NCBI GenBank assembly: GCA_965222225.1 | Contig: CBDCTK010000002.1 | Coordinates: 5,344,001 to 5,408,000 of the forward strand | Origin: Candidatus Poribacteria bacterium | GTDB taxonomy: Bacteria > Poribacteria > WGA-4E > JAJDTR01 | Length of the DNA: 64,000 bases | Reading direction: 5' to 3' | In this document: piece after piece, positions 1 through 64,000 of the stretch | Layout of the letters: each line of letters begins with the position of its first letter | How positions within the stretch are numbered: the stretch's first letter is position 1 | Made by a program: the position numbers and the translations under genes | The notes under the pieces: model-generated | Told to the model about the DNA's origin: nothing | Databases searched by the model: none | What the model saw: only the letters and a program-made list of their open reading frames with translations

Positions 1-1
1 C

Positions 2-764
2 TTTCTGACCCTCTCGCTAATCTGGACATTCGGTTGTGAGATAAACGACTCGGTTGAACCTGACACGGAGCCGGCTGCAATTCCACGTGGTGTGGTGAGC
101 ATCACTGGGAATGGGCGAATAACCGTTGAGTGGTTCCCTAATGGCGAGCGGGATCTCGCCGGCTATAAAGTTTGGCGAAGTCATGACGACAGGGAATATG
201 ACTTATTGGCAGACCTTTCAGCCGACGCGTTTCGATATGTGGACGATGATGTGAGAAACGGCAGCACCTATTTCTATGCGGTTTCGGCGTACGATTACGA
301 TGGCAACGAGAGCGAATTGAGTCCGGAACAGGTGTACGATGCGCCGCGGCCATCCGGAAATAGTATTACACTGGATGATTTTGCCCTTGTCCCAGCCCGG
401 AGCGGGTTTGATTTCTCGCGACCTGAGCGAGGGTCGATTCCATGGGATTCGCGTGCGGCGGATGTCTATTTTGGATGGGACACACTGGTCAATGTTGCCT
501 ACCTGTATTCGGACAACTTAACCAAAATGCAGGACATGGGTTACCACAAGAAATTTAGCGAGGTTGATGTTTCACCACAAGCGGGCTTTACGGGGGAGTT
601 TGTTGAACTCATTTAAGGGCACATCTATAGTGTTTTACACGCCTGACGGAAATTACGCAAAAATCCGCACGACTGCGGTTTCCGATAGCTACGTGACATT
701 TGATTGGGCGTACCAGACCGATCGGAACAATCCTGAGTTAGCGCCGCCTGCTCCGAGAAACTAA
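2..764 (+). pseudogene. Fibronectin-III-like domain lipoprotein, 5' end off-window, disrupted near 614-630
   Basis: Frame is open from position 2 (FLTLSLIWTFGC lipobox-like; DLAGYKVWRS...YFYAVSAYDYDGNES Fn3-like). TAA at 614-616 is followed by GHIY, then a +1 shift into VFYTPDGNYAKIR...(764). Confidence 0.6.
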
Positions 765-965
765 ATTCATTACGCAATCTGAAATCTCATCTAGCATTAC
801 CTCTCGGTTGTGTTGTTTGTGCCAATTTTCAACCCCTCGCGGCCGATCCGCTTTGCGACATTAAAGTCAATGAGCGGTCAATATGTAGGGATAGGACGAA
901 GATTTTCAGCGCGGATGCAACAAAAAGATAGCAAGAGGAAATCACCCGTTTCCCAGGAGATTGCG

Positions 966-1751
966 ATGTTGCATCCTACCGAAATCGTGCGATTGAGCCG
1001 CCAACGGATCGGGGCATCAGTTCTGGCTTGGCTTGCGTTGTGGTGTATACCGTGTGGTGCATCAACACACCTGTCACTACTTGATGCAAAAGACTTGGAG
1101 CCGTTTCCGATTAGAATCGGAGAAATTCTGACTTATACGGTCAAAATTGCGGGCATATCTGCCGGAAAACAAGTTACTAAGGTGGTTGAACAGACCACAT
1201 TGGATGGACATGAAGTTTATCGTTTGACATCGGAATCACGGACGGACTCGCTGTTTGCAAAGTTTTACCATTTCCAAGATTTAAAAGAAAGTTACATTAC
1301 GACAGATCAATTTTATCCTGTTCGATTCACGAAGAACCTTGAAGACCGTAGCTACCAGGCACGCGTCAAAGTCAACTTTTTCTGTGAGGACGGTGCTACC
1401 GAGTATTCTAAGAATGAGGCCTGTAAGAAGATTAAGGCTCCGATTGGTACACAAGATGAGTTATCAATGGTTTATTTTGTCCGATCCAAAGATTTCAAAG
1501 TTGGGCAGACATATTCTTTTCCGGTATTGATAAAAGACGCCGTTCAAGATGTTGTTCTCACTGCCTATCGCCGCGAGGTGATAAAGACGGAAGCCCTTGG
1601 ACGGGTGGAAACCATTGCATTGCGCACATCGCACGGTTATTTGATATGGTTGACCAACGACGAGCATCGTTTTCCTGTGCGTATTGAGGCGGAAACCCGC
1701 GCGGGTAGTAAATTAGTTGGAACACTTAAGAGCGTTGATTTTGCCGAGTAG
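966..1751 (+). CDS. DUF3108 domain secreted protein
   Basis: GEILTYTVK...D.LS..YFVR...W.T.DE.R.PVRIE pattern; AGGAG RBS upstream of ATG 966. Confidence 0.7.
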   Translation: MLHPTEIVRLSRQRIGASVLAWLALWCIPCGASTHLSLLDAKDLEPFPIRIGEILTYTVKIAGISAGKQVTKVVEQTTLDGHEVYRLTSESRTDSLFAKFYHFQDLKESYITTDQFYPVRFTKNLEDRSYQARVKVNFFCEDGATEYSKNEACKKIKAPIGTQDELSMVYFVRSKDFKVGQTYSFPVLIKDAVQDVVLTAYRREVIKTEALGRVETIALRTSHGYLIWLTNDEHRFPVRIEAETRAGSKLVGTLKSVDFAE

Positions 1752-1760
1752 GTTGAGGGC

Positions 1761-4700
1761 GTGTTAGATTTGCTGCAACAAACAGATACTTATCAGAAGC
1801 TCATTGAGATTCTTACAAGTCATCTCCCGAGTTCCGAGACCAGATCAGTTACGAGCGGAAAAGAAAATTCGGTCCTACCTTGGTTAACAGGAGTGCATGG
1901 ACCATCCCTCTCCTACCTGCTGGCAGCGTTGGCGAAAGACGCTCCCGAAACGTCCTTTCTAGTTGTCCTGCCCTCCCTTCAAGAGGCCGAAAAAGTCGTT
2001 CAAGATTTACCGGCATACGGCTTTGAAGATGCCCAGTTTTTCCCCGACCTTCAGAATTTTCTATACGATGGCGTTGCCCCGTCAAAAAGAGTTACCGCGG
2101 AGCGAATGAATTGCCTCCATAGCCTTATGGGCGGAAAACGTACGATCGCCATTACTTCCGTAAAGGCATTGATGCATAGAGTTCTCCCCAAGGCTATTCT
2201 GGAGTCGGCGTTTCTTCGGGTAAGTGTGGGAGATGAAATTAGTCCTGACAAGATTGTTGAGGTATTGGTGCATAGCGGCTATCAGCGGACTGATCTGGTT
2301 GAGGTCAAAGGGGAATTCGCCCGTAGAGGGGATATTTTGGACGTGTATCCGCTTGTTTCTGACGAACCAATCCGTATCGAATTTTTTGGGGACGAAGTCG
2401 ATATAATTCGCGTGTTCGATCCGACTTCGCAACGATCGGTTAAGGTACTGAAATCGGTTATGTTCAGTCCGATGCGTGAAATGCTGATTACCGACGAGGC
2501 GATTGAAGCATGGCGGACACAAGCGAATCAGCTTATAGAAGATGATACATCGACAAAGTTTCGGAGCGAAATTCAGGGAATTACGGAACGCTTGGAAAGC
2601 GGAATAAACCTGGATGGACTTGAAGCGTTACTTCCAATCCTATATCCGAACGCGAGCGTTCTTTCCGAATACCTGTCGGGCAGAATTGTCACACTTCTGG
2701 TTGAGCCGACGTGGCTTGAGCGCGAAGCCGATCGAATTGTTGAAGGAGCGAACGGATTGTATGAAAAGAGAAAAGCCTTAAATCAATTCATGGTGTCACC
2801 CGATCAGATGTTTGTTCCGTTTGAGACGCTAATGTCCGTACTCAAAACTCGACCGACTCTGCAAGTGTCTTCCTCGCCACTCCCCGAGGCCGGATCCGAA
2901 GAACCTTTAGATTTCGGTATGCAACCTCTCAGCCTTTATCGAGGCAACTATCAAGTGGTCATAGACCAAATAAAGGAATGGACTGACGCGGGCTACTTCG
3001 TCAACATCTTCTCCGAAACTCCGAAACAAGCAACGCGAATGCAAAGCATCCTAGGCGATCACGGTCTTCCCGATACCCAGACGACTGTGAGTGTTGGTGG
3101 CATCAGTGAAGGTTTTCTGAATAAGTTCCTCAAGCTCGCTATTTTGTCCGAAGATGAGATATTTGGGCGGGAGCGTCGATTGCCTCAGCGTCATTCTACG
3201 TTCAAAGAAGGGGCGCCAATCCTTAGCCTCATCGATCTCAAAGAAGGCGACTATATAGTGCACGTTTCGCACGGAATCGGGATTTACGAGGAGATGCGGC
3301 GCCTTGATATTGATGGAAAATCTCAGGATTTTCTGGTGTTGAAATATGCGGATGGCGACATACTGTACGTTCCAACCTATCAAATCGACTTGGTGCAAAA
3401 ATATATTGGCGGCGGGGGTGAAGAAAGACGTGGACCTCGGCTCGACAAGATCGGCGGAACTTCGTGGCAACGCAGGAAGGCACGCGTCAAAGCCTCGATT
3501 GAGCAAATGGCGGATGAACTTCTTCGCCTATACGCAATACGCGAATCCGGTGAAGGGCATTCATTTTCTGCTGATGTACCGTGGCAAGTCGAGTTTGAAG
3601 CCACGTTTCCCTTTGAGGAAACTCCCGATCAGTTGAAAGCCATTGAGGACGTTAAGGGTGATATGGAACGTGCCCGTCCTATGGATCGATTGGTCTGCGG
3701 TGATGTGGGGTACGGAAAAACGGAGGTCGCCCTTCGCTCGGCGTTCAAAGCCGTGATGGACGGGAAGCAGGTCGCTGTTCTTGTTCCAACGACTATTCTT
3801 GCGCTACAGCATTATAACACGTTTGTGGAGAGATTTAGTCCATTCCCTATTCAGGTCGAAATGCTGACGCGTTTTCGCACGGCAAAGGAGTTGGCAGCTG
3901 TCAAGCAGGGATTGGCTGAGAGCACGGTTGATATTGTGATTGGGACACATAGTTTGCTCTCCGATAACGTAGAGATTCACGACCTTGGATTGCTCGTGGT
4001 TGACGAAGAGCATCGCTTTGGGGTCAAGCATAAGGAAAAGATTAAGCAACTCAAAAAGACGGTGGATGTCCTGACCCTGACAGCGACGCCAATACCACGC
4101 ACATTGCACATGTCACTCGTCGGGATTCGTGATTTCAGCGTCATCAATACACCGCCCGAAAACCGCATGCCCATTAAGACCTACGTGATGGAGTATGACT
4201 CCGCCGTGATTCAGGACGCAATTCTGCGCGAGATGGAACGTGGCGGGCAAATCTTTTTTGTTCACAATCGTGTAGAAAGCATTGCAAGCATTGCGAAGTC
4301 CATCCGAGAGCTCGTTCCGCAAGCGCGAGTCGCCATCGGACATGGGCAGATGTCTGAGCGACAACTCGAAACGGTCATGATCGATTTTGTTCAGTACAAG
4401 TACGATGTTTTGGTCTGCACCATGATTATCGAATCGGGACTGGACATTCCCAATGTCAACACGATTCTGATCAATCGCGCCGATGCTTTGGGGCTTGCTC
4501 AGCTCTATCAGTTGCGTGGGCGAGTTGGACGCGCACAACAGCAGGCTTACGGTTTCCTTTTCTATCCGCAAGGGCGAGTTATCACCGAAGGGGCGCAGAA
4601 ACGGCTGCGGGTAATTGAGGAGTTCACGGAGCTTGGTTCTGGATTCAAAATTGCCCTCCGAGACCTTGACATTCGCGGTACCGGAAATATTCTCGGAGCG

Positions 4701-5240
4701 GAACAGCACGGTTACATCGCCACGATCGGCTATGAAATGTATTGTAAGCTGCTTAATGAAACGGTGAAGACCGTATCCGGCGAGGAGGTCAAAGAGTCGG
4801 TTGAAACGCGAATTAACCTACCGGTTGAGGCGTATCTGCCGGATGAATATGTTCCGGATAGTCGTCAGAAAGTTTCTCTCTATAAGAAAATTGCTGGCAT
4901 AGAGACGGCGACGCGCCGAGCAGACCTCGAAGCCGAGATAAATGACCGTTACGGAAAAATTCCGGAACCTGTCGAGATATTGCTCGAAATTGCTCAATTG
5001 AAGCATCTGAGTAAAGAATTGGGTATTCAGACCATCGCCGCCGGTGATGAACAGATTAAGATTACATTTGACGATGCGAAGTCGCAGGTGGATCCGACAC
5101 GGTTAATCCAACTTATTCGGCAAGATCGACGCCTCCGGCTCGCGCCCCCTGCGCGGTTGATGGTAAATATGCAGGGGCTGGCTGGAAAGACGCTAGTGTT
5201 GGCAGTCAAAGCGATTCTAAAGCGCCTGATTGAAAATTAA
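1761..5240 (+). CDS. mfd: Transcription-repair coupling factor
   Basis: UvrB-like N-terminus ([14 protein letters not shown]), CarD/RID (VHVSHGIG), [29 protein letters not shown]-terminus; 1159 aa. Confidence 0.98.
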
Positions 5241-5679
5241 ACTGTAGCGGCGTGTCTAAATCGGGTAAACGAACGACCCAAACAGAATTTCCAGTCAACG
5301 CTCTTATCGCCTACGTTGGCATATAGTGCGAGAAGAAATAACCAATCGGTTTGATTTAAGACGAGCGGGAACCCGGTTGGAAACCTTCTGTTCATGAAAA
5401 ACGTACTAATCCATGGTGAAAGTCTCTCAACATATACTTTTCTGTTGCTAGATTTGCCTAAATCTTGCACAAAGTTGCCGGACGACAACGAGGTATTTCA
5501 ATTAAAGCATGCTAAACTTATGCAAGTCTTTGTGAATATTTGTAGGTTGGGCGTGCGCAAATGGATTATTCGCTTCGAGAGCCCAAAATGCGTAAGTCCT
5601 ATGCCATATATTCTTAGCGAATAAACCAGTAAACTATCACACACTAAATCTATCCATAAAGGAAAAGGAGATACATATT

Positions 5680-6708
5680 ATGAAGAAGACTCTCTTGATG
5701 TCGGTTATGATTCTTGCGGTCTGCTTCTGTAGTTGGCAAATTGCGTTCTCGCACGGAGGAGACTCGGATCATGAGGTGGCAGATGAAGTAGATGAGAGCA
5801 AGGTAAGCATTGCCGAATATAGCTGGAATGGTGAACAATTCTCCGTCTCGTTGGCGGACCTCAATGCAAAGATTGAGGATTTGTCCTCATATCGCCAACG
5901 TAAACTGCGGGCGAGGGAAAGCAAGGAAGAATTTCTCACGGAACTCATTGAAGACAAGCTGAAAATCCTTGCCGCAGCGGAAAAACGGTATGACGAAGAT
6001 CTGGAGCACCTTGAACAATGCGAGGACTATAAGCACCAGCTTATGGTTGAAAGAATCTCTGAAGCGGAAGTCGATGAAAAAATCAACGTTACAGAGGAAG
6101 AGCTTATGCAATATTACGAGGAACACAAAAGTGAATCCACGTATATTGAAGAAGCGCGGTGCAAGGCGACCTGCATCTCCGTGATAGATAAGGAGCTTGC
6201 GCAAACGACGTTTGATGAAATCAAAGCGGGTAAGGATATTCTTGAAGCGGCAAAGGAACTGGCTGAGAAGAATAAACTCAAGGGGCCCGGAGCTGGAACG
6301 CGGTCCCCGGGGAACACAGGCAACTTTACAAAAGACGTTGCCCCGAGCTGGCAGCCCTTCATCGATGCGGTTTTCGAGCAAGAAATCGGCGAGATGACGG
6401 ATACAATCCTTGAAATCGAAGTCGAGGGGACAACCTACTATCTAATCTTCCGAAAAGAAGAATACAAACCTGAGCGACAGAAGGAGTTCGACGAAGTTCG
6501 AGAAAGAATTCAGCGGAGGGTTGAGCGTGAGAAAAAGCAGGAACGAATCAAGATCTGGATTGAGGAAATATCGGCGGCAAGCAAACTCAAAACATTCCCG
6601 GATCTTATTCCCGAACCTCCCGCTGATGAAACGGATCAACAAGAGGATGGAGGTAGCAACGCAGAGACCTCGGAAAACGCAGAATCTACGGAATCAGACC
6701 AACAGTGA
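5680..6708 (+). CDS. Secreted PrsA/SurA-like parvulin foldase
   Basis: Signal peptide, SurA_N-like helices (VTEEELMQYYEEHK), degenerate rotamase domain, acidic tail; GGAG RBS. Confidence 0.75.
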   Translation: MKKTLLMSVMILAVCFCSWQIAFSHGGDSDHEVADEVDESKVSIAEYSWNGEQFSVSLADLNAKIEDLSSYRQRKLRARESKEEFLTELIEDKLKILAAAEKRYDEDLEHLEQCEDYKHQLMVERISEAEVDEKINVTEEELMQYYEEHKSESTYIEEARCKATCISVIDKELAQTTFDEIKAGKDILEAAKELAEKNKLKGPGAGTRSPGNTGNFTKDVAPSWQPFIDAVFEQEIGEMTDTILEIEVEGTTYYLIFRKEEYKPERQKEFDEVRERIQRRVEREKKQERIKIWIEEISAASKLKTFPDLIPEPPADETDQQEDGGSNAETSENAESTESDQQ

Positions 6709-6736
6709 TTTTTTCCCATATTTAGGAGGCGAAATT

Positions 6737-7783
6737 ATGAAAAGCCAGATGTCTGGGTTAGCAAGTTTAATGTTGATTGGAATTGTTGCTACCTGTGTTG
6801 TGTTCAACGGATGCGGTGGCAGCGCGACCGCCGCTGAAGGGACAGTTATCGCGGAATTCGAGTGGGACGGAAAACACCAAATCACCCTCGAAGAGATGAT
6901 GCAAGAGATTGCTGAATTACCAGAGTACAAGCAGAAAAAGTACAAAGACAAAAGCGGACTTGAAGAATATATGACCTTGATGGCGGAAAGCCGCTTAATC
7001 CTCAGCCTCGCCAAGGACCGAAATCTCGACGAAGATGAAGAAATCCTGAAGAAAGTCAGAGATCATCTTCACAAATTAATGGTCGATAAAATCACCGATA
7101 CTGAAGTCGAGGAAAAACTCGTGTTAACGGAGGAAGATTATCGGCTCTACTACGAATCCAATAAAGAGGATTACATTGATACGGAGAACGTTGAGTTGAC
7201 ATGTATTGCCCTCGATGACGAAGAGCGTGCCACGGAAATATTTGAGGAACTCAAAGGTGGTAGAGACATGATTGAACTCGCCACGGAGTTGTCCGATCAC
7301 GGTGACTTGGTGGGTCCCGGCTCTGACGCTCAGAATCCAGGCCAACCGGGCAAGATTCGCCGAGGCGCCTTTCCGGAAGGAACCGAGCCATTCGTGGATG
7401 CCGCTTTTGCGGCAGCGGTTGGTGAGTTTCATGATGGTGTAATCAAAATCACTGTTCGCGGCAAAAATTACTTCATCATCTTCCGCAAAGACAAACATAA
7501 TGAAGAACGGCAAAAGACATTCGACGAAGAAGGTGTCCGCAGCAATGTCGAACGAGCCGCTAAACGGCAAAAGCGCAAAGAACTCATGGCGCAATGGCTT
7601 ACCCAACTTCGAGATCGGGCAAAGATTCAAATCCACAGTGAACTCATTCCCGAGACGCCGGCGGAAGAAGAAGAGGCCGAGGAAGAACAGGTGAACGAGG
7701 AAGATTCGACAGAGTCGGAGGAAAATCAGCAGGAGCTGGACGAAAGCATGGCGCCTAACGAAGAAGCCACGACGCCAGAGTAA
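6737..7783 (+). CDS. Lipoprotein PrsA-like parvulin foldase (paralog of the preceding gene)
   Basis: AGGAGG RBS, lipobox FNGC, clear similarity to 5680..6708 (W.G...SL, TCI...D.E.A, GPG...PG, PF.DA.F, IFRK). Confidence 0.75.
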   Translation: MKSQMSGLASLMLIGIVATCVVFNGCGGSATAAEGTVIAEFEWDGKHQITLEEMMQEIAELPEYKQKKYKDKSGLEEYMTLMAESRLILSLAKDRNLDEDEEILKKVRDHLHKLMVDKITDTEVEEKLVLTEEDYRLYYESNKEDYIDTENVELTCIALDDEERATEIFEELKGGRDMIELATELSDHGDLVGPGSDAQNPGQPGKIRRGAFPEGTEPFVDAAFAAAVGEFHDGVIKITVRGKNYFIIFRKDKHNEERQKTFDEEGVRSNVERAAKRQKRKELMAQWLTQLRDRAKIQIHSELIPETPAEEEEAEEEQVNEEDSTESEENQQELDESMAPNEEATTPE

Positions 7784-7841
7784 GCGCTGTGCATTGCTCA
7801 CATTAACTCGGAACTACCACGGGTGAATCGACAAGCAGGTT

Positions 7842-7877
7842 TGCCGTTCAAGGGTTATAACAATCTCTTGAACGGCA
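7842..7877 (+). terminator. Hairpin downstream of the foldase pair
   Basis: TGCCGTTCAAG...CTTGAACGGCA 11-bp stem; weak U-tract. Confidence 0.4.
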
Positions 7878-8098
7878 GAATCTGGGAGTTTGTTTGAAAC
7901 TTTATTTTGGGTAGAGTCATTTGCCTTGAAATCAATCATGGGAATCGATAGTAATTGCGATAGAGCTCCTATAGAGATTCGGAATTAGTAGCTTGTAGCT
8001 TTTAGACTGACGACAAACATAAAACTTGGTACCCTGTCGTAAATCTTTTCGTCGCACGTAGATGTCCATAGTGACTATTCTTCTCGTAGGAGTTTGCT

Positions 8099-8953
8099 AT
8101 GGACATTTTGAATCTTATGAAAGAGTTTCCAAATCAAGAATCTTGTCTCAGATTTATAGAGGAAAAACGTTGGAAGGACGGTGTTTGCTGTATCCACTGT
8201 GGCAGTGAAAAAGTTGGACGCAAGAACAGAAACGACATTACTACTGGTTGGAATTGCTACGATTGTGAATCTAGCTTTTCGGCTACAGCAGGAACCATCT
8301 TCCATGGTACCAAGATACCTCTCCAGAAATGGTTTTTGGCTATCTCAATCCTTTCCAATGCCAAGAAAAACATATCGAGTTGTCAGCTTGCTCGTGACTT
8401 GGACATGAATCAAAAGTCCGCTTGGTATATGGCAATGCGCCTCCGTGAGAAAATGAGTGATAGTGATGAATTGCTGAAAGGGATAGTTGAAGCGGACGAA
8501 ACCTATGTCGGCGGCAAACCCAGAGCAAAATCTAAGAGAGGTAGAGGCACAAATAAATCTCCCGTCATCGGCGTAGTCGAGAGAGGCGGTCGGGTGGTTG
8601 CTAAATTCATGAAGGTTCTATCTGGTGAAAATATCAGAGAATTCATCCTTAGCAATGTCTCACCCGATGAGTCTATTCTTATGACTGATGAATTTCGCTC
8701 TTACAATAGTCTGGACGAAGATATCGAAAGACATGTTATCCATCACCAAGAGAGATATGTTTCTGAGGACGGCGTAACTCACACCAATACCATCGAGTCG
8801 GTTTGGGCTTGTGTCAAGAGGTCATTCTACGGAACGCATCATCACTACAGCAAGAAGTGGCTGCCACTGTATATCATGGAGTCTTGCTGGAAATATAATC
8901 GCAGAAAAGATGATGAGATTTTCATAAGATTTTTTGATGAATGCTTCACCTGA
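8099..8953 (+). CDS. IS1595-family (ISXO2-like) DDE transposase
   Basis: Zn ribbon CIHC..CYDC, HTH, VEADETYVGG, MTDE, HTNTIES.W motifs. Confidence 0.95.
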   Translation: MDILNLMKEFPNQESCLRFIEEKRWKDGVCCIHCGSEKVGRKNRNDITTGWNCYDCESSFSATAGTIFHGTKIPLQKWFLAISILSNAKKNISSCQLARDLDMNQKSAWYMAMRLREKMSDSDELLKGIVEADETYVGGKPRAKSKRGRGTNKSPVIGVVERGGRVVAKFMKVLSGENIREFILSNVSPDESILMTDEFRSYNSLDEDIERHVIHHQERYVSEDGVTHTNTIESVWACVKRSFYGTHHHYSKKWLPLYIMESCWKYNRRKDDEIFIRFFDECFT

Positions 8954-8971
8954 GCCACATGAATTGTTTGG

Positions 8972-9094
8972 CTATCGGTATATTCTGTCAACGACAGCAT
9001 CATGGTATGATGTAAATCCCATAGTGTTGGAAATTAAAATCCCGCAGATAACCCGCAATGCTCCCGCGAGCATGTACAAACGCTTGGTCAACAT
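8972..9094 (-). CDS. 40-aa passenger mini-ORF or remnant within IS copy 1
   Basis: GGAGG RBS then MLTKRLYMLAGALRVICGILISNTMGFTSYHDAVVDRIYR*; signal-peptide-like. Confidence 0.35.
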   Translation of the reverse strand: MLTKRLYMLAGALRVICGILISNTMGFTSYHDAVVDRIYR

Positions 9095-9675
9095 GATATG
9101 CCTCCATTTCTCTCTTATAGAGATGTATTTTAGTGTGAATCAAGATTCCGAACACTGTCTAAAGTTATTGTACATTAAGAAAAGAAAAGCAAGCAAATCA
9201 ACCAAAAAGCAGTTAACTACTAAGTCCCTAGAGATTTCCTCAAACGAGTGACTAGATCAATCGACTGAATAAAGAACACGGTAGAAATCGCGCTGTAATA
9301 GGGTTCCCATAAAAATTTTCACCAGCCTTTGAAAGGCCCTGCGTGAGATCAAGCGAGCGGATAGCGATTCCCTAGGTGTATAGCAATACTAAGTCACTTC
9401 ACATCAAATTCCAGGCGGGGCGGCAAGTGTATAACAACTGAGGTAAGTGTTTGTGCCGTTTTCTTGGATAGCTCCCGCTGCCGACCCTTGGTTCCAGAGA
9501 ATAAAACAGAGGAACGACATGCTGCACGGTGTCGGAAACCGCTGTCAACTATTTAAATGGTCAATCAACAAGGCCAGATAATCGAAATCTTCCCTGCTTT
9601 TGTTCAACGCTTGATTGGCGCTGTATGTTGTGCCGTTCGAATGTAAAGAGTCGAGCTAATACCTTATGAGAAATT

Positions 9676-10980
9676 ATGATGCTCTCTAGACAGATATTCC
9701 GCATAGTTTTCATCTCTATACTGATTGTGTGCGCGGTGGATTCGGCGCGATCACGCACATTCGATCAAATTATCGCCTATGTCAATGACGAAGTCATAAC
9801 GAATTGGGAACTTGAAAACTTGGTGAAGCAGCGTGCCCTCGAACTTATCCAAATCCACAATTTTAGTAAGCGTGAAGCAGCCGAAAAAGCGCGACAAGAA
9901 CGACATGAACTGCTGGATCGCTTGATTCGCCAGATGCTTCTTGTGGAAACAGCCCTGACCTTGAAGGTTGAAATTACTAACGAAGAATTGGAGATGCATA
10001 TCAAAACCTTCAAGCAACGAGCAAAGATCGAGACACAAGAAGAATTCGTCAAGCAATTGAAAGAGGAAGGTTATACCCTAACCGGTTTCCGTGAACAGTC
10101 CAAGCGAAACCTGATGGCAGAACGACTTCTGGAAAGGCGAATTTTTCCAAGATTGCAGGTCAGGGATAGCGATGTCTTAAAGTTTTTTGAAGAAAACCGC
10201 GATCGATTTACAACCAAATCGGATAACCTGCAGCTGAGGCACATCCTTATTGCGTTTAAGCCCTCCGAAGCCGATCGAGAGGAGGCATTAAATAAGGCGG
10301 AGGTCGCTTTTCAAGCAGCTAAAGACGGAGCCGATTTCGAGGCGCTTGCAAAACGCTATTCTAAAGGGCAGCACGGGGACCTAAAGCCGGGGCCTGCGAT
10401 CGAATTAACGATTGATGATGTCGATACACTCCCTAAGCCGTTTCGCGAATCGCTCCAAATGCTAAATGAAAACGACATTGGCGATCCGGTTGAAGACAAG
10501 AATGAAATCTTTATTTTCAAGATAGAACGCAAGACCGTCCAAACTGTTGAATTCCGCTATCTTGTCATCAGGTTAACCGTGGGGGAAGAAGCTATCCAAG
10601 CTGCTCAAGAGCGCGCCGATCTTGTTTATCAGAAACTTATACAAGGGGAAGATTTCAATGCCTTGGCAAGCCGCTACTCGGACGATACACAAACAAAAGC
10701 GAATGGCGGAGATCTCGGCAGTCATTCAATTAATAAGTTGGCTCCCGAAACGCGAAACGTAGTAGAAAAACTCGAAGTCGGAGAGTTTCAAGCCCCTGTC
10801 AAAATGAAGTTTGGCTTCCAAATCTTTAAAGTCGATGCTCGGACGCCGCCAGAATTGAACGATGTAGAAAAAGATCAAATCCGTTCGATGCTGCGTCAAC
10901 AGAAATTCGAGGAAGAATGGAAAGTGTACACGGACATGCTGCTTGGGAACGCCTATGTAAAAATCAAACCCCTTGACTAA
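9676..10980 (+). CDS. SurA-like periplasmic chaperone/PPIase
   Basis: DQIIAYVNDEVIT SurA_N start, LRHILI, DFEALAKRYS, SDD..TKANGGDLG rotamase motifs. Confidence 0.85.
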   Translation: MMLSRQIFRIVFISILIVCAVDSARSRTFDQIIAYVNDEVITNWELENLVKQRALELIQIHNFSKREAAEKARQERHELLDRLIRQMLLVETALTLKVEITNEELEMHIKTFKQRAKIETQEEFVKQLKEEGYTLTGFREQSKRNLMAERLLERRIFPRLQVRDSDVLKFFEENRDRFTTKSDNLQLRHILIAFKPSEADREEALNKAEVAFQAAKDGADFEALAKRYSKGQHGDLKPGPAIELTIDDVDTLPKPFRESLQMLNENDIGDPVEDKNEIFIFKIERKTVQTVEFRYLVIRLTVGEEAIQAAQERADLVYQKLIQGEDFNALASRYSDDTQTKANGGDLGSHSINKLAPETRNVVEKLEVGEFQAPVKMKFGFQIFKVDARTPPELNDVEKDQIRSMLRQQKFEEEWKVYTDMLLGNAYVKIKPLD

Positions 10981-11570
10981 GCGGTTTATTTTCTAAGTAT
11001 TTAAGGCTTACGGGACTAGCACAACAGACTAGTTCCGCAACCCCTGCAGGACAAGTTTCCAGTTCGCCCCCGGAGATCTGCCACTTAACTACGGAGGCAT
11101 ATAATACTGCTACAAGCGTTTCGCTCCAGCGGAGATCAAAGGAGTGAATAACGACTGCGATAGGGATCTTCCATTTTACCCTGTCTTAGTAGTCTATTCT
11201 CCAGCTAGTTAATACTTACGACTGCCACAAGAGACATGTTTCGCAACCCCTACGAGCCTTTACGCATAGCCAGTTCTAATCCGTGAAATCCTTTAATCCG
11301 ATCAACTGACTGGACAAGGAAGGCGATAGGGAATCCTGATTCAGACAATTAGTAAAATTCGCATGCCTCATACCTTATACTTTTAACGAATCGACCACTG
11401 AGGTCAGTTGGGGACTTGGCTGAAGTAGCAGATGGGAGAAGACCATTACTGTTGATTGTCACTAATCTTGGACTCCGACACTCGCGGCGGTTTGACCTAT
11501 CATATCAACGGCATGTTGAAGAAGGATGGGGAGTTTGTAGCGCTTGTAAATGGCATAAAGTAGGCAGGAA

Positions 11571-14500
11571 ATGAGGAAGCGAGGAAGGCGGAGTATTGAA
11601 CTAGGAAGCAGGCAACGCAACCAGTCAAACCAAAGTTGGGGCATTCAATTCCACGTCTTGGGGTTCAACCTCTATCTTCCACATCGCGTCCTGCTCAGAG
11701 TTCATCACCTTCTGCCGAAGATATTCTCCTTCTATCATGTTGTCTCTTGTGCGTTTGGCAATGCACAACACCTGATATTACGAGTTTTTCTGAAGCCCGC
11801 GTTCTTGGTCGGGTTTGCTTGCCTATTCCTCCCGATTGATACCGTCCTCGCCCAAGTTCAATCCACCCCTCCAAACGATGCAAGCGAAGTATCCACTTCC
11901 TCTCCAGAAGACCCATCTAAAACAGATGAAGCCGCGAATCTCTCGTTAACTGACGTAGAGAAATCTTCCACCGCCAGGCTGGATCCGAGGGGTACTGCGC
12001 CTGAGAAGGAAACCGTTATCGGAGACGGTGATAAGATGTTCATGTCAGATAACTTCGTCCAAATTCACGGCAACGCGTTGATAAAATCCGAAGATGTTGT
12101 ACTATATGCCGATCACATCTGGGCAGATTTCGACGACAACATCATGCGCGCCACGGGAAATGTGAGGCTCATTGTCGGTAAAGAGGAGACTTTTGCCGAT
12201 GAACTAATCTTTGATCTTGAAACGAAAAAAGGTATCGCACGCGATGGATTCACGTTTGATGATCCATGGTATTTTGGCGGCTCCGAAATCTTCAAGATTG
12301 AAGACGACGAGTCCTACATCCGCGGAGGCAGGTTGACAACCTGTTCCTTGAAGCAGCCGCATTTTTATTTCTCCGCATCCCAAATCATCGTCAAAATCAA
12401 TAAGGAGTTGATTGCTAAGAACATTGTGCTAAACGTCGGAGGGGTACCGCTTTTCTACTTCCCTCTAATTCGTCGTGACCTTCGAAAAAAGGACAAACTT
12501 GCCAAAATCATTGTTAAACTCGGCACCGATAGTTATCAAGGCCCCTACCTTAGTATCATTCTACCAGTTTTTCGCCATTACCGGTATTCGGCGGAACTGC
12601 TGTTCGAGCAGAGCACCAGACGCGGTAGTGGAGGAGGAACGCAAGCCAAATACCGTGTGAACGATGTTAAATTCCAAGAACTTTTCATTCCGGTTCCGCC
12701 TGAAGCAACGCCGGGGCAGCGAGCGCAACTTAAGGAAAAGGCGGATGAACTTTCGGATCGCTTGCGAGGAGAATACGATAGATTCAAGCTGCGCGAAGTT
12801 TTCTTGAAGTATCAAATCAAAGACATAGATATTGAACGGGCACGTGAGAGTGTTGAGACTGTATACAGCCAACTCCGGGAGGAAAACGTAGATTTCGGCG
12901 AGATTGCTCAGCAACAGTCAGACCATCAAGAATCGCGCTATCGGCAGGGCGATATGGGCTTCCTCGTCCCGGGCGAACGCGACAAGGAAGGTAGGCTGAA
13001 GCTGGAACCCGCTCTTGAGCAAGTGGCGTTCCGTCTCCAGCCAGGCGAAATGAGCCCGATTCTGCGAACCGATTTTGCCTTTCACATTCTCAAGATAGAC
13101 CAAGTGCTTGATATTTATGGGGAACGCGAAGTTCAAGTGCGGCGCATTGACATCGCTATCAAACCAAGCGAGGAAACTCGAGACGCTATTCGAGCGGTCG
13201 GGAAAGAGCTTCAAGAGCGGGCAACCGCCGGTGAGCCGCTTGAAGGACTTGTCGCCGAATTCGATGGCGCCGAGATAGATGTTGTAAATGGTGGAGAATT
13301 GACACACTTGAACGAAATGGATCAGCGGTGGCGACATTCGGTTCGACGCCTAAAGCAGCCCGGTGAAATTACGCTGCCAGTCAATACCGACCGGGGTGTC
13401 CATATCTTTCAACTGATTGAGAGGGAATCCACACCCACATTTGAACAGGTCGCTCGGCAATTTGAAGCGGAATGGGAAGTGCTAAAACAGGAATTGCCTG
13501 CCCTAGAAACAAAGCCGAATCCAGACAAGGATGAGGGAAGGTTTGAAAGTACAAGGCGTGTTGAAAGTTCCGCGTATGCAAAAGGTGACTCGGACAGTGC
13601 CGAAGCTCTCTCGGAAGATGGAGAAGAGGAGGAAGAGATACAGGTCTATCAACAACACGGCTTCCGTGGCAAGTGGGAAGATCCGCAGGCAGTTGCGACG
13701 CAGGCACAAAGGCTTGATCGCGGAGAAACTAGCCGCGTCATCAAAGCCCCCGACGGATTTCGCCTGATAAAAGTGGAAAAAAAACGAGCCTATCGTGGCG
13801 ATTTTCTATTCCTGTCCCAAGATAAATACTCGGGATCGCGCCGAGAGCCAATCAAAACCGGGCAACAATGGACAATGCGATGGGGACACCATCATAAAAT
13901 CTTTACGCCTTGGGATAATCGACAGGAGGGACGGAGTCCGTTGAGTTTCAACGGACGTATGGCATGGTATGCGAGAACCTTCAAAGAGGGATACGGCACG
14001 CCCGAATCGACCATCAATTCCTTCGGGGTCTTCACATGGGGATCTGCCCTGACGGGGGTAGATTCTCATGACCTTGATCCCGATGAGAATCTCAAATTTT
14101 CGCGCAAGCGATTTGGGTCTTTTCTCTCGCGCCTTGAGGTCAAACACACATTGGATCTCACGGGCGAAGGTACGACAATTCTCCAGAAACTGCCCCAACT
14201 AACGATGCAATTTTCCCAAATGCAATTCGATCAACTTCCACTGTTCAAAACAGTCAATTCCGGGTTGACCAAGGCTGCCAAAAAACTGGATACGGATTTT
14301 CCAGTCCTTTCGATGTTTGCTTTTCCGACCCTCGACAATACACGCTTCGACCTTGACGTTGAATTTGGCAATTTCTTCAAGCAGCGATTCCGAGATGAAA
14401 GGGATATTTTCTTGCAAACGCTGGATCTTGGATTCGATCTTACAAAACAAACCACGATTCAGATAACGCCGTACCGAGAATTCCGCTTTGATTTGAGCTA

Positions 14501-15449
14501 CGATAGCAACCTGATTTGGCATGCGAAAGATACTGAGGGCAATCGGAACATCATCCGTGGCGTTCATAGTTTGAGAGCGAGAGGCAGTAACACCCTGTTT
14601 AGAATTTATGACATCAGCTTTATCCCGGGTGCGCGACGCATGCGCCATCAAATCCAGTCGAGCCTTTCGTTTGATTATCAACCCCCTGTCGACAGGGACA
14701 ACAACCTATATCAATTTGCGCCAAGCACGTTCTTCTTTGAGAGAAAGAGGCTCTCCTATAATTTCCGTACCAGTTTTGAAGTAAAAACTCGGCGTAGCAA
14801 AAGACCCTTGTCCCTGCTTGATTTCGATACAAGGCTACGGGCAGATTTTAGCGAGAACACCGTGAGGGGGCGCACATATGAACCAATCAGAAGCGACGTA
14901 ACGATTACACCGTTGGCGAGCCGTAACCTACGAATTAGTTTTAACATGACCAACGACCCGAATCTAGATCCTGCAAACGGCAAGCGCTTCAAAATGGTCG
15001 AATTCGCATCTAACGTCCGTTATAGTCGTAAGAAGTGGAACATGAGTCTCGGAAGTTCCTTCAGTAAGCGGCTTGCCTCAACGCGAGCATCGCGGAACAT
15101 TATTGGAAGCTTCCGCTTTGCGCCGAACCGGTTACTGAATCTCAGTGCTAGTCTCACATATAACTGGATTGAACGTCAGTTTTACCGCCAACAGATATCC
15201 ATTCAGCGAAATCTGCACGATTGGAATCTGCGCTTGTCGTGGTATCGTATCGGCATCAAGCGCAGCGCATCTGCCAATAATGTACGACAAGATTTCACAC
15301 TTCAACTGAATTTAATCGCGGATCCCACCGCATCGGTCGGGTTCGGCTACGACGCCACGACGGAGACGTGGGGCTTCAGGACATTACCCGCCGGTGTACC
15401 CTACAACGCCTTCAGCGCTCGGAACGCGCTTAGCAGATCCTATTTCTAA
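11571..15449 (+). CDS. LptD-like LPS-assembly outer-membrane protein with inserted parvulin domains (true start probably downstream)
   Basis: OstA-like N-domain (LYADHI..ATGNV), TTCSLKQPHFYFSAS, GVPLFYFP, beta-barrel C-terminus; parvulin motifs at about 12660-13790. Confidence 0.8.
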   Translation: MRKRGRRSIELGSRQRNQSNQSWGIQFHVLGFNLYLPHRVLLRVHHLLPKIFSFYHVVSCAFGNAQHLILRVFLKPAFLVGFACLFLPIDTVLAQVQSTPPNDASEVSTSSPEDPSKTDEAANLSLTDVEKSSTARLDPRGTAPEKETVIGDGDKMFMSDNFVQIHGNALIKSEDVVLYADHIWADFDDNIMRATGNVRLIVGKEETFADELIFDLETKKGIARDGFTFDDPWYFGGSEIFKIEDDESYIRGGRLTTCSLKQPHFYFSASQIIVKINKELIAKNIVLNVGGVPLFYFPLIRRDLRKKDKLAKIIVKLGTDSYQGPYLSIILPVFRHYRYSAELLFEQSTRRGSGGGTQAKYRVNDVKFQELFIPVPPEATPGQRAQLKEKADELSDRLRGEYDRFKLREVFLKYQIKDIDIERARESVETVYSQLREENVDFGEIAQQQSDHQESRYRQGDMGFLVPGERDKEGRLKLEPALEQVAFRLQPGEMSPILRTDFAFHILKIDQVLDIYGEREVQVRRIDIAIKPSEETRDAIRAVGKELQERATAGEPLEGLVAEFDGAEIDVVNGGELTHLNEMDQRWRHSVRRLKQPGEITLPVNTDRGVHIFQLIERESTPTFEQVARQFEAEWEVLKQELPALETKPNPDKDEGRFESTRRVESSAYAKGDSDSAEALSEDGEEEEEIQVYQQHGFRGKWEDPQAVATQAQRLDRGETSRVIKAPDGFRLIKVEKKRAYRGDFLFLSQDKYSGSRREPIKTGQQWTMRWGHHHKIFTPWDNRQEGRSPLSFNGRMAWYARTFKEGYGTPESTINSFGVFTWGSALTGVDSHDLDPDENLKFSRKRFGSFLSRLEVKHTLDLTGEGTTILQKLPQLTMQFSQMQFDQLPLFKTVNSGLTKAAKKLDTDFPVLSMFAFPTLDNTRFDLDVEFGNFFKQRFRDERDIFLQTLDLGFDLTKQTTIQITPYREFRFDLSYDSNLIWHAKDTEGNRNIIRGVHSLRARGSNTLFRIYDISFIPGARRMRHQIQSSLSFDYQPPVDRDNNLYQFAPSTFFFERKRLSYNFRTSFEVKTRRSKRPLSLLDFDTRLRADFSENTVRGRTYEPIRSDVTITPLASRNLRISFNMTNDPNLDPANGKRFKMVEFASNVRYSRKKWNMSLGSSFSKRLASTRASRNIIGSFRFAPNRLLNLSASLTYNWIERQFYRQQISIQRNLHDWNLRLSWYRIGIKRSASANNVRQDFTLQLNLIADPTASVGFGYDATTETWGFRTLPAGVPYNAFSARNALSRSYF

Positions 15450-15890
15450 ACCGGATTTCGCAGCATGTCGAATGCCTCATCACCAGCAGGTTTCCCTCCC
15501 CGGTACAAACGACATAACAGGAAACCATCGACACTGGACTATAATCATTGATAGAGATTTTATAGTCCGCTGTAGGAGCGATCAAGCGACCGATTAGGGA
15601 GTGCGATAGGAATCCTCTTCAAATCGCGACCGCGATACAGCTCCCATAGAGATGGCGCCACACCGCCTGTAGGCGAGGATTGAACGAGTGAATAACGAGT
15701 GTGCGATAAAGATTCCCTCAAGTGACTTAATAGGACCAACTGAGTGAATAACGAAGGAGCAACTGACCGATAGGGGAGGCGCTAGAGTTCCCATAGAAAA
15801 TCCCACGCGATAGAAGGCCTAGGGCGATAGCTTTTCTCCGAAATTCAAGCCATTAATGCACTGTCATTTTAAAGAAATGGTATAATATAT

Positions 15891-17139
15891 CGGAATTAGT
15901 AGCTTGTAGCTTTTAGACTGACGACAAACATAAAACTTGGTACCCTGTCGTAAATCTTTTCGTCACACGTAGATGTCCATAGTGACTATTCTTCTCGTAG
16001 GAGTTTGCTATGGACATTTTGAATCTTATGAAAGAGTTTCCAAATCAAGAATCTTGTCTCAGATTTATAGAGGAAAAACGTTGGAAGGACGGTGTTTGCT
16101 GTATCCACTGTGGCAGTGAAAAAGTTGGACGCAAGAACAAAAACGACATTACTACTGGTTGGAATTGCTACGATTGTGAATCTAGCTTTTCGGCTACAGC
16201 AGGAACCATCTTCCATGGTACCAAGATACCTCTCCAGAAATGGTTTTTGGCTATCTCAATTCTTTCCAATGCCAAGAAAAGCATATCGAGTTGTCAGCTT
16301 GCTCGTGACTTGGACATGAATCAAAAGTCCGCTTGGTATATGGCAATGCGCCTCCGTGAGAAAATGAGTGATAGTGATGAATTGCTGAAAGGGATAGTTG
16401 AAGCGGACGAAACCTATGTCGGCGGCAAACCCAGAGCAAAATCTAAGAGAGGTAGAGGCACAAATAAATCTCCCGTCATCGGCGTAGTCGAGAGAGGCGG
16501 TCGGGTGGTTGCTAAATTCATGAAGGTTCTATCTGGTGAAAATATCAGAGAATTCATCCTTAGCAATGTCTCACCCGATGAGTCTATTCTTATGACTGAT
16601 GAATTTCGCTCTTACAATAGTCTGGACGAAGATATCGAAAGACATGTTATCCATCACCAAGAGAGATATGTTTCTGAGGACGGCGTAACTCACACCAACA
16701 CCATCGAGTCGTTTTGGGCTTGTGTCAAGAGGTCATTCTACGGAACGCATCATCACTACAGCAAGAAGTGGCTGCCACTGTATATCATGGAGTCTTGCTG
16801 GAAATATAATCGCAGAAAAGATGATGAGATTTTCATAAGATTTTTTGATGAATGCTTCACCTGAGCCACATGAATTGTTTGGCTATCGGTATATTCTGTC
16901 AACGACAACATCATGGTGTGCTGAAAATCCCATAGTGTTGGAAATTAAAATCCCGCAGATAACCCGCAATGCTCCCGCGAGCATGTACAAACGCTTGGTC
17001 AACATGATATGCCTCCATTTCTCTCTTATAGAGATGTATTTTAGTGTGAATCAAGATTCCGAACACTGTCTAAAATGATTGTACATTAAGAAGAGAAAAG
17101 CAAGCAAATCGACCAAAAAGCAGTTAACTACTAAGTCCC
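15891..17139 (+). mobile_element. IS1595-family insertion sequence, copy 2 (1249 bp)
   Basis: Same TIRs as copy 1; 8-bp TSD TAATATAT at 15883-15890 and 17140-17147; near-identical to 7980..9228. Confidence 0.95.
16010..16864 (+). CDS. IS1595-family DDE transposase
   Basis: 3 aa differences from 8099..8953. Confidence 0.95.
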   Translation: MDILNLMKEFPNQESCLRFIEEKRWKDGVCCIHCGSEKVGRKNKNDITTGWNCYDCESSFSATAGTIFHGTKIPLQKWFLAISILSNAKKSISSCQLARDLDMNQKSAWYMAMRLREKMSDSDELLKGIVEADETYVGGKPRAKSKRGRGTNKSPVIGVVERGGRVVAKFMKVLSGENIREFILSNVSPDESILMTDEFRSYNSLDEDIERHVIHHQERYVSEDGVTHTNTIESFWACVKRSFYGTHHHYSKKWLPLYIMESCWKYNRRKDDEIFIRFFDECFT

Positions 17140-17149
17140 TAATATATTC

Positions 17150-17230
17150 ATGCCGAAAGACTTCGATTCCTCTTCAATTGTCACATGGCGCGCCGTGTTG
17201 ATTGGTCTCCTCTTGAATCCCGACAACAAT
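17150..17230 (+). pseudogene. N-terminal fragment of a membrane protein
   Basis: MPKDFDSSSIVTWRAVLIGLLLNPDNN resembles a transporter N-terminus, then runs into repeat sequence. Confidence 0.4.
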
Positions 17231-17719
17231 CTCTCTCCGTTTCAACGCGGTTTTCTGCCTCTAGGTTCTATTGGCATCTATGTTAGGCGCGTGCATAATC
17301 GTAGGAGGATCAAAGGAATGAATAATGACTGCGATAGAACTCCCATGGAGGTCCCCACGCCCATCGGGTTGGGAGACCCAACGCCTTCGGATGCCGGTGC
17401 ATGCCTACCGATGGTTTGGGCCCTCGTCTCCCTCCAACGGATTAAGCTGTGTCTATATGCCAAAAGCACAGAGAGAACCCGTAGGAGCGGGGATCAACTG
17501 AGCGAATAGCGAAGGCGATAGAGATTTCCTCAAATGCGATCAAGCGACTGAACAAGGAGCGATCAAACGAGTGGATAGCGAGTGCGATAGAACTCCCATA
17601 GAAATCCCCTCTCCTGATCGCGACAGCCCATAGGTTGGGTTGAACCCCGTGAAACCTAACAATCAAGCTGTTCTCAATGACCGCCGGAATCCCGTGCCAA
17701 TGCACGTGATTCCCCATAG

Positions 17720-18910
17720 AAAACGGATCTGTCTATAGAAAACCTGGGTACTGCTAAATGTCCAAACGACGAGATTTTCTGGTCTAAGCTCCGGGCAGAA
17801 TTCCAAATTCGTTTCGATCCAATATACCTTAACACCGGTTCCCTTGGGCTTTTGCCTGTTCAAATCGCTGATGCCGTGGCACAATACTATCGACTCTACA
17901 CGGCGCAAGGTCATGAGGCGCAATTCAGCACGGCGGAACAGCAGGCGAATGCTCGTCGTCGACTTGCAACCTTCATAGGTGCTGACGAAGACGAGATTGC
18001 TTTCACGCGAAATGCGACTGAGTCAATAACCGCCGTAATTGACGGCATCAAGTTGAATCCGGAAGACGAGGTCCTTACCACCGCGCACGAGTACCCCGCT
18101 GTGATATGCCGCTGGAAAAGGAGAGCAGGACGCTTTGGTATCAGGATTCGCACCGTAGACATACCGGGCCCGCCGGATAGTCCGGAACACATTGCAGACC
18201 TGTTTAAGCAAGCCATTACAAAGCGAACCAGAGTCATTGTTTTCTCCCACATTACCCGTGGTCGCGGCTTGTTGTACCCCGCAAAAGCGCTCTGCCAGCT
18301 TGCACGTGAACATGGACATATCTCTGCCATTGATGGCGCTCAGGTCGTCGGTATTCACCCCTTGGATTTACACGACATCGGCTGAGATTTTTACGCGAAC
18401 AGTTTGCACAAATGGGCGCTGGCGCCATCGGATTGTGGGGTTCTATACGTGCGACGAGACATCCAGCGACAATTGTGGCCCCGTGCTGGAGGCGCTCCAC
18501 CATGGGACGAGTCGGTGCAAGGATTCGGGCTTGTCGAGGACATTGGGAGCTACGCGGTGCCATTGTGGCTCGCCGTCGGCGATGCCCTGAATCTTATCGA
18601 CCAAATCGGTTTTGAACAGGTTGTCGCACGCGCGCGTATGTTATCACGCTACCTAAAAACCGAACTAATTAAGCGTCCCTATGTTCGGCTGGCGACATCG
18701 CTATTGCCCGACCTCTCTGGCGCGGGACTGACTTCGTTCGCTCATCGGCGTTTTACCGGAGAGATGGTACGCGAAGGAATCAACCGAAAACAGCGGTTCG
18801 TGACAAGCGGGGATTGGGATGGAGGTGTTGACAACACCTGTGTGTCAACACACTTCTACAACACGAAAGAAGAAATAAATCTATTTCTGGAGGCGCTTGA
18901 TAATCTGTAG
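17720..18910 (+). pseudogene. Aminotransferase class V (isopenicillin-N epimerase/cysteine desulfurase-like), disrupted
   Basis: FWSKLRAEF..IYLNTGSLG, FTRNATES, IDGAQ, G*DFYANSLHKW with in-frame TGA at 18383-18385; no clear start codon. Confidence 0.8.
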
Positions 18911-19667
18911 TCATAGGATTTGCACGGTGACAGGAGGTGACACGGTAGGCGCCGGTAGGAGCGATATCCCGATCGCGACTTCCTGTCGCGAGTAAAACTT
19001 GCTCTTACAATTGGTTTGTCGTAACAATCTTCAATCATCAAACTGCAAAGAGAATCTTCAAGGTGAATAGCAGGAGACTACAATAACATGAAAATGCCCA
19101 ACCCCAAATTACCCAAAGTAGCTATGTCTATTATTCAAACAGACTCTAAATGGTATTTTCGCTAAGTAATTATCGTAAAACTTATACGGTTGAGCGACGT
19201 TCCCCCTTGACAAGGGGGTTGGTATGCATCTTACGTCCGATGGCTTTAGAATTACTACTGCCACTATACACTTACAATCAAGGTAATCCCAAAATCCCAT
19301 GAATCACTGTTCAGACAATGTTAGCTACCGACACTCAACACTTACCATATATTCTTAGATCGACTTTGTACATTTGTAGGATGGAATCGGCGACCATCAA
19401 TTCCCGATTTCCCCTCTTACTGAGATCAAGCGAACGAATAGTGAGTACGGTAGAACTCCGATAGAGTTCCCACCAGCACCGTAGGCGGGGATCAAATGAA
19501 CGAATAGCGATCAACACCGACCGGATAGTGGGGGATCAAGCGAGTGAATATCGAGTGCGATAGAACTCCCATAGACAATCCCGTGCGATATAGAGATCCC
19601 CTTGCCCCGCCTTCGCCGCCACCACATAACGAATGCGTTAGAAAGCCTGCTGCGATAGCGATCCCCT

Positions 19668-20384
19668 TCAACGTAACGTCAGCCCACCATCAATGTATAG
19701 GACATTCCCCGTAGCATGTGGATTCCGCATCAAGTATAAAATCGTTTGAGCAACATCTTCGGCTTGAGCGATGCGCTTGGCGGGGAGTGTTTCGGCAGCA
19801 GATTCAAACATCTCGCTACGCTGTTTTCCCGGAAGTGAGTTGAATCTCGGGGTGTCGACTAACCCCGGCGAAACGACATTCACACGAATCGGCGACAACT
19901 CAACAGCCAGCGCTCGCCCCAACCCTTCAACCGCGCTGTTGATTGACGCCTGTGGCACGGCGCCCGGCTCGGGGTGTTGGCTGTATGCCCCCGCCATGAG
20001 AACAATCGAGCCGTCTTCTCGAATATTTGGTACGCCATACTTCACGGCTTGATACTGTCCCCAGAATTTGCTGTCAAACCCTCGCCGTGCGATTTCAACG
20101 TCAAGTTCTAGGAATGGCCCCAATGCACCCTCGTTTCCCGGTGTCGTTAAGTGGTCAAATTCACCGGCGATATCGAAAAGTCGCTGAATTGATCCTGAAT
20201 CTCGCACATCAACGGTGACAATGTGGACATCTTCCTGTATCCGATCTCTTGCCCGTGCTAATTTCTCCTGTGAGCGACTGGCGATGACAACCGTTGCCCC
20301 TTCTACGGTGGCGGCTTGAGCAGTCGCGAAGCCAATTCCTGAACTACCTCCGATGACAATAATCTTCTTGCCCGATAAACTCAT
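19668..20384 (-). CDS. Short-chain dehydrogenase/reductase
   Basis: IGGSSGIG, IRVNVVSPG, IDGG. Confidence 0.92.
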   Translation of the reverse strand: MSLSGKKIIVIGGSSGIGFATAQAATVEGATVVIASRSQEKLARARDRIQEDVHIVTVDVRDSGSIQRLFDIAGEFDHLTTPGNEGALGPFLELDVEIARRGFDSKFWGQYQAVKYGVPNIREDGSIVLMAGAYSQHPEPGAVPQASINSAVEGLGRALAVELSPIRVNVVSPGLVDTPRFNSLPGKQRSEMFESAAETLPAKRIAQAEDVAQTILYLMRNPHATGNVLYIDGGLTLR

Positions 20385-20487
20385 TGCGCGTTCCTTTCTA
20401 TCAAATCAATCTTGGAAAACATCAAATCTCGGAGGAAGAAATATTAGAGGGAGGAAGGTTCAAGAGGAAAAACTTGAAAATTTGGGG

Positions 20488-21861
20488 TTAAATCGAATAA
20501 ATCATACGGCTGGCTTCTTCATATTCCGATTTCATGGGATCGGTTGAAAGGAATAGCTTCTGATAAGGTTCATAAAGCTGGATATAACTCCAATTAACAC
20601 CGCAAAGAATCTTCCTTTCATTTGCCAGCTTTACAAAACGACCGCGAAACTTCGCGCGCGTAGTTTCTGGCGGGAGATGCATCGCTTTGTCAACCTGTTC
20701 GTCGGTGACAATCCGCTCGACCTGATCTTTTCTTTCCAGTTTATAATATAGTCCGGTTTTCTTTTTTTCTCCTTCTTTCCGAATATTGTGATACTGAAGA
20801 TCCAGCATTGATACGTCAGCAGAATCCCAATTGAGATTTCGACTGGCAACATAAGTCTCGATTAGTTTTTTCTTGATAACCCAGTCAAGTTCCCGATCGA
20901 GAGATGATGGATCTCTTGCCAGATGCTTCAATACATATTCCCATCTTTTCATTACCTGCTCGGTGATTGGATCTGACTCTGCTTGTTCAAAATACTGTTT
21001 GGCGCACTCGAAATATTGCCATTGAAGTTCGACTGCGGAGAGCCGTTTCCCGTTCTCCAACTCAATCTTGTGTGTGCACGTCGTATCTTTTGAAATCTCC
21101 CAAATAGCTTTGACAGAGTTTCGCAATGCGAGGCGTTGTCTAATGAAATTGTCCTCTATCATGCGCAGGACGATGGCGGTTGTTCCCACCTTGAGAAAGG
21201 TGGAAAATTCGGACATGTTGGAATCGCCAACGATAACGTGCAATCGTCTGTACTTTTCCCGGTCGGCATGTGGCTCATCCCGTGTGTTGATGATGCCGCG
21301 TGCCGTCGTTGTCGCGATAGAGATTTCCTCGCGTATATGTTGGGCGCGTTGGGAGATGACGTATTTGCCGCGGTCAGTGCGTATGGCTTTACCGGCACCG
21401 GTGAAAACCTGGCGTGTTACGAAGAAGGGGATAAGCTGCGAGGCGAGTTGGCGGAAACTAACTCGGCGATCCATTAAATAGTTCTCATGACAACCGTAGG
21501 TATTTCCGGGGGTATCGGTATTGTTTTTGAAAACCGAGATTTTCCCGTAAAAGCCGTCAATCCGCATTTTTCTTTCGGCAGTGACGGAGAGCCGCTCGAT
21601 TATCCGTTCGCCAGCTTTATCATGTGTGACCAGTTCGCGTACATTGTCACATTCGGGGGTGGCATATTCGGGGTGGCAGCCGATATCTTGATAAAATCGA
21701 GCCCCATTTTCGAGGAACACATCCGGATACATTCTCCCCGAGATTATCTCTCGGAATAGGTACATCACCGCATTCTGAATCGAGAGCGCTTTTCCGCCGC
21801 TCCGCTCCGGAGTGCAGATGAGGCCATATTCGCTTTCTAGTCCGTAAATCCTACGGTCCAT
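20488..21861 (-). CDS. pafA: Pup--protein ligase
   Basis: RRIYGLESEYG, FLENGARFYQDIGCHPEYATPEC, GCHENYL, INTRDEPHAD, DLQYH. Confidence 0.93.
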   Translation of the reverse strand: MDRRIYGLESEYGLICTPERSGGKALSIQNAVMYLFREIISGRMYPDVFLENGARFYQDIGCHPEYATPECDNVRELVTHDKAGERIIERLSVTAERKMRIDGFYGKISVFKNNTDTPGNTYGCHENYLMDRRVSFRQLASQLIPFFVTRQVFTGAGKAIRTDRGKYVISQRAQHIREEISIATTTARGIINTRDEPHADREKYRRLHVIVGDSNMSEFSTFLKVGTTAIVLRMIEDNFIRQRLALRNSVKAIWEISKDTTCTHKIELENGKRLSAVELQWQYFECAKQYFEQAESDPITEQVMKRWEYVLKHLARDPSSLDRELDWVIKKKLIETYVASRNLNWDSADVSMLDLQYHNIRKEGEKKKTGLYYKLERKDQVERIVTDEQVDKAMHLPPETTRAKFRGRFVKLANERKILCGVNWSYIQLYEPYQKLFLSTDPMKSEYEEASRMIYSI

Positions 21862-21864
21862 GCC

Positions 21865-22581
21865 CTAAAACATTTTCTCGAGCTCTTCGGGAAGAAGGCG
21901 TCGAAACCTACGTCGTTCCAGTTCTTCATCAAGTAATGCGACCTCAATGGTACCAGCCACAATTTCATACCGGGGCTCTTCCGAATTTTCTTCGTCAACG
22001 TCCTCTTCAATTGTTTCGAAGGCTTTGATTCCGAGACGAATAGCATCCTCTAACGCCATTCCCTCCCTGTGTTCTTGTTCAAGAATTTCAACAATTGAAT
22101 CAGCACGCCCGCCGATAACTGCATACTGCTCCTCTTCTCCGAAGGTGCCATCGAAAGACAGATGATATATTCGATTGTTCGAGGAGGCGTCGCCTTTCAC
22201 TTCGCACACCAACAACTCGACTTCAAGCGGTTTTACATCCCATTCCCGGAAAATGGCCCCGATGCGTTGCGAGTACACTGTTGTAAGCCATTTAGCCGTG
22301 ACGTCCTCACGATTGTAGGTAAACCCTTTGATCTCCGCCTGTTCGATCCCATAAAACCTCAAGGCTTCATATTCTGGTGACAGCCCCGTTGCCGCTAAGG
22401 CAATCCGATCATACACCTCGGAAATCTTGAAAACCGTTGTCAATGGATTTTCGGCGACCATCACGATGCCACTGTTATACTCCAAAGCAATTACCTCTTT
22501 CGCCTGTTCAATGCCGCGCTGGGCAAGGTCGCGCTTATCTTGTATAATTTGCTCCGGTGACACGTAATACGGTGAGGACAT
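21865..22581 (-). CDS. prcA: 20S proteasome alpha subunit
   Basis: PYYVSPEQ...KISEVYDRI, KPLEVEL; GGAGG RBS. Confidence 0.93.
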   Translation of the reverse strand: MSSPYYVSPEQIIQDKRDLAQRGIEQAKEVIALEYNSGIVMVAENPLTTVFKISEVYDRIALAATGLSPEYEALRFYGIEQAEIKGFTYNREDVTAKWLTTVYSQRIGAIFREWDVKPLEVELLVCEVKGDASSNNRIYHLSFDGTFGEEEQYAVIGGRADSIVEILEQEHREGMALEDAIRLGIKAFETIEEDVDEENSEEPRYEIVAGTIEVALLDEELERRRFRRLLPEELEKMF

Positions 22582-22605
22582 TCTCACCTCCTTCAATTGA
22601 CGTAG

Positions 22606-23430
22606 TTAATCTTTCAATCTTTCAATCAATTCCGTGTAAAGCGATTTGACTTCGGAATCCGGGATGTCCGTAATACCTCCCTGATCGATCGCCTTGATTG
22701 TTGGAAAGATGCCTCGAATCAAATCAGGTCCGCCGGTCCCCAAATCCTCATCGGCGGCATCCCAAAGTGCTTCGGACACAATTTCCAAGATTTCATCGCG
22801 GGACATGCCAGGCCGATAAAGCTTTTTTAGCGTGGATCGCGCATCTTTACCTCCGGATCCGATGGCGTGATAAGTACTTTCGTCATAGCGTCCGCCAATT
22901 GCGTCATACTTGAAGATTCGCCCTTGCGCCTGCTTTGAATCGTAACCGGCGAAAATTGGGATAACAATCAAACCTTCCAGAGCCATATTAAGGTTCGCTC
23001 TTAGCCAGTTTGACAGAAAATTCGCCTTGCCATCCAGGCTCAACATGGTTCCTTCAACCTTTTCGTAAAACTCGACTTGAACCTGGAACAACCTTGCCAT
23101 CTCAATCGCTAAACCGGCGACGCCGGCGATAGCAATGGCGGAAGATTTGTCAATTTTAAAAACCTTTTCAATGCGTCGCTCGCCGACTTGAAAGCCGTCT
23201 GTCGCCTGGCGATCTCCGGCGATGACAACCCCTTCGTCATAAACGGCGGCTAATACCGTAGTCCCTTCAAGAAGGTCCAAAGATGAATTGGAGGAGGGGC
23301 CCGAAAGCAGGGCTGTTTGATGCGAATGTGTAGGCGGGTTTCCTGTATGAAACGGTGCTAATAAATCTGGGCGTTTCTGCCTGAGCACCTCAATAAAGTC
23401 AGAGGAGCTGTAATCGCGATCGTCGAACAC
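22606..23430 (-). CDS. prcB: 20S proteasome beta subunit (propeptide plus catalytic Thr)
   Basis: EG/TTVLA..GVVIAGDRQAT, GSGG, DAADED.GTGG. Confidence 0.93.
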   Translation of the reverse strand: MFDDRDYSSSDFIEVLRQKRPDLLAPFHTGNPPTHSHQTALLSGPSSNSSLDLLEGTTVLAAVYDEGVVIAGDRQATDGFQVGERRIEKVFKIDKSSAIAIAGVAGLAIEMARLFQVQVEFYEKVEGTMLSLDGKANFLSNWLRANLNMALEGLIVIPIFAGYDSKQAQGRIFKYDAIGGRYDESTYHAIGSGGKDARSTLKKLYRPGMSRDEILEIVSEALWDAADEDLGTGGPDLIRGIFPTIKAIDQGGITDIPDSEVKSLYTELIERLKD

Positions 23431-23432
23431 GA

Positions 23433-23633
23433 CTACTGTCCTCCCCTTTGAATGTAATTCTCGACAAATTCTTCGGAATCTTCTTCTAAGATTTCATCAA
23501 TCTCATCAAGAATTTGGTCAAGGTCTTCCGAGAGTTCTTCGCCCTGCTCGGCGAGTTCGGCATCCGGTTGAATGTCCTCAATATCCTGAGGCCTCTTATC
23601 TCGCTGCTCCTTCTCTTGTTTTTCGGATCGCAT
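23433..23633 (-). CDS. pup: Prokaryotic ubiquitin-like protein Pup
   Basis: LDQILDEIDEILEEDSEEFVENYIQRGGQ C-terminus. Confidence 0.93.
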   Translation of the reverse strand: MRSEKQEKEQRDKRPQDIEDIQPDAELAEQGEELSEDLDQILDEIDEILEEDSEEFVENYIQRGGQ

Positions 23634-23867
23634 TTTGCCCCCTTTCGGATTCTGCAATCGAGAATAATATCAGCTAATAAGGAAAAATAGATCTGGGACT
23701 GGCACGACGCAACTGAGAAACTTCAACCCAATGGTTGACAACACTGAAAGCCCTCGCTTTCAGCCCAAAACGTGAGTTGCGTGGCTCAATAGTTTAGAGC
23801 CCGTTTTCTACACTACAATCCCTGTAGGAGCAATCTCCGGATCGCCACCTCATTTTCAAACAGACTC

Positions 23868-25358
23868 TTACGGGGATTTGGCGGATATCTCCTGCACAAC
23901 CTCCTCGGCGCACCTGTTATTCAAAAGACTACCAACAATTTCTTGAGTCCCAAAATGAGGTCGATCCATCATAATCTTGTCCAGAGATGACCCATTAAGG
24001 CAAAAAATCATTGAGTTCCAACTCGCGCTGTGAATCTCGTTGGGAAACCTTTTTAGACAGGTGCCGCGGAAATAGGCGCGCGTATCCACAGGTGGATTCG
24101 TGATTGCATGGACTATTTCCTCTCGATTAACAAACCGTTTCACACGTCCATTCTTGAGCAGACGTGCATATAGCCCTTTGTCTGGTCGGATATCGTGATA
24201 CTGCAGGTCCAACATGCGGACGCGCGAATCTGACCATTTAAAACCGTGACGTTGGATATAAGCGTCAATAAGCCTCTTTTTGGTTACCCAATCTAAAACT
24301 CCATTCAGGCTCATCGGGTCTGCTTCAAGTCGATCTAACACGAACTCCCATCTCTCCATCACGTCGGTCATGGTGGGCGATGGACCGACTTCGGAAAGAT
24401 GGTCTCGTGCCAAGCCGAGATATTCACGTTGGATTTCAATTGATGTCCGCCTTCGTCCATCTTCCAAAACCAGCGGAGTTTTACACGAAAGATCGCGCGA
24501 CACTTTTTTGATGTCGGTTACGGGTTCCGAGAGTTTGAATCTGTCTCCAAGGATGCCCTTCTCAATAAGTTGGAGTGTGAGGCACGTGATTCCAACCTTC
24601 AGGTAGATGGCAAGTTCGGACATATTTGAGTCCCCCACGATGACATGTAGGCGACGGAAAAGTTTTTCATCGGCGTGCGGTTCATCACGCGTATTAATGA
24701 TTGGACGCGCTACCATCGTGCTTAATCCTATTTCCTTTTCAAAGAAATCGGCGCGTTGCGAAATCTGATAGTCGGTTTCTTCCGTACCGTTCTCGGCGCC
24801 TATCTTGCCGCTACCCGTAATAATCTGACGGGTAACCAAAAACGGAGTCAACCCGTCAACGATATCCTGAAACGGAACCGTCCGAGACATCAAATAGTTT
24901 TCATGATATCCGTAACTGTGTCCTTTATAATCTGTATTGTTTTTGTAGATAATAATCTCTTGATTGTTGGGCAAGAGTTCTTCGGCGGCAAGGCGGCTCA
25001 AATCGAGAATCAGCTCCCCCGCCTTCTCGTAGATAACGAGGTCGCGTGGATTGGTGCATTCCGGCGTGCAATATTCCGGATGCGCGTGATCGACGTAATA
25101 CCTGCCGCCATTGATCAGGATGTCATTAATCAAGCTGTTGTTTTCCCGGTCTGGCGTGTCGCTCTCGCCTTCAGACATGAAGCCTCGGGCATCCATCAGC
25201 GGGGTTTCCTGATCGTAATCCCACGTAACCCCTTTTAACTCCCGATCCTTGTAAGCGTTCACAACCAGCGTTGAAGCTGCAACGGGATCCTGGTCACGTG
25301 CATTCTTGACCGAAATGCCGTATTCGGTCTCTGTACCCATGATCATCGGTGTCGTCAT
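23868..25358 (-). CDS. dop: Pup deamidase/depupylase
   Basis: MGTETEYGI, NGGRYYVDHAHPEY, YKNNTDYKGHSYGYHENYL, DTRAYFRG. Confidence 0.93.
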   Translation of the reverse strand: MTTPMIMGTETEYGISVKNARDQDPVAASTLVVNAYKDRELKGVTWDYDQETPLMDARGFMSEGESDTPDRENNSLINDILINGGRYYVDHAHPEYCTPECTNPRDLVIYEKAGELILDLSRLAAEELLPNNQEIIIYKNNTDYKGHSYGYHENYLMSRTVPFQDIVDGLTPFLVTRQIITGSGKIGAENGTEETDYQISQRADFFEKEIGLSTMVARPIINTRDEPHADEKLFRRLHVIVGDSNMSELAIYLKVGITCLTLQLIEKGILGDRFKLSEPVTDIKKVSRDLSCKTPLVLEDGRRRTSIEIQREYLGLARDHLSEVGPSPTMTDVMERWEFVLDRLEADPMSLNGVLDWVTKKRLIDAYIQRHGFKWSDSRVRMLDLQYHDIRPDKGLYARLLKNGRVKRFVNREEIVHAITNPPVDTRAYFRGTCLKRFPNEIHSASWNSMIFCLNGSSLDKIMMDRPHFGTQEIVGSLLNNRCAEEVVQEISAKSP

Positions 25359-25406
25359 AATCGGTTCGTGATTCAAGGCGAGTCGGTCCGCGCCGTTTCC
25401 TCAAGA

Positions 25407-27218
25407 TTAAAGATAAGCGCCGCCTTTGATTACCCTCACGTCCTTCCGTTTGTTACGCTCCGATTCATTGACCAAGGCTCTGATGTTGACAATCTTCTCA
25501 CCTTTACGGCCAGAGATTTTCGCCCAATCGTCAGGATTCGTGGTGTTAGGCAAATCTTCGTTCTCCTTATATTCCTCATGGATGGCGTCCTTGAGATTTT
25601 CGAACGTTATGCCCTTTTCCTTCCCATTGGAACTAATCAGCCTTTTGATTGCCATTTTCTTCGCACGTGAAACGATGTTTTCAATCATTGCTCCGCTAAC
25701 GAAATCCTTGAAGTAAAGAACATCGCGCTCGCCGCGGGCGTAGGTCACCTCAATGAATTTATTTTCTTCGGTAGTTGCATACATCTCATCGATTGCTTGA
25801 TCGATAAGATGTTGGACTGTTTTCCCGCTATCGTTACCGAATCGTTCGAGTTCGGACGGAGCGATGGGTAAATCCGAAGCCAGATACTTGGCAAAGATAT
25901 CTTTCGCGCCTTCCGCTGTGGGGCGATCTATCTTAATCTTGATATCCAATCTCCCGGGACGCAGCACGGCTGGATCCAAAAGGTCTTGTCGATTACTAGC
26001 GCCGATGACAACCACATCCCGCAGACTCTCGACCCCGTCAATCTCGGCTAGAAATTGAGGTACCAAAGTCGATTCCATATCCGACGAGATTCCCGTACCC
26101 CTTGATCGGAAAAGAGAGTCCATCTCATCAAAGAATATAATAACGGGCACCCCTTCTTTGGATTTCTCGCTTGCTTTCTGAAAAACCTCGCGAATCTTGC
26201 GTTCTGTCTCGCCGACATACTTGTTCAGCAACTCAGGTCCCTTGATGTTAATGAAATAGCCCTTAATATCATCCCTTCCGGTTTGCTGGCGCACCCTCGC
26301 GGCTAAGCTGTTTGCAACCGCTTTGGCGATCAAAGTTTTGCCGCACCCCGGCGGACCGTAAAGTAGAATGCCTTTCGGGGGTGTCAGGGCAAACTCTTTG
26401 TATTCGTCGGGATAAATGTACGGTGTCTCTATTGCGTCGCGAATCGCTTCGATTTGCTCGTCTAATCCGCCAATATCCGAGTATCTGATGTCTGGCACAG
26501 TTTCGAGCAAGAGATCTTCCACTTCGGTTTTGGGGAGTTTTTCCATAATCATCCCCGTACCTTGATTCAGTAGGACATTATCGCCGAGTTTCAACTTTTC
26601 AGCCTTAAGTGGTTCGGAAATCTCTACGACGCGCTCCTCATCGGCGCGAAGGCTAACAATCGTACGAGATTCATCAAGCACTTCCTTGACTTTAACGACT
26701 TCCCCACGCTGGTCAAACTCTCGAATCCCCACGACATTTAAAACACCGTTGACAATTACCTCCTGCCCCTTTTTAAGTTCATCGACGTTGATATCCGGAT
26801 CGGACTTGACTTTCCATCTTTTACCGCCAAGATCAATATCAATGGTGTCATCATCATTTACGCCAAGAAAAACACCGTAGTTGTTGGGTGGAGCGCTTAG
26901 TTGTTCCACCTTCTCCTTCAGGTGCTCAAGTTTCTCTTTCGCCTCTTGAAGTGTACTCGTCAGTTTCCGATTCCGCCGATGGGCTTGCATCAATTCGCGG
27001 GTCATTTCGTAGAGACGAACGTCTGCATCGTCGGAGGGAGCAGCGTTAAGACGCCTTCTCAAGTCATCGTTCTCGTTTTCCAAAGATTCGATCATGAACT
27101 CCATTTCACGAATCTGTTTCTGATTATAGGATTTGCGATCCGATGAACTTGCTGTTGGCTTAGATTCATCCCGGATTTCTTCAAATGGCCCTACGGTGTC
27201 TCTTTTCTTGATGGACAT
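25407..27218 (-). CDS. arc: Proteasome-associated AAA ATPase ARC/Mpa
   Basis: Coiled coil plus OB domains, GPPGCGKT, IKGPELLNKYVGETER, ENEDLPNTTNPDDWAKISG, C-terminal GAYL. Confidence 0.95.
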   Translation of the reverse strand: MSIKKRDTVGPFEEIRDESKPTASSSDRKSYNQKQIREMEFMIESLENENDDLRRRLNAAPSDDADVRLYEMTRELMQAHRRNRKLTSTLQEAKEKLEHLKEKVEQLSAPPNNYGVFLGVNDDDTIDIDLGGKRWKVKSDPDINVDELKKGQEVIVNGVLNVVGIREFDQRGEVVKVKEVLDESRTIVSLRADEERVVEISEPLKAEKLKLGDNVLLNQGTGMIMEKLPKTEVEDLLLETVPDIRYSDIGGLDEQIEAIRDAIETPYIYPDEYKEFALTPPKGILLYGPPGCGKTLIAKAVANSLAARVRQQTGRDDIKGYFINIKGPELLNKYVGETERKIREVFQKASEKSKEGVPVIIFFDEMDSLFRSRGTGISSDMESTLVPQFLAEIDGVESLRDVVVIGASNRQDLLDPAVLRPGRLDIKIKIDRPTAEGAKDIFAKYLASDLPIAPSELERFGNDSGKTVQHLIDQAIDEMYATTEENKFIEVTYARGERDVLYFKDFVSGAMIENIVSRAKKMAIKRLISSNGKEKGITFENLKDAIHEEYKENEDLPNTTNPDDWAKISGRKGEKIVNIRALVNESERNKRKDVRVIKGGAYL

Positions 27219-27369
27219 AATCTCATCCTATGTTATTAGAATTTGATTAATAATATGGAATACGTTCAGAAGATTATTGCGAATCTCTACTAGACGCCCA
27301 AAAAAGACAGAGGCTATATGGGTTTCCAAACCACGCCTTGAAGTCATCTGGCGGGGTAAGCCTAACAGG

Positions 27370-27399
27370 ATTATAGCACTTCCGCGAAAATTCTGTCAA
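27370..27399 (-). promoter_or_regulatory. Sigma70-type promoter of the Pup-proteasome operon
   Basis: Minus strand TTGACA-N18-TATAAT with TG extension. Confidence 0.65.
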
Positions 27400-27468
27400 G
27401 GATAATGTCCCTGTATAGCATTGCCCAACTCGCCACGGTAGCATTGCGTTTGCTTAATTTTGCGCCTG

Positions 27469-28515
27469 CTATTCGCTCGTAGCCTCTTCAACTTCGCTAG
27501 GAATTGAAGCCGCGGTTGACTGTGAGGGCATCCCCAAGTCTTCCCGGATCTTGCCCTCAATCTCGGCGGCAAAATGAGGGTTCGTTTTCAAATACTCTTT
27601 AGCGCTATTCCTGCCCTGTCCTAGTCGTTCGTCGTTATACGAAAACCAAGATCCTTTTTTCTGGATAATTCCTCGATCAACCGCCACATCCAAAATATTT
27701 CCCTCTTTGGAAATTCCCTCACCGAATATCAGATCGAATTCCGCTTCTCGGAACGGCGGAGCCACTTTGTTCTTGGCAACTTTGACTCGGACGCGGTTCC
27801 CTACCATTTGGTTCCCCTCCTTTAGCGTCTCGACACGGCGCATCTCAAGCCTTACGGAAGTATGAAATTTGAGGGCGAGTCCACCCGGCGTCGTCTCCGG
27901 ATTGCCAAACATAACTCCAATCTTTTGGCGAATCTGATTCGTAAAAATGACGCATGTTCTAGACTTATTGGTCACGCCGGACAGCTTTCGCAACGCTTTG
28001 GACATGAGACGTGGTAATAAGCCGACATGCGCATCACCCATATCGCCTTCGATTTCCGCCTGCGGGGTTAAGGCTGCGACCGAATCAATCACTACAATAT
28101 CAATCGCACCACTTCGGATAAGCGTTTCGACAATTTCTAACGCCTGTTCACCCGTATCCGGTTGTGAGATTAACACGTTCGCCATGTTTACGCCGATTTT
28201 CTTGGCATAGGAAATATCCAGCGCATGTTCAACATCAACGAACGCGGCGACGCCCCCCAATTTCTGGGCTTCGGCAACTATGTGAAGTGCAAGGGAGGTT
28301 TTGCCGGTAGCTTCGTGACCAAAGATTTCGATTATTCGGCCACGCGGGAGGCCGCCGACCCCGAGCGCAATGTCAAGTGAAAGTGCCCCTGTTGGAATTG
28401 ACTCCACGGGAACAACATCTTTATCCGTTAAACGCATAATCGCGCCTTTTCCATGATCTCGCTCAATTTGCGATATTGCGTTATTGATAGATCCTTTTTT
28501 TTCATCTGATGTCAT
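27469..28515 (-). CDS. recA: Recombinase A
   Basis: [54 protein letters not shown]. Confidence 0.98.
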
Positions 28516-28569
28516 AATCGGTTAATTTCCCTATGAATGCAGTCGAGAAGTAGAATGCCGAGTAATCTA

Positions 28570-28860
28570 AACTCGACTTTGTACAAACGTACAACAGTTG
28601 GGTTGAGCGGAAAGCCGTACAGCACCAAATCCGTAGGCGGGAATCAAGGGAGTGAATAACGACCGCGATAGAGATCTCCTTGCCCCGCCGTGCAGCATCA
28701 AGATTCAAGCGAAATCCAACACGTTCTGCATGGTAGCAGAAACCACTGCCGACTTTTTCAATGGTCAACCAACAAGACCAGATGGTTAAAATCTCTTCCA
28801 CTTTTCTTCAACGCTTGATTGACACCATCTGTTATCCCGCTTAAATGTACAAAGTCGAGC
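28570..28860. mobile_element. MITE-like family A (TIR ~CTCGACTTTGTACA)
   Basis: AACTCGACTTTGTACA ... TGTACAAAGTCGAGC inverted ends; the ~100-bp right arm recurs at ~9553-9657 and ~47495-47598, a left end at ~19358. Confidence 0.65.
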
Positions 28861-28863
28861 TAA

Positions 28864-29098
28864 AAACTTGTTTGAAAATTAATTCGTAGCAACACCATTT
28901 GCTCTGAAACCAAGTTTTTCATCAGCGCTCATGTAGGTGCACACCGCGATCAAGGCAACGAGCATCAACTGCGATTGAGATTCTACCAGCCTTTGCCCCG
29001 TGGATTATACTCTTTTGGAGCGAACTCCAGCTCGCGAAAAAACTCGCTCAACGCAAATGACCAAAGATAGCTTCGCCATCTATTATTCAAACAAGCTC
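28864..29098. mobile_element. MITE-like family B (TIR ~GAGCCTGTTTGAA)
   Basis: AAACTTGTTTGAA ... TTCAAACAAGCTC; shared subterminal AAATGACCAAA...TATTATTCAAACA. Confidence 0.6.
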
Positions 29099-29127
29099 TA
29101 AGCCGCTGAAAGTGCCTAATAATTGTG

Positions 29128-29778
29128 CTATGTTGTAGAACGACTGTTGAAACAGCAAGTTTCTAAGGGAGTGTAAACTGCCCCGCTTTGTCGAAGGTGG
29201 CTTTGGACAACTCGGATCTCATTGACGACCATGGTGGCGCCATTGATTGTATCATATTGTTGGAACACGTCAACGAGAGGTTTCAAATCAATTCGATGTT
29301 TGAGCCGGGAAAGAGTTAAATGTGGACTGGACGGCTTCTCATCACGCTCATATCCATGGCGACTTAGTCCTATATCGATTTCTCTGGCAATGGCAATGAT
29401 CTCATCTGCGCCGGTTTTCACGCCTGCCCAAATAATCCTTGGACGAGTCAAGTTTGGGAAGGCGCCAATACCCCCTATCTCCATTGAAAAAGGTGACCGA
29501 GTATCCGCCACCTGTTCAATCGCATTTTTGATTACGCTAATTTGATTTGGGGCGACATCTCCAAGGAATTTCAAGGTCAGATGAATGTTTCCGCGCTTTA
29601 CCCATGAGGCTCCGCGGATGTCCTTCCTGAGTTCCTCCTGAGCGGAAGTTAGCAGCGTCTGAATCGCTTCGGGAATCTCAATTTCGACAAAGCACCGTAT
29701 CTGTTCTTGGTTCACACTTTCTATGGGGATTTGGTTCGGGTTCAAGCCAACGGACTGCTTGATTTTCAACCTGACCAA
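29128..29778 (-). CDS. thpR: RNA 2',3'-cyclic phosphodiesterase
   Basis: Two HxT motifs (HLTLKFLG, PHLTL), GAFPN..RPRIIW. Confidence 0.92.
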   Translation of the reverse strand: MVRLKIKQSVGLNPNQIPIESVNQEQIRCFVEIEIPEAIQTLLTSAQEELRKDIRGASWVKRGNIHLTLKFLGDVAPNQISVIKNAIEQVADTRSPFSMEIGGIGAFPNLTRPRIIWAGVKTGADEIIAIAREIDIGLSRHGYERDEKPSSPHLTLSRLKHRIDLKPLVDVFQQYDTINGATMVVNEIRVVQSHLRQSGAVYTPLETCCFNSRSTT

Positions 29779-29780
29779 GG

Positions 29781-30386
29781 TTAAAAATCATCTCCCGAAT
29801 CAAAGAGATCAGTTGATCGCATCACGGAATACAGCGCTTTGCGATTCCCGTACACAAACTCTAATCCCGATATCACAGTTAGGACAAGAGGTGCGTACAT
29901 CATGAAATAGATCGGCCTAAACTGTTCAATCCATTCATCCCCCACTCCATGCCCATGGAACACTAGCAGAATCAGGCTCATGAAGATAACAACCATCTGC
30001 GAGGTAGCCTTATATTTTCCCCACTTGTTCGCTGCAACAACAGAACCCTGTGTGGCGACAAAAAGCACCCGCAACCCTGTCACAACCAATTCGCGTCCCA
30101 TGATTGTTAGAACCATCCAGCCTGGGATAAGTTTTTCACCGAACAGGCAGATGAGTGCTGCGCCCACTAGCAACTTGTCCGCAAGCGAGTCAACAAATTT
30201 GCCGAAACTCGTTACCCCGTGTTTGCGAGCAATTCGCCCATCAAGGAGATCGGTTAATGCCGCCACTCCAAAAATAATTGCGGGCAGCAAACGGTAATAT
30301 CGAAAAGAAATCATGAGTGGAGGAATCATCAAGATGCGCGAAACCGTCAAACCGTTCGCCAAATGTTGGAGCGTGCGAAAGTACAT
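29781..30386 (-). CDS. pgsA: CDP-diacylglycerol--glycerol-3-phosphate 3-phosphatidyltransferase
   Basis: ANGLTVSR, TDLLDGRIARK..VTSFGKFVDSLADK, WGKYK. Confidence 0.9.
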   Translation of the reverse strand: MYFRTLQHLANGLTVSRILMIPPLMISFRYYRLLPAIIFGVAALTDLLDGRIARKHGVTSFGKFVDSLADKLLVGAALICLFGEKLIPGWMVLTIMGRELVVTGLRVLFVATQGSVVAANKWGKYKATSQMVVIFMSLILLVFHGHGVGDEWIEQFRPIYFMMYAPLVLTVISGLEFVYGNRKALYSVMRSTDLFDSGDDF

Positions 30387-30639
30387 CGTTCAATCACTTA
30401 TCCATCAAGGCAATCGTACCTGATTCTAAACTAGGCACTCTTGTAGGGTGCGCACTGCGATCAAGGGAGTGAGTAGCGACCAGGATAGAGATCCCACCAG
30501 CCTTTGAAAACTCTAGCGGACGACAGGTAGTATGGTAGCGGAAACTTCGAATGTACACAGCCGATTCGAGAGAAACACGGACAAACTACAAGCAAATCCC
30601 CATCCTTCCCGACTTCCGCCCTTTGAGCGCCTCCCTGAA

Positions 30640-31359
30640 TCATTCCTCAGGTGAGATGTCGATGACCTCGGCACCATCCGGAATGTCAAAGTTGAAAAAC
30701 CCTTCGTCAAGTTTTCGATTTCGTTTGATGTTCGTCAGCGATATGATTCCACTTACATCGCTTTCAGCATCGTTCTGTAGTTTGTACCCAAACTGAATCG
30801 GCAACCAATCCTTTGCCTGAATCCACATTTCCAGAGTCTCGCGAGGCAATTGCCTACCGTCCACAGGTTTGGACAGCATATGGGGTTTGGGAGTCAATTC
30901 AATTTGATAAACGCCTTTCTGGTTAGCAACTTCATCAACAACAAGCTTCATGTCGTAATTCTTTTGAACATCTTGCAATGAAGCGTCAATTCCTGGCAAT
31001 AACGGTTCGTGTTCCGGCTTGTTCAGTTTCATCTTGTTGACTTGATTCAGCATAGGGGTATATGCCCACGAATAGGTGCCATCCAAGACGATGAGCTGCA
31101 CAAGTTGAGTCGAATCTTTTTGGCTGACGGTTCTTTTTCGAAGTAAATTGGGCTTGCTAAAGGTCAATTCCCCTCGGGAAGAACCTTTCACGCCATCGCG
31201 AAAAATGGTCTCCTCAAACTCTGCACTGAAGTTTCGAGATTCGTTGTAAGCCTTCCTGAAATTCTCGAAAACTTCATTGACCGTGTACGTGTAGCCGAAT
31301 GGTACATTCGTACTTAACAACAAAAATGGGAAAACAATTCCACCAAAAACCAACCTCAT
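30640..31359 (-). CDS. lolA: LolA-family outer-membrane lipoprotein carrier protein
   Basis: FSAEFEE..G.L.FSKPNLLR, IVLDG..W.Y.P.LNQV, F.FDIPDGAEVID. Confidence 0.75.
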   Translation of the reverse strand: MRLVFGGIVFPFLLLSTNVPFGYTYTVNEVFENFRKAYNESRNFSAEFEETIFRDGVKGSSRGELTFSKPNLLRKRTVSQKDSTQLVQLIVLDGTYSWAYTPMLNQVNKMKLNKPEHEPLLPGIDASLQDVQKNYDMKLVVDEVANQKGVYQIELTPKPHMLSKPVDGRQLPRETLEMWIQAKDWLPIQFGYKLQNDAESDVSGIISLTNIKRNRKLDEGFFNFDIPDGAEVIDISPEE

Positions 31360-31410
31360 CGCAGCCTCCGTCATCAACAGCAACAATCGGCAGTATAGCA
31401 CCTGCCGCAG

Positions 31411-31905
31411 TTAGTTGTCAACGCTCTTTTCCTGCCGCAAAAGCAACTCTTGGTCGACAATTTCCCGCACTTCGTTAGCTGTCACATGTATCCTCGACCA
31501 ATCCGAGAGGAATACTTCCGCTTCGTTCGGCTTTTCCAACGCATGTTGAACAAACCGCTCGAGAAGTCTTGAAACCTCCTCATTCCTAAAGATACCCTGA
31601 AACCAATTTGAGAACTCCTTGATGGCATCTGGGTCTACGGAAAACGCCCAGAAATTCAATTGGCAGAAATCCAATCCCTCTTCACATGTCTTCTGTGAAA
31701 TCCACACCGTCTCGGGGAAACTCTCCAATATAGGGAAGAGATCTATCAATAGGCAACACAAGCGGTCATCCAAGTAGGAAATTGCCGGCAGAATGTCAAA
31801 CCGAACACTCAGTTTGTGTGCGTGGAGTGGTATTGGATCGCCTTTCGCGTGGGCATCTGTGCCCTTAATGTCGATAATTTGCTCTTTTTTGCTTCTGAAT
31901 AACAA
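31411..31905 (-). CDS. Hypothetical protein
   Basis: 164-aa ORF co-directional with neighbours; GGGG RBS-like sequence before TTG. Confidence 0.55.
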   Translation of the reverse strand: MLFRSKKEQIIDIKGTDAHAKGDPIPLHAHKLSVRFDILPAISYLDDRLCCLLIDLFPILESFPETVWISQKTCEEGLDFCQLNFWAFSVDPDAIKEFSNWFQGIFRNEEVSRLLERFVQHALEKPNEAEVFLSDWSRIHVTANEVREIVDQELLLRQEKSVDN

Positions 31906-32138
31906 AACTTACAATCCCCCAAATGTTGACTATTTGCTCATTCTCGACGTTACTCTCGTCGGTTATTATACTCACCGTTTTTCGGGCAATGCAATGAGAA
32001 ATCTGTATGAGTCGACACACTCCGAAGGCTTGTGTTATACTTACGACCTAGGCGCTCGTTATTCGAGTTTCCGGATCACAATGGTGTTTGAAAACGAGTC
32101 CATTAGCGGCAGATTGCTGAACCTGAGGCGTAGGAGTT

Positions 32139-33029
32139 ATGAGAACGTCCCATAAATACTTGGATCCGGCTTCCTTGTCTAAACTTGGCAACATGGAGCT
32201 GGTCGCACGTCTGGTTGTGGAAGGATTCATTACCGGGCTGCACAAGAGTCCATATCAGGGATTCAGCGTAGAATTTGCTGAGCACAGACAATACATGCCC
32301 GGCGACGAGATTAGGTACATTGACTGGAAGGTGTTTGGAAAATCTGACCGCTATTACGTCAAGAAGTTTGAAGAAGAAACCAACCTCCGCGCCTACATTA
32401 TACTGGATGCCAGCGCCTCAATGAACTATAAATACGACGAAAGCAGCCTTACAAAATTCCAATACGGTTGCTATTGCGTGGCATCCTTGTCGTATTTGAT
32501 GCTCAAGCAACGCGACTCGGTTGGTATGGCAATCTTCGATACCCACATCAAGGAGTATATCCCTCCACGTGGTGCTGCAACCCACCTGCAAGCCATCCTG
32601 TCCAGCCTTGAGAGTACCGAACCTGGGAATGAAACGGATTTGAGCACAATCTTCCATGAACTTGCGAAGCGGATTGTCCGTCGCGGGTTGGTAATCGTGA
32701 TTTCCGACCTCCTCGATGAGCCGTCCAAAGTGCTGTCTGCTCTTAAACACTTGCGCCATCGTAAGCATGAAGTTATAGTCTTTCATCTGTTGGATAAAGC
32801 CGAGATGATGTTCCCGTTTGAAGGACCTGTGGTCTTTCAAGACATGGAAACCGCGAGGACGCTCCCGACGCAGGCGGAGACGCTCAAAGCCGGTTATCTT
32901 CAACAGATGGAAGAGTTTATTCAGAACTATCGGCGTGGATGTGGCGGGAATTCGATCGATTATGTGCAGATTGACACGTCAACACCATTCGATCATGCCC
33001 TATCGTCCTATCTGGCACACAGAAAATAA
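32139..33029 (+). CDS. DUF58 (vWA-associated) protein
   Basis: GLHKSPYQGFSVEFAEHRQYMPGDEIRYIDWK, FEEETNL, DASASM. Confidence 0.93.
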   Translation: MRTSHKYLDPASLSKLGNMELVARLVVEGFITGLHKSPYQGFSVEFAEHRQYMPGDEIRYIDWKVFGKSDRYYVKKFEEETNLRAYIILDASASMNYKYDESSLTKFQYGCYCVASLSYLMLKQRDSVGMAIFDTHIKEYIPPRGAATHLQAILSSLESTEPGNETDLSTIFHELAKRIVRRGLVIVISDLLDEPSKVLSALKHLRHRKHEVIVFHLLDKAEMMFPFEGPVVFQDMETARTLPTQAETLKAGYLQQMEEFIQNYRRGCGGNSIDYVQIDTSTPFDHALSSYLAHRK

Positions 33030-33032
33030 CAA

Positions 33033-33165
33033 CCCTCTCCACTTCTCCCTCTCTCCTTCCCTCCATCCTTCCAATGCCCTCCTTTCCCTCTTCTGTTCTC
33101 TGATAATTCTAGTCTTCCACCCTTCCATCTCTTCCCTTTTTCTTTCTCCCAATCTCCCGCTTGCA
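33033..33165 (+). repeat. Pyrimidine-rich low-complexity tract (CTTCCAT-like units)
   Basis: Nearly G-free tract; similar tracts at ~43475-43520 and ~54720-54760. Confidence 0.6.
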
Positions 33166-33229
33166 TCGGAGAATAGCCTTGACAATCTGGGCACTGCGCA
33201 ATAAAATAATCACGTAGTAGAAGCATTAA

Positions 33230-33469
33230 GAGCCTGATTGAAAAGTACAGGAAAAGTACAGTTTGTAGGGTGCGATCAAAGGAATGAATAATGACTGCGA
33301 TAGAGATCCCCTGCGCACCAGCCTCTAAAAGCCCCAGAGTGGGATCAAGGGAGCGAATAGCCACTGCGATAGAGATTCTACAGGTATGTAGCAGCCAACA
33401 ATGAAAACATGAAAAAACTTTCTACAAATGACCAAAAATGGCTTTGCCGCCGATTATTCAAACAGGTTC
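33230..33469. mobile_element. MITE-like family B copy carrying a REP and two GA-hairpin units
   Basis: TAA|GAGCCTGATTGAA ... TTCAAACAGGTTC|TGA. Confidence 0.65.
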
Positions 33470-33535
33470 TGAGCGGAAGCCGTCATGTTGTATATGGATA
33501 TCGATTCCTAATCCGTATATCGCGGGAGATTACGT

Positions 33536-34555
33536 ATGGATGTGAAGTATACTGTTCTGATGACCGATTACGCATGGCCCTCGGTTGAACCCGAGCGCAA
33601 GGTACTGTCTGAGATCGGAGCAGAACTAATCGTCGCTGAAACGGGGGCTGAAGATGAATTGGTAAGCTTGGCGCCGCAATCCGATGGCATCCTTACATGC
33701 TGGGAGCAGACGACTACCGCCGTCATCAGAGCGGCTGAGCGTTGTCAAGTCATAGGACGTTGCGGCATCGGGCTTGATAACATTGATGTGAATACTGCAA
33801 CCGAGCTTGGAATTGTTGTCACCAATGTGCCGGCATATTGCATTGACGAAGTCTCCGATCACGCGATGGCTCTGTTATTGGCGTGTGCTCGGAAGATTTC
33901 CATCTTTGACCGGGAAGCCAAACGCGGCAGTTGGGTACGAGATGTAGGTCCCCCGGTGTACCGAATTCGCGGCAAAACGCTGGGCATTATGGGGTTCGGC
34001 AAGATTGGGAAAGCCGTAGTGCCGAAAGCGAAAGCCTTCGGACTTGATGTCATTGTCTACTCGCCGAGCCTATCCTCACAGGTTGCGGAATCGTGCGGTG
34101 TCCAAAAAGTTGAACTCCCTGAGTTGCTGATGCAATCCGACTTCATCACGATTCACGCGCCGCTGAATTCTAGGACTGAAAACCTCCTAGGGAAAGAGGA
34201 ATTTCGTCAGATGAAAGAGACTGCTTATGTCATCAACACGTCGCGAGGCGGGATCATTGACACGGCCGCGCTTTGTACGGCCGTACAAAAGGGGTGGATC
34301 GCTGGAGCAGGTTTGGATGTACTGGCTGAAGAACCTCCGGCGCCGGATGAACCGCTGATTGAATTGGATAATATTGTTATTACACCACACGCCGCCTTCG
34401 CATCTGAAGAATCAACATACGACCTTGAGGTGAGTGCTGCACGTGCCGTCGCGGATGTATTGAGTGGGAAAATGCCGGGGTCCGTCGTTAACCGAGAAGT
34501 TTTGGAAAGCCCGCTGCTTCGCGCAAAAGCGCTTGGCGATCAACCGAGTGGATAG
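33536..34555 (+). CDS. D-2-hydroxyacid dehydrogenase (SerA/CtBP-like)
   Basis: GIGLDNID, GIMGFGKIG, INTSRGGII, AGLDV..EP, ITPHAAF. Confidence 0.92.
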   Translation: MDVKYTVLMTDYAWPSVEPERKVLSEIGAELIVAETGAEDELVSLAPQSDGILTCWEQTTTAVIRAAERCQVIGRCGIGLDNIDVNTATELGIVVTNVPAYCIDEVSDHAMALLLACARKISIFDREAKRGSWVRDVGPPVYRIRGKTLGIMGFGKIGKAVVPKAKAFGLDVIVYSPSLSSQVAESCGVQKVELPELLMQSDFITIHAPLNSRTENLLGKEEFRQMKETAYVINTSRGGIIDTAALCTAVQKGWIAGAGLDVLAEEPPAPDEPLIELDNIVITPHAAFASEESTYDLEVSAARAVADVLSGKMPGSVVNREVLESPLLRAKALGDQPSG

Positions 34556-34811
34556 CGAGGGCGATAGAGATTCCCTCAAGCAAGCGAGTGATTAGCGATC
34601 AGCCGAACGAATAGTGAGGGATCAAGTGACTGAACAAGGGGCGCGATAGAGTTCCCATAGTAAATCCCGTGCGATAGAAATTCACTAGCCACTGCCCACT
34701 GCTTTAAGTTGCCATGCTTTCCAGAGTCGAAAACGCGTAATCCGATACCGTATATTTTTAGCGAATAAACCACTAAGTCGAGGTGCAAGGAGAGGTGCAA
34801 GGAGTTGTTAC

Positions 34812-36011
34812 ATGCAGGCATTACCTGATGCAACAGGGCACTTCGGGGAGTTCGGTGGCAGATATGTTCCTGAGACATTGATGCCCGCCCTGTTGGAACT
34901 TGAAGAAGCCTACCGGTCCCTGAGTGCCGATCCGGAGTTTCAAAAAGAATTTGAATACTATCTGCGAGAATACGTCGGTAGACCCAATCCGCTCTATTAC
35001 GCCGAGCGGTTGACCGAGGAACTCGGCGGGGCAAAAATCTACCTCAAACGAGAAGATCTCAACCATACCGGCGCGCACAAAATCAACAATACGATTGGAC
35101 AAATTCTGCTCGCGCGTCGGATGGGCAAAAAACGAATAATAGCGGAGACCGGAGCGGGACAACACGGCGTCGCGACTGCCACAGTGACAGCGAAATTCAA
35201 TATGGAATGCGAAGTTTACATGGGCGAGGAGGATATAGAACGCCAGGCGCTCAATGTGTTTCGCATGCGCCTCATGGGTGCAAAAGTAACTCCTGTAAAT
35301 TCCGGTTCTCGAACCCTAAAGGACGCGATTAACGCCTCATTCCGCGACTGGGTGACAAACGTCCGAACGACCTATCTCCTCATCGGCTCCGTCGTGGGAG
35401 CGCACCCCTACCCGATGATTGTTCGGGAGTTCCAATCCGTAATCGGGGTTGAAACCAGGACACAAATACTTGAGAAAGAGGGACGGTTACCGGATTGTGT
35501 CGTCGCAAGCGTGGGCGGCGGCAGTAACTCGATCGGTATGTTCTATCCGTTCTACGAAGATGAGAGCGTGGAAATGATAGGCGTCGAAGCCGCCGGTGAG
35601 AGCATACTGAGCGGCAGGCATGCCGCCTCATTGAGCGAAGGCAGCATCGGGGTGTTCCACGGTGCAAAATGTTATCTGTTACAGGAAGACGATGGACAGA
35701 TAACCCCGGCGCATTCGATTTCCGCGGGACTTGACTATCCGGGAGTTGGTCCTGAACATAGCTATTACAAGGCGAGTGGAAGGGCTAATTATGTTTCAAT
35801 TACTGATGATGAAGCCGTAGACGGATTCAAATTGTTGTCGGAATTGGAAGGCATTATCCCGGCGCTTGAGGCCGCGCATGCAATTGCACATGTTCAAAAA
35901 ATCGCTCCGATGATGGATCGAGATGCCATTATTGTAGTCTGCCTCTCCGGGCGTGGTGACAAAGACGTTGGAGGGGAAATGGGCTCCGCGCCGCTTGCTC
36001 TCAGTCATTAA
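34812..36011 (+). CDS. trpB: Tryptophan synthase beta chain
   Basis: [49 protein letters not shown]. Confidence 0.98.
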
Positions 36012-36452
36012 AACCTGCCAAGAACCATCAGCCGTGTAGGAGCGACCTCCTGGTCGCGATTCCTTGCGGAATCGACAATCGTCAAATCACCGATTTCCCT
36101 TCTTCTCTTTCTTTGTAGGGATCAACCGACCGAATAGGATCAAGCGAGCGATTAGCGAGTGCGATAGAGATCTTAAGGCGATAGAAATCCCTGCGCAAAT
36201 CTGCGTTCCCTACTCTCACACACCATCGCTTTTACTAGCCACAGCCCACGTTTACCGATATCCGCTCTTCTCTTTTTGCCTCCTCATTCATCGCATCTCC
36301 GTCTCAAGCGAAGTTAAGAGCACTCTCACACCCCATAATCAGATGAAACCTCCCTCGTAGCGTCCTACATCTCGCTTGCTTTTGGAATGCCCTAGTGCTA
36401 TAATTGCCAAAATTGAAATGGCGTCAAATCCTAACTCGTTAAGGAAATCAAC

Positions 36453-37133
36453 ATGCAAATCAATTTTCAGAGCGTCATCGATCTCTCCTACCAGATTGAC
36501 GAAAACAGTCCGCGAGAGCTGCCAATTGACCCCGTGCGTATTTACGATACCGCAACGCTGGAGAAAGACGGCTACTTTGAAAGCCGCGTCGATCTGTCCG
36601 GTCACTGCGCGACGCACATTGACGCCCCTTGCCTGATGTATACGGATGGTTTCACCGTGGCGGACATCCCGAAGGACAAGCTTACCGGGAATGCGGTGCT
36701 CATGGACCTCTCCGACACGAAGAAACCGACCGATGCCGTGACATCGGAAGATATTGAGATGTGGATAACTGCAAATGTAGAAATCCCGAATGACAGTATC
36801 GTATTCATGCGCACGGGAATGGATACGTACGCCTATCAAGATATTTTCAATCGAGGCTGGATCGGGTTCAGCGAAGATGCAGCCGAACTCTTGGTCGAAA
36901 AAGGTATCAAGCTGATTGGGACAGATGCGTGCAGCATTGATTCAATGGCGGGACATCCACCGCAACATGATGGATTGCCGCCCGCTCACCTCGTTTTTCT
37001 TGGCGCCGGAGTTCCACAGGTTGAAGATCTCTGCAATTTGAGTCTATTGCCCACGCAATTCTTCGCGGTAGTTGCCCCTATGAAGTTGGCGCGAAGTTCG
37101 GGCGCTCCAACACGCGTCTTGGCTTTTGTATAA
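36453..37133 (+). CDS. Cyclase family protein (kynurenine formamidase-like)
   Basis: HCATHIDAP, G.D..SID, H..FL, P.KL..SSGAP.RV. Confidence 0.88.
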   Translation: MQINFQSVIDLSYQIDENSPRELPIDPVRIYDTATLEKDGYFESRVDLSGHCATHIDAPCLMYTDGFTVADIPKDKLTGNAVLMDLSDTKKPTDAVTSEDIEMWITANVEIPNDSIVFMRTGMDTYAYQDIFNRGWIGFSEDAAELLVEKGIKLIGTDACSIDSMAGHPPQHDGLPPAHLVFLGAGVPQVEDLCNLSLLPTQFFAVVAPMKLARSSGAPTRVLAFV

Positions 37134-37249
37134 ATTTCGGTGGCGCGGCGTTTCTTGCAGTCCGATTGTGGGAATTCTGCCGCTTGCCGCGATACCCGCA
37201 TCCTGAGGATAACCGCGTGTCTGCGAGGGATAGTTGAACGGGCTAGAAT

Positions 37250-38776
37250 ATGGGGGACCAAGTCCTAACCGATCAGTCAAACCTCCCGTGTGAAACTCTT
37301 GATTTGCTGAGAGAGATTGGTGGCAAAACGCGGTTGCCCATCTGCCTCGTCGGCGGTTTTGTCCGCGACCTTCTGCTCGGGCGCGAGATTCTCGACCTAG
37401 ACATTGTCGTAGAGGGTGATGCAATCCGCTTTGCCCGAGAACTGGGAGAAAGTTGGGGTTGGGAAGTAAGAGCGCACCATCATTTCGGCACTGCGACGTT
37501 GATTCAACCTACGCGATCCAAAATTGACTTCGCCAGCGCTCGTAGCGAAACTTATGAGCATCCGGGTGCGTTACCATTAGTTAGCCTCGGCACAATTGAA
37601 GACGACCTGCGCCGACGCGATTTTTCGATTAATGCCCTCGCCATTCGTTTGAACTCTGACGGTTTCGGGGTGCTTATTGATTGCTTCGACGGAGTTAAAG
37701 ATCTTCAAGCCGGACGGATTCGTGCGCTCCATTCTGAGAGCTTCTTTGACGATCCGACCCGCGTCTTTCGGGCGGTAAGATATGAAGGACGCTACGGTTT
37801 CCAAATTGAGGCGAAAGATCTAGCGCGTATTCATGGGGTACTCCATCAAGGTGTATTAGACCGGATTAGCGGCGAGCGCATTCGGAACGAAATCAATCGT
37901 ATCTTGGCGGAAGACGCCGTACCGCGCATCGTTCAACGGTTGCTTGAATTTGACGTATTTCGGGCAATTCATCCGGAATGGGAGTTACCGCTAGATTTTG
38001 GCGCCGTTTGGGCTGCGGTTCGAAAGGCAATTGATTGGGCATTGACGAACCTCCCCGATGAACAGATTGACGGAAAACAGATGGGGTGGATGTCACTGCT
38101 GGGAGTGGTCAATTGGACTGGATCCCACTCCTGTCATGAGGCTACGCCAACTTATGTAATCCAAGCAATCACCGATAGGCTGGTCTTGCCTCATCGTCTC
38201 CGCAGACTATTCCAAACGGAGGCTGACCTGCAAAAAGATTTGGCTGAAGGAAAAATCTCGGGGAAGGTGCTAGAAACGCTAGAAAGAAAAGACCTCTCGC
38301 TTTCCCGGAACGCCACAATTCGAGGGGGGAAAAACAGATGGCTAATCTCCGACGCATGCAATAAGAAAACCTTTGCAATCAGAAAAGAGAACCAAGGTCT
38401 CTATGTTTGTGAAATTCAGACGGAATTGACTGCTAGTCAACACTTGTGCAAAGCTCTTGGCAGGTTATCCCCCGATTCCAAGCCAAGCGAAGTATATCAC
38501 CTGTTGAAGCCTTACGCTGTTGAGGCACTGGTGTTCACTCTGATGCAGCCGGAGCAACCTAAATGGCGAGCGGAAAAAATTGAGGGTTATTTGATTAATT
38601 TGCGCAAGATTGAGCCGTTAATCTGTGGAGACGATTTGATTCAGATCGGGCTGCAACCGGGAAAAGCGTTTACAAATCTCATCTCCAAGGCATTCGAAGC
38701 CCAGTTGGATGGCGAGATTTCCACAAAACAGGAGGCCTACGAGTTTCTAGGCTTTAATGATGCTCAATCCATTTGA
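37250..38776 (+). CDS. CCA-adding/poly(A) polymerase-family tRNA nucleotidyltransferase with internal insertion
   Basis: VGGFVRDLLLG..DLDIVV, DDLRRRDFSINA, SF.DDPTR..RA.RY. Confidence 0.9.
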   Translation: MGDQVLTDQSNLPCETLDLLREIGGKTRLPICLVGGFVRDLLLGREILDLDIVVEGDAIRFARELGESWGWEVRAHHHFGTATLIQPTRSKIDFASARSETYEHPGALPLVSLGTIEDDLRRRDFSINALAIRLNSDGFGVLIDCFDGVKDLQAGRIRALHSESFFDDPTRVFRAVRYEGRYGFQIEAKDLARIHGVLHQGVLDRISGERIRNEINRILAEDAVPRIVQRLLEFDVFRAIHPEWELPLDFGAVWAAVRKAIDWALTNLPDEQIDGKQMGWMSLLGVVNWTGSHSCHEATPTYVIQAITDRLVLPHRLRRLFQTEADLQKDLAEGKISGKVLETLERKDLSLSRNATIRGGKNRWLISDACNKKTFAIRKENQGLYVCEIQTELTASQHLCKALGRLSPDSKPSEVYHLLKPYAVEALVFTLMQPEQPKWRAEKIEGYLINLRKIEPLICGDDLIQIGLQPGKAFTNLISKAFEAQLDGEISTKQEAYEFLGFNDAQSI

Positions 38777-39443
38777 GGCAATCCCGCGTATAATCTTTGA
38801 GGCCGTCCTTCTTGTAATTCAATTCATCATCCTGTTGACTTTCCACGAGTGGGGGCACGCGAAAGCGGCGCTCATGCTAGGAGATCCGACAGCCAGAGAC
38901 GAAGAGCGGCTGACGCTCAACCCGGCAGCCCACATCGACATACTCGGAACGGTTATACTGCCACTAGTCGGCTTGCTTTCCAATAGTATGTTCTTCGGAT
39001 GGGCAAAGCCGGTTCCGGTCGACTCGCGTAATTTGAAGAATCCCAAGCGAGACCTGATGATCATCGCCGCAGCGGGTCCCCTGATGAACATCATCTGCAC
39101 TTTCGTGATTTTGCTTGTGGTCAAACTGCTTGTAGAATTTGTCGGCATTTCTATACACCGTGAAGTCCAAAATCAATTGGAACTGCCTGCTAGAATTAGC
39201 GTGATTCTTGCGGTTTTCAACATGCTCCCCCTATTTCCTCTGGATGGGTTCAGTGTGGTTTATGGGCTATTACCTTGGAAACAGGCGCAGGCGTTTGACA
39301 AGCTACGCCCTTATGGAATGATGATTCTGCTTGGGATAATTTTTCTCCCCAATCTGTTGAGAATCCCTAACCCGGTCTTTATTATAATTCATTTCGCGTC
39401 TTTCGGAATTTTCGATCTGTTTCACTCACTCGTTGGCCTCTGA
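38757..39443 (+). CDS. Site-2 protease (M50) family protein
   Basis: HEWGH, GWAKPVP, AAGP..N, FNMLPLFPLDG. Confidence 0.93.
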   Translation: MMLNPFEAIPRIIFEAVLLVIQFIILLTFHEWGHAKAALMLGDPTARDEERLTLNPAAHIDILGTVILPLVGLLSNSMFFGWAKPVPVDSRNLKNPKRDLMIIAAAGPLMNIICTFVILLVVKLLVEFVGISIHREVQNQLELPARISVILAVFNMLPLFPLDGFSVVYGLLPWKQAQAFDKLRPYGMMILLGIIFLPNLLRIPNPVFIIIHFASFGIFDLFHSLVGL

Positions 39444-39737
39444 AAACAGAATCAGAATGAGATAATGGTTTAGTTCAGTCAATAGAACCAGTCTGTAATT
39501 GGATTAAATCTATTAGGATTAGCGCACTGTGGTTTGTAATAGTGCAATTCATTGCATGTCCGGCGCGGACATTTGACAACCCGATTCATCGGGATTAGCA
39601 TTGTCCTTCTCTTCTCGGCGCGCTCCCTAACTGCTCGGTCTGGATTGGCAAATCTAAACCGCGAATCTGCCCTAAATTTTCGAAAACCGCCACGCGAAAA
39701 TCATTCTGTACACGCTATAATACCACGTACTGAATTT

Positions 39738-40499
39738 ATGCAGCCATTACCGATGGACTCCCATCCCCAATCCACAGACTCGATATACTCCATCAAACTC
39801 GATATTTTTGAAGGACCGCTGGATCTGCTGCTTCACCTGATTCAGAAGGACGAGATGGATGTTAGAGATATTCGTATTGCCGAGATTACGGAACGTTATT
39901 TGGAGTGGCTGAATCTTATGGAGCAACTGGATCTGGATGTTGCTTCGGAATTTCTGGTAATGGCGGCGACGCTGCTCTATCTCAAATCACAGAGTATTCT
40001 TCCATCCGCAACCGATCAGGATACGTTGCCAATCAAAAATCGAGAGGAGCTTGTTAAGCAACTCTTGGATTACAAGCAGTTCAAGGAAGCATCGCAAGTG
40101 CTGAATCGCTATGCCGAAGAGCATGAACAAATTTACGGACGAAGTGTTGATTCTGGTGTCGAACTGGGAGACTTGCGCGAGTTTGAGATTAAAGCAACCC
40201 TCTTTGATCTGTTATCGGCGTTTCAGCGAACCACCGAGAGGTTGCAATTTATTGATGATGATGCTTACGAGGAAATTAACGAAGAGCAAATAACCGTTGA
40301 GGAAAAGATGGAGTTCTTGGTACGCATATTGAAGGAATCCGAACAGGTGCCGTTTGAAGATCTTTTCTCCGATTTTGCAACCAAAGTCGAACAAATTGTG
40401 ACATTCTTGGCAATCTTGGAGCTGATTCGCCTGAAACGTATCATTGCCATTCAATCGGGGCAGTTTGGTCAAATATACATCGTAAGGCGCGAGGGCTGA
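39738..40499 (+). CDS. scpA: Segregation and condensation protein A
   Basis: FEGPLDLLLHLI, ASEFLVMAATLL..KS, TFLAILEL. Confidence 0.95.
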   Translation: MQPLPMDSHPQSTDSIYSIKLDIFEGPLDLLLHLIQKDEMDVRDIRIAEITERYLEWLNLMEQLDLDVASEFLVMAATLLYLKSQSILPSATDQDTLPIKNREELVKQLLDYKQFKEASQVLNRYAEEHEQIYGRSVDSGVELGDLREFEIKATLFDLLSAFQRTTERLQFIDDDAYEEINEEQITVEEKMEFLVRILKESEQVPFEDLFSDFATKVEQIVTFLAILELIRLKRIIAIQSGQFGQIYIVRREG

Positions 40500-40563
40500 G
40501 TCACAAACCGTACGGGGTTCAAGATTAAAAATCAGCCCCAACTCCCTATCAAGTATTACTGTC

Positions 40564-41151
40564 ATGATCGAAAATTCCCCCACTCCTCCCCAGGAATCTT
40601 CCTTGAGTCCAACCCAAATCAAATCAATCCTTGAAGCGATTCTCTTCGTCGCCAACGAACCAATATCGATAAAGCAATTTACTCAAGTCTTTGGAAACGT
40701 TTCAACACACGACATCCGCGAGCAACTGATGGCGCTTGAAAATGACTATCAAGCTGAAAACCGCAGTTTCCAGCTTATCGAAATTGCCAACGGTTTTCAG
40801 GTGTGTTCACGCCCTGAATACCGTGACTGGATTGAGAAATTCTATACACGTCAGGTTCGTGTCCGACTTTCGCCTCCGGCGCTTGAAACCCTTGCCATCG
40901 TCGCGTATAAGCAGCCCGTTACACGGACGGAAGTGGAAGAAATTCGAGGTGTGAACAGTGACAGCGTTGTAAATTCACTTATTCAGAAAGGGTTGATACG
41001 CATCTCGGGGCGAAAACCTGGACAAGGTCGGTCTCTCCTTTTCTCCACCACGGATAAATTCTTGGAGCAATTTGGGCTAAAAAATCTCTCCGAACTGCCG
41101 TCTATGGAAGAGATTGAGGAGATTCTACATGAAGTGCAAAACGAAGAATAG
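40564..41151 (+). CDS. scpB: Segregation and condensation protein B
   Basis: LEAILF, LSPPALETLAIVAYKQPVTR..IRGV, FL..FGL..L.ELP. Confidence 0.95.
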   Translation: MIENSPTPPQESSLSPTQIKSILEAILFVANEPISIKQFTQVFGNVSTHDIREQLMALENDYQAENRSFQLIEIANGFQVCSRPEYRDWIEKFYTRQVRVRLSPPALETLAIVAYKQPVTRTEVEEIRGVNSDSVVNSLIQKGLIRISGRKPGQGRSLLFSTTDKFLEQFGLKNLSELPSMEEIEEILHEVQNEE

Positions 41152-41238
41152 GAATAGCAACGGGTGGTAACCAAAAATGGGAGTACGGAAAATTCGGGAT
41201 CTCATGCTATAAACGAAATCTGGGAGCGGAAATAAGAA

Positions 41239-42573
41239 ATGAAATATGATGCATGGTTTCAATGCAGTAGCGGGTGCGACGAGCAACATTCGCTTCACGA
41301 GGTGATTTATCGTTGCACTCGCTGCGAAGGGCTACTGGAAGTCAAACACGATATTGAATCCCTGAAACGTCGAAGCCCGGCTGCTTGGATTGAACTTTTC
41401 GAAAGGCGCTACATGGGAACGCAATACCCCTACGGCAGCGGTGTCTGGGGGAAGAAAGAGCTCGTTTGTCCAAGTATTGATGATGAGAACATTGTCTCGA
41501 TGTTCGAGGGAGGTACCAACCTTTTCTGGGCGACACGGTTCGGAAAGGAAATTGGGGTCTCCGACCTATGGATTAAGCAATGTGGCATCAGTCATACCGG
41601 CTCCTTCAAGGATCTGGGAATGACGGTGCTGGTTTCTATGGTCAAACAGATTGTCGCGAACGGTACCGACATTCGCGCTGTTCTCTGTGCCTCTAGCGGT
41701 GACACTTCTGCCGCACTCGCCGCTTATGCCGCAGCGGCGGGAATCCCCGCGATAATCCTTTTGCCGCAAGCGAAAGTCTCGCCCGCGCAGCTCTTCCAGC
41801 CGCTTGCCAACGGAGCAATTACACTTTCCCTCAAAACCGATTTTGATGGCTGCATGGCAATAGTTCAAAAACTGAGCGTGCGTCCGGATTTTTATCTTGC
41901 CAACTCTATAAATTCTCTCCGAATCGAAGGACAGAAGACGATTAGCATCGAAATTGTCCAACAATTCGATTGGGAGGTGCCAGACTGGGTAATAATTCCG
42001 GGAGGGAATCTGGGAAATGTGACGGCTTTAGGACTCGGGTTTCTGATGATGCGGGATCTCGGGATTATCAACGACCTGCCGCGGATTGTTTGTGCGCAGT
42101 CCGCCAAAGCCAATCCCCTGTATCAAAGTTATCTCGGAGACTTCAGTGAATTCAAACCGATGGCTGCACAGCCAACCGTAGCCAACGCAATCCAGATTGG
42201 AAATCCTGTTTCCGCCAAGAGAGCGATAAACATCCTGAAACGATTCAATGGAATCGTGGAACAAGCGACGGAGGACGAGTTGGCGAACGCCGCTGCAAGA
42301 GCGGATCGAACAGGGCTATTCAACTGCCCGCATACGGGTGTGGCGCTCGCCGCCCTTCTGAAACTCGTTGAGAGAAAGGTAATCCGATCTGACGAACGCG
42401 TGGTTGTAATCTCGACGGCAAACGGCCTAAAATTCCCCGATTTTAAAATTCAATATCATAACGGTGAATTGGACGAAGTTAATCCTCAATATGTAAATAT
42501 TCCACTGGGACTTGAGCCAGACTACGACCAAATAATGAAGGCGATTGATGTTTGTTTGGCGAAAGCGGAGTAA
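41239..42573 (+). CDS. thrC: Threonine synthase
   Basis: [37 protein letters not shown]. Confidence 0.93.
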
Positions 42574-42774
42574 GGACCTGTTTGAAGATCTAGTTGGAGT
42601 AGGGTGCGCACTGTGTTCAAGCGAGTGGATAACGAGTGCGACGGAGATTTCTATTCAATCATCAAATCGAAAATGGGATCTTGACAGGCGATAGCAGGTG
42701 ACAACAGAAACATGAAAAAAGCCCCTCCTCAAATGACCAAAAATGGCCTTGTCACCTATTATTCAAACATACTC
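42574..42774. mobile_element. MITE-like family B copy abutting the thrC stop codon
   Basis: TAA|GGACCTGTTTGAA ... TTCAAACATACTC. Confidence 0.55.
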
Positions 42775-42779
42775 AGAGA

Positions 42780-43340
42780 CTACGGCGAGTTTTTCAGTTT
42801 ATTTCCGAACTCTTTCTTTAATTTCTCCAGCTTGGGATTAATGGCAATCTGGCAATACGGTTGATATGAGTTTAGGGCATAATAATTCTGGTGATATTCT
42901 TCCGCAACGTAGAATTCGGCGGCGGGCACAATCTCGGTAACAATCGGATTCTGCCACAATCCTGCAGCGTCCGTCTCCCGTTTGGAATTTTCCGCGCCTG
43001 TTTTCTGTTTTTCATTGTGATAGATAATCGCCGAGCGGTACTGTGTACCGACATCTGCGCCTTGCCGATTCAAAGTAGTCGGATCGTGCGTTCGCCAGAA
43101 GACGTGGAGTAAGTCCGAGAAGGATATAACCCCGGGATCAAATGTGATTTGTACCACCTCTGCATGACCGGTCATTCCTGTACAAACCTGTTGATACGAC
43201 GGGTTTTGAACCGTACCCCCGGCATATCCGGAGATAACTTCATGCACACCCTTCAATTCTAGAAAAACCGCTTCAACGCACCAAAAACACCCGGCCCCGA
43301 GCGTTGTCGCCTCCAACTGATCTGACATTGTCTTCATCAT
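42780..43340 (-). CDS. msrA: Peptide-methionine (S)-S-oxide reductase
   Basis: GAGCFWCVE, TGHAEVV, DPTTLNRQG.DVGTQYRS, AEEYHQNYY. Confidence 0.97.
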   Translation of the reverse strand: MMKTMSDQLEATTLGAGCFWCVEAVFLELKGVHEVISGYAGGTVQNPSYQQVCTGMTGHAEVVQITFDPGVISFSDLLHVFWRTHDPTTLNRQGADVGTQYRSAIIYHNEKQKTGAENSKRETDAAGLWQNPIVTEIVPAAEFYVAEEYHQNYYALNSYQPYCQIAINPKLEKLKKEFGNKLKNSP

Positions 43341-43594
43341 CCTTCCACTTCACATCCCGAATATCCTGTTTGAAATTCAATTTGGAATAGCCCGAATTGC
43401 TCCGAAACCGAGTATTTTCCTGAAAAGAGATCTCTATCGCACTCCTTATTCAGTCGCTTGATCGGTTGCTACATCCCTTCCATTCTTCCCATCTTCCATC
43501 CTTCTCCATTCTCTTTTCTATTGAACTCCAAATCCATCTCTGTTAAAATTCACGCAGTCGTCTTGTATAATGAATACACACCAGCTTGTTACTA

Positions 43595-43825
43595 ATACCA
43601 TTTCGCTTGAATAATAGTGCATATGATGTTTTGATTATATCATTCACTTTCTCCGTAGGCGGGGATCAAACGAGTGAACAACGATCAACTGAGTGATTAA
43701 CGAAGGCGATAGAGATCCCCTTGCCCCGCCGACTTTGCGCGGAGATAAGACTTCCTACTCTGCCCATACAATTTTCTTTACTTAATCCGCGTAATCAATG
43801 CACTTGAATTTTAGAGAAGTGGTAT
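43595..43825. mobile_element. MITE-like family C (ATACCA-N15-AGTGCAT ... ATGCACT-N15-TGGTAT)
   Basis: Inverted ends with identical 15-nt spacing; further right ends at 15856-15883 and 54534-54561. Confidence 0.6.
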
Positions 43826-43844
43826 AATCTGTCATGAGGAAAAA

Positions 43845-45146
43845 ATGCTAGAGCACAATACCCCGCGAGCGTTTCACGTGATGACGAAACCGATAGGACC
43901 AATCTGTAACCTCGATTGCGAATACTGTTTCTACCTGGATAAGGAAAAACTCTATCCGAAAACGCGCTCCTTCCGGATGACAGATGAAATCTTGGAAAAC
44001 TATGTCCGCCAATACATTGAGGCACAGCAGGTAAACGAAATCACCTTCGCCTGGCAAGGCGGCGAACCAACGCTGATGGGAGTCGATTTTTTCCGACGCG
44101 CTGTTGAATACCAGCAAAAATATCGGCGTGCGGGCACTCACATCCAGAACACATTTCAAACCAACGCTACTCTCATTGACGATGAGTGGGCGGTTTTTCT
44201 CAAGCGAAACAAGTTCTTGGTTGGCGTCAGCATTGACGGTCCGCCCGAAATACACGATAAATACCGATATGACAAAGGTGGAAGACCATCCTCCCACGAT
44301 GTTCTTAGAGGACTTGAGTTCTTTCAGAAACACCGCGTGGATTACAACGTGCTCTGTGTATTGAACCGTTACAATGCAGACTATCCGCTTGAGTTGTATC
44401 GCTATTTCAAGAAGATAGGCGCCCAATTCATTCAATTTATCCCGGCTGTCGAACATTTCACCGGCACACAAGTCTCCGAGCTCTCGGTCCAAGCCAAGCA
44501 ATACGGTAAGTTTCTTTGCGCCGTCTTTGACGAATGGGTTGTGAACGACATCGGGAAAATCTTCGTGCAAATCTTCGACATTGCACTTGAGGCATGGGTA
44601 GGCTATAATCCAAGCCTCTGCATTTTCAGCGAAACATGCGGCGATGCGATGGCGATTGAGCACAACGGCGATCTCTACTCGTGCGACCACTTCGTTTTTC
44701 CGGAATACCATCTTGGAAATGTTGCCGACACGCCAATTGAAGAGATGGTGGATTCACCGTTCCAGAGAAAATTTGGGACAGACAAGCGAGACACGCTGCC
44801 CCAATACTGCCGAGACTGCGAAGTCCGTTTCGTATGCAACGGCGGATGTCCGAAGAATCGCTTCATCAAGACGCCTTCCGGCGAGGATGGGTTGAATTAC
44901 CTTTGCGCCGGCTACAAGATGTTCTTCAACCATATCGACGAACCGATGAAACTGATGGCAACCGCCCTACAAGCCGGAAAACCCGCCGATAGCGTTATAC
45001 CCCTGATGCGAGAAAAGAAACACGGACCAGTCTCATCAAGTCGGATCCAAACTGCAACGACACCCCAAAGAGTTGGGAGAAACTCACCCTGTCCATGCGG
45101 TAGCGGCAAGAAATACAAACAATGCTGCCTGGGAAACAGCACATAG
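43845..45146 (+). CDS. Anaerobic sulfatase maturase (radical SAM/SPASM) with C-terminal SEC-C motif
   Basis: CNLDCEYCFY, WQGGEPTL, YSCDHFV, C..C....CNGGCPK, GRNSPCPCGSGKKYKQCC. Confidence 0.95.
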   Translation: MLEHNTPRAFHVMTKPIGPICNLDCEYCFYLDKEKLYPKTRSFRMTDEILENYVRQYIEAQQVNEITFAWQGGEPTLMGVDFFRRAVEYQQKYRRAGTHIQNTFQTNATLIDDEWAVFLKRNKFLVGVSIDGPPEIHDKYRYDKGGRPSSHDVLRGLEFFQKHRVDYNVLCVLNRYNADYPLELYRYFKKIGAQFIQFIPAVEHFTGTQVSELSVQAKQYGKFLCAVFDEWVVNDIGKIFVQIFDIALEAWVGYNPSLCIFSETCGDAMAIEHNGDLYSCDHFVFPEYHLGNVADTPIEEMVDSPFQRKFGTDKRDTLPQYCRDCEVRFVCNGGCPKNRFIKTPSGEDGLNYLCAGYKMFFNHIDEPMKLMATALQAGKPADSVIPLMREKKHGPVSSSRIQTATTPQRVGRNSPCPCGSGKKYKQCCLGNST

Positions 45147-45248
45147 GTCCTTGTCAGACGCTTAACGACACTCACGCGCTTGGCATTAGAACTCTCCGTA
45201 TGTAACCAACCACCACCTTCCAAACTCACTTATCCGTTCCGCCGCCCG

Positions 45249-45932
45249 TCAACCGAAATGCCTCCGTGCGTATCCTAACCTCTCCGGTTCTCCGATATCT
45301 ATCCAATCAATCTTCGTGTTCAGCACATATAAGTTCGGTACATGCGGAAAAACATCCCGTTCGATGGAAAAAACATCCCGATTCGGGAAGTACCCCGTAA
45401 TTGACTGTGACAGCAGATATATTGCTCCGTTGGCATACCCTGACCGTTTCGTCGCCTGTTTTTCATGAAAGGCGATAACCCTCCCACTTTCATCCGACAC
45501 AATCTCGCCATAGGAACTGATGTTTTCAGCAAACACGCCAAGTAGCAATCCATCCATTTCTGAGCGAAAATTCCGCGACAAATTGGAAAGCGGAAAATCC
45601 TTCAGTAAAATGTCGCCGTTCAGCAAAAAAAACGGCGAGGAGGAAACATACGGCATCGCGTTCTTTATTGCGCCGCCCGTTCCGAGCCTCGTTTCTTCCC
45701 TCGCATAGTGAATGCGTATCCCCTGATTCCTCTCGCCGACCGCGGAGTAGAGCACATCATGAAGGTGTCCCGATGCTAGGACAACCTCATCAACACCGGC
45801 TTCCTTCAAGAGACGGAGTTGGTAATCAAGCACCGTACAGTCGCCTATTTCCAGCAAAATCTTCGGCACATGCTCCGTGATGCTACCCAACCGCGATGAC
45901 AACCCGCCGCAGAGAATAATTGCTTGCACCAA
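45249..45932 (-). CDS. Sugar-phosphate nucleotidyltransferase
   Basis: AIILCGGLSSRL..PK, LGTGGAIK, NGD, WIDIG. Confidence 0.9.
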   Translation of the reverse strand: MVQAIILCGGLSSRLGSITEHVPKILLEIGDCTVLDYQLRLLKEAGVDEVVLASGHLHDVLYSAVGERNQGIRIHYAREETRLGTGGAIKNAMPYVSSSPFFLLNGDILLKDFPLSNLSRNFRSEMDGLLLGVFAENISSYGEIVSDESGRVIAFHEKQATKRSGYANGAIYLLSQSITGYFPNRDVFSIERDVFPHVPNLYVLNTKIDWIDIGEPERLGYARRHFG

Positions 45933-45959
45933 TACCCTCTATCATCCCGAACCAATTTT

Positions 45960-45980
45960 GTAGGGTGCGCACTGCGCACC
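45960..45980 (+). repeat. Empty GTAG-type REP palindrome GTAG-GGTGCGCA-C-TGCGCACC
   Basis: Identical copy at 62803-62824; other REP families GTAGGAGCGA..TCGCGAC (18955, 36036) and GTAGRGTGGGCACCGCCCACC (52667). Confidence 0.75.
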
Positions 45981-46174
45981 AGCCTTTAAAAGCGACGGTG
46001 TGCGATCAACCGAGCGAATAACAAGCACGACAGTGTTTCCATAGAGATTCCACCAGCCTTTGAAAGCGCGAGCGGTGCGATTGGTATATCACATGTATTG
46101 CAGGCGACAACCAAAGCGTGAAAAGACCTCTCCCAAAATGCCCAAAAAATAGCTTTGCCGCCCATTACACACAG

Positions 46175-46558
46175 TTACTCCTCCGCCACAAATTCAAAGG
46201 CATTTTGAATGTGTTCAAGTTTAGTGGGTGTAGACTTTGAGGAAAGGAAAACCGCAACAACATCAAAGCGGCAGGGAACATCCAATAGATTGTTGGCTTG
46301 GAGATAGCTCAGCGCGAGTTTGGATATCTGTTTCTGCTTGGCAGGCGTAACAGCCGCCTGCGGAACTCCAAATTTGAGGGTGCGCCGCGTTTTAACTTCC
46401 ACAAACACAATTCGCTTTCCCTGTTTGACAATAAGATCTATTTCACCGGAGCGCGAGCGGTAGTTACGCTCAAGAATTTGATAACCCCGGTCCGTGAGGT
46501 ATTCAGCGGCGAGTTCCTCTCCAATTCTCGCAACCTCTTTAGACTGATTCATTACCAA
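46175..46558 (-). CDS. yraN: YraN (UPF0102) family protein
   Basis: GEELAA.YL..GY.ILERNYR...GEIDLI..FVEVKTR, RFDVV. Confidence 0.93.
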   Translation of the reverse strand: MVMNQSKEVARIGEELAAEYLTDRGYQILERNYRSRSGEIDLIVKQGKRIVFVEVKTRRTLKFGVPQAAVTPAKQKQISKLALSYLQANNLLDVPCRFDVVAVFLSSKSTPTKLEHIQNAFEFVAEE

Positions 46559-46586
46559 TCCCTACGCCTCAGCTTCCATTACACAT

Positions 46587-47240
46587 CTAACACATGTCGG
46601 AGATAGGTTTGAAACTGCGCCGGTGAATGGGACAAGGCCCGTGCTGGGCAATTGCCTGAAGATGCTGAGCCGTGCCATAACCCTTATGTTGTCGAAAGCC
46701 GTATCCCGGATAGATTTCGTCGAATTCAACCATCAATCGATCTCGCGTTACTTTTGCGATGATCGATGCCGCGGCAATGGACTGGCTGAGAGAGTCGCCT
46801 TTCGGAATCGCTTGTGCAGGTGTAGAAATGCGGGGAAGTTGTGTGCCATCGACAAGCACATAATCCAGGGGTGGGACTATTTGTTCTACCGCATCTTGCA
46901 TTGCCTGCAGCGTAGCCTGCAGGATGTTCACTTTGTCGATAACTGTATTGCTAATGTGACTGACCTTTACCGCAATCGAAGTGCGCTGAATCTCGTCATA
47001 TAAGCGATCGCGTTGCTTTGGCGTCAACTGCTTTGAATCTGTCACCCCTTGGATGACGCAATCCACAGGAAGAATTACCGCCGCTGCTACCACCGGACCG
47101 GCTAACGGGCCACGTCCGGCTTCGTCAATGCCAGCAATGTGTCGATAACCTTCTCTTTGTAAAGCCAGTTCAATCTCTTGAATCTCGTAGTCACCTTCCC
47201 ATTCTGCTGCACTGGTGGCGAGTCGTCCCGGCATCGACAC
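46587..47240 (-). CDS. rnhB: Ribonuclease HII
   Basis: GIDEAGRGPLAGPV, DSKQL, IAAASIIAKVTRD, HKGYGT. Confidence 0.97.
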   Translation of the reverse strand: MSMPGRLATSAAEWEGDYEIQEIELALQREGYRHIAGIDEAGRGPLAGPVVAAAVILPVDCVIQGVTDSKQLTPKQRDRLYDEIQRTSIAVKVSHISNTVIDKVNILQATLQAMQDAVEQIVPPLDYVLVDGTQLPRISTPAQAIPKGDSLSQSIAAASIIAKVTRDRLMVEFDEIYPGYGFRQHKGYGTAQHLQAIAQHGPCPIHRRSFKPISDMC

Positions 47241-47722
47241 AACTTCACACCCAAAACCAAAGATTAAGAACCCGTTGGAAAACTCATTTCGAGTAGAACC
47301 ACCGCTCTGAAACTAACCTTTATTCAAGATTAAATCCCTGCACCAGTCTTTGCAAGCCCCAGAGTGGGATCAACTGAGCGGATAGCGAAGGCGATAGAGA
47401 TCTTAAAGGTTGGAGGATGTTAGAATCCGCCGGCGACTTTTCCCGATGCATCGGGCTGGGTGAAACACGAGTTCGAGTCTACAGGGAAGACTTTTTCAAT
47501 GGCCAACCAAAAAGACTAGATGGTTAAAACTTCACCCGCTTTTCTGGAACACTTGATTGACACCGTCTGTTGTACTGCTTAAATGTACAAAGTCAAACTA
47601 AGACCTCGCCCTTTCATCTGTGCTAAAATCTGTAACGGTCAGGCAGATATGAGACACTCCGAACTGTTCCCCTCCCGACCCTACGGAAACAAACTCCTGC
47701 GATTGGTGACGCATTGCAAAGC

Positions 47723-47850
47723 GTAGGGGTTGGGATCAACTGACTGGATAAGGAAGGATCAAGGGAATGGATAATGACCGATCAAGCGAATGAATAATGA
47801 GCGCGATAGCAAATCCCAATAGAACTCCCATAGAGATCCCCCCAACCCGT
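47723..47850 (+). repeat. REP hairpin containing three nested ~36-nt GA-hairpin units (representative of ~25 loci)
   Basis: Three GATCAA heads (47734, 47757, 47780) followed by three ATAG..TCCC tails inside GTAGGGGTTGGG...CCCAACCC. Confidence 0.85.
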
Positions 47851-47962
47851 TGGGTGCGGTATTCGCATTGGGAGGTGTTTCACATAAATGTCAACACGCC
47901 CTAATACAACTTTCCCCAAAACCCGCTGCGAGTAAGATTGCGCTAAGGCAGGCGGTACGAAA

Positions 47963-48322
47963 TCACTTCTGCGTTGCGAAGCGCCTTCGTTCGCGAACTC
48001 TTGCCGAATTTCCGGTTCTATCTCGCAGATAGTACAATTTGGCGCGTCGCACCGCGCCATATCGGAGCACCTCGATACTCTCGATGTTCGGCGAATGTAA
48101 TGGAAAAGTTCTCTCACTCCCTTCTCCAAAAGCCACACGTCGGACCGTAAAAGTTTCACTTAAGCCACCATTGGAGCGGCCTATCACTGTTCCCTCGTAT
48201 GCCTGAATACGTTCCTTCTCGCCCTCCCGAATCTTTGTGTTGACTCGCACCATATCACCTGGGCCGAATTCCGGGAAACCCTCCTTTATATACTCGCTCT
48301 CGACAGATTCAATTAGGTTCAT
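47963..48322 (-). CDS. rplS: 50S ribosomal protein L19
   Basis: [40 protein letters not shown]. Confidence 0.98.
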
Positions 48323-48449
48323 CGTTTGTCTATCCTTTCATTTGGTATTCTTTAAAATTCGGCTCACACGAGTTTTTCATTCATGGTGACGGCAGCGCAT
48401 GTATCCCAAAGAACGTCAATCGAAAAACTCGTCGAAATGCTTCAACGCA

Positions 48450-49184
48450 TCAAATAGATCCGTTGGTGCATGATGCGTGTAAAAAGTCGGTGTCTTCTTC
48501 CGTCAACTCAATTTCTTTGAGTAAGTCCGGACGTCGCGCGGCAGTTCGTCTCAGCGACTCCTCATACTTCCAGCGCATAATCTTCTCGTGGTGCCCGCTT
48601 AACAGAACCTCGGGTACCTTCATTCCCTCAAAGTCTGCGGGACGTGTGTAGTGCGGGTGATCTAACAACTGTTGGCTAAAAGAATCGTACTGAGCCGATT
48701 CATAGTCGCCCAACACGCCGGGTAGCACCCGTCCAACTGCATCAACCAGTACAAGAGCTGGAATTTCTCCGCCACTCAGCACATAATCGCCAATAGAAAT
48801 CTCGTCTGTAACCAATTTCTGACGTACACGCTCATCAATCCCTTTATAGTGTCCGCAAATTAGAACTATGTGAGTTTCAAGGGAAAGTGCCTCGACAAGC
48901 CGTTGATTGCACGGCTTTCCTTGGGGAGTTAAATAAATGACGCGAGTGTTTGACTGTGGACTCAATGCCCTGATAGCTGCGAACAGTGGCTCCGGCTTTA
49001 GAATCATCCCTGCGCCGCCACCGTACGGATAATCGTCAACCGTTTGATGTCGATCGCTCGCAAAATCTCGGAGATTGTGAACGTTAACTGTCAAAAATCC
49101 TGCGTCTTGAGCGCGCTTTAAGATGCTCACTTGCAGGGCAGGGATTATAATCTCCGGAAACAGAGCAATGACGTCAATTTTCAT
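48450..49184 (-). CDS. trmD: tRNA (guanine37-N1)-methyltransferase
   Basis: VDDYPYGGGAGM, ISIGDYVLSGGE, PHYTRP, VPEVLLSGHH. Confidence 0.97.
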   Translation of the reverse strand: MKIDVIALFPEIIIPALQVSILKRAQDAGFLTVNVHNLRDFASDRHQTVDDYPYGGGAGMILKPEPLFAAIRALSPQSNTRVIYLTPQGKPCNQRLVEALSLETHIVLICGHYKGIDERVRQKLVTDEISIGDYVLSGGEIPALVLVDAVGRVLPGVLGDYESAQYDSFSQQLLDHPHYTRPADFEGMKVPEVLLSGHHEKIMRWKYEESLRRTAARRPDLLKEIELTEEDTDFLHASCTNGSI

Positions 49185-49617
49185 CTGGTGTGATAGAAGT
49201 TTGCAGCGCCCACTCGTTAATCTGAATCACGCGTCCGTCCTTGACAATAATCTCCGCCTGAGACAGTTTGGAGCGAATGTCATCCCCCACCTCGATTTTC
49301 ACAGGTGCATCATATGTGCCGCTAGCGAAAAACGAATCAATTTCCAATTGTTTCACCTGACTGAGTTGTTGCTTAAGGTTTTCGAGCGCCTGTTCCTGCT
49401 TTCCGCGCTCTTGACTGATTTCCTCCCGCAACTGATTCACGCGATGAGGCATCTGCTTTTGCGCTTCGGCAATCAACCGGCGGCTCTGGAACTCTTCCTG
49501 TTCAAGCCACTGCCCGATTTGGCTTATCGCGTGCTCAAGCTCCTTGGTCAATTGCGACTTGAAACTCTCCGTGACGACATTTTTCAGTATTACCGGTCGC
49601 TTTACGATAACAGCCAT
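49174..49617 (-). CDS. YlqD family protein
   Basis: VKRPVILKNVVTESFK, coiled coil, VGDD...EIIVKDG; conserved position after the KH gene. Confidence 0.8.
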   Translation of the reverse strand: MAVIVKRPVILKNVVTESFKSQLTKELEHAISQIGQWLEQEEFQSRRLIAEAQKQMPHRVNQLREEISQERGKQEQALENLKQQLSQVKQLEIDSFFASGTYDAPVKIEVGDDIRSKLSQAEIIVKDGRVIQINEWALQTSITPDEN

Positions 49618-49779
49618 CTTCCACTCTCATCAATTCGGTGAGCAAAGCCAAGCAGCCTCGGCAGCTCGATCAAGACGATAAGGCGGTGAAAGTCTAACTT
49701 AATCACAATGTTTCCTTCCTTGCTTTCAGCTTCCATCTGGAAGAACTTAATCAATTTAGGCTTAAACTCCTGTCCCGCT

Positions 49780-50025
49780 TTACTCTTTACTGGACTCAAC
49801 GAGTTCAAGCACAATCCTTTTATTCGCCTTAATCCCTGAGGCAAACAAGATGTTCCGTATCGATTTGAGTGTACGCCCATGTTTGCCGATAATTTTTCCC
49901 AAGTCTTCCTCGGCAACGCTCAATTCGAGGATTGTCACCTTTTCCCCTACAACTTCATGGACTTTAACCTGATCGGGTTGATCTACGAGGGATGTTGCAA
50001 TATATTCAATCAGATCCTTGAACAT
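49780..50025 (-). CDS. khpA: KH-domain RNA-binding protein
   Basis: LVDQPDQV..LELSV..DLGKIIGKHGRT. Confidence 0.92.
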   Translation of the reverse strand: MFKDLIEYIATSLVDQPDQVKVHEVVGEKVTILELSVAEEDLGKIIGKHGRTLKSIRNILFASGIKANKRIVLELVESSKE

Positions 50026-50111
50026 AAAATACCCTGAGCAACATATCCAATCTAGTGATTGTCGCTTATGCCGCGGCGAATAGATTCATTTCGGATTTCG
50101 GATTACAATTG

Positions 50112-50519
50112 TCAGTTGGATGATTCGCTCGGTGTTTCCGGCGTAGTGTCTGCGGATTCACTATCGTCTGCGGCAGAGGCTGTCTCATCTGTCGGCGGGG
50201 CGGCATCCCCCTCCGTCGAAGGCGGTTCCTCTTCTCGCGTCGGAACGGGCTTGCCCAAACGTTCCGCGGTAAACTTCTCCCAAATGCCGGCTCGCGATAA
50301 CAGGTTCTTTGCCGTGTCCGATGGCTGTGCCCCCCGTTTCAGCCACTTCAAGACCCTGTCTTCATCAATGACAACTTCAGCCGGGTCGGTTAATGGATTA
50401 TAATGACCTAAGCGTTCGAGAAACCGCCCATCTCGCTGAGCGCGTGCATCAGCAGCTACCAATCTGTAAAACGGACGTTTCTTTCTTCCGTGGCGTTGAA
50501 GTCTTATTCTAACAGCCAA
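50112..50519 (-). CDS. rpsP: 30S ribosomal protein S16
   Basis: [40 protein letters not shown]. Confidence 0.97.
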
Positions 50520-50585
50520 AAATAACTTCCTCCTTATTGCGGTTATAGACTAAAAGACGTTTCAAACGTTCAATTAACTTGGAAT

Positions 50586-50655
50586 AGTAGTAAGCATACT
50601 CCGTATGCCGTATCTCTTGTGCAAATTGTGATACGGCGGAGCGTGCCTATCACTG
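50586..50655. repeat. REP doublet (REPIN-like) between ffh and rpsP
   Basis: GTAGTAAGCATACTCCGTATGCCGTATC ... GATACGGCGGAGCGTGCCTATCAC imperfect inverted pair. Confidence 0.5.
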
Positions 50656-50705
50656 CTTACCGTTCGGCTTGGATTTCCGAATCCAAGCTTTGACAGATGG
50701 TTACT

Positions 50706-52088
50706 CTATCGTGACTTGCGCTTCTTCCGCCGCTTCAAGTTCTTCCGATTCTTTCCGGGTGACTTAAGTCCAATCTGCGGCATCCCCATCATTGTTGTCT
50801 GTTGCTTGACCATGCGATTCATAAACTTGAGTTGATCGAACAGTTGGTTGACTTGGCGAACATCGGTGCCACTTCCATTCGCAATCCGCATACGGCGGCT
50901 GCGATCAAGAATACTCGGATTCCCACGCTCCATTGGAGTCATGGACTGAATGATCGCCTTCGCATAATTCAGCTGATCTTCATCGGGCTTCATGCCCTTG
51001 ATTGGCAGCTTGTTCATGCCTGGAATCATGTCCATTAGCTGATCGAGAGGTCCCATGTTCTTGAGTTGCTCAAGCTGCATAAGCAAATCGTCGAAATCCA
51101 GCCCATGCTTTTGACTCAGTTTCCGTTCAAGTTCTTGCGCTTGGTCGTCGCTGAAGATGGTTTCCGCCCTTTCAAGCAAGGTCGCGAAATCACCTTCACC
51201 CAAGATGCGCGATGCCATGCGATCCGGGTGGAATTCCTCTAGCGCTGTCGGAACAATCTTCTCGCCAACCCCGACGAACTTAATCGGCTTGTGCGTCACG
51301 GCGCGAATCGAAAGCGCCGCGCCGCCGCGCGCATCGCCATCCAGCTTTGTGAGAACTACGCCGTCAATGTCCAAGCTATTATTGAAATGTTCGGCGATGT
51401 TCACCGCATCCTGTCCCGTCATCGCGTCAACAACGAGCAAGATTTCGGTCGGATTGACCTCAGCCTTTATGTTGCGGAGCTCCTCCATCAACTCTTCGTC
51501 AATCGCCAAGCGTCCCGCAGTGTCAACGATAACGAAGTTATTCCCGCGGTTTAGCCCCTGTTTAACAGCTTCATTTACAATGGCAACAGGAGAAACATCT
51601 GTTCCCATCGAAAACACTGGGACCTCAATCTGTTCACCAAGCACCTCCAACTGCTTAATCGCCGCTGGGCGGTAAACATCCGCTGCAACCAAAAGCGGAT
51701 TTCGACCTTCCGAACGAAATCTCAGTGCCAGTTTCGCAGCGGCGGTTGTCTTTCCGGAGCCTTGCAAGCCGACCATCATGACGACTGTTGGGCCGCTCGG
51801 TGCAATGTTAATCTTCGCCGCCTGAGTCCCCATCAACTTGGTCAGTTCGTCGCCTATAATCTTGGCAATCTGTAACTCCGGCGTTAAGCTGCCGAGCACC
51901 TGTTGACCGAGCGTTTGCTCCTTGACATCCTCTATGAAGTCGCGCGCGACCTTGAAGTTTACGTCCGCCTCTAGCAAAGCCCTGCGCACATCTCGCAGGG
52001 CATCGGCGACGTTCTTCTCTGTCAGCTTGCCTTGACCCGCAATCTTCTTTAAGGTGCTCTGCAACCGCTCGGTCAAACTTTCAAACAT
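50706..52088 (-). CDS. ffh: Signal recognition particle protein
   Basis: MFESLTERL, GLQGSGKTT, DTAGR, TKLDGDARGG, RIANGSG. Confidence 0.98.
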   Translation of the reverse strand: MFESLTERLQSTLKKIAGQGKLTEKNVADALRDVRRALLEADVNFKVARDFIEDVKEQTLGQQVLGSLTPELQIAKIIGDELTKLMGTQAAKINIAPSGPTVVMMVGLQGSGKTTAAAKLALRFRSEGRNPLLVAADVYRPAAIKQLEVLGEQIEVPVFSMGTDVSPVAIVNEAVKQGLNRGNNFVIVDTAGRLAIDEELMEELRNIKAEVNPTEILLVVDAMTGQDAVNIAEHFNNSLDIDGVVLTKLDGDARGGAALSIRAVTHKPIKFVGVGEKIVPTALEEFHPDRMASRILGEGDFATLLERAETIFSDDQAQELERKLSQKHGLDFDDLLMQLEQLKNMGPLDQLMDMIPGMNKLPIKGMKPDEDQLNYAKAIIQSMTPMERGNPSILDRSRRMRIANGSGTDVRQVNQLFDQLKFMNRMVKQQTTMMGMPQIGLKSPGKNRKNLKRRKKRKSR

Positions 52089-52096
52089 TAATTTCT

Positions 52097-52486
52097 CTAG
52101 CTCCGCGCTTCATCACCGTATTGTGACTGAGGAAAGTCAATCAAACTGTGAAGACGTTGTTTGATATACTGAATTGTTTCCCTTTTCTTTGTGCCAACAA
52201 TGTCGGTTTCCAGTGCTTGTAGTCGCTCCAACACATCCGTAACTACGCCCCGTTGATGTTGGAAACTGGCTAACAACCCAAGCTCGTTCTCAAAGCGTTC
52301 AAGGCACATCTCTGAGGATCGAATCGAATCATACACCGCTTGCCGAGAGATTCTGAACCTTTCGGAAATCTCTCCCAATGACAAATCTTCCTCATAATAC
52401 AGACTGAGAAATTCTCGCTGCTTTTCCGTCAACAGATTACTGTAAAAATCTGACAGCAAGACGTACTTAAGTTTGTCTATTGACAA
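52097..52486 (-). CDS. ylxM: YlxM family DNA-binding protein
   Basis: DFYSNLLTEKQ...YYEEDLSLGEI..ISRQAVYD; directly upstream of ffh. Confidence 0.9.
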   Translation of the reverse strand: MSIDKLKYVLLSDFYSNLLTEKQREFLSLYYEEDLSLGEISERFRISRQAVYDSIRSSEMCLERFENELGLLASFQHQRGVVTDVLERLQALETDIVGTKKRETIQYIKQRLHSLIDFPQSQYGDEARS

Positions 52487-52550
52487 GTGGAATATCTCCT
52501 GATGCTATTCCGCGTAGCATTCCAATTAACGGTGATGTTGAACCAATGAT

Positions 52551-52616
52551 AGCAGTGTCAAGGTTTTAACCTTGACACTGCTCTATAAGATACCCTATCA
52601 ACTCCACCCTTGTCAA
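52551..52616 (-). promoter_or_regulatory. ylxM-ffh promoter with a 15-bp perfect inverted repeat just downstream
   Basis: TTGACA(52616-52611)-N18-TATCTT(52592-52587); AGCAGTGTCAAGGTT-TT-AACCTTGACACTGCT at 52551-52582. Confidence 0.6.
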
Positions 52617-53048
52617 TGGAAAATTAGAAAACTATCAGGGCAATCGCATCTGATTGTGAATGTATTGTAGAGTGGGCACCGCCCACCGCTTTTCGCCTTA
52701 TTGATTCACCACATGCGAAACACCAACGTGCGATCTGCAATCATCAAGTTACCGATTTCCCTTCTTCTCTGCTTTGTAGAGATCAACCGACCGAATAGGA
52801 TCACGCGAGCGATTAGCGAGTGCGATAGAGATCTTAAGGCGATAGAAATCCCTGCGCAGATCTGCGTTCCTTATCCTCTACTCGCCATCGCATTTACTGA
52901 TCGTTGGCGACTGTTCTTGCCGGTTTCCATCGGTAACCATCAAATCCCCAATTTTCCCCCTTCCCATCGCTTTTCATTTCTTCGTCTTGCCTAGTCTTAC
53001 ACTCTTTGCCCAGCCTTGTCACGGAGGCATACCTCACCACTATTATCG

Positions 53049-54392
53049 CTAAACCTTCTCACCCACCTTCTCCCTAGCTTCCAAAACCTTCGACACCACA
53101 GATTTGACATCATCCTCATCGACAAATGGTGACAGGATGTATGACTTCAAAGCGACGATAGGCTCGCCGTAACTGGTTCGCCGATAGCAATCCGTTATCG
53201 AAATGACAACCCCCTTGCCCGCCATCGCCTCCGAATGCACATAGTTATAGATCTCTCGGTTGTAGTCGTTATGTGAGAGCAAGCTATCGCGATCCGCTTC
53301 ATCCTCAAACTCCTGTCGCTTGATGGAAAACGTGTCCACACCAATCGGATAGGCGCGAAATAGCGTGACAGTACCGAAATTATCTCGATTCAACACGGTA
53401 GTGCCCTCCTGCCCTTCAAGATGTTCACGCAGCAGTTGCGTCATTTCAACAATGTGTCCAAGAACAGCTTGCAAACCCTCCTCGCCGAACAGGCGAAAAT
53501 TGGCGAGAGCCGCAAGCGGCCCCGTCCCCGATCTGGAGGTCTCAAGCGTGAACATTCCGGGGCGGTAGTCCCCAAAGTGATACAGATACGGCATCTGTTC
53601 CGGGTGTCGAGTCACCAATTCCAAATCCGATTGATCTTTGACGAGAACCAGGCTGGAAATATAAGGCGCAAACCCCGTTTTGTGAAAATCAATTCCAATG
53701 GAGTCCGCAAGAGATAAATGTCGTATTCGCCGACATGCCCCTGCTAACGCGCGGATGGTGCGTGGACGAAACCCGAGGCGGTCCTTCTCGATATCGTACT
53801 CCTTGAACACCGACCATGCCCACCTGATAACTGCGTCCGCGTGAATCTGCGGCTTGTAGTCAAGCTGAAACTCATCAACCAGCGTGTCGCGTAACGTCGC
53901 AATACTCTCTAAATCGTCTAATCCGAACGAATCGGTGGTGCCCGATGTCGCAATGATGGCGGCAATTTTTTTCCCGTCTCCTAATGCCGTACGATCCTGT
54001 TGCTCTAGTTGGGGGAGGTCAATTTCGTTTTCGACTGTTGTCGGGATTGTAATCAGATTGTTCGTTCCGATTCCTAGCCATCCCACAATGTTGGATGCGC
54101 AGTAGTGCCCCGCATCCGACACGAAAACCGCAATCTCTTCGGGCGTACCCTTCTGCATTGTTCCCGCACAGGTTTTCTCCAAGCCAAGCTTCACGCCATA
54201 GAGTGTTGTCCCGGTGCCGCCAAAAGTAAACACACCGCTCGATTTCTCCGGATCATAACCTATCAATCTGGAGGTCATGGCGACGACTTCAACCTCAGCC
54301 AATGCAACCAAACGGCTATACTAATCCCATGAGATATTCGGATTGTGCAAAGAGGCTAAGAGTACCCCAATCACGCTTGGAATTGTCGGCGG
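53049..54392 (-). pseudogene. Group II PLP-dependent decarboxylase, 5'-truncated with an internal stop
   Basis: FTFGGTG, GTTD..DD, HADA, DFHKTG; upstream in-frame PPTIPSVIGVLLASLHNPNISWD*YSRL ends abruptly at the repeat at 54392. Confidence 0.8.
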
Positions 54393-54888
54393 GGATCAAC
54401 CGAGTGAACAGCGAGGGCGATAGTAAATCCCAAAGTGAGTGATCAAGCGACTGGATAAGGAGCGCGATAGAACTCCCATAGAGATCTTCTTGCCCCGCAT
54501 CGGAAAGACTTGATTGATGATGTTAATGCACTAATGCACTGTAAATAAAGGGAGATGGTATTACTTATCTTCGCCCGTTACTCCCTATGAAGTGAAGATA
54601 TCCAATGTGCCCATTCACCTGCTCACGAACACGGCAAGGGAATCATATCCATCGGCCCTCTTCGACAGATAGAGTTTCGTGGCGATCAAAGGAATGAATA
54701 GTGACTGCGATAGAGTTCCTTCCGCTCTCCCATCCATCCGTCTTTCCCTTTCTCCGCTTTAATAGCCTGCAGGTTGGGAGAACAATCAACGGAATGGATA
54801 ATGACCACGATAGCGCTCCCACCATCCTTTTGAAAGCACTGGCGGCACCAAAACCAACTAAGTGAAATGGCAAAACAATAGCTACATC

Positions 54889-56103
54889 CTAAAATTTCGC
54901 CTTAATCTGCAACCTCGCCTTATGCTGATACGGATTAGATTCGGAAGAGAGGATATTCTTTGCCGCGAAATATATTGCTTCCGTGCCGATATTCTCGGAA
55001 AGCGGCAGCGCAACTCTTAAGCCATGTCCCTGCGTATTCGGATTGAATATATCGGCATTATTATAGTTCGATATCATTGATTCTCGTTCAACCCAAACAT
55101 AGTAGTAACGTCCATGCAGTCTATGCAAGCCCGATATTGGCCCAACCCCGACTTCAAACCAATACGCCTCGTCATTGATGTCCGCCAATAGGTTTTGCGC
55201 ATAAACACCGGTAAACTTTGAAGGCATCGATCTGATTTCGGATTTATACTCTGCAAGCCACTCAACAATCCTAAACCCAAATAGATACGAGGATTCTCCT
55301 GTACCTGCCCCAATCCGCGCGTTCGTATCCCCACCACCTAATCTGCCATCCTCAACCGCTTGGGCGATGTTGTCCTCATTCCGATATTCATAGAGGATCG
55401 TACCAAGCGACAACCCTTCGAAATGCAATCCCCTAAAAAACAGTTGCCCCGCAAAGAGATTGGTATCCGGACCGCTCTTGGATTCCGCCAGAATGAATTG
55501 CCCAAGATTTACCTGTGCCTGACGAATCAAGCCGAAGTTATCTAGGCGAAACTGCTGCGCTGCCCCTTCAAACTGCACATCGTTGTGAAAGACCAACTCA
55601 ACACGTTCGAATGGATTGGCAAACTTACCAATTGTAAACGTCAGTAACGGATTCGGTGAATATCGGAGGAACAACCGATCGAGATTGAAATCCTTCTTCG
55701 AAAAATAATCGTCAAGGTCCACATTCCCTGTGGTCGGGTCATCCGTCGCACCCGTGACCATTCTGAATCCGAGATTAGCATGTGGCTGAATCGGAAAGTT
55801 TCCACCCAAACGGAATCTGATGCGATACCGATAGCGGCTCGGAGAACCCTCCCGAAAAATGCTTTCCTGACGAAATCTGCCATCGGCGGAGAAATACGTC
55901 CTCCAAAGTTCCTTGGCTATCTGAGATGTCTCTCGATCGCCTGACTCTGAAACGTCGAGGGCGCCAGCCTCCTGCCATTGTTGTCCTTTGGACGATGCCA
56001 GTACTTCACCGGCAATAGCCAGAACCAAGAGAACGGTAAAAAACACATTAACACGAGTGCCAAACCCGGCGTTTACAATTCTGTTTGTTTCCCCGTGGCA
56101 CAT
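54889..56103 (-). CDS. Putative outer-membrane porin
   Basis: ADGRFRQE..RYRYRIRFRLG, DPTTGN.DL, F.LDRLF, GKF.NPF, D..FEG, terminal F. Confidence 0.75.
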   Translation of the reverse strand: MCHGETNRIVNAGFGTRVNVFFTVLLVLAIAGEVLASSKGQQWQEAGALDVSESGDRETSQIAKELWRTYFSADGRFRQESIFREGSPSRYRYRIRFRLGGNFPIQPHANLGFRMVTGATDDPTTGNVDLDDYFSKKDFNLDRLFLRYSPNPLLTFTIGKFANPFERVELVFHNDVQFEGAAQQFRLDNFGLIRQAQVNLGQFILAESKSGPDTNLFAGQLFFRGLHFEGLSLGTILYEYRNEDNIAQAVEDGRLGGGDTNARIGAGTGESSYLFGFRIVEWLAEYKSEIRSMPSKFTGVYAQNLLADINDEAYWFEVGVGPISGLHRLHGRYYYVWVERESMISNYNNADIFNPNTQGHGLRVALPLSENIGTEAIYFAAKNILSSESNPYQHKARLQIKAKF

Positions 56104-56117
56104 AGCTTTCCTTAATT

Positions 56118-57020
56118 CTACCAATTGGAATCGTACTCCCATCCTGACCGTTGCTTCCCGTATCGTGTCCCGTTCAACTCGGTTTGATGGCAGTCCAAGC
56201 ATCTGTCATAGACACTCACACCGTGCACCTCATGCGCAAACTGGATGTCTGGAGTGTTGTGAACGTGGCACGTTCGACAGGTGTAGGTTCTATAAACTGA
56301 ATCGGCGTATATATTAAGCCCCTCCGTTTCTTTTCTGACGATGTATTTCCGTTGATTGTTGAGGTCGGTTATCAACCATTCGGACGCTTCCCTTCTCGTT
56401 GCCACGGTGGCATGTTGGGAGATTGGTATGCTTCGAACCTCGAACTCCCACTGAATATTTCCTGATAGAGTTTCATCTACATTTAGCTCGCTCTCAGATT
56501 CTCCATCCATGCTAAACACCAACGGTTTTGACGTATGACACTTTGCGCACGGAATGTCGTGTTCTTCAGTCAAAGGAAAGAATTCATCGTGCTCAAGTTT
56601 CTCACGACCATGAACGAGAATTGCAATGAGCAAAATGGGTGCCAGTGCCAAATGACAACGCAGCACAATGCGTCGAGACTGTGCTTTCGTGAGACTCACC
56701 GCAACCCCGGTTCCCAGATTGAGCCAAGCTAAACCAAACGTCAGCCATGAGTGCCATGTCTCTGGTTTAACGCTTGAATGAATCAAAACAAGGCACAAAC
56801 CGAACGACGCAAGCCCCTGGTGATATTTTAACAACCGGCTCCGATTCCCCCATCGAAAGAGTCGGGTTCGCAAAATATAGAGGCTGGCAATCACAATTGC
56901 AATGGCGCCGATAATGCTCAGCGTATGCCGTGATTCACCAAAGCTGGATTGGAGAATGAACACAACGGATACGGCGACAGCGGCGAGGACGCCAATTGCC
57001 ATCTGCAAGAACGGCTGCAT
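56118..57020 (-). CDS. Membrane-anchored multiheme c-type cytochrome (3 CxxCH) with His-bearing TM helices
   Basis: About 5 TM helices with His residues; CAKCH, CRTCH, CLDCH; start uncertain (ORF open to 57146). Confidence 0.7.
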   Translation of the reverse strand: MQPFLQMAIGVLAAVAVSVVFILQSSFGESRHTLSIIGAIAIVIASLYILRTRLFRWGNRSRLLKYHQGLASFGLCLVLIHSSVKPETWHSWLTFGLAWLNLGTGVAVSLTKAQSRRIVLRCHLALAPILLIAILVHGREKLEHDEFFPLTEEHDIPCAKCHTSKPLVFSMDGESESELNVDETLSGNIQWEFEVRSIPISQHATVATRREASEWLITDLNNQRKYIVRKETEGLNIYADSVYRTYTCRTCHVHNTPDIQFAHEVHGVSVYDRCLDCHQTELNGTRYGKQRSGWEYDSNW

Positions 57021-57504
57021 ACCGAAAGTTGTCCTTTTGTGTTTCGCTACTACAAATTTGATCTTGACGGTTTCTTCGGAAACGTAGCAGACGCGCAAAT
57101 TGTACCACATCCTGTGCGTGTTGAAAACACATATATGGGACGGCACCTATACCGTCCCATGAGTGTTGTAGGGATCGATCCTACCTTTGTCGCCTTTAGG
57201 AGGGAATTCCGATTTCCGACACTAGATAGCCAGTTGTAGGGTGGGATCAAAGGAATGGACAATGACTGCGATAGAGATCCCCCGCCCACCATTAAATACC
57301 TATTGGTAATTTACGTCTTCATGTTTGAAGAGGACAAATCGCGACACAATCAAATCATTTTGAACGGAGTTGACCGTCTTGTCAAGCGTACCATTCACCA
57401 GAGACAATTTGATGCTTGCATTAAAAGCCGGACTGTGATAGTGTCTAAGGCCACAAAGCCGCATGGTATTCCTCTACGAATAACAACAACGAGACGAAAA
57501 CAAG

Positions 57505-58157
57505 GTGGGACCTTTCTTATCTTTGCTCGCTCTAGGCTTTTCAGTTGCCAGCACTCCCAACGAGACTGAAGTCCAACTGATGGCTGGCGCCGCGGAGATT
57601 GCCGTCAATCCGCTCTATCCTGACACGGAAGGACTAGAAGCCTACGGTGACCTCTATGCACGCACGTTGGTGCTCGGCCACGGCACACAGCGCATAGCAA
57701 TCGTCACGGTGGATGTCGGCACGCTTCTTTTCCCTTTATCAACGTCCTGCTCAAGTCGATTAGCCATGCGACTGGCATTCCCGAGGGAAACATCGCCGTC
57801 AACTGGAGCCATTCGCACAACGCCACCCTTATCGAATCAGGCCCCTATCAGAAATGGTTGAATAGCCATATCGTCCGAATAGTGAGAAGCGCCTGCATTA
57901 ACCTCGTCTGTCTCCTTGGAGAGCGGTTCGCGGAATATCAGTTATTTGCAGTTGAGATTTCCCCGTTTTCGCATACCTTGGTGCTGGGTGACACCAACGG
58001 GCGCGTAGGCTACCTGGCGACAAAAAAAGACTACGACTTGGGGCATGCGGGCGGTTACGAGGCTTCCTCAAAAGGCCGCCTGAACTTGGATCCATCCGTC
58101 GAGGGAATACTCCAATACGGAATTAGACGCCTTTTGAACGAATTGATGGCGAAGTAA
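57505..58157 (+). pseudogene. Neutral ceramidase-like protein fragments (frameshifted, internally deleted)
   Basis: AGAAEIAVNP..DLYARTLVL..RIAIVTVD; shifted WSHSHNA motif; C-terminal GE.F.EY..SPF..TLV..TNG..GY..GGYE. Confidence 0.65.
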
Positions 58158-58366
58158 ATCTAGGAACGCTGAGACTGTTTGAGACCCCAAACTGAATAAA
58201 TCCACCGTAGGAGCGATCAAACGAGTGGACAACGTGAGCGATAGCAGATCCCATAGTGAGGGCGATAGAAATCCCACTCCGAATCGCGACTTTCTGACGC
58301 TGCGTAATTCTTAAATTGAGAAATCACCCTGAATCTGAAACCAAGTGAGACAAGGAGGAGTTGGCA

Positions 58367-59548
58367 ATGGCGCGTTTAGGTAAAGAAGAGGAACAAGCTG
58401 TTCTAAAAGTCTTGAGATCGGGTGAACTCTGTCGATTCGGCCCCGAGGAATCCACCGTCGCCGCTTTTGAGAGTGGCATTGCAGAAAAGTTTGGCGTCAA
58501 ACATGTGCTTGCGACAAACGGTGGCACCGCCTCTTTAATCGTTGCGTTATACGCTGCCGGCGTTGGCCTTGGCGATGAGGTCATCGTTTCGGGATTCACC
58601 TGGATTGCGACGCCATCAGCCGTCGCGATCGCGAACGCCGTTCCGATTATAGCAGAGATTGATGAATCCCTTTCAATCGATCCTGACGACATCGAAGCCA
58701 AGATTACGCCGCGCACGAAAGCTATCATACCCGTCCATATGTTGGGCATGCCATCCGATATGCCTAGAATAAAAGCATTAGCCGAAAAACACAATCTCGT
58801 GGTAATTGAAGATTGCGCACAAGCGATGGGAGCTTCTGTCAACGGCAAAAGAGTTGGCACATACGGTGACATCGGATGTTTCAGCCTGCAGCAGAGCAAA
58901 ATCCTCATTACCGGCGAAGGGGGTGTCGTGATGACGGATGATGATAATCTGTACGATAGAGCACGCATGACGCACGATGCTGGCAATTTGTGGGGAATCT
59001 CAAAGCAATCCGAAGCCGCCTTCCCGGGCATGAACTTCAGGATGGATGAGATTCGTGGTGCCGTGGCCTCGGTGCAATTGACGCGTCTGGATGACTTTCT
59101 GGAAAACACGAGAATCCGGAATGCCAAACTACGCGAAGCCATCGCCGGTGTAGACGGTATTGAGACGCGAAAACTCCACGATGGGGACGGTGATTGCAAT
59201 ATTTCGGTCGCATTTTTCCTCCCGACCCCGGATCTGGCGGTCAAGTTTGGAGAGGCAATGCACAAACACGGTGTTGGTGGCAGTCCAATGTACGCTCACG
59301 GAAATGGAGACAGGCACGTTTATTCAAATTGGCACTATATCCTTGAAAAGAAAACCTATCATCCCAACGGTTTGCCGTACTCGCATCCTGCCTACGAAGG
59401 TAAAATTCATTATTCCGATCGAATGTGCCCTAGGACGCTGGACTATCTAAGTCGCGCGATTCGCATCGGTATTCAGCCCGACATGACCGATGAGGCGATT
59501 GACAAAACCGCAAACGCCGTCCGTTTGGCGGCGCGAGATGTATTATAA
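58367..59548 (+). CDS. DegT/DnrJ/EryC1/StrS family aminotransferase
   Basis: GDEVIV..FTWIAT, IEDCAQA, FSLQQSKILITGEGG, G.NFRM. Confidence 0.93.
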   Translation: MARLGKEEEQAVLKVLRSGELCRFGPEESTVAAFESGIAEKFGVKHVLATNGGTASLIVALYAAGVGLGDEVIVSGFTWIATPSAVAIANAVPIIAEIDESLSIDPDDIEAKITPRTKAIIPVHMLGMPSDMPRIKALAEKHNLVVIEDCAQAMGASVNGKRVGTYGDIGCFSLQQSKILITGEGGVVMTDDDNLYDRARMTHDAGNLWGISKQSEAAFPGMNFRMDEIRGAVASVQLTRLDDFLENTRIRNAKLREAIAGVDGIETRKLHDGDGDCNISVAFFLPTPDLAVKFGEAMHKHGVGGSPMYAHGNGDRHVYSNWHYILEKKTYHPNGLPYSHPAYEGKIHYSDRMCPRTLDYLSRAIRIGIQPDMTDEAIDKTANAVRLAARDVL

Positions 59549-59614
59549 CCCGGTAGTGGGCATACTCGGTATGCCGTAACCCTTAACCCGTCGTAACCGA
59601 CATCGAAAAACAAC

Positions 59615-60361
59615 ATGCTTACAATAGACCAGATAGCACACTTCGATCGTGACGGATTTGTATTCGTCGAAGGTATGTTCTCGATTACTGAAGTCGACAT
59701 CCTACGCAAAGCTGTCAAATCAGCTTCGCGTGTACGGAAGCATACCATTGTGGCGCACGATGCCGATGATAATGAGTCTCCAATAGCAATATGGAGAGAT
59801 ATCGGAGAGGACGTTTTCGGCGTCGTGTCGGCAAGCCCTCGCATTGTCAACTCCATGAGAGCATTGCTTCGGGAGGATGTCTACCACTGGCATAGTAAGG
59901 TGATGCTCAAATACCCCGAAGGCGGCGGCGCGTGGGAATGGCATCAAGACTACGGCTACTGGTATGGAGACGGCTGTGCCTATCCGCGATTGGCTTCTGC
60001 CATGATTACCATTGATGAGGCGATGAAAGTCAACGGCTGCTTGAAAGTCATGGTCGGTTCACACTTGCTGGGGCGCCTCGACCACGGTCATGTGGGAAAC
60101 CAGCATGGAGCCGAACCTGAACGTGCCGAAGCCCTCGAGTCGATGCTCCCCGTGCATTATGTGGAAGCCAAGCCGGGCAGTGTACTGTTCCTCCACTGCA
60201 ATCTCCTCCACACCTCCGACGCCAATATGTCAAAGCTCCCACGCCTCGCCTACATCTGCTGCTACAACGCGTTTTCCAATATTCCTATTCTCGGGCCAAG
60301 TCACGGCCTGCCCGTTCCCATCCAATTAGGCCCCGACGACGCAATCCTCCAATTCGCCTGA
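59615..60361 (+). CDS. Phytanoyl-CoA dioxygenase family (Fe/2OG) protein
   Basis: WHQDYGYW, NGCL.V..GSH, LH.S..N...R. Confidence 0.92.
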   Translation: MLTIDQIAHFDRDGFVFVEGMFSITEVDILRKAVKSASRVRKHTIVAHDADDNESPIAIWRDIGEDVFGVVSASPRIVNSMRALLREDVYHWHSKVMLKYPEGGGAWEWHQDYGYWYGDGCAYPRLASAMITIDEAMKVNGCLKVMVGSHLLGRLDHGHVGNQHGAEPERAEALESMLPVHYVEAKPGSVLFLHCNLLHTSDANMSKLPRLAYICCYNAFSNIPILGPSHGLPVPIQLGPDDAILQFA

Positions 60362-60649
60362 GACGATGTCTGCGAATATTCCACTTAAAACCGAGTTTTT
60401 TCTTGAAATCTCGATTTTTAAAAATGGTTTGGAACAACCAGCCATCAGCAAATCGCCGATTTTCCCTCTTATTGCGATCGGGCGAGTGAATAACGATCAA
60501 CTGAGATCAAACGAGTGAATAATGTGCGCGATAGCGATCTTTGATAGCGAAGGCGATAGTAAATCCCATAGTGAACGCGATAGCAAATCCCGTGCGATAG
60601 AGATTCCATAGAACACGGTGAGACCCAACTATTTAGCTGCCCCGTCTCC

Positions 60650-61306
60650 CTAAAAAGGGCATTCATCCCGCAGTACGCACTCCTCGCAGCACGGGGTTTT
60701 TCGACATATTCTTGAGCTGTGACGGTCAATTAGCGCATGAAATTCGCTGAACAAACCTACATCATGAGGGAGCGCGTCCATAAACATTGCTTGGAGTTTG
60801 TCATAGTCGTATTTCCCCGTTATCCAGCCCAGTCGAGAGAGCAAACGATGAGTATAAGAATCAATCACAAAGATTGCCTTCTCCGCTGCATAGAGTATGA
60901 TAGAATCCGCGGTTTCGTTTCCAATTCCATAGATCGAGAGCAATTCGTCCCGCAACGTGAACACGTCGGCAGCAAACAGTGAATCCAGCCGATAGTTGTG
61001 GTGTGTCTCCAAATGCGCCAAGAACGCCCTCAGCTTCTTCGCTTTGACGCGGAAATAGCCGGAAGGTCGCACAAGTTCCTCCAGTTGTGGCTGCGGAATC
61101 TTCCCTAGCTTTGAAGGCGTGAGAAGATCTGCACCCCTCAGATTTCCGATTGCTTTGACGACATTTCGCCACGCAGTTGATTGCACCAATATGGCTCCGA
61201 GAATCACCTCAAAGGGTGTGTCTGCGGGCCACCAAGCCTGCGAGCCATACGCCGCCTTCAGTTGGATATAAAGTTTCAGTAGCTTGTCACGCGTAGGTTC
61301 ATTCAT
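60650..61306 (-). CDS. Endonuclease III-related HhH-GPD protein
   Basis: WWPADTPFEVILGAIL, RPSGYFRVK, GIGNETADSIILYA, C..P.C..C.L...C. Confidence 0.9.
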   Translation of the reverse strand: MNEPTRDKLLKLYIQLKAAYGSQAWWPADTPFEVILGAILVQSTAWRNVVKAIGNLRGADLLTPSKLGKIPQPQLEELVRPSGYFRVKAKKLRAFLAHLETHHNYRLDSLFAADVFTLRDELLSIYGIGNETADSIILYAAEKAIFVIDSYTHRLLSRLGWITGKYDYDKLQAMFMDALPHDVGLFSEFHALIDRHSSRICRKTPCCEECVLRDECPF

Positions 61307-61326
61307 TCAAACACCTAGGTATAAAA

Positions 61327-62553
61327 TTACGAATTGTGCATCATGCCTGTTGTGCCGGGATCACCAGCTACCAATGCCTCGTACATTCCTTGCAATTTTT
61401 CCCCGATTCGCCGCCAATCGTATTCGGCTTCGACACGTCGCCTCCCGTTGTCGCCAAGTTCCCGTCGCATCGCTTTGTCTACCATCAAATGAACAACGGC
61501 ATCGGCAAACTTGGTTGGCTCGTCGGCAATCATAATTTCATCTCCCACTGTCAAATTCAATCCCTCGGCACCAACGCTTGTCGACACGACCGCCTTACCC
61601 ATAGCCAATGCCTCTAGAATTTTCAGACGTGTGCCGCCGCCAATCCTTAACGCCACAACATAAACCGTGGCGCGTGCGATATGCGGTTTAACGTCGTCAA
61701 CTCGACCGGTGACGACAACTCCGGGGCGATTGCCGTAACGCTTCAAGCGCTCGGTGGGAGACTGGCCGACAACATAGAATCTCAAGTTTGGATACTTTGT
61801 CTGAATTATGGGAAGTATTTCCTCTATAAAGTAGATAGCGGCATCTTCGTTCGGAAACCAATCCATACTACCCGTATAAATTAGCGCTGTCTCCTCTTCA
61901 TCTTCATGATTTGGCTGATACAGCTCGGTATCAACACCGTTGGGAATCACGTCCGCACTAAGGCCCGGACAAATCTCATTCATGAGATTGCGGTCGACCT
62001 CTGACGCACAAGCGACAAGGTCAAAACGATTGCTCATGGTACGCTCGTATCGTCTAAACGCGCGCTCCTGCGTCCAAAAAACGCATTTTCGAAGAGGGTT
62101 TGACGTTTGTTCGCGAAGGCGGCGCCAGATGTGCGAATCAACGTTCTGCAGGGATAGCAAACTCTTTGCGTTTGTTCCTAGGTGATACTGACCGGTATGG
62201 AGCATCTCATAGTGGATAAGATCAAAGCTACCCGTCTCCAGCAATGAATGGAACTCTCGCCGAAATGCGGGCACATCATACCGTGCAACAGTCAGTGGTT
62301 TTCGCTTCAAAGCCGCTTGGCTCCCGGATCGTAGGTTGATTAGTGGTAAACGGGAGCAACGTGGAACAAGGTGCGCTTCAATCCCAAGACTCCGAAGATA
62401 CTCAGTTCCTTCCCCGTCTGTCGGTTGTGTTTCTAAGGCTAAAAACGTAACCCGGTTCCGCTGAGCGACCTGCTTGAGAAGATTCAGCACCCGAAGGCGC
62501 CCGCCGTCAGTCGCTGGAAAGGGGACAGTGATTGATAGGAAAAGAAGTCTCAT
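61327..62553 (-). CDS. Glycosyltransferase family 4
   Basis: PFP..DGG, IPNGVD, GSMDW.PN, GGGTRLKILEALAMG. Confidence 0.92.
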   Translation of the reverse strand: MRLLFLSITVPFPATDGGRLRVLNLLKQVAQRNRVTFLALETQPTDGEGTEYLRSLGIEAHLVPRCSRLPLINLRSGSQAALKRKPLTVARYDVPAFRREFHSLLETGSFDLIHYEMLHTGQYHLGTNAKSLLSLQNVDSHIWRRLREQTSNPLRKCVFWTQERAFRRYERTMSNRFDLVACASEVDRNLMNEICPGLSADVIPNGVDTELYQPNHEDEEETALIYTGSMDWFPNEDAAIYFIEEILPIIQTKYPNLRFYVVGQSPTERLKRYGNRPGVVVTGRVDDVKPHIARATVYVVALRIGGGTRLKILEALAMGKAVVSTSVGAEGLNLTVGDEIMIADEPTKFADAVVHLMVDKAMRRELGDNGRRRVEAEYDWRRIGEKLQGMYEALVAGDPGTTGMMHNS

Positions 62554-62945
62554 AAGCCAGTTTCAATCGTAAGCCTAACATTTTGAGGACAATGTGGAAG
62601 AAAGGTACACGCTCCCCGCCAGATTGGGAAATCCAACAACTCTTCATTCAACCGTTTGTTTGGCCTTCGTTCTTTTGCTCCAGAGCGGGATGGAGATTGG
62701 TCTTCGACGTTTGTAAAACGGGTATAGCTTCCCTTCTTCTGCTCTTCCTAGTCGATATGGAAGATAAACCATTGTTATTCAATCTCACCTAGGAACAGTT
62801 TTGTAGGGTGCGCACTGCGCACCAGCCTTTGAAAGCGCCAGCGGCGCGACAGGCAACAACACTCAAATGCCCAAAAAGGGCTTTGCCTTCTACTTTTCAA
62901 ACAGGCTATTATTAATCGAACTCGCCTAGAAGCAGGTTCGAAAGT

Positions 62946-63281
62946 TCAATATAGCTGGTCCGTCTTTGCCGCTGCGATGAAATCGTTGCGGTGCAATCCT
63001 CGTATTTTGTGAGTCCACCACGTGACCGTCACTCTGCCCCATTCTGTCAAAAGTGCGGGGTGATGCCCTTCCGCCTCCGCCAATTCTCCCACCTTGTTTG
63101 TGAAGGACAGCGCTTGGGGAAAATCGTCGAATTTGAAAACACGCTCCAGCCTCTTGATGTTCTCGCGTTCCACAATCTCCCATTCCGGGGTTTGTGGTAG
63201 AAATTCTGCAATCTCTGCCTCCGTAACTCTAGGGGCGTCTCTCCGACATGCAACACATTTCATTTGCGTTAACTCAGCCAT
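62946..63281 (-). CDS. phhB: Pterin-4a-carbinolamine dehydratase
   Basis: [29 protein letters not shown]. Confidence 0.95.
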
Positions 63282-63570
63282 AATTCTTAGCTCCTATAAA
63301 TTGTTTGGTGATTCCGCTACCCACGAATCTTTAGCAAAGCAATTGTATTATCCTAAATCTGACAGGAATTTTCAACAGATATAGAACCTACCCAATTCGG
63401 CGTGTAGGAGCGATCAAGCGAACGAATAGTGAGTGCGATAGAGGTCCTCTCCAGCTCGCGACGAAACCGAGTTTTTTTCTTCAAAACTCGGTTTCTTTCT
63501 TGCAAAATTTCGACAGATGCAATCTACGACTGTCAAATTCCTGATACGACCATGCGGCAGGTAATTTCAA

Positions 63571-63600
63571 TTGACTCCACTCATCACTCGGAAGTATACT
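63571..63600 (+). promoter_or_regulatory. Sigma70-type promoter candidate
   Basis: TTGACT-N18-TATACT upstream of the TAXI gene. Confidence 0.45.
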
Positions 63601-63704
63601 CTCTCGACATCGGTATTTTCCATGCCGTACATACAGAATTCGGATTTAGAAATCCTACCTGGCGTCAACAACCGTTTCACCGAATAATAAGGACAAACTC
63701 CCTT

Positions 63705-64000
63705 ATGCCGAATCTATCAGTACTCATGCGTCAAAAACTCTCATTACTGTTAATCATACTCCTTACCGCGGTTTACGGCTGCGACAACCAGAAAACCAAG
63801 GGTGCGGCGCCGGAGAAAACTCAAGCCAAGAAAGAGAAAATATGGCTATCAATCCTCGGTGGGGCTATAGGCGGTACCTTCTCTCCCTTTGCCGCTGGCG
63901 TAGGTAACGTGGTCTCGAAGGCGGAATCCCACATCAAAATCTCTGTCGAGGCCTCCGCTGGATCCATTGAAAATGTACGTCGGGTCAACGGTAGCCCGGA
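63705..64000 (+). CDS. TAXI-family TRAP transporter solute-binding lipoprotein (partial, runs off window)
   Basis: Lipobox VYGC; ILGGAIGGTFSP...VEASAGSIENVRRV (translated by hand). Confidence 0.8.
   Translation, partial: MPNLSVLMRQKLSLLLIILLTAVYGCDNQKTKGAAPEKTQAKKEKIWLSILGGAIGGTFSPFAAGVGNVVSKAESHIKISVEASAGSIENVRRVNGSP

Follow-up and report, generated by a model that had tools for sequence, protein, structure and literature searches.

A MAG of the sponge symbiont Candidatus Poribacteria carries about 1000 copies of a 30-37 base DNA repeat, hereinafter the mini-element, which probably represents a family of miniature mobile DNA repeats, non-autonomous and restricted to a lineage, that resemble REPs and small dispersed repeats (SDRs) in behavior. 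The 30-nt core, GATCAA / XX-GA-YY-G-NNN-A-Y'Y'-GA-X'X' / GCGATAG, is followed on the 3' side by a genus-specific tail of 4-7 nt. A strict search with X and Y left free detected 807 copies genome-wide, 740 of them with unique flanks. The tetranucleotides GTAG and CGTC were not found in the consensus (GATCAA-hairpin-GCGATAG), and a nearby GTAG, where present, is part of a host REP. The mini-element is thus REP-like in behavior and yet not a member of the REPs, because it lacks the GTAG tag and none of the Y1 families examined has it as a flanking repeat of its own. Searches of the literature turned up no published description of it. An earlier note on this DNA proposed a candidate undescribed element, not recognized as a known REP, CRISPR repeat or riboswitch. 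There was indeed no match to Rfam covariance models at the gathering score across the whole 64-kb window or at E<=10 within positions 33200-34700, and assignment to an Rfam RNA family was rejected accordingly. The mini-element is no new category, however; its behavior is that of a miniature mobile repeat of the REP/SDR type, with copies nested within other REPs.

In the window, that is, the entire 64-kb stretch of DNA analyzed, 45 units were identified, of which 32 are full, 13 are partial and 43 lie on the plus strand (Table 1). The tail core GCGATAGARATCCC matched 35 times with at most 2 mismatches (34 on the plus strand, 1 on the minus strand), compared to 1.08 +/- 1.12 matches in the shuffled window, with none of the 100 shuffles reaching 35; the full pattern, with at most 3 mismatches, recovered 32 units, 31 of them on the plus strand. 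A covariance model (CM) trained on these 32 units, the check suggested in the earlier note, was then run on the window and yielded 45 matches at E<=1 (43 on the plus strand), 39 of these at E<=0.013, with the 32 training copies among them. The units are grouped in about 24 intergenic clusters between positions 7930 and 63450; the earlier note had counted more than 40 full or partial units at about 25 intergenic loci. All 10 examples given with that count are correct: 9 were recovered by the full-pattern search, and the one at 47757 belongs to a unit that a nested insertion has cut short. A CRISPR array was rejected in view of the irregular spacing within clusters (29 to 272 nt), the mixed orientations in the largest cluster and the preponderance of singleton loci.

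Table 1. Mini-element units in the 64-kb window
Feature	Positions	Strand	Evidence
degenerate unit, directly 5' of IS1595-family insertion	7930..7972	+	CM 24.7 bits, sequence read
near-full unit, tail ACGGTAG	9251..9293	+	full pattern; CM 38.1 bits
partial unit	9343..9373	+	CM 22 bits
full unit AG/GT..AC/CT	11130..11172	+	full pattern; CM 55.8 bits
full unit CT/CT..AG/AG	11296..11338	+	full pattern; CM 45.2 bits
full unit GC/CC..GG/GT, in loop of GTAGGAGCGAT..ATCGCGAC REP	15576..15618	+	full pattern; CM 55.4 bits
degenerate unit	15674..15718	+	CM 22.3 bits
degenerate unit, then stacked tails	15753..15794	+	CM 31.5 bits
full unit AG/AT..AT/CT	17304..17346	+	full pattern; CM 56.6 bits
full unit CT/GC..GC/AG	17488..17530	+	full pattern; CM 58.4 bits
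full unit AC/GT..GC/GT	17557..17599	+	full pattern; CM 58.6 bits
near-full unit GC/AC..GT/GT	19420..19462	+	full pattern; CM 51.1 bits
nested stack: two head fragments, full unit (19530-19572), stacked tails	19490..19602	+	CM 58 and 18.1 bits
full unit GG/GT..AC/CC, head AATCAA	28638..28680	+	full pattern; CM 57 bits
decayed unit, 3 mismatches	28944..28986	+	full pattern; CM 39 bits
near-full unit GG/GT..GC/CC	30455..30497	+	full pattern; CM 52.2 bits
full unit AG/AT..AT/CT within GTAGGGTGCG..CTGCGCACC REP	33270..33312	+	full pattern; CM 62.7 bits
near-full unit GG/GC..GC/CT	33339..33381	+	full pattern; CM 57.6 bits
full unit CC/GT..GC/GG	34534..34576	+	full pattern; CM 58 bits
near-full unit GT/CT..AG/GC	34616..34658	+	full pattern; CM 50.4 bits
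full unit GC/GC..GC/GT; extra tail 36178-36191	36134..36176	+	full pattern, tail search; CM 56.4 bits
decayed unit	42611..42653	+	full pattern; CM 51.2 bits
full unit GC/CT..AG/GT, sole full minus-strand copy	43425..43467	-	full pattern; CM 58.3 bits
full unit CT/GT..AC/AG	43679..43721	+	full pattern; CM 57.6 bits
decayed unit	46000..46042	+	full pattern; CM 44.1 bits
full unit CT/GC..GC/AG	47364..47406	+	full pattern; CM 58 bits
three-deep nest: units 47734 and 47757 cut after X'X', complete unit 47780-47818, two displaced tails	47734..47840	+	CM 52.7 and 16.7 bits
near-full unit GC/GC..GC/GT; extra tail 52839-52852	52795..52837	+	full pattern, tail search; CM 51.5 bits
full unit CC/GT..GC/GG	54390..54432	+	full pattern; CM 51.3 bits
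full unit GC/CT..AG/GC	54437..54479	+	full pattern; CM 57 bits
full unit AG/AT..GT/CT	54680..54722	+	full pattern; CM 53.4 bits
near-full unit CG/AT..AT/CC	54780..54822	+	full pattern; CM 47.1 bits
full unit AG/AT..AT/CT	57241..57283	+	full pattern; CM 58.5 bits
near-full unit and extra tail	58211..58277	+	full pattern, tail search; CM 44.8 and 12.5 bits
near-full unit (60501-60543) and partial unit (60575-60609)	60501..60609	+	full pattern; CM 48.1 and 15.3 bits
full unit GC/AC..GT/GT	63408..63450	+	full pattern; CM 59.7 bits

The variable positions of the mini-element covary as the two arms of a hairpin. Among the 32 window copies, 91.4% of the cells are paired, compared to 58.5 +/- 3.1 after shuffling (none of 500 shuffles was as high), double changes occur at all 4 variable pairs, and sliding the partner column by 1-3 positions as a control reduces pairing to 20-55%; independently, RNAalifold recovered the identical four pairs together with an invariant ATC/GAT basal stem. 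In the 807 genome copies, the four pairs are formed in 95.3, 95.3, 96.8 and 97.1% of the cases (52, 54, 50 and 79% when shuffled; 13-55% in mis-registered controls), all four are intact in 698 copies whereas shuffled 3' arms give a mean of 99.5 and a maximum of 126, and 89 distinct fully paired stem combinations are represented. Mutual information reaches 0.80, 1.05, 1.22 and 0.44 bits at these pairs and does not exceed 0.26 elsewhere, including the loop. The covariation around the invariant GA/GA described in the earlier note is thus supported. The tandem GA/GA plausibly forms sheared G.A pairs. G.T occurs in 355 cells versus 40 for A.C, which identifies the written strand as the one that folds or is under selection to pair, as the earlier note maintained. 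Two further proposals of that note hold in part: the ATC/GAT closure of the base belongs to the RNAalifold consensus, but no covariation was seen for the outer GGGATC/GATCCC closure in the genome copies, because its pairing equals the shuffle value; and the proposal that the fold is read rather than the sequence is only partly right, as each pair is limited to a polar set of bases (T is almost absent at X1 and Y1, as is A at X2, and Y2 is C or T only).

Copies are nested within other repeats and within one another. At 72 of the 393 sites of the GTAGGGTG REP, a mini-element directly follows GTAGGGTG(C/G)G and replaces the loop of the uninterrupted copies, and in a GCCCC-hairpin repeat 9 copies (13 by a second count) follow GGGG. 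Among the 807 copies, 80% are directly preceded by CG or GG, 27% have GTAG within 16 nt upstream (background 4.5%), and for 24% a second unit's head lies no more than 30 nt away. The density is very uneven across the genome, with 22 copies in one cluster within 3 kb. Outside crude gene calls, which cover 80% of the chromosome, lie 744 of the 805 chromosomal copies. Copies turn over between species within the same intergenic gaps: after a 1292-aa gene, the unit is located in the REP loop in genome G000 and 18 nt further on in G031 and G122, the REP is uninterrupted in G010, G115 and G103, and a filled site of G000 corresponds to an empty site of G010. The 3' junction is not clean, with 1-2 target bases (CA or CG) usually missing, and simple peel-and-paste therefore does not account for the insertion. 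Separately, three species retain an orthologous copy downstream of an IS200-like Y1 gene (L001-type), in which a change from A-T to G.T leaves the pair intact.

The pattern is present in 15 of the 121 Poribacteria genomes (0 for the reversed-pattern control), namely, all 8 genomes of its own genus, with 390-1011 copies each, all 4 genomes of one genus of another family, with 123-150 copies, and three other genomes with 1-2 copies each. The mini-element is entirely absent from many related genera, some of which have abundant GTAG REPs and RAYTs. Among the genome-contig matches listed, at least 80 loci were all from Candidatus Poribacteria MAGs, and no matches were found in viral contigs.

Orientation of the mini-element is unrelated to that of the adjacent genes: 258 copies run in the direction of the genes on both sides and 242 against it, and the counts in convergent and divergent gaps are 51/42 and 76/75. 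Instead, the net orientation per 50-kb bin follows the coding-corrected GC skew (r = -0.58; none of 111 circular shifts as extreme), the C-rich strand carrying 569 of the 805 copies; this skew covaries with the TA skew (r = 0.42), and dnaA adjoins its minus-to-plus switch. The GTAG REP families of the genome have equal polarity (104/140, 93/148 and 63/80), and GTAG is found within 40 nt upstream of the mini-element 328 times compared to 61 for CTAC. No GTAG or CTAC is present within 40-45 nt of 325 of the 805 copies, 68% of which keep the polarity. An orientation that tracks a replication-type skew and ignores gene direction is compatible with protein recognition of the mini-element as single-stranded DNA, in line with the earlier claim that a single strand is the functional form, and favors processing of the ssDNA by a RAYT-like HUH enzyme. 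For IS200/IS608, the active strand is reported to be on the template for lagging-strand synthesis, the G-rich strand; the polarity of the mini-element is the opposite, which counts against a mobile repeat of this kind.

This polarity could also suggest that the mini-element serves the host as a replication-polar ssDNA signal, such as a priming/primosome-assembly site or a protein landing site, the copies of which are kept by per-locus selection rather than by their own spread. The strong intergenic restriction (only 61 of 805 copies inside gene calls) and the retention of the orthologous copy 3' of the L001-type gene agree with such a role, which we nevertheless consider unlikely given the turnover at the same gaps, the nesting of units in themselves and in other repeats, the very uneven density and the many related genera without any mini-element; moreover, ordinary GTAG REPs have equal polarity, which therefore need not mean a special host function.

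It is quite unlikely that the hairpin is an RNA element that acts in transcripts, as a protein-binding or stability motif, or spreads via reverse transcription of an RNA intermediate. Tandem G.A and G.U pairs are typical of RNA, and when RNA parameters are used, 5 of 6 copies adopt the covarying fold, together with its ATC/GAT base, as their lowest-energy structure (ensemble frequency 0.41-0.80), whereas DNA nearest-neighbor folding predicts it in none of the 6 (minimum free energy 0 to -2.2 kcal/mol; z-scores 0.04 to 1.11). The choice between DNA and RNA therefore relies on orientation, not on folding, and orientation tracks the replication-type skew irrespective of the flanking genes; furthermore, the z-scores against shuffles are weak with RNA parameters as well (-0.13 to -1.52), the Rfam search was negative, even at E<=10 within positions 33200-34700, and the genome yields a single, borderline reverse transcriptase match (27.5 bits). 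Very unlikely, finally, is that there is no independent element but rather a by-product module of REP/BIME processing, made and shuffled by RAYT cleavage and strand transfer between REPs: the proximity of GTAG to 27% of the copies, the shared orientation and polarity with GTAG REPs, the replaced junction bases and the RAYT strand transfer to any 3'-OH proposed in PMC3479197 would all fit, but the copies remote from GTAG are still polar, the head, tail and covarying hairpin are conserved in their own right and unrelated in sequence to the host REPs, and the mini-element is missing from genera with abundant GTAG REPs and RAYTs.

Returning to the mini-element as a mobile repeat, five Y1_Tnp matches were detected in the genome. 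The search for HUH/Y1 genes suggested in the earlier note was thus worthwhile, but a cognate enzyme was not found among the four Y1 families examined, each of which is flanked by a different conventional repeat of its own. The L001-type gene is flanked by inverted copies of GCCCCnnnGGGGCGACAGGTGTATAG, whereas the repeats of families B, C (classic RAYT) and D are GTAGGAGCGAyCTCC..GGTCGC, GTAGGTTGGGTTGA and GGACAACC..GGTTGTCCCTAC, respectively. Mini-element copies beside Y1 genes were rejected as repeats of these genes because they are insertions into the genes' own REPs. Three of the families, searched over the phylum, are present in 76, 66 and 27 of the 121 genomes, none being restricted to motif-bearing genera.

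The ssDNA state, the class of enzyme and the sheared G.A pairs are inferences. The relevant form would be one DNA strand, as written, folded into a three-tier mini-hairpin with tiers ATC/GAT, XX/X'X' and YY/Y'Y' and a G-NNN-A cap; between the tiers, AA faces GC and GA faces GA as conserved mismatches of purines. Working in trans at replication forks, an HUH/Y1 enzyme of RAYT or IS200 type might bind this irregular hairpin together with the conserved flanks and move the mini-element; propagation limited to copies that still fold would yield the compensatory pattern. More tentatively, the mini-element is possibly a structure-defined ssDNA hyper-parasite without an enzyme of its own, inserted into the GTAG strand of RAYT-held REP hairpins or at nascent lagging-strand 3' ends, and selected only for a fold of three tiers in which the AA/GC and GA/GA mismatches are invariant. 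If so, it would be the smallest transposable unit with a recognition code, shape plus a few purines, that is legible from some 1000 natural variants. The mini-element is a useful natural test case for shape-based recognition of REP-type repeats.

Several known systems share some of these features. Integron attC sites are 57-141 nt long, flank gene cassettes and require IntI, all features by which they differ from the mini-element; the likeness consists in structural recognition of a folded strand, the combination of conserved unpaired and variable paired bases, and the importance of orientation relative to replication. The small dispersed repeats SDR1-8 of Nostoc punctiforme were reportedly inferred to be mobile from their nesting (Elhai et al. 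2008, Genome Res 18:1484). The mini-element, like SDRs, is a repeat shorter than about 40 nt, nested in other repeats and in itself, with no known dedicated transposase; the phylum is different, the sequences are unrelated, and for the mini-element a covarying hairpin of three tiers with fixed mismatches (GA/GA, AA/GC) and a polarity relative to replication have been demonstrated.

IS200-type ssDNA transposons show a replication-linked orientation bias, according to PMC3971601, and IS200/IS605 elements and their MITE derivatives (PATEs) further resemble the mini-element in the strand-specific imperfect ssDNA hairpin, read there by HUH/Y1 enzymes and presumably so here, and in insertion 3' of a short target without duplication. 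Unlike them, the mini-element consists of one hairpin, about 30 nt long, without distinct left and right ends, its folding strand is on the C-rich strand, and its 3' junction lacks target bases; identity with PATEs was rejected given the single hairpin and the different inverted repeat that flanks the L001-type gene of this lineage. REPINs, described in PMC3116915 as inverted REP doublets in which compensatory changes keep the hairpin, are likewise non-autonomous miniature mobile DNA; this identity was rejected because the mini-element is a single hairpin, with 339 of the 497 loci single-copy and mixed orientation in only 37 of the 158 multi-copy loci.

A last comparison is with the GTAG REP/RAYT system. 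The mini-element lacks GTAG and has GATAG 3' of the hairpin instead, flanks no RAYT gene in the manner of a REPtron, has stem tiers of 2-3 bp rather than about 10 bp, occurs within a locus mostly in co-oriented copies rather than inverted pairs, and varies combinatorially in the stem, whereas randomizing the E. coli stem abolishes binding. With 807 covarying copies, it is nevertheless a high-copy intergenic stem-loop of 20-40 nt, as REPs are, and the two further share imperfect hairpins with unpaired conserved flanks and a purine-rich mismatched stem bulge, clustering and mosaicism, and, in this genome, the same replication-strand polarity. According to PMC3479197 and PMC3733652, E. coli TnpA-REP requires a bulge of mismatches (C:A / A:G, where AA faces GC) in the REP hairpin, and the same AA/GC is present at the foot of the mini-element hairpin.

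The variable stem arms of the dispersed hairpin repeat, GATCAA-XX-GA-YY-G-NNN-A-Y'Y'-GA-X'X'-GCGATAG with its tail, were claimed in the earlier note to change together as complements, and our analysis shows that this covariation is real and pair-specific. The strict skeleton NN-GA-NN-G-NNN-A-NN-GA-NN-GCGATAG, which places no constraint on X or Y, gathered 807 copies genome-wide (650 with the exact GATCAA head). Among these, the pairs X1-X'2, X2-X'1, Y1-Y'2 and Y2-Y'1 are formed in 95.3%, 95.3%, 96.8% and 97.1% of the copies, compared to 52%, 54%, 50% and 79%, respectively, after shuffling; six mis-registered control pairings yield 13-55%. In 698 of the 807, no pair is broken, whereas shuffling of the 3' arms leaves 99.5 such copies on average (maximum 126), and 89 distinct fully paired stem combinations are represented. 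Mutual information at the four stem pairs is 0.80, 1.05, 1.22 and 0.44 bits and does not exceed 0.26 bits for any other combination, including the loop and the tail; given this confinement to four pairs, the covariation does not reflect subfamily structure. The 32 copies in the window behave in the same way (91.4% paired vs 58.5% shuffled, with none of 500 shuffles as high; slid partners, 20-55%), and RNAalifold applied to them recovers the same pairs together with an invariant ATC/GAT stem beneath an AA/GC internal loop. The proposed outer closure by GATC/GATC or GGGATC/GATCCC receives no covariation signal, the columns being either too conserved or paired at the shuffle rate.

The further proposal that the fold rather than the sequence is recognized holds in part. 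Pairing is maintained, but the choice of bases within the pairs is restricted: T is almost absent at X1 and Y1, A is almost absent at X2, and Y2 is only C or T, indicating that some base identity is read in addition to the fold. The possibility that the variable stem specifies the target, acting as its guide or address, can be dismissed, with mutual information between the hairpin positions and 12 upstream or 20 downstream flank positions of at most 0.08 bits (null maximum, 0.02).

The window (C2:5344001-5408000 in a 5.70-Mb, two-contig genome) contains 35 tail cores (GCGATAGARATCCC, up to 2 mismatches), 34 of them on the plus strand, compared to 1.08 in shuffles. The full pattern identifies 32 units, and a covariance model built from these raises the count to 45 at E<=1 (43 on the plus strand); the ten example units of the earlier note all have the sequences given there. 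The whole genome contains 1204 tail cores, and the flanks are unique in 740 of the 807 strict copies. Among the 24 public runs listed, 20, from 9 studies, contain the window stretch. Elsewhere on the contig, a 3-kb cluster of 22-24 units with alternating orientations and recurring spacings of 52, 66 and 122 nt may be an amplified composite array. A 1.25-kb IS1595-family element, whose DDE transposase is 284 aa long and carries a zinc ribbon, also occurs twice in the window; with about 45 near-identical copies at unrelated AT-rich sites in the genome, this element looks recently active. Another feature of the window is a Pup-proteasome gene set, a system that is unusual outside Actinobacteria and Nitrospirae.

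Coordinates of the features in the window and elsewhere on contig C2
Feature	Coordinates	Strand	Basis
IS1595-family element, copy 1	window 7979-9230		
IS1595-family element, copy 2	window 15881-17151		
Pup-proteasome gene set	window 20488-27218	minus	NCBIfam equivalogs
Dop	window 23868-25376	minus	NCBIfam equivalog
Proteasome ATPase	window 25407-27218	minus	NCBIfam equivalog
Nested units	window 47734-47840		
Divergent DnaA-like gene	G000:C2:602661-603779		317.6 bits (cut-off 343.9)
Cluster of 22-24 units	G000:C2:2705827-2708920		

The functional form was argued to be a single strand, as written, and the choice of strand is supported: across the stem pairs of the 807 copies, G.T combinations outnumber A.C about tenfold (355 vs 40), an asymmetry that places the requirement for pairing on the written strand. 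The orientation of the element is independent of transcription, with 258 sense and 242 antisense copies in co-directional gene gaps, 51 and 42 in the two orientations in convergent gaps, and 76 and 75 in divergent gaps. Orientation clusters by region (agreement at 338 of 496 consecutive loci), and net orientation, computed in 50-kb bins, correlates with the GC skew that remains after subtraction of the coding-strand component (r = -0.58; across 111 circular shifts no value is as extreme, minimum -0.29). Overall, the written strand is the C-rich strand in 569 of 805 copies. The residual skew has the character of replication skew: it tracks TA skew (r = 0.42), and dnaA (2609861-2611192, at 2.61 Mb) adjoins a switch from minus to plus. 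The patchiness of the skew profile is expected in a genome that carries so many copies of one IS, and the IS1595-family element is a likely cause of it. In a sister genome, scored with a narrower pattern, the strands of the element are mixed and patchy. The second, divergent DnaA-like gene lies 2 Mb from the canonical one.

The same polarity is observed for the conventional GTAG REPs of this genome. The GTAG strand is the C-rich strand in 104 of 140, 93 of 148 and 63 of 80 copies (63-79%) of the families GTAGGGTGCGCACTGCGCACC, GTAGGAGCGA..TCGC and GTAGGTTGGGTTGA, and the unit is co-oriented with these repeats (GTAG upstream 328 times, CTAC 61 times); the 325 copies that are far from any GTAG retain the polarity at 68%. 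The portions of the REP literature examined contain no discussion of replication-linked polarity of classical REPs. The shared polarity is relevant to the location and timing of the processing of REP-type repeats. With DNA nearest-neighbor energies, the hairpin is predicted in none of six copies; with RNA parameters, it is the minimum-energy structure in five of the six, with weak z-scores. In our judgment, orientation outweighs these energies because the models handle tandem G.A in DNA poorly, and on the strength of orientation, not folding energies, we favor protein-assisted single-stranded DNA as the state of the element.

The element behaves as mobile DNA. Among 393 GTAGGGTG sites, 72 read GTAGGGTG(C/G)G-ATCAA...GATCC(C)-CTGCGCACC, and uninterrupted sites read GTAGGGTGCGCACTGCGCACC; 9-13 additional copies follow GGGG within the GCCCCnnnGGGGCGACAGGT repeat. 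Overall, 80% of the copies are preceded by CG or GG, and in 24% the head of a second unit lies a short distance upstream; at the nested locus in the window, two units cut after X'X' are followed by one complete unit and then by both displaced tails. On the 3' side, the junction usually lacks one or two bases of the target (CA or CG). Species of the genus were compared at 77-87% coding identity. In the gap after a 1292-aa gene, the unit is located inside a REP loop in G000, the genome of the window, 18 nt further on in G031 and G122, in the opposite orientation in G019, and is absent from that REP in G010, G115 and G103. Another filled site in G000 corresponds to an empty site in G010 beside a RAYT remnant, and the copy downstream of an L001-type Y1 gene is orthologous in three species, with a pair-preserving A-T to G.T change. 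Joints across units in four public runs (contigs only) were considered as alleles and rejected, the short sides and multi-copy depth indicating paralogous forms.

The search for a mobilizing HUH/Y1 enzyme that the earlier note had proposed was only partly rewarded. The genome contains five Y1_Tnp matches, the best of which, L001, is IS200-like by NCBIfam, with ISDra2 TnpA as its nearest PDB relative, and three of the five genes (L001, L003 and L005) have motif copies at their flanks; these copies, however, are insertions into the genes' own REPs, as comparison across genera and species shows, so adjacency does not mark these genes as cognate. Each of the four Y1 families examined (the L001 type, B, C and D) has its own conventional repeat, in which the unit is nested. 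Co-occurrence fails as well: three Y1 families, found in 76, 66 and 27 of the 121 genomes, range far outside the genera that carry the motif. The genome yields a single borderline reverse transcriptase match and no match to IS110, and the IS1595-family element, given its unrelated AT-rich sites, is neither a mobilizer nor a transposon that targets the motif. The L001-type genes (L013, L016, L017 and other loci) are embedded in tandem GCCCCnnnGGGGCGACAGGTGTATAG arrays, sense upstream and antisense downstream, a REPtron-like arrangement, yet the protein is scored as IS200 rather than RAYT by NCBIfam. Three GGACAACC..GGTTGTCCCTAC REP hairpins fall within or next to the coding frame of L053, a RAYT-like family D gene of G010, and one of them is translated within the 209-aa ORF.

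The polarity and co-orientation common to the element and the GTAG REPs suggest that a resident RAYT acts on the element in trans, as does the AA/GC mismatch of the element, which is the mismatch that E. coli TnpA-REP requires in its hairpin according to the relevant passages of PMC3479197 and PMC3733652. One passage of PMC3479197 proposes that a monomeric RAYT could pass the strand it has cleaved to any available 3'-OH; in our reading, such transfer would be compatible with insertion into nascent lagging strands, the strand where the element occurs.

Of the 121 Poribacteria genomes, 15 contain the exact pattern and the other 106 do not (reversed-pattern control, 0). It occurs in all 8 genomes of its own genus (390-1011 copies), in all 4 genomes of a single genus from another family (123-150 copies) and, at 1-2 copies each, in three further genomes. 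In the second lineage, GCGATAG is followed by TCTT.. instead of AGATCCC and the base preceding GATCAA is free, so that the conserved core is GATCAA-hairpin-GCGATAG. All 80 public-genome loci listed belong to Candidatus Poribacteria MAGs; the search of viral contigs returned 0 matches.

In its behavior the element resembles a REP, yet it lacks two defining features, the GTAG tag and the REPtron arrangement. By the features tested, it is not a REPIN, PATE, CRISPR repeat or Rfam family, and the main text of the Poribacteria papers searched on REP, MITE, dispersed repeats and REPIN contains no description of it. The present analysis contributes genome-wide covariation statistics, the strand asymmetry, the polarity shared by the element and the GTAG REPs and the distribution across the phylum, and it excludes four Y1 families as cognate. 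To our knowledge, only a handful of crystal structures document hairpin discrimination by RAYT and IS200-type HUH enzymes; the roughly 800 copies in each genome, with their 89 fully paired stem combinations and fixed mismatches, in effect subject a minimal recognition site in ssDNA to natural saturation mutagenesis. The element is of interest for the REP and HUH-enzyme field and is not a new category. Some cyanobacteria carry near-minimal mobile DNA, and Poribacteria are a second such lineage; the small dispersed repeats of Nostoc are reportedly similar to the element in size and nesting.

Follow-up and report, generated by a model that had tools for sequence, protein, structure and literature searches.

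The present study reveals that a short dispersed unit in the genome of a Poribacteria sponge symbiont (a MAG, G000) is very probably a mobile insertion element that enters its targets without duplicating them. The copies share the consensus (G)ATCAA-NN-GA-NN-G-NNN-A-NN-GA-NN-GCGATAGAGATCC(C), with a conserved block at positions 1-37 and an inserted length of 35-37 nt, and a pattern search tolerating 3 mismatches retrieved 883 copies genome-wide. In the window, i.e. the whole stretch of 64,000 nucleotides analysed, 29 matches were observed against 0.07 expected, a number reached in 0 of 100 shuffles; a degenerate copy at 58207 escapes the pattern. The unit has no coding capacity, and 831 of the 883 copies lie outside ORFs of at least 100 aa, which make up 78% of the genome. 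Re-inspection of the window found every coordinate cited in a preliminary description to be as described. The features are as follows.

9255-9291, plus strand: unit
11134-11170, plus strand: unit after CGCTCCAGCGGAG, in a CGCTCCAG.GGAGCG-type repeat
11300-11336, plus strand: unit in a non-REP AATCC-type context
15580-15616, plus strand: unit in REP2 (GTAG at 15572)
17308-17344, plus strand: unit; also a unit at 17561-17597
17492-17528, plus strand: unit in a REP2 variant (GTAG at 17481)
18955-18978, plus strand: empty REP2, GTAGGAGCGAT..TCGCGA (GTAGGAGCGA..TCGCGA)
19481-19590, plus strand: REP3 (GTAGGCGGGG..TTGCCCCGCC type) with several nested units, including 19534-19570
19424-19460: further unit near the filled REP3 of 19481
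28642-28678, plus strand: unit in REP3 (GTAGGCGGG at 28633; GTAGGCGGGG..TTGCCCCGCC type)
28948-28984, plus strand: degenerate unit
30459-30495, plus strand: unit in REP1 (GTAG at 30443), after REP G17 (site 2); orthologous site in G005 empty
33274-33310, plus strand: unit in REP1 (GTAG at 33265), after G10 (site 1), CA lost; within a composite repeat of ~220 bp
33343-33379, plus strand: unit in a CCCCAG.GGGG-CG-ACAGGT repeat (family flanking Y1 gene A)
34538-34574, plus strand: unit; also a unit at 34620-34656
36036-36059, plus strand: empty REP2 (GTAGGAGCGA..TCGCGA)
36138-36174, plus strand: unit
43427-43463, minus strand: unit, the only one on this strand in the window
43664-43719, plus strand: REP3 (GTAG at 43655; GTAGGCGGGG..TTGCCCCGCC type) with "two heads, one tail", a partial outer head at 43664-43682 and a full unit at 43683-43719
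45960-45984, plus strand: empty REP1, GTAGGGTGCGCACTGCGCACCAGCC (GTAGGGTGCG-CA-CTGCGCACC)
46004-46040, plus strand: degenerate unit
47368-47404, plus strand: unit; also a unit at 47780-47816
52667-52687, plus strand: empty REP1b, GTAGAGTGGGCACCGCCCACC (GTAGAGTGGG-CA-CCGCCCACC)
52799-52835, plus strand: unit
54394-54477, plus strand: two adjoining units (54394-54430 and 54441-54477); further unit at 54684-54720
57245-57281, plus strand: unit in REP1b (GTAGGGTGGG at 57236), CA lost
58207-58296, plus strand: filled REP2 with a degenerate unit, missed by the 3-mismatch pattern, and extra unit tails
60505-60541, plus strand: unit
62803-62827, plus strand: empty REP1 (GTAGGGTGCG-CA-CTGCGCACC)
63412-63448, plus strand: unit in REP2 (GTAG at 63404)

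First, the junctions were tabulated genome-wide. The preliminary description held that the unit is inserted 3' of a G, with loss of 1-2 nt and no target duplication, in at least five unrelated host repeats; six repeat sites with both empty and filled forms were found, which gain 36-37 nt and lose 1-4 nt.

REP1 site 1: empty CA (n=62), filled 36 nt (n=15)
REP1 site 2: empty C (n=60), filled 36 nt (n=15)
REP1b: empty CA (n=67), filled 36 nt (n=6)
Repeat flanking Y1 gene A: empty CG (n=17), filled 36 nt (n=7); 21 more scored 37-38 nt because the left pattern allowed one G fewer
REP2: empty AT (n=56), filled 37 nt (n=4) or 36 nt (n=1)
REP3: empty CATC (n=9), filled 37 nt (n=4)

The 5' joint is exact and recreates GATC; it is fixed at all six sites, and G precedes ATCAA in 821 of the 883 copies. 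At the 3' joint the target loses 0-4 nt, a wider range than the 1-2 nt claimed, and nothing is duplicated, target duplication being absent at all six sites. The dinucleotide CA is lost in three GTAG REPs, and no antisense unit was found between the same flanks at the filled sites of the six types. The view that the unit is an insertion and not an original part of the REP is further borne out by its occurrence at six or more unrelated repeat sites, in other units and in unique palindromes, by its varied stems (4/16, 8/14, 6/7, 10/28, 5/5 and 3/3 distinct variants per filled site type) and by orthologous empty alleles.

Second, the unit is selected for base pairing. Positions 7-23, 8-22, 11-19 and 12-18 covary, and 92.2% of cells in the 29 window copies are paired compared with 58.3% in shuffles, of which 0 of 500 reach the observed value; slid controls gave at most 53%. 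The stem consists of 2+2 bp with G-A pairs, and the G9A10/G20A21 tandem and G13/A17 are 92-99% conserved. No GTAG or CGTC tag was observed at the 5' end of the 883 copies, which reads (G)ATCAA. GATC, positioned 2 nt before the hairpin, occupies the place equivalent to the REP tag.

Third, REPs are only some of the targets. The preliminary description regarded the unit as a parasite of REP hairpins, and REPs do host it, but only 109 of the 883 copies lie in GTAG-tagged hairpins (216 lie in untagged ones), and, compared with random intergenic GSG sites, hairpins are enriched just ~1.4-fold overall, or 2-fold in the case of loops; the further suggestion of a host mechanism that inactivates REPs found no support. 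Another unit is the host of 225 of the 883 copies, with a modal nested joint after host-unit G24 and loss of C25G26 (20 of 63 scored), and 196 units have flanks unique in the genome. The preferred left target context is GSG, usually followed by CR, and the commonest left flank is GCG (41 of 115). A second small-repeat family is also present in this genome.

The comparison of orthologous regions revealed empty alleles in related species at four sites and in both directions; thus, the unit is gained or lost between species. At 30443 the G005 ortholog is empty, and G009 and G003 carry the unit at the same REP position; the simplest reading against G005 is 35 nt inserted and 0 nt lost. Two G005 units have empty orthologous sites in G000, and the unit at G000 C2:3560213 has empty orthologous sites in G001 and G005. 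In the G005 segment, 94 of the 110 pattern matches have no alignable flanks, indicating high turnover between species. The unit is abundant in two genera only and absent from most of the phylum.

Orientation is unrelated to the direction of flanking genes (++ 306, -- 258) and follows domains of 30-100 kb opposite to GC skew. Orientation runs number 279, compared with 437±15 in shuffles, and the probability of the same orientation falls from 0.93 at <50 bp to 0.67 at 10-30 kb and to baseline past 100-300 kb. In 17 of 21 domains (95% by length) the gene-corrected GC skew has the opposite sign, a trend repeated in 400 kb of G005. Empty REPs share these domains (41:10, 38:9, 32:5, 5:0 and 12:2), units are co-oriented with the GTAG of the host REP (103:6), and nested units are co-oriented with the host unit (206:19). 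GATCAA is read on the C-rich strand, which by the usual rule would be the lagging strand and not the template for it. We consider it rather probable that insertion is a single-strand process linked to replication. The active strand of IS608 is described as the lagging-strand template (PMC6006769), and the polarity of the unit appears reversed relative to it.

Herein, we propose that the unit is a non-autonomous element of 35-36 nt, consisting of ATCAA, a short hairpin and GCGATAGAGATCC(C), which would enter, by copying or by pasting, a specific one of the two DNA strands directly 3' of a G, usually GSG then CR. It would often land at palindromes rich in GC, REPs and other units among them. The reaction may take place on single-stranded DNA at replication forks, where a putative RAYT/IS200-like Y1 (HUH) enzyme would act in trans and GATC would play the role that GTAG has in REPs. 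For this reading as a whole we see about an even chance, and the participation of a Y1 enzyme is a tentative suggestion, with chances somewhat below even. According to PMC8266576, tag position 4 pairs with base 1 of the dinucleotide that is cut, and position 3 or 2 pairs with base 2; for a GATC tag we would then expect a cut between G and A or between G and T, the former being the 5' joint of the unit.

Several observations do not fit this proposal. HUH transposition gives two exact joints, unlike the ragged 3' joint; the cut in the target falls behind a G, mostly between G and C, whereas the known RAYTs of PMC8266576 cut between C and T or C and A; the presumed lagging strand itself carries GATCAA, apparently the opposite of the arrangement that PMC6006769 describes for IS608; and the hairpin is thermodynamically weak (z-scores of +0.9 to +1.2 on the sense strand). 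Head-to-tail junctions, a sign suggested by the preliminary description, numbered 0-1, and the genome-wide junction table holds no excision scars and no REP1 site 1 with a 0 nt insert. Five Y1_Tnp loci are present in G000, among them gene A, which passes NCBIfam transpos_IS200 (65.8 bits, cut-off 55). However, every Y1/RAYT gene goes with a REP family of its own, inside which units sit, and at none of the five loci, nor at any of 25 loci inspected in relatives, does the unit itself serve as the gene's flanking repeat. No transposase could be recognised as a canonical cognate. No Y1 type tracks the unit across genomes, as type A also occurs in the unit-free genus g6, close relatives of type B are found in g1 only and not in g4, and type C is sporadic. 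The earlier idea that RAYT-generated nicks may be the entry points is consistent with the co-orientation with GTAG, the filled REPs flanking Y1 genes and the lost CA, but not with the cut dinucleotides of known RAYTs in PMC8266576 or with the distribution of Y1 types.

Alternatively, units could be copied in with no dedicated transposase involved. A nick, or a nascent strand halted by a palindrome, would offer a 3'-OH ending in G; synthesis primed from it on a unit strand that is free or displaced would run off the end, and the new strand would go back to its own template, skipping 0-4 nt; HUH-made 3'-OH ends can prime replication, as described in PMC8266576. An exact 5' joint with a ragged 3' joint whose loss varies by site is what such priming would leave, GSG stands at the left of both donor and target and could serve as microhomology, and the sense strand is on the presumed lagging strand. 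The common "two heads, one tail" forms (HHT 36, HHTT 26) and 43664-43719 in the window look like template jumps, although HHT forms could also come from the collapse of two adjacent tails. However, insert length is sharply fixed (36 nt in 15 of 20 filled REP1 site 1 and 15 of 17 filled REP1 site 2 copies), and the scheme therefore needs a template of defined length, for whose origin it does not account. Moreover, neighbouring or nested units rarely have the same stem variant (0.025 against a background of 0.017), so that local donors are not used. We regard this explanation as unlikely.

A more doubtful alternative is that true insertions were few and that a host repeat or composite was multiplied with the unit inside, or that gene conversion acted within the repeat family. 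This would explain why a single stem variant is found in 13 of the 16 filled copies of REP1 site 1, which belongs to a ~220-bp repeat whose numerous copies are 81-96% identical, and why the most frequent 37-mer occurs 19 times, but not the 36 distinct stem variants among the 73 filled sites of the six types, the 771 distinct 37-mers among 883 copies, the 196 units in unique flanks, or gain and loss at unique orthologous sites. Just as improbable is the retention of the unit for a host function, as a protein-binding site or RNA element, with spread being secondary. The conserved non-Watson-Crick G-A tandem and loop, the compensatory stems and the 550-1240 copies in each of the 10 genomes of the genus are consistent with such a function; the independence of orientation from transcription, the lack of a matching Rfam family, the high turnover and the absence from most of the phylum are not, and ~90% pairing fits a decay of ~5% per site, as at conserved positions. 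Reverse transcription of a small RNA at a target nick is very improbable: the ragged 3' joint resembles target-primed synthesis and G-U is common at pair 7-23 (225 of 883 copies), but A-C or C-A is about as frequent as G-U at the other three pairs (8-22, 11-19 and 12-18), orientation is independent of transcription, and no reverse transcriptase tracks the unit, with RVT_1 matches at E<=1e-5 confined to 4 of the unit-rich genus's 10 genomes and mostly close to this threshold. Finally, filled ancestral forms emptied by deletion are scarcely credible and fail as a general explanation, since the unit is also found within its own copies, within repeats unrelated to one another and within unique sequence, every family has many more empty members than filled ones, and empty REPs are perfect palindromes; a loss in G005 is possible at the one site 30443, where G009 and G003 are filled.

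Among known systems, a DDE-derived MITE was rejected, as ATCAA and GATCC, the two ends of the unit, do not form inverted repeats and no target is duplicated. The unit resembles IS200/IS605 elements in insertion 3' of a short specific sequence without target duplication and in an orientation tied to replication direction (PMC6006769 for the ISs; GC skew for the unit), but has one hairpin and 35 nt, whereas the ISs have two structured ends, each with a subterminal hairpin, and exact joints on both sides; the inexact 3' joint and apparently reversed polarity also differ. The ISs described by Tobes and Pareja (2006; cited in PMC3733652) also prefer REP hairpins as landing sites, but they are autonomous, span kilobases and encode transposases, unlike the non-coding unit. 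With REPs/REPINs and RAYTs the unit has in common a short extragenic hairpin in hundreds of copies, a 4-nt tag upstream (GTAG of REP-Mb also lies 2 nt before the hairpin, PMC8266576), Y1 genes in the genome, the strand-specific single-strand chemistry expected and the orientation domains. It differs in lacking a GTAG/CGTC tag and a flanked cognate RAYT, in its 2+2 bp stem with G-A pairs where the REP stem is GC-rich and perfect, in its joint after G (not the C-T or C-A of PMC8266576), in lying within REPs as a guest and in moving as a singlet, whereas Bertels and Rainey report no sign that REP singlets are excised.

The small dispersed repeats (SDRs; SDR1-8, especially SDR5) of Nostocaceae (Elhai et al. 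2008, Genome Res 18:1484) are likewise very small elements taken as mobile, with precise insertion and no footprint. SDR hairpins reportedly carry compensatory changes, the elements are said to be nested, with several families per genome, and their size is reportedly 21-27 nt; to our knowledge, no replication-strand bias or junction table exists for them. The unit is inserted precisely, without duplication, and nested in other repeats, its hairpin is kept by compensatory changes, and a second family accompanies it, all in line with these SDR traits. In GCGATCGC, the insertion point of SDR5 is between bases 3 and 4, i.e. after GCG (PMC4390886), as in the commonest joint of the unit, GCG-ATC. 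The size is different, with a block of 37 nt and an insert of 35-37 nt compared with 21 nt for SDR5 (PMC13756078), as are the target (REPs and palindromes, not HIP1) and the host, a member of the Poribacteria and not a cyanobacterium; Xu et al. 2018 found no SDR-like repeat outside Nostocaceae among HIP1-rich cyanobacteria. The reading we favour is a non-autonomous single-strand element with strand specificity, nearest to Elhai's SDRs, by their descriptions, and to REPs; the unit is among the smallest mobile DNAs with mapped junctions.

The unit, a hairpin element of 35-37 nt, occurs well above chance, and the reading that it is an insertion is correct. Its degenerate pattern was matched 29 times in the window, 28 of them on the plus strand, versus 0.07 matches expected, and none of 100 shuffles reached 29; in the whole genome (5.70 Mb in two contigs, 50% G+C), 883 matches were observed. 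On re-inspection of the window, all of the coordinates that the preliminary description had assigned to empty repeats (without the unit) and filled repeats (with it) were borne out. REP1 (GTAGGGTGCGCACTGCGCACCAGCC), one of the GTAG-tagged host hairpin families, is empty at 45960 and 62803 and filled after base 10 at 33265 and after base 17 at 30443; GTAGAGTGGGCACCGCCCACC is empty at 52667 and a related repeat is filled at 57236; and the GTAGGAGCGA repeats, the GTAGGCGGGG repeats and the AATCC context were in the states originally described. Genome-wide, six repeat sites were found both empty and filled, with a geometry that is constant within each site.

Junctions at the six repeat sites (left flank, x, right flank; counts in parentheses)
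REP1 site 1: GTAGGGTGCG, x, CTGCGCACC; empty x = CA (62); filled x = 36 nt (15)
REP1 site 2: GCACTGCG, x, ACCAGCC; empty x = C (60); filled x = 36 nt (15)
REP1b: GTAGGGTGGG, x, CYGCCCACC; empty x = CA (67); filled x = 36 nt (6)
Gene-A repeat: CCCCAG.GGGG, x, ACAGGT; empty x = CG (17); filled x = 36 nt (7, and 21 scored 1-2 longer)
REP2: GTAGGAGCG, x, YTCC...TCGCGA; empty x = AT (56); filled x = 37 nt (4) or 36 nt (1)
REP3: GTAGGCGGGG, x, TTGCCCCGCC; empty x = CATC (9); filled x = 37 nt (4)

At all six sites, the insert starts with ATCAA immediately 3' of G, and the loss of bases is on the 3' side. Together with the orthologous site at 30443, these junctions support the earlier claim of insertion 3' of G without target duplication; the claimed loss of 1-2 nt stands at the CA, C, CG and AT sites, but the loss was of 4 nt at REP3 (CATC) and of none at the ortholog of 30443. 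For 115 of the 883 units, an empty paralogue was recovered in a blind search based on anchors of 11 nt; a gain of 36 nt for a loss of 2 nt was the most frequent class (22 cases), and the common left flank ended in G in 75 of the 115 and in GCG in 41. The same unit is found in unrelated repeats, in other units and in unique DNA. Nesting within another unit was observed for 225 of the 883, and among 63 cleanly scored nested joints the mode (20) was after G24 of the host unit, with C25G26 lost. For the 196 units with genome-unique flanks, the left flank is still G-S-G, the right flank is nearly information-free, and many of the targets are short palindromes. Hairpins are the targets of 190 of the 883 units versus 455 of 3000 random intergenic GSG sites, a modest enrichment, and hairpin loops those of 114 units versus 185 such sites. 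Distinct stem variants per filled site type numbered 4 of 16, 8 of 14, 6 of 7, 10 of 28, 5 of 5 and 3 of 3. The unit arrived by insertion, and deletion does not account in general for the empty repeats. Part of its spread is accounted for by hitch-hiking: one stem variant is common to 13 of the 16 filled copies of REP1 site 1, and this site is part of a many-copy repeat of ~220 bp. In the window, this composite (33251-33473) holds two filled repeats, REP1 and one of the gene-A type, each with one unit, along with further sequence; it recurs at many places in the genome and in sister genomes with 81-96% identity, indicating that some filled REPs multiply within a larger element.

The sister species have a common gene order, with genes 80-91% identical, and the comparison of orthologous loci that the preliminary description had proposed revealed empty alleles in the window's genome (G000) and in two sister species (G001 and G005). 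At 30443, the REP is intact in G005 and the flanks are identical, the sole difference being ATCAAGGG...GAGATCC, that is, 35 nt placed between G and C without any loss or duplication of bases. In two other sister species (G003 and G009), the equivalent REP position is filled by a unit that differs in its stem bases, and thus the unit may have been lost from G005 at this particular site. Of 110 loose pattern hits in 400 kb of G005, 94 are without alignable flanks in G000 and 10 others are false, genic matches; two units are empty in G000, at C2:1101956 and C2:4636675 (REP2), and two others are common to both genomes. At C2:1101956, the G005 unit is located at a palindrome of 6 bp within the reading frame of an IS5-like transposase, and the G000 gene is uninterrupted. 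This unit-bearing frame is present in G005 as two inverted copies ~1 kb apart (C1:~2589600 and ~2590580). The unit at G000 C2:3560213 is missing from the equivalent repeat in G001 and G005. Between species, gain or loss thus goes both ways. In Logan contigs from four runs, compared with window positions 28001-48000, contigs end at the repeats, and two unit-skipping joints (33273 to 33311, and 43664 to 43720 in X10) have 2-3x the local depth and may be paralogues. JGI metagenome contigs gave no matches for the 30443 empty-allele pattern or the unit pattern, and IMG/VR viral contigs none for the unit.

The unit is sharply bounded: position 1 is G in 821 of the 883 matches, and the information content jumps there and drops past position 37. 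The consensus is G ATCAA NN GA NN G NNN A NN GA NN GCGATAGAGATCCC, in which covariation in the form of Watson-Crick or G-T pairs links positions 7-23, 8-22, 11-19 and 12-18. Among the 29 copies in the window, 92.2% of the paired cells are complementary versus 58.3% after shuffling (none of 500 shuffles equalled the observed value), and sliding the partner column by 1-3 as a control gave at most 53% pairing. The conserved G9A10 and G20A21 separate the two 2-bp stems, and G13 and A17 close the loop. The folding energy, calculated from nearest-neighbour energies, is weak and not beyond that of shuffles, so that the pairing is probably read or stabilised by a protein. The 883 copies comprise 771 distinct 37-mers and 250 stem combinations, with the outer and inner stems assorting almost freely. 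Pairing per position holds in ~90% of copies, which matches the decay of ~5-8% at conserved positions; selection at each locus is therefore not required, and it would be enough if pairing were selected when the unit is copied. Three identical 24-nt unit "heads" in tandem followed by one tail were observed at C2:1543617-1543700, which looks like local slippage-type amplification and not nesting. No Rfam family was matched at the gathering score in the whole window, or at E<=5 in 33150-34750.

The orientation of the unit follows domains of replication scale. In a crude longest-ORF gene set, which is not a true annotation, the flanking genes had the same orientation as the unit in 306 cases and the opposite one in 258, and were divergent in 144 and convergent in 123; of 52 units within ORFs, 25 were sense and 27 antisense. 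A link to transcription was rejected, as orientation has no relation to the flanking genes. Orientation is strongly clustered (279 runs versus 437+-15 expected), and the same-orientation probability is 0.93 at <50 bp, 0.67 at 10-30 kb, and at baseline past 100-300 kb. The correlation with local GC skew was r = -0.37, and -0.42 to -0.48 without the coding-strand component. When the domains were set from the units first and the skew was then taken in ORFs with units masked, the corrected skew was of opposite sign in 17 of 21 orientation domains, or 95% by length. To the right of dnaA (2.61 Mb), the skew is positive and the units are mostly minus, indicating that the GATCAA strand is the C-rich strand, presumably the lagging strand; the same trend was observed in the 400-kb piece of G005. 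Along contig C2, skew and unit orientation change sign ~20 times, and a second DnaA-domain gene is located at 0.60 Mb; this reflects either extensive rearrangement of the contig or misjoining at repeats. In five families, empty REPs keep the domains of the unit (41:10, 38:9, 32:5, 5:0 and 12:2). Over and above this regional effect, a unit inside a REP points the same way as the GTAG of that REP (103:6), and a nested unit the same way as the unit around it (206:19). Since REP1 is palindromic and offers the same GCG/CA (the slash marks the joint) on either strand, sequence alone does not explain this bias.

In a scan of one genome per species, at least 99 stretches with the unit were found, and among the matches listed all were from Candidatus Poribacteria MAGs. 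A survey of 176 genomes from the phylum gave high counts only for g1, the genus of the window (10 of 10 genomes, ~550-1240 matches), and for g4, a genus of another family (4 of 4, ~200); 1-21 matches were counted in each of seven remaining genomes and none in 155. The 21 matches in genome G057 are confined to 4 contigs, and the low counts outside g1 and g4 may be binning errors. No earlier report of such repeats in Poribacteria was found in the literature, among the matches listed. In addition, a second tiny element was observed, consisting of GATC, a 4-nt variable arm, ATCATCAAATC, the complementary arm, and GATTTCCCC, with a core of 31 nt (GATC-stem-CATCAA-stem-GATTTCCCC).

Places of the second element
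Window 36070-36100: second element
Window 52732-52762: second element
G000 C2:994749-994779: second element
G000, 21 other places: second element

Its stems vary compensatorily, and it is also located after G in REP-type hairpins. Matches numbered 22 in G000, 52 in G005 and 1-8 in each of five other g1 genomes, with none in the other three g1 genomes or in 21 searched genomes of other genera. At C2:994745, the second element holds the exact site filled by a main-family unit in G005.

Five Y1_Tnp loci (A-E), encoding single-strand HUH transposases, were found in G000. Two loci have inverted flanking units, resembling a RAYT-REP pair, but a cognate relation between the unit and a Y1 gene was rejected because the flanks show the units as guests in the REPs that belong to these genes. 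Gene A (C2:3080255-3080728; Y1_Tnp 83.7 bits; NCBIfam transpos_IS200 65.8 versus a cut-off of 55) is flanked in g1, g4 and the unit-free genus g6 by GCCCCAG.GGGGCGACAGGT doublets, into which units are inserted. Gene D, a RAYT-like Y1 gene outside the window (C2:~3088900-3089400), has REP2 on its flanks and an in-frame TAG, so that it is a pseudogene unless this codon is read through. The repeat that flanks the truncated gene B is GTAGGGAATAACG, and that of gene E is GTAGTAGGCA. As mobilisers, Y1 type B (close relatives in g1 only), Y1 type C (sporadic) and reverse transcriptase (RVT_1 in 4 of 10 g1 genomes, mostly weak) were rejected for distributions unlike that of the unit, which none of the Y1 types and RVT_1 examined tracks. 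Between G000 (C2:2563965-2564705) and G005 (C1:3780663-3781403), a Y1 protein of 247 aa has 99% identity, and no copy was found in most of the sister genomes; compared with 80-91% in shared genes, this identity suggests recent transfer. In G027, a g4 genome, a RAYT-like gene ends exactly at the start of a unit 3' fragment, GTGCGATAGAAATC (positions 1750-1790 of stretch L151), and units may cut short Y1 genes in addition to the REPs of these genes.

The polar junction, the requirement for G, the strand specificity, the replication-scale domains common to the REPs and the need for pairing are shown by these data. Herein, we propose, with considerable reservation, that g1 might harbour a "GATC-tagged" class of mini-elements, of two families or more, spread by an undescribed single-strand insertion reaction. 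First, the 5' joint would be formed at the 3'-OH of G on the nascent lagging strand. Second, the 3' joint would be resolved with few bases lost, and no cognate transposase gene would lie beside the repeats. In the favoured reading of the mechanism, the reaction is probably a single-strand one linked to the replication fork, and may be carried out in trans by a HUH/Y1 enzyme. According to the accessible part of one report, GTAG precedes the stem of REP-Mb by 2 nt, and the dinucleotide that is cut forms base pairs with positions 4 and 3 or 2 of this tag (PMC8266576). With GATC at the place of GTAG, this rule predicts a cut at G/A, which fits the 5' joint of the unit, and the target G would complete the tag. 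However, most targets of the unit are G/C, unlike the C/T or C/A cuts of RAYTs in the same part of that report (PMC8266576), and the polarity of the unit is the reverse of that given for IS608 in the accessible text of PMC6006769. The 3' joint is also ragged, head-to-tail or circle-type junctions numbered 0-1 in the genome, and excision scars were absent from it. The main rival is a 3'-OH-primed copy-in with run-off, which accounts for the ragged 3' joint and for the abundance of forms with "two heads, one tail" (HHT 36, HHTT 26), but presupposes a template of defined length. Reasoned from the junction table, recombination at an ATC core fails at REP1, REP3 and the gene-A repeat, targets without ATC, and a 31-nt excision from G/A to G/A fails at the same three; a mobile "head-only" piece of 23-25 nt was found at none of the six REP sites, and copying from a neighbouring unit as local donor was rejected.

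To our knowledge, the spread of REPs, SDRs and other tiny repeats is largely unexplained. The small dispersed repeats (SDRs) of Nostocaceae described by Elhai, which are reportedly tiny, nested and inserted without a footprint, are the nearest precedent for the unit. SDR5 is located after the GCG of HIP1 in the accessible part of PMC4390886, and that of PMC13756078 gives no established function for it; for REP singlets, the accessible part of PMC3116915 documents no insertion or excision event. The unit differs from SDRs in size, host phylum and targets, and is without two defining features of REPs, the GTAG tag and a cognate RAYT. The unit is a variant, not described before, of a known but unexplained kind of repeat. 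Because it lands in well-defined repeats, each insertion has a built-in empty reference, and these references yield junctions exact to the base, the rule that targets lie 3' of G (often GSG/CR), and the asymmetry of the joints; a further constraint is the strand polarity tied to GC skew, which is common to the REPs of the genome. Very small mobile repeats are now extended to an uncultured phylum of sponge symbionts, in which they erode the REPs on the flanks of RAYT genes. If the GATC-tagged class is true, no smaller transposable unit with mapped junctions would be known, and the unit would provide a mechanistic handle on the unexplained cyanobacterial SDRs.

Follow-up and report, generated by a model that had tools for sequence, protein, structure and literature searches.

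A very small hairpin repeat nested within its own copies in the genome of a Candidatus Poribacteria bacterium

In the 64,000-nucleotide stretch of Candidatus Poribacteria DNA analysed here (the window), positions 47735-47840 are occupied by three units of a 35-37-nt hairpin repeat that lie one within the next, as read directly from the sequence. Our main reading, to which we assign a probability of about 0.55, is that this cluster consists of three stacked insertions of a non-coding, non-autonomous mobile element of 35-37 nt, the first into the loop of a GTAG-tagged REP hairpin, and that the element is moved in trans. For the genome as a whole the nesting of units was confirmed as real, and its origin in successive insertion was supported.

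Results

The unit follows the frame ATCAA-NN-GA-NN-GRATA-NN-GA-NN-G-CGATAG-N3-4-TCCC and is 35-37 nt long. The consensus of 480 solo copies, covering about -3 to +36, reads G-S-G | ATCAA NN GA NN GRATA NN GA NN G CGATAG N3-4 T C C (C). This fixed frame, combined with four freely varying complementary pairs, marks the unit as a short hairpin that contains two tandem G.A pairs. In the stems of solo units (n=681), 82.9% of the pairs were Watson-Crick and a further 11.8% were G.T, compared with 38.5% Watson-Crick under the null. G.T or T.G pairs numbered at least 320 and A.C or C.A pairs at least 52, a ratio of six to one, and the fixed G.A/G.A pairs become T.C/T.C on the opposite strand. Because G.T is common and A.C rare, only the strand reading ATCAA is built to fold. 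Hairpin energies calculated with RNA parameters were -1.37 kcal/mol for the top strand and -0.16 kcal/mol for the bottom strand. With DNA parameters the unit folded no better than shuffled sequence, and the hairpin is thermodynamically marginal. A scan of 46500-49000 against Rfam 15, up to E=10, returned only a chance snoR1 match outside the cluster. The unit might also have included a closing stem, GGGATC/GATCCC, but this was rejected: half of the copies have C at base -2, pairing is broken in tails of the variants AACTCCC and AGTTCCC, and the stem is hence not required. The likeness of the two ends is limited to GATC..GATC, which is not present in every tail variant.

The window holds 33 matches to the head pattern, a count that none of 100 shuffles reached (0.05 expected from shuffling), and 32 of the 33 window units lay on the plus strand, whereas the window's genes occupy both strands. 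Across the genome (5.70 Mb in 2 contigs) there were 645 exact heads, followed by CGATAG in 522 cases and directly by another ATCAA head in 71, and 1,488 heads when up to two substitutions were allowed. The total is about 1,200-1,500 units. A recursive parser, in which a new unit may start within a unit and the remainder of the outer one is then sought, resolved 911 top-level units (681 of them solo) and 274 parent-child junctions, or 1,185 units in all. All but a few of the top-level units (877/911) fell outside crude ORF calls, and by our own arithmetic units make up ~4% of the roughly 1.1 Mb that lies outside such calls.

An earlier note on this DNA had described three nested units at 47723-47850. 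Its parse proved correct to the base, with heads and tails located as described, and what it lacked was the host, a GTAG-tagged REP hairpin that surrounds the cluster, giving a total extent of 47723-47848. All parts lie on the plus strand. The left arm of the host together with its GTAG tag, GTAGGGGTTGGG, occupies 47723-47734. It is followed by the head of the outermost unit, U1 (ATCAA-CT-GA-CT-GGATA-AG-GA-AG-G, 47735-47757), an exact pattern match with no mismatch and no unpaired position. Directly after G22 of U1 begins the head of the middle unit, U2 (ATCAA-GG-GA-AT-GGATA-AT-GA-CC-G, 47758-47780). The innermost unit, U3, is complete (47781-47817), its head ATCAA-GC-GA-AT-GAATA-AT-GA-GC-G (47781-47803) running into the tail CGATAGCAAATCCC (47804-47817), and it alone among the three has an intact G-CGATAG junction. 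The remainder of U2, tail AATAGAACTCCC, follows at 47818-47829; this is a site-23 insertion with two target letters lost, CG being missing, or reading CA when U3's final C is included. The remainder of U1, tail ATAGAGATCCC (47830-47840), was placed by reading the sequence and by the recursive parse, and the right arm of the host, CCCAACCC (47841-47848), by comparison with orthologs and paralogs. The filled host is without the 2-3-nt loop (TT, TG, TTT or TCT) that empty hairpins carry.

All three heads are exact matches to ATCAANNGANNGRATANNGANNG, measure 23 nt each and are spaced at exactly 23 nt, and the tails stand 11-13 nt apart. Each head has its own stem letters with all 4 pairs complementary, as the note had stated, and none has an unpaired position or a mismatch at a conserved position. 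The recursive parse is (23(23())), that is, each inner unit starts after G22 of the outer one, which resumes at ATAG with CG gone, in agreement with the placement of inner units in G|CG-ATAG. When tails were chained by a strict rule (exact ATAG motifs at 10-14 nt, with a chance per step of 272/20,000), this was the only one of the genome's ten three-head arrays with exactly three tails. A solo unit of the same family lies 366 nt upstream (47369-47405, plus strand), inside another repeat (AGCCCCAGAGTGGG^...).

The locus is present in public contigs of four runs from four studies, two of which tile the whole three-level cluster: run X14 with contigs covering 47371-47808 and 47781-48500, and run X3 with contigs covering 47472-47805 and 47788-48500. 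Short-read contigs break inside the cluster, and among the contig pieces listed none spans it entirely. Two other studies therefore yield the same three levels, which shows that the cluster was not produced by faulty assembly here. Strain variants with fewer levels, which the note had suggested looking for, did not appear: the contigs of the four studies, which may hide rare variants, held no credible shorter allele. Joints that skip 38-39 nt were rejected as shorter alleles, their sides being only 19-23 nt long and derived from other copies. The genome contains no second copy of the triple, the best other match being 80% over 97 nt, and look-alike triples in three other species sit at unrelated loci with different stems.

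That these arrangements arose by repeated insertion, as the note had proposed, is supported by empty host sites and by pairing across split arms. At the orthologous site, 4 of 9 genus mates (G009, G006, G002 and G004) carry this GTAG hairpin free of units, its loop being 2 nt long, reading ..GTAGGGGTT(T)GGG-TT/TG-CCCCAACCC... The remaining five have an unrelated spacer there (4) or no anchor (1). Within the genome, 41 paralogous REPs of the form GTAGGGGTTGGG-TTT/TCT-CCCAACCC are free of units and 3 are filled. One filled copy (contig C2, minus-strand index 4923403) holds one unit, whose head equals that of U1, another holds a U1-like outer unit with a different inner unit, and the third is the present cluster. 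The paralogous REPs thus form a series of empty, one unit and three units. Elsewhere in the window, the units at 30460 and 33275 each have an empty counterpart in one relative (G005 and G001, respectively), and 54 of the 353 solo units tried have a paralogous 'empty' match, for example GTAGGGTGCG^CACTGCGCACC and GGGTGCGCACTGCG^CACCAGCC. None of the 29 window clusters was demonstrably common to 5 congeners whose genes are 80-91% identical, so the repeats turn over faster than species diverge.

Genome-wide bracket matching, which the note had suggested as a check, held up. Because the closure test of the parser is lenient, passing 1,779 of 5,000 random positions, we rejected it as evidence of nesting and relied on split hairpins and on head and tail counts instead. 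In 93 outer hairpins split so that their arms lie at least 37 nt apart, 74.3% of the pairs were Watson-Crick and 11.6% G.T, against 40.8% Watson-Crick under a null in which arms of different units were combined. Head number also predicted tail number under the strict rule: 662 of 1,029 one-head arrays had one tail, and the 122 two-head arrays had two tails in 70 cases, one in 38, none in 8 and more than two in 6. Head and tail subtypes are associated (mutual information 0.76 vs 0.55 +- 0.02), and among 70 same-site nests the nested order beat the crossed order 42 to 26 with 2 ties (p=0.011). This association exists but is weak, and we rejected it as a means of matching brackets where nests share a site.

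The proposal that inner units are the younger ones held for one of two measures. In 114 same-site pairs, unpaired stem positions averaged 0.53 per outer head and 0.22 per inner head (Wilcoxon p=1e-4). Outer heads were not more mismatched at conserved positions (0.61 vs 0.77 for inner heads, p=0.36, not significant), a comparison that is biased because outer units were seeded with exact ATCAA..GA. Some nests have been copied whole within larger repeats. Near-identical copies of a REP with an outer and an inner unit stand at 36121-36192 and 52782-52853 in the window, and the genome has at least 4 copies of an inverted unit that harbours one particular direct double nest. The events that a nest records may therefore have happened at another locus.

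Insertion follows a set of rules. Of the 480 solo units, 93% have a G directly to their left, 91% have C or G at -2 and 61% have G at -3, which defines the target motif GSG^. Among 198 junctions passing the lenient closure test, inner units start after G22 of the host in 96, after G11 in the loop in 28, after G18 in the 3' G.A in 25, after position 16 in 19, after position 17 in 14, after position 9 in 6, after G24 in 5 and at positions 21-22 in 5. Hosts used after G22 had C or G at position 21 in 77 of 95 cases, compared with 341 of the 681 solo units (chi-square p=3e-9), an enrichment that fits the S-G^ rule. No target duplication was seen in any filled/empty pair compared. Instead, 0-3 target letters are lost on the 3' side of the unit. 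At site 23 two letters of CG are gone in 56 cases, one in 21 and none in 19; at site 12 the loop purine is lost and at site 19 A19. The host REP of the cluster has lost its whole TTT/TCT/TG loop, and GTAGGGTGCG REPs have lost CA, A or nothing. Direct units occupy the CTATCG^C bond of an inverted unit in 32 cases, so either orientation is possible at that G^C bond.

The note had called the element its own preferred target. With 274 of 1,185 units (23%) inside another unit, self-targeting is borne out, but REPs are used even more. A GTAG lies within 28 nt upstream of 359 of the 911 top-level units (~38%), and a CTAC downstream of 46, where our own arithmetic gives a chance expectation of ~85 for each. 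Where a unit lies in a REP, it points the same way as the GTAG strand. The target is better described as 'hairpin repeats, itself included' than as 'itself'.

Every sampled genome of the window's genus has the unit in abundance, with 330-820 exact matches to head plus CGATAG each. So do all four genomes of one other genus in a different family, at about 120-140 matches each, and three further genera show traces of 1-2 copies. Across the phylum sample the unit occurs in 15 of 121 genomes and in many copies in only 12; one family has it in 0 of 82 genomes. Viral contigs gave no matches and JGI metagenome contigs two. In the text available to us from the literature we found no paper on such repeats in Poribacteria, and the related matches listed appear, from titles and abstracts, to concern CRISPR or sponge microbiomes in general.

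The orientation of units showed no relation to that of flanking genes: 305 units were co-directional with both neighbours and 264 anti-directional, with 136 in convergent and 172 in divergent settings. It was tied to GC skew. The ATCAA strand lay on the negative-skew strand in 616 units and on the other in 295 (r=-0.69 in 200-kb bins), and empty GTAGG hairpins had the same bias (210 vs 103). Genes lean the opposite way, 2,156 of 3,771 being on the G-rich strand, which is the usual leading-strand bias. As genes favour the G-rich strand and units the negative-skew strand, the folding strand seems to be the nascent-lagging, or leading-template, strand; the skew is patchy and the direction of replication putative. 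Neighbouring units shared orientation in 487 of 779 cases (0.505 expected), and most units stand singly or nested in direct orientation rather than as inverted doublets.

The 1,035 contiguous heads comprised 529 distinct sequences and 266 stem combinations, and the four pairs were only partly linked. Identical heads were enriched fourfold within 2 kb (61 vs 15.9 +- 5.1). In solo units, fixed positions had decayed at 0.42 per 15 positions and pairs were broken at 0.21 per head. By our own arithmetic the decay at fixed positions predicts roughly the observed rate of broken pairs; stem diversity was therefore inherited from many structurally sound sources, not made in place.

The genome holds 5 matches to PF01797 (Y1), two of them clearly intact genes, and units adjoin 3-4 of the 5 loci. 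Intact Y1 proteins are encoded at C2:3080258-3080728 and C2:2563965-2564705. One of these, the RAYT gene L001, was considered as the cognate enzyme and rejected: it is flanked by inverted AGCCCCAG..GGGGCGACAGGT repeats, and the units adjoining it sit inside those. Homologs of this RAYT occur in unit-free genera (7 of 7 genomes of g6 and 5 of 10 of g3) and were not found in 2 of the 4 g4 genomes that carry the unit. The phyletic patterns of two other Y1 proteins fit the unit no better, so that none of the three Y1 proteins compared with the unit's phyletic distribution could be tied to it.

Discussion

In our main reading, the first unit would have entered the loop of the GTAG-tagged REP hairpin, and each next one the same spot of the preceding unit. 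The element would be moved in trans, probably as, or into, one folded DNA strand exposed in replication. Each insertion would destroy its own site and leave an intact site only in the innermost unit, so a same-site stack would grow inwards and its order would record time. The note's description of nests as an ordered record of insertions can accordingly be kept as far as order in same-site stacks is concerned; some nests were copied whole, and there the events possibly took place elsewhere.

This last point leads to the most serious alternative, namely that the triple was not formed at this locus and that a nested composite, or a REP already carrying U1, was copied in as one piece. Whole composites have certainly been duplicated, as the pair at 36121-36192 and 52782-52853 and the copies (at least 4) of the inverted unit with its direct double nest illustrate; the 32 direct units at CTATCG^C and the paralogous REP bearing the U1 head alone would suit such copying as well. 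We nevertheless consider it unlikely for this cluster, since the triple has no other genomic copy (80% over 97 nt at best) and the look-alike triples of three other species stand at unrelated loci with different stems. Copying would in any case alter the place of the events and not their nature as serial insertions.

As to the agent, we lean, tentatively and at less than even odds, towards a single-strand nuclease-ligase of the HUH/Y1 class, of the RAYT or IS200-IS605 type. The features that suggest it are the lack of duplication, a fold on one strand next to fixed short motifs, a short target word, the coupling to REPs and GTAG, and a replication-type bias. Precise HUH chemistry does not usually lose 0-3 target letters or leave a 3' junction that varies at one site, and this raggedness, together with the weakness of the one hairpin and the direction of the skew link, fits the route poorly. 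Work in vitro has shown that TnpA-REP cleaves single-stranded DNA beside REP hairpins and ligates any 3'-OH to the cleaved end (PMC8266576).

Template switching would need no enzyme. A nascent end in ..GSG would leave its template at a hairpin, pair by microhomology upstream of another unit, copy that unit to ..TCCC and return with a small slip. This would account for a 3' junction that varies (0-3 letters lost) beside a 5' junction that is constant after G, for a left flank of GSG and a right flank that often begins with C, and for the failure to find a matching enzyme gene. The local enrichment of identical heads (61 vs 15.9 +- 5.1 within 2 kb), the shared orientation of neighbours (487/779) and the tie of orientation to GC skew agree with it too. 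So does the finding that, when two solo units in unrelated contexts have identical heads, they also agree in the left triplet in 238 of 1,026 cases (23.2%) against 14.2%, although such pairs are not independent and their heads, in which only 9 positions vary, are possibly identical by state. We hold this route to be rather unlikely, because unit boundaries are identical in more than 1,000 copies where ragged lengths would be usual, and because the hairpin is too weak alone to drive strand release. Confinement to two genera (15 of 121 genomes, 12 of them with many copies) also fits a specific factor better. A related and fairly improbable idea is that the unit is a self-propagating DNA hairpin without a dedicated transposase, spreading by hijack of a REP nuclease or by strand switching at the fork, with stacks that would be stratigraphic.

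Spread through RNA, in which the unit would be transcribed, folded as RNA and copied back into DNA, has reportedly been proposed for the SDR elements of cyanobacteria. G.U-type pairs six times commoner than A.C and the better top-strand fold with RNA parameters (-1.37 vs -0.16) speak for it, and metatranscriptome contigs cover the locus, where DNA carry-over is possible. Orientation is related to GC skew and unrelated to flanking genes (305 vs 264), and no Rfam family matched, which makes this route distinctly improbable in our view. The probability left over after the HUH/Y1, template-switching and RNA routes we give to mechanisms that have yet to be conceived. On the present data, neither tandem slippage of heads and tails nor faulty assembly is tenable: the exact 23-nt head spacing, the tails 11-13 nt apart and the breaks of short-read contigs in the cluster might suggest one or the other, but the three heads differ at all 8 variable stem positions while each is self-complementary, which excludes slippage, as the note had concluded, and in addition split-hairpin nests pair across the insert, empty orthologous and paralogous sites exist, and contigs of two other studies tile the same three levels.

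Among known systems, the SDR families of Nostocaceae stand closest to the unit, together with REPs. Elhai et al. 2008 are said to have described SDR1-8 of Nostoc punctiforme and its relatives as very small dispersed hairpin repeats of 21-27 nt with compensatory changes. These were reportedly judged mobile, some families being nested in their own copies, with no transposase identified, and one family is said to insert into a specific short host motif. The Poribacteria unit resembles them in being a very small, dispersed, compensated hairpin nested in its own copies, and is set apart by its length (35-37 against a reported 21-27 nt) and its occurrence in two Poribacteria genera rather than Nostocaceae. 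Beyond what is reported of SDRs, it shows the tandem G.A frame, the GSG^ target, the loss of 0-3 letters, the co-orientation with GTAG and the link to GC skew. In the available part of PMC5861425, SDR5 is reported to insert in HIP1, and no SDR-like repeat is reported outside Nostocaceae in HIP1-rich cyanobacteria.

REP and REPIN-RAYT (TnpA-REP) systems, as presented in the accessible parts of PMC2817692, PMC3116915, PMC3333891, PMC8266576 and PMC3733652, share with the unit a short, intergenic, high-copy sequence, a strand-specific fold, the lack of target duplication and the presence of Y1 genes in the genome. According to the same part of PMC3733652, the REPs of some species sit inside other small palindromes. 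Unlike REPs, the unit has no GTAG or CGTC tag in its 480-solo consensus, GTAG belonging to the host hairpins, and its stem letters vary while loop and flanks are fixed, whereas a REP family is recognised by its stem sequence. Units do not form inverted doublets as REPINs do, and in contrast to REP-RAYT systems no cognate RAYT is flanked by inverted units or co-distributed with them; REPs here are the targets.

The 'peel and paste' elements of the IS200/IS605 group and their short derivatives (described in the available portions of PMC8266576 and PMC6006769) are similar in causing no duplication and in having a strand-specific hairpin next to a fixed short motif, and may be similar in inserting 3' of a short word and in an orientation tied to replication. 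They differ in that the Poribacteria unit has one hairpin and not two subterminal ones, a target of only about 3 nt, and losses of target letters. In IS200/IS605 the folding strand is on the lagging-strand template. The sign of the skew link of our unit appears opposite, its folding strand being on the negative-skew strand, which the usual rule would not make the lagging-strand template; the skew is patchy. Unlike MITEs, the unit has no terminal inverted repeats beyond GATC..GATC and no target-site duplication at filled/empty pairs. The present analysis contributes a test of bracket matching over the whole genome, evidence that only one strand folds, a map of target points, the findings that units run with the GTAG strand and follow GC skew, and a negative result for Y1 genes.

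Its length of 35-37 nt places the unit close to the minimum size of mobile DNA, among the smallest kinds there are, in a host lineage, the Poribacteria, of still-uncultured sponge symbionts. How something so small is recognised, copied and placed is a question common to REPs and SDRs, and this family is clean material for it, with covarying stems in a fixed frame, a fold on one strand, discrete targets, empty and filled pairs, and nests ordered by logic. In practical terms, units break short-read assemblies, and their turnover, quicker than species divergence, could make them useful as strain markers. If the unit were a self-propagating hairpin, its time-ordered stacks would show at what rates, and in what bursts, the smallest known mobile DNA has moved.

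Repeats around and within the nests

The cluster of three nested units (47735-47840) lies in the loop of a GTAG-tagged host REP hairpin (47723-47848), and this host REP is itself included in a longer repeat, GCATTGCAAA.CGTAGGGGTTGGG...CCCAACCCGTTGGGTGCGGTATTCGCATTGG.AGGTGTTTCACAT, whose flanking parts occupy window positions 47711-47722 and 47849-47890. Close paralogs of the longer repeat are found at plus-strand indices 2038902 and 4833222 of the 5.6-Mb contig C2. Elsewhere in the window, two composites (36121-36192 and 52782-52853) are near-identical. Both combine a GTAG tag with an inner unit that splits its outer unit at position 18, and both include CCCTGCGCA.ATCTGCG. This nest is duplicated as a component of a larger repeat.

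Between the solo unit (47369-47405) and the cluster we observed a dispersed repeat of ∼175-185 nt (47420-47603), which is separate from the unit and contains a tRNA T-arm-like sequence, GTTCGAGTC. Dozens of copies with 75-92% identity are present in the window's genome and in all nine of the nine genus mates. The orthologous spacers of G009, G006, G002 and G004, four of these mates, contain no copy.

Comparison of syntenic sites

Immediately 3′ of the end of the same gene, a unit occupies a position common to three species, namely window 34539-34575 and the syntenic regions of G009 and G002. The stems of these units differ among the three species, each being self-complementary, and no unit is found at the syntenic site in two further species. 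The differing stems reflect either separate insertions at a single hot site or in situ divergence of the stem by compensated changes.

In G001 and G009, the spacer syntenic to window 42540-42790 is filled by tandem repeat copies, estimated by eye at ∼330 nt each, of the form GTAGGTTGGGTAGAGCG...AAACCCAAC with a long palindrome inside. The equivalent spacer in the window (42540-42790) is short.

A RAYT-like gene and orientation domains

Positions 1339-2100 of locus L001 (C2:3080210-3080971) span, together with its flanks, the best RAYT (TnpA-REP type transposase) gene of the window's genome, an intact RAYT-like Y1 gene of 157 aa. Inverted copies of a AGCCCCAG.GGGGCGACAGGT repeat lie on both sides of this gene, one copy with a unit inside. 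Gene and repeats together look like the REPtron (REP-RAYT system) of a second repeat family.

Over the whole of C2, GC skew undergoes numerous reversals of sign, displaying no two-arm pattern. Domains of unit orientation match this skew, with for example 77 plus versus 8 minus units at 5.2-5.4 Mb, and 14 plus versus 72 minus at 3.0-3.2 Mb. The patchy skew and the matching orientation domains point to many inversions or to an unusual replication layout.
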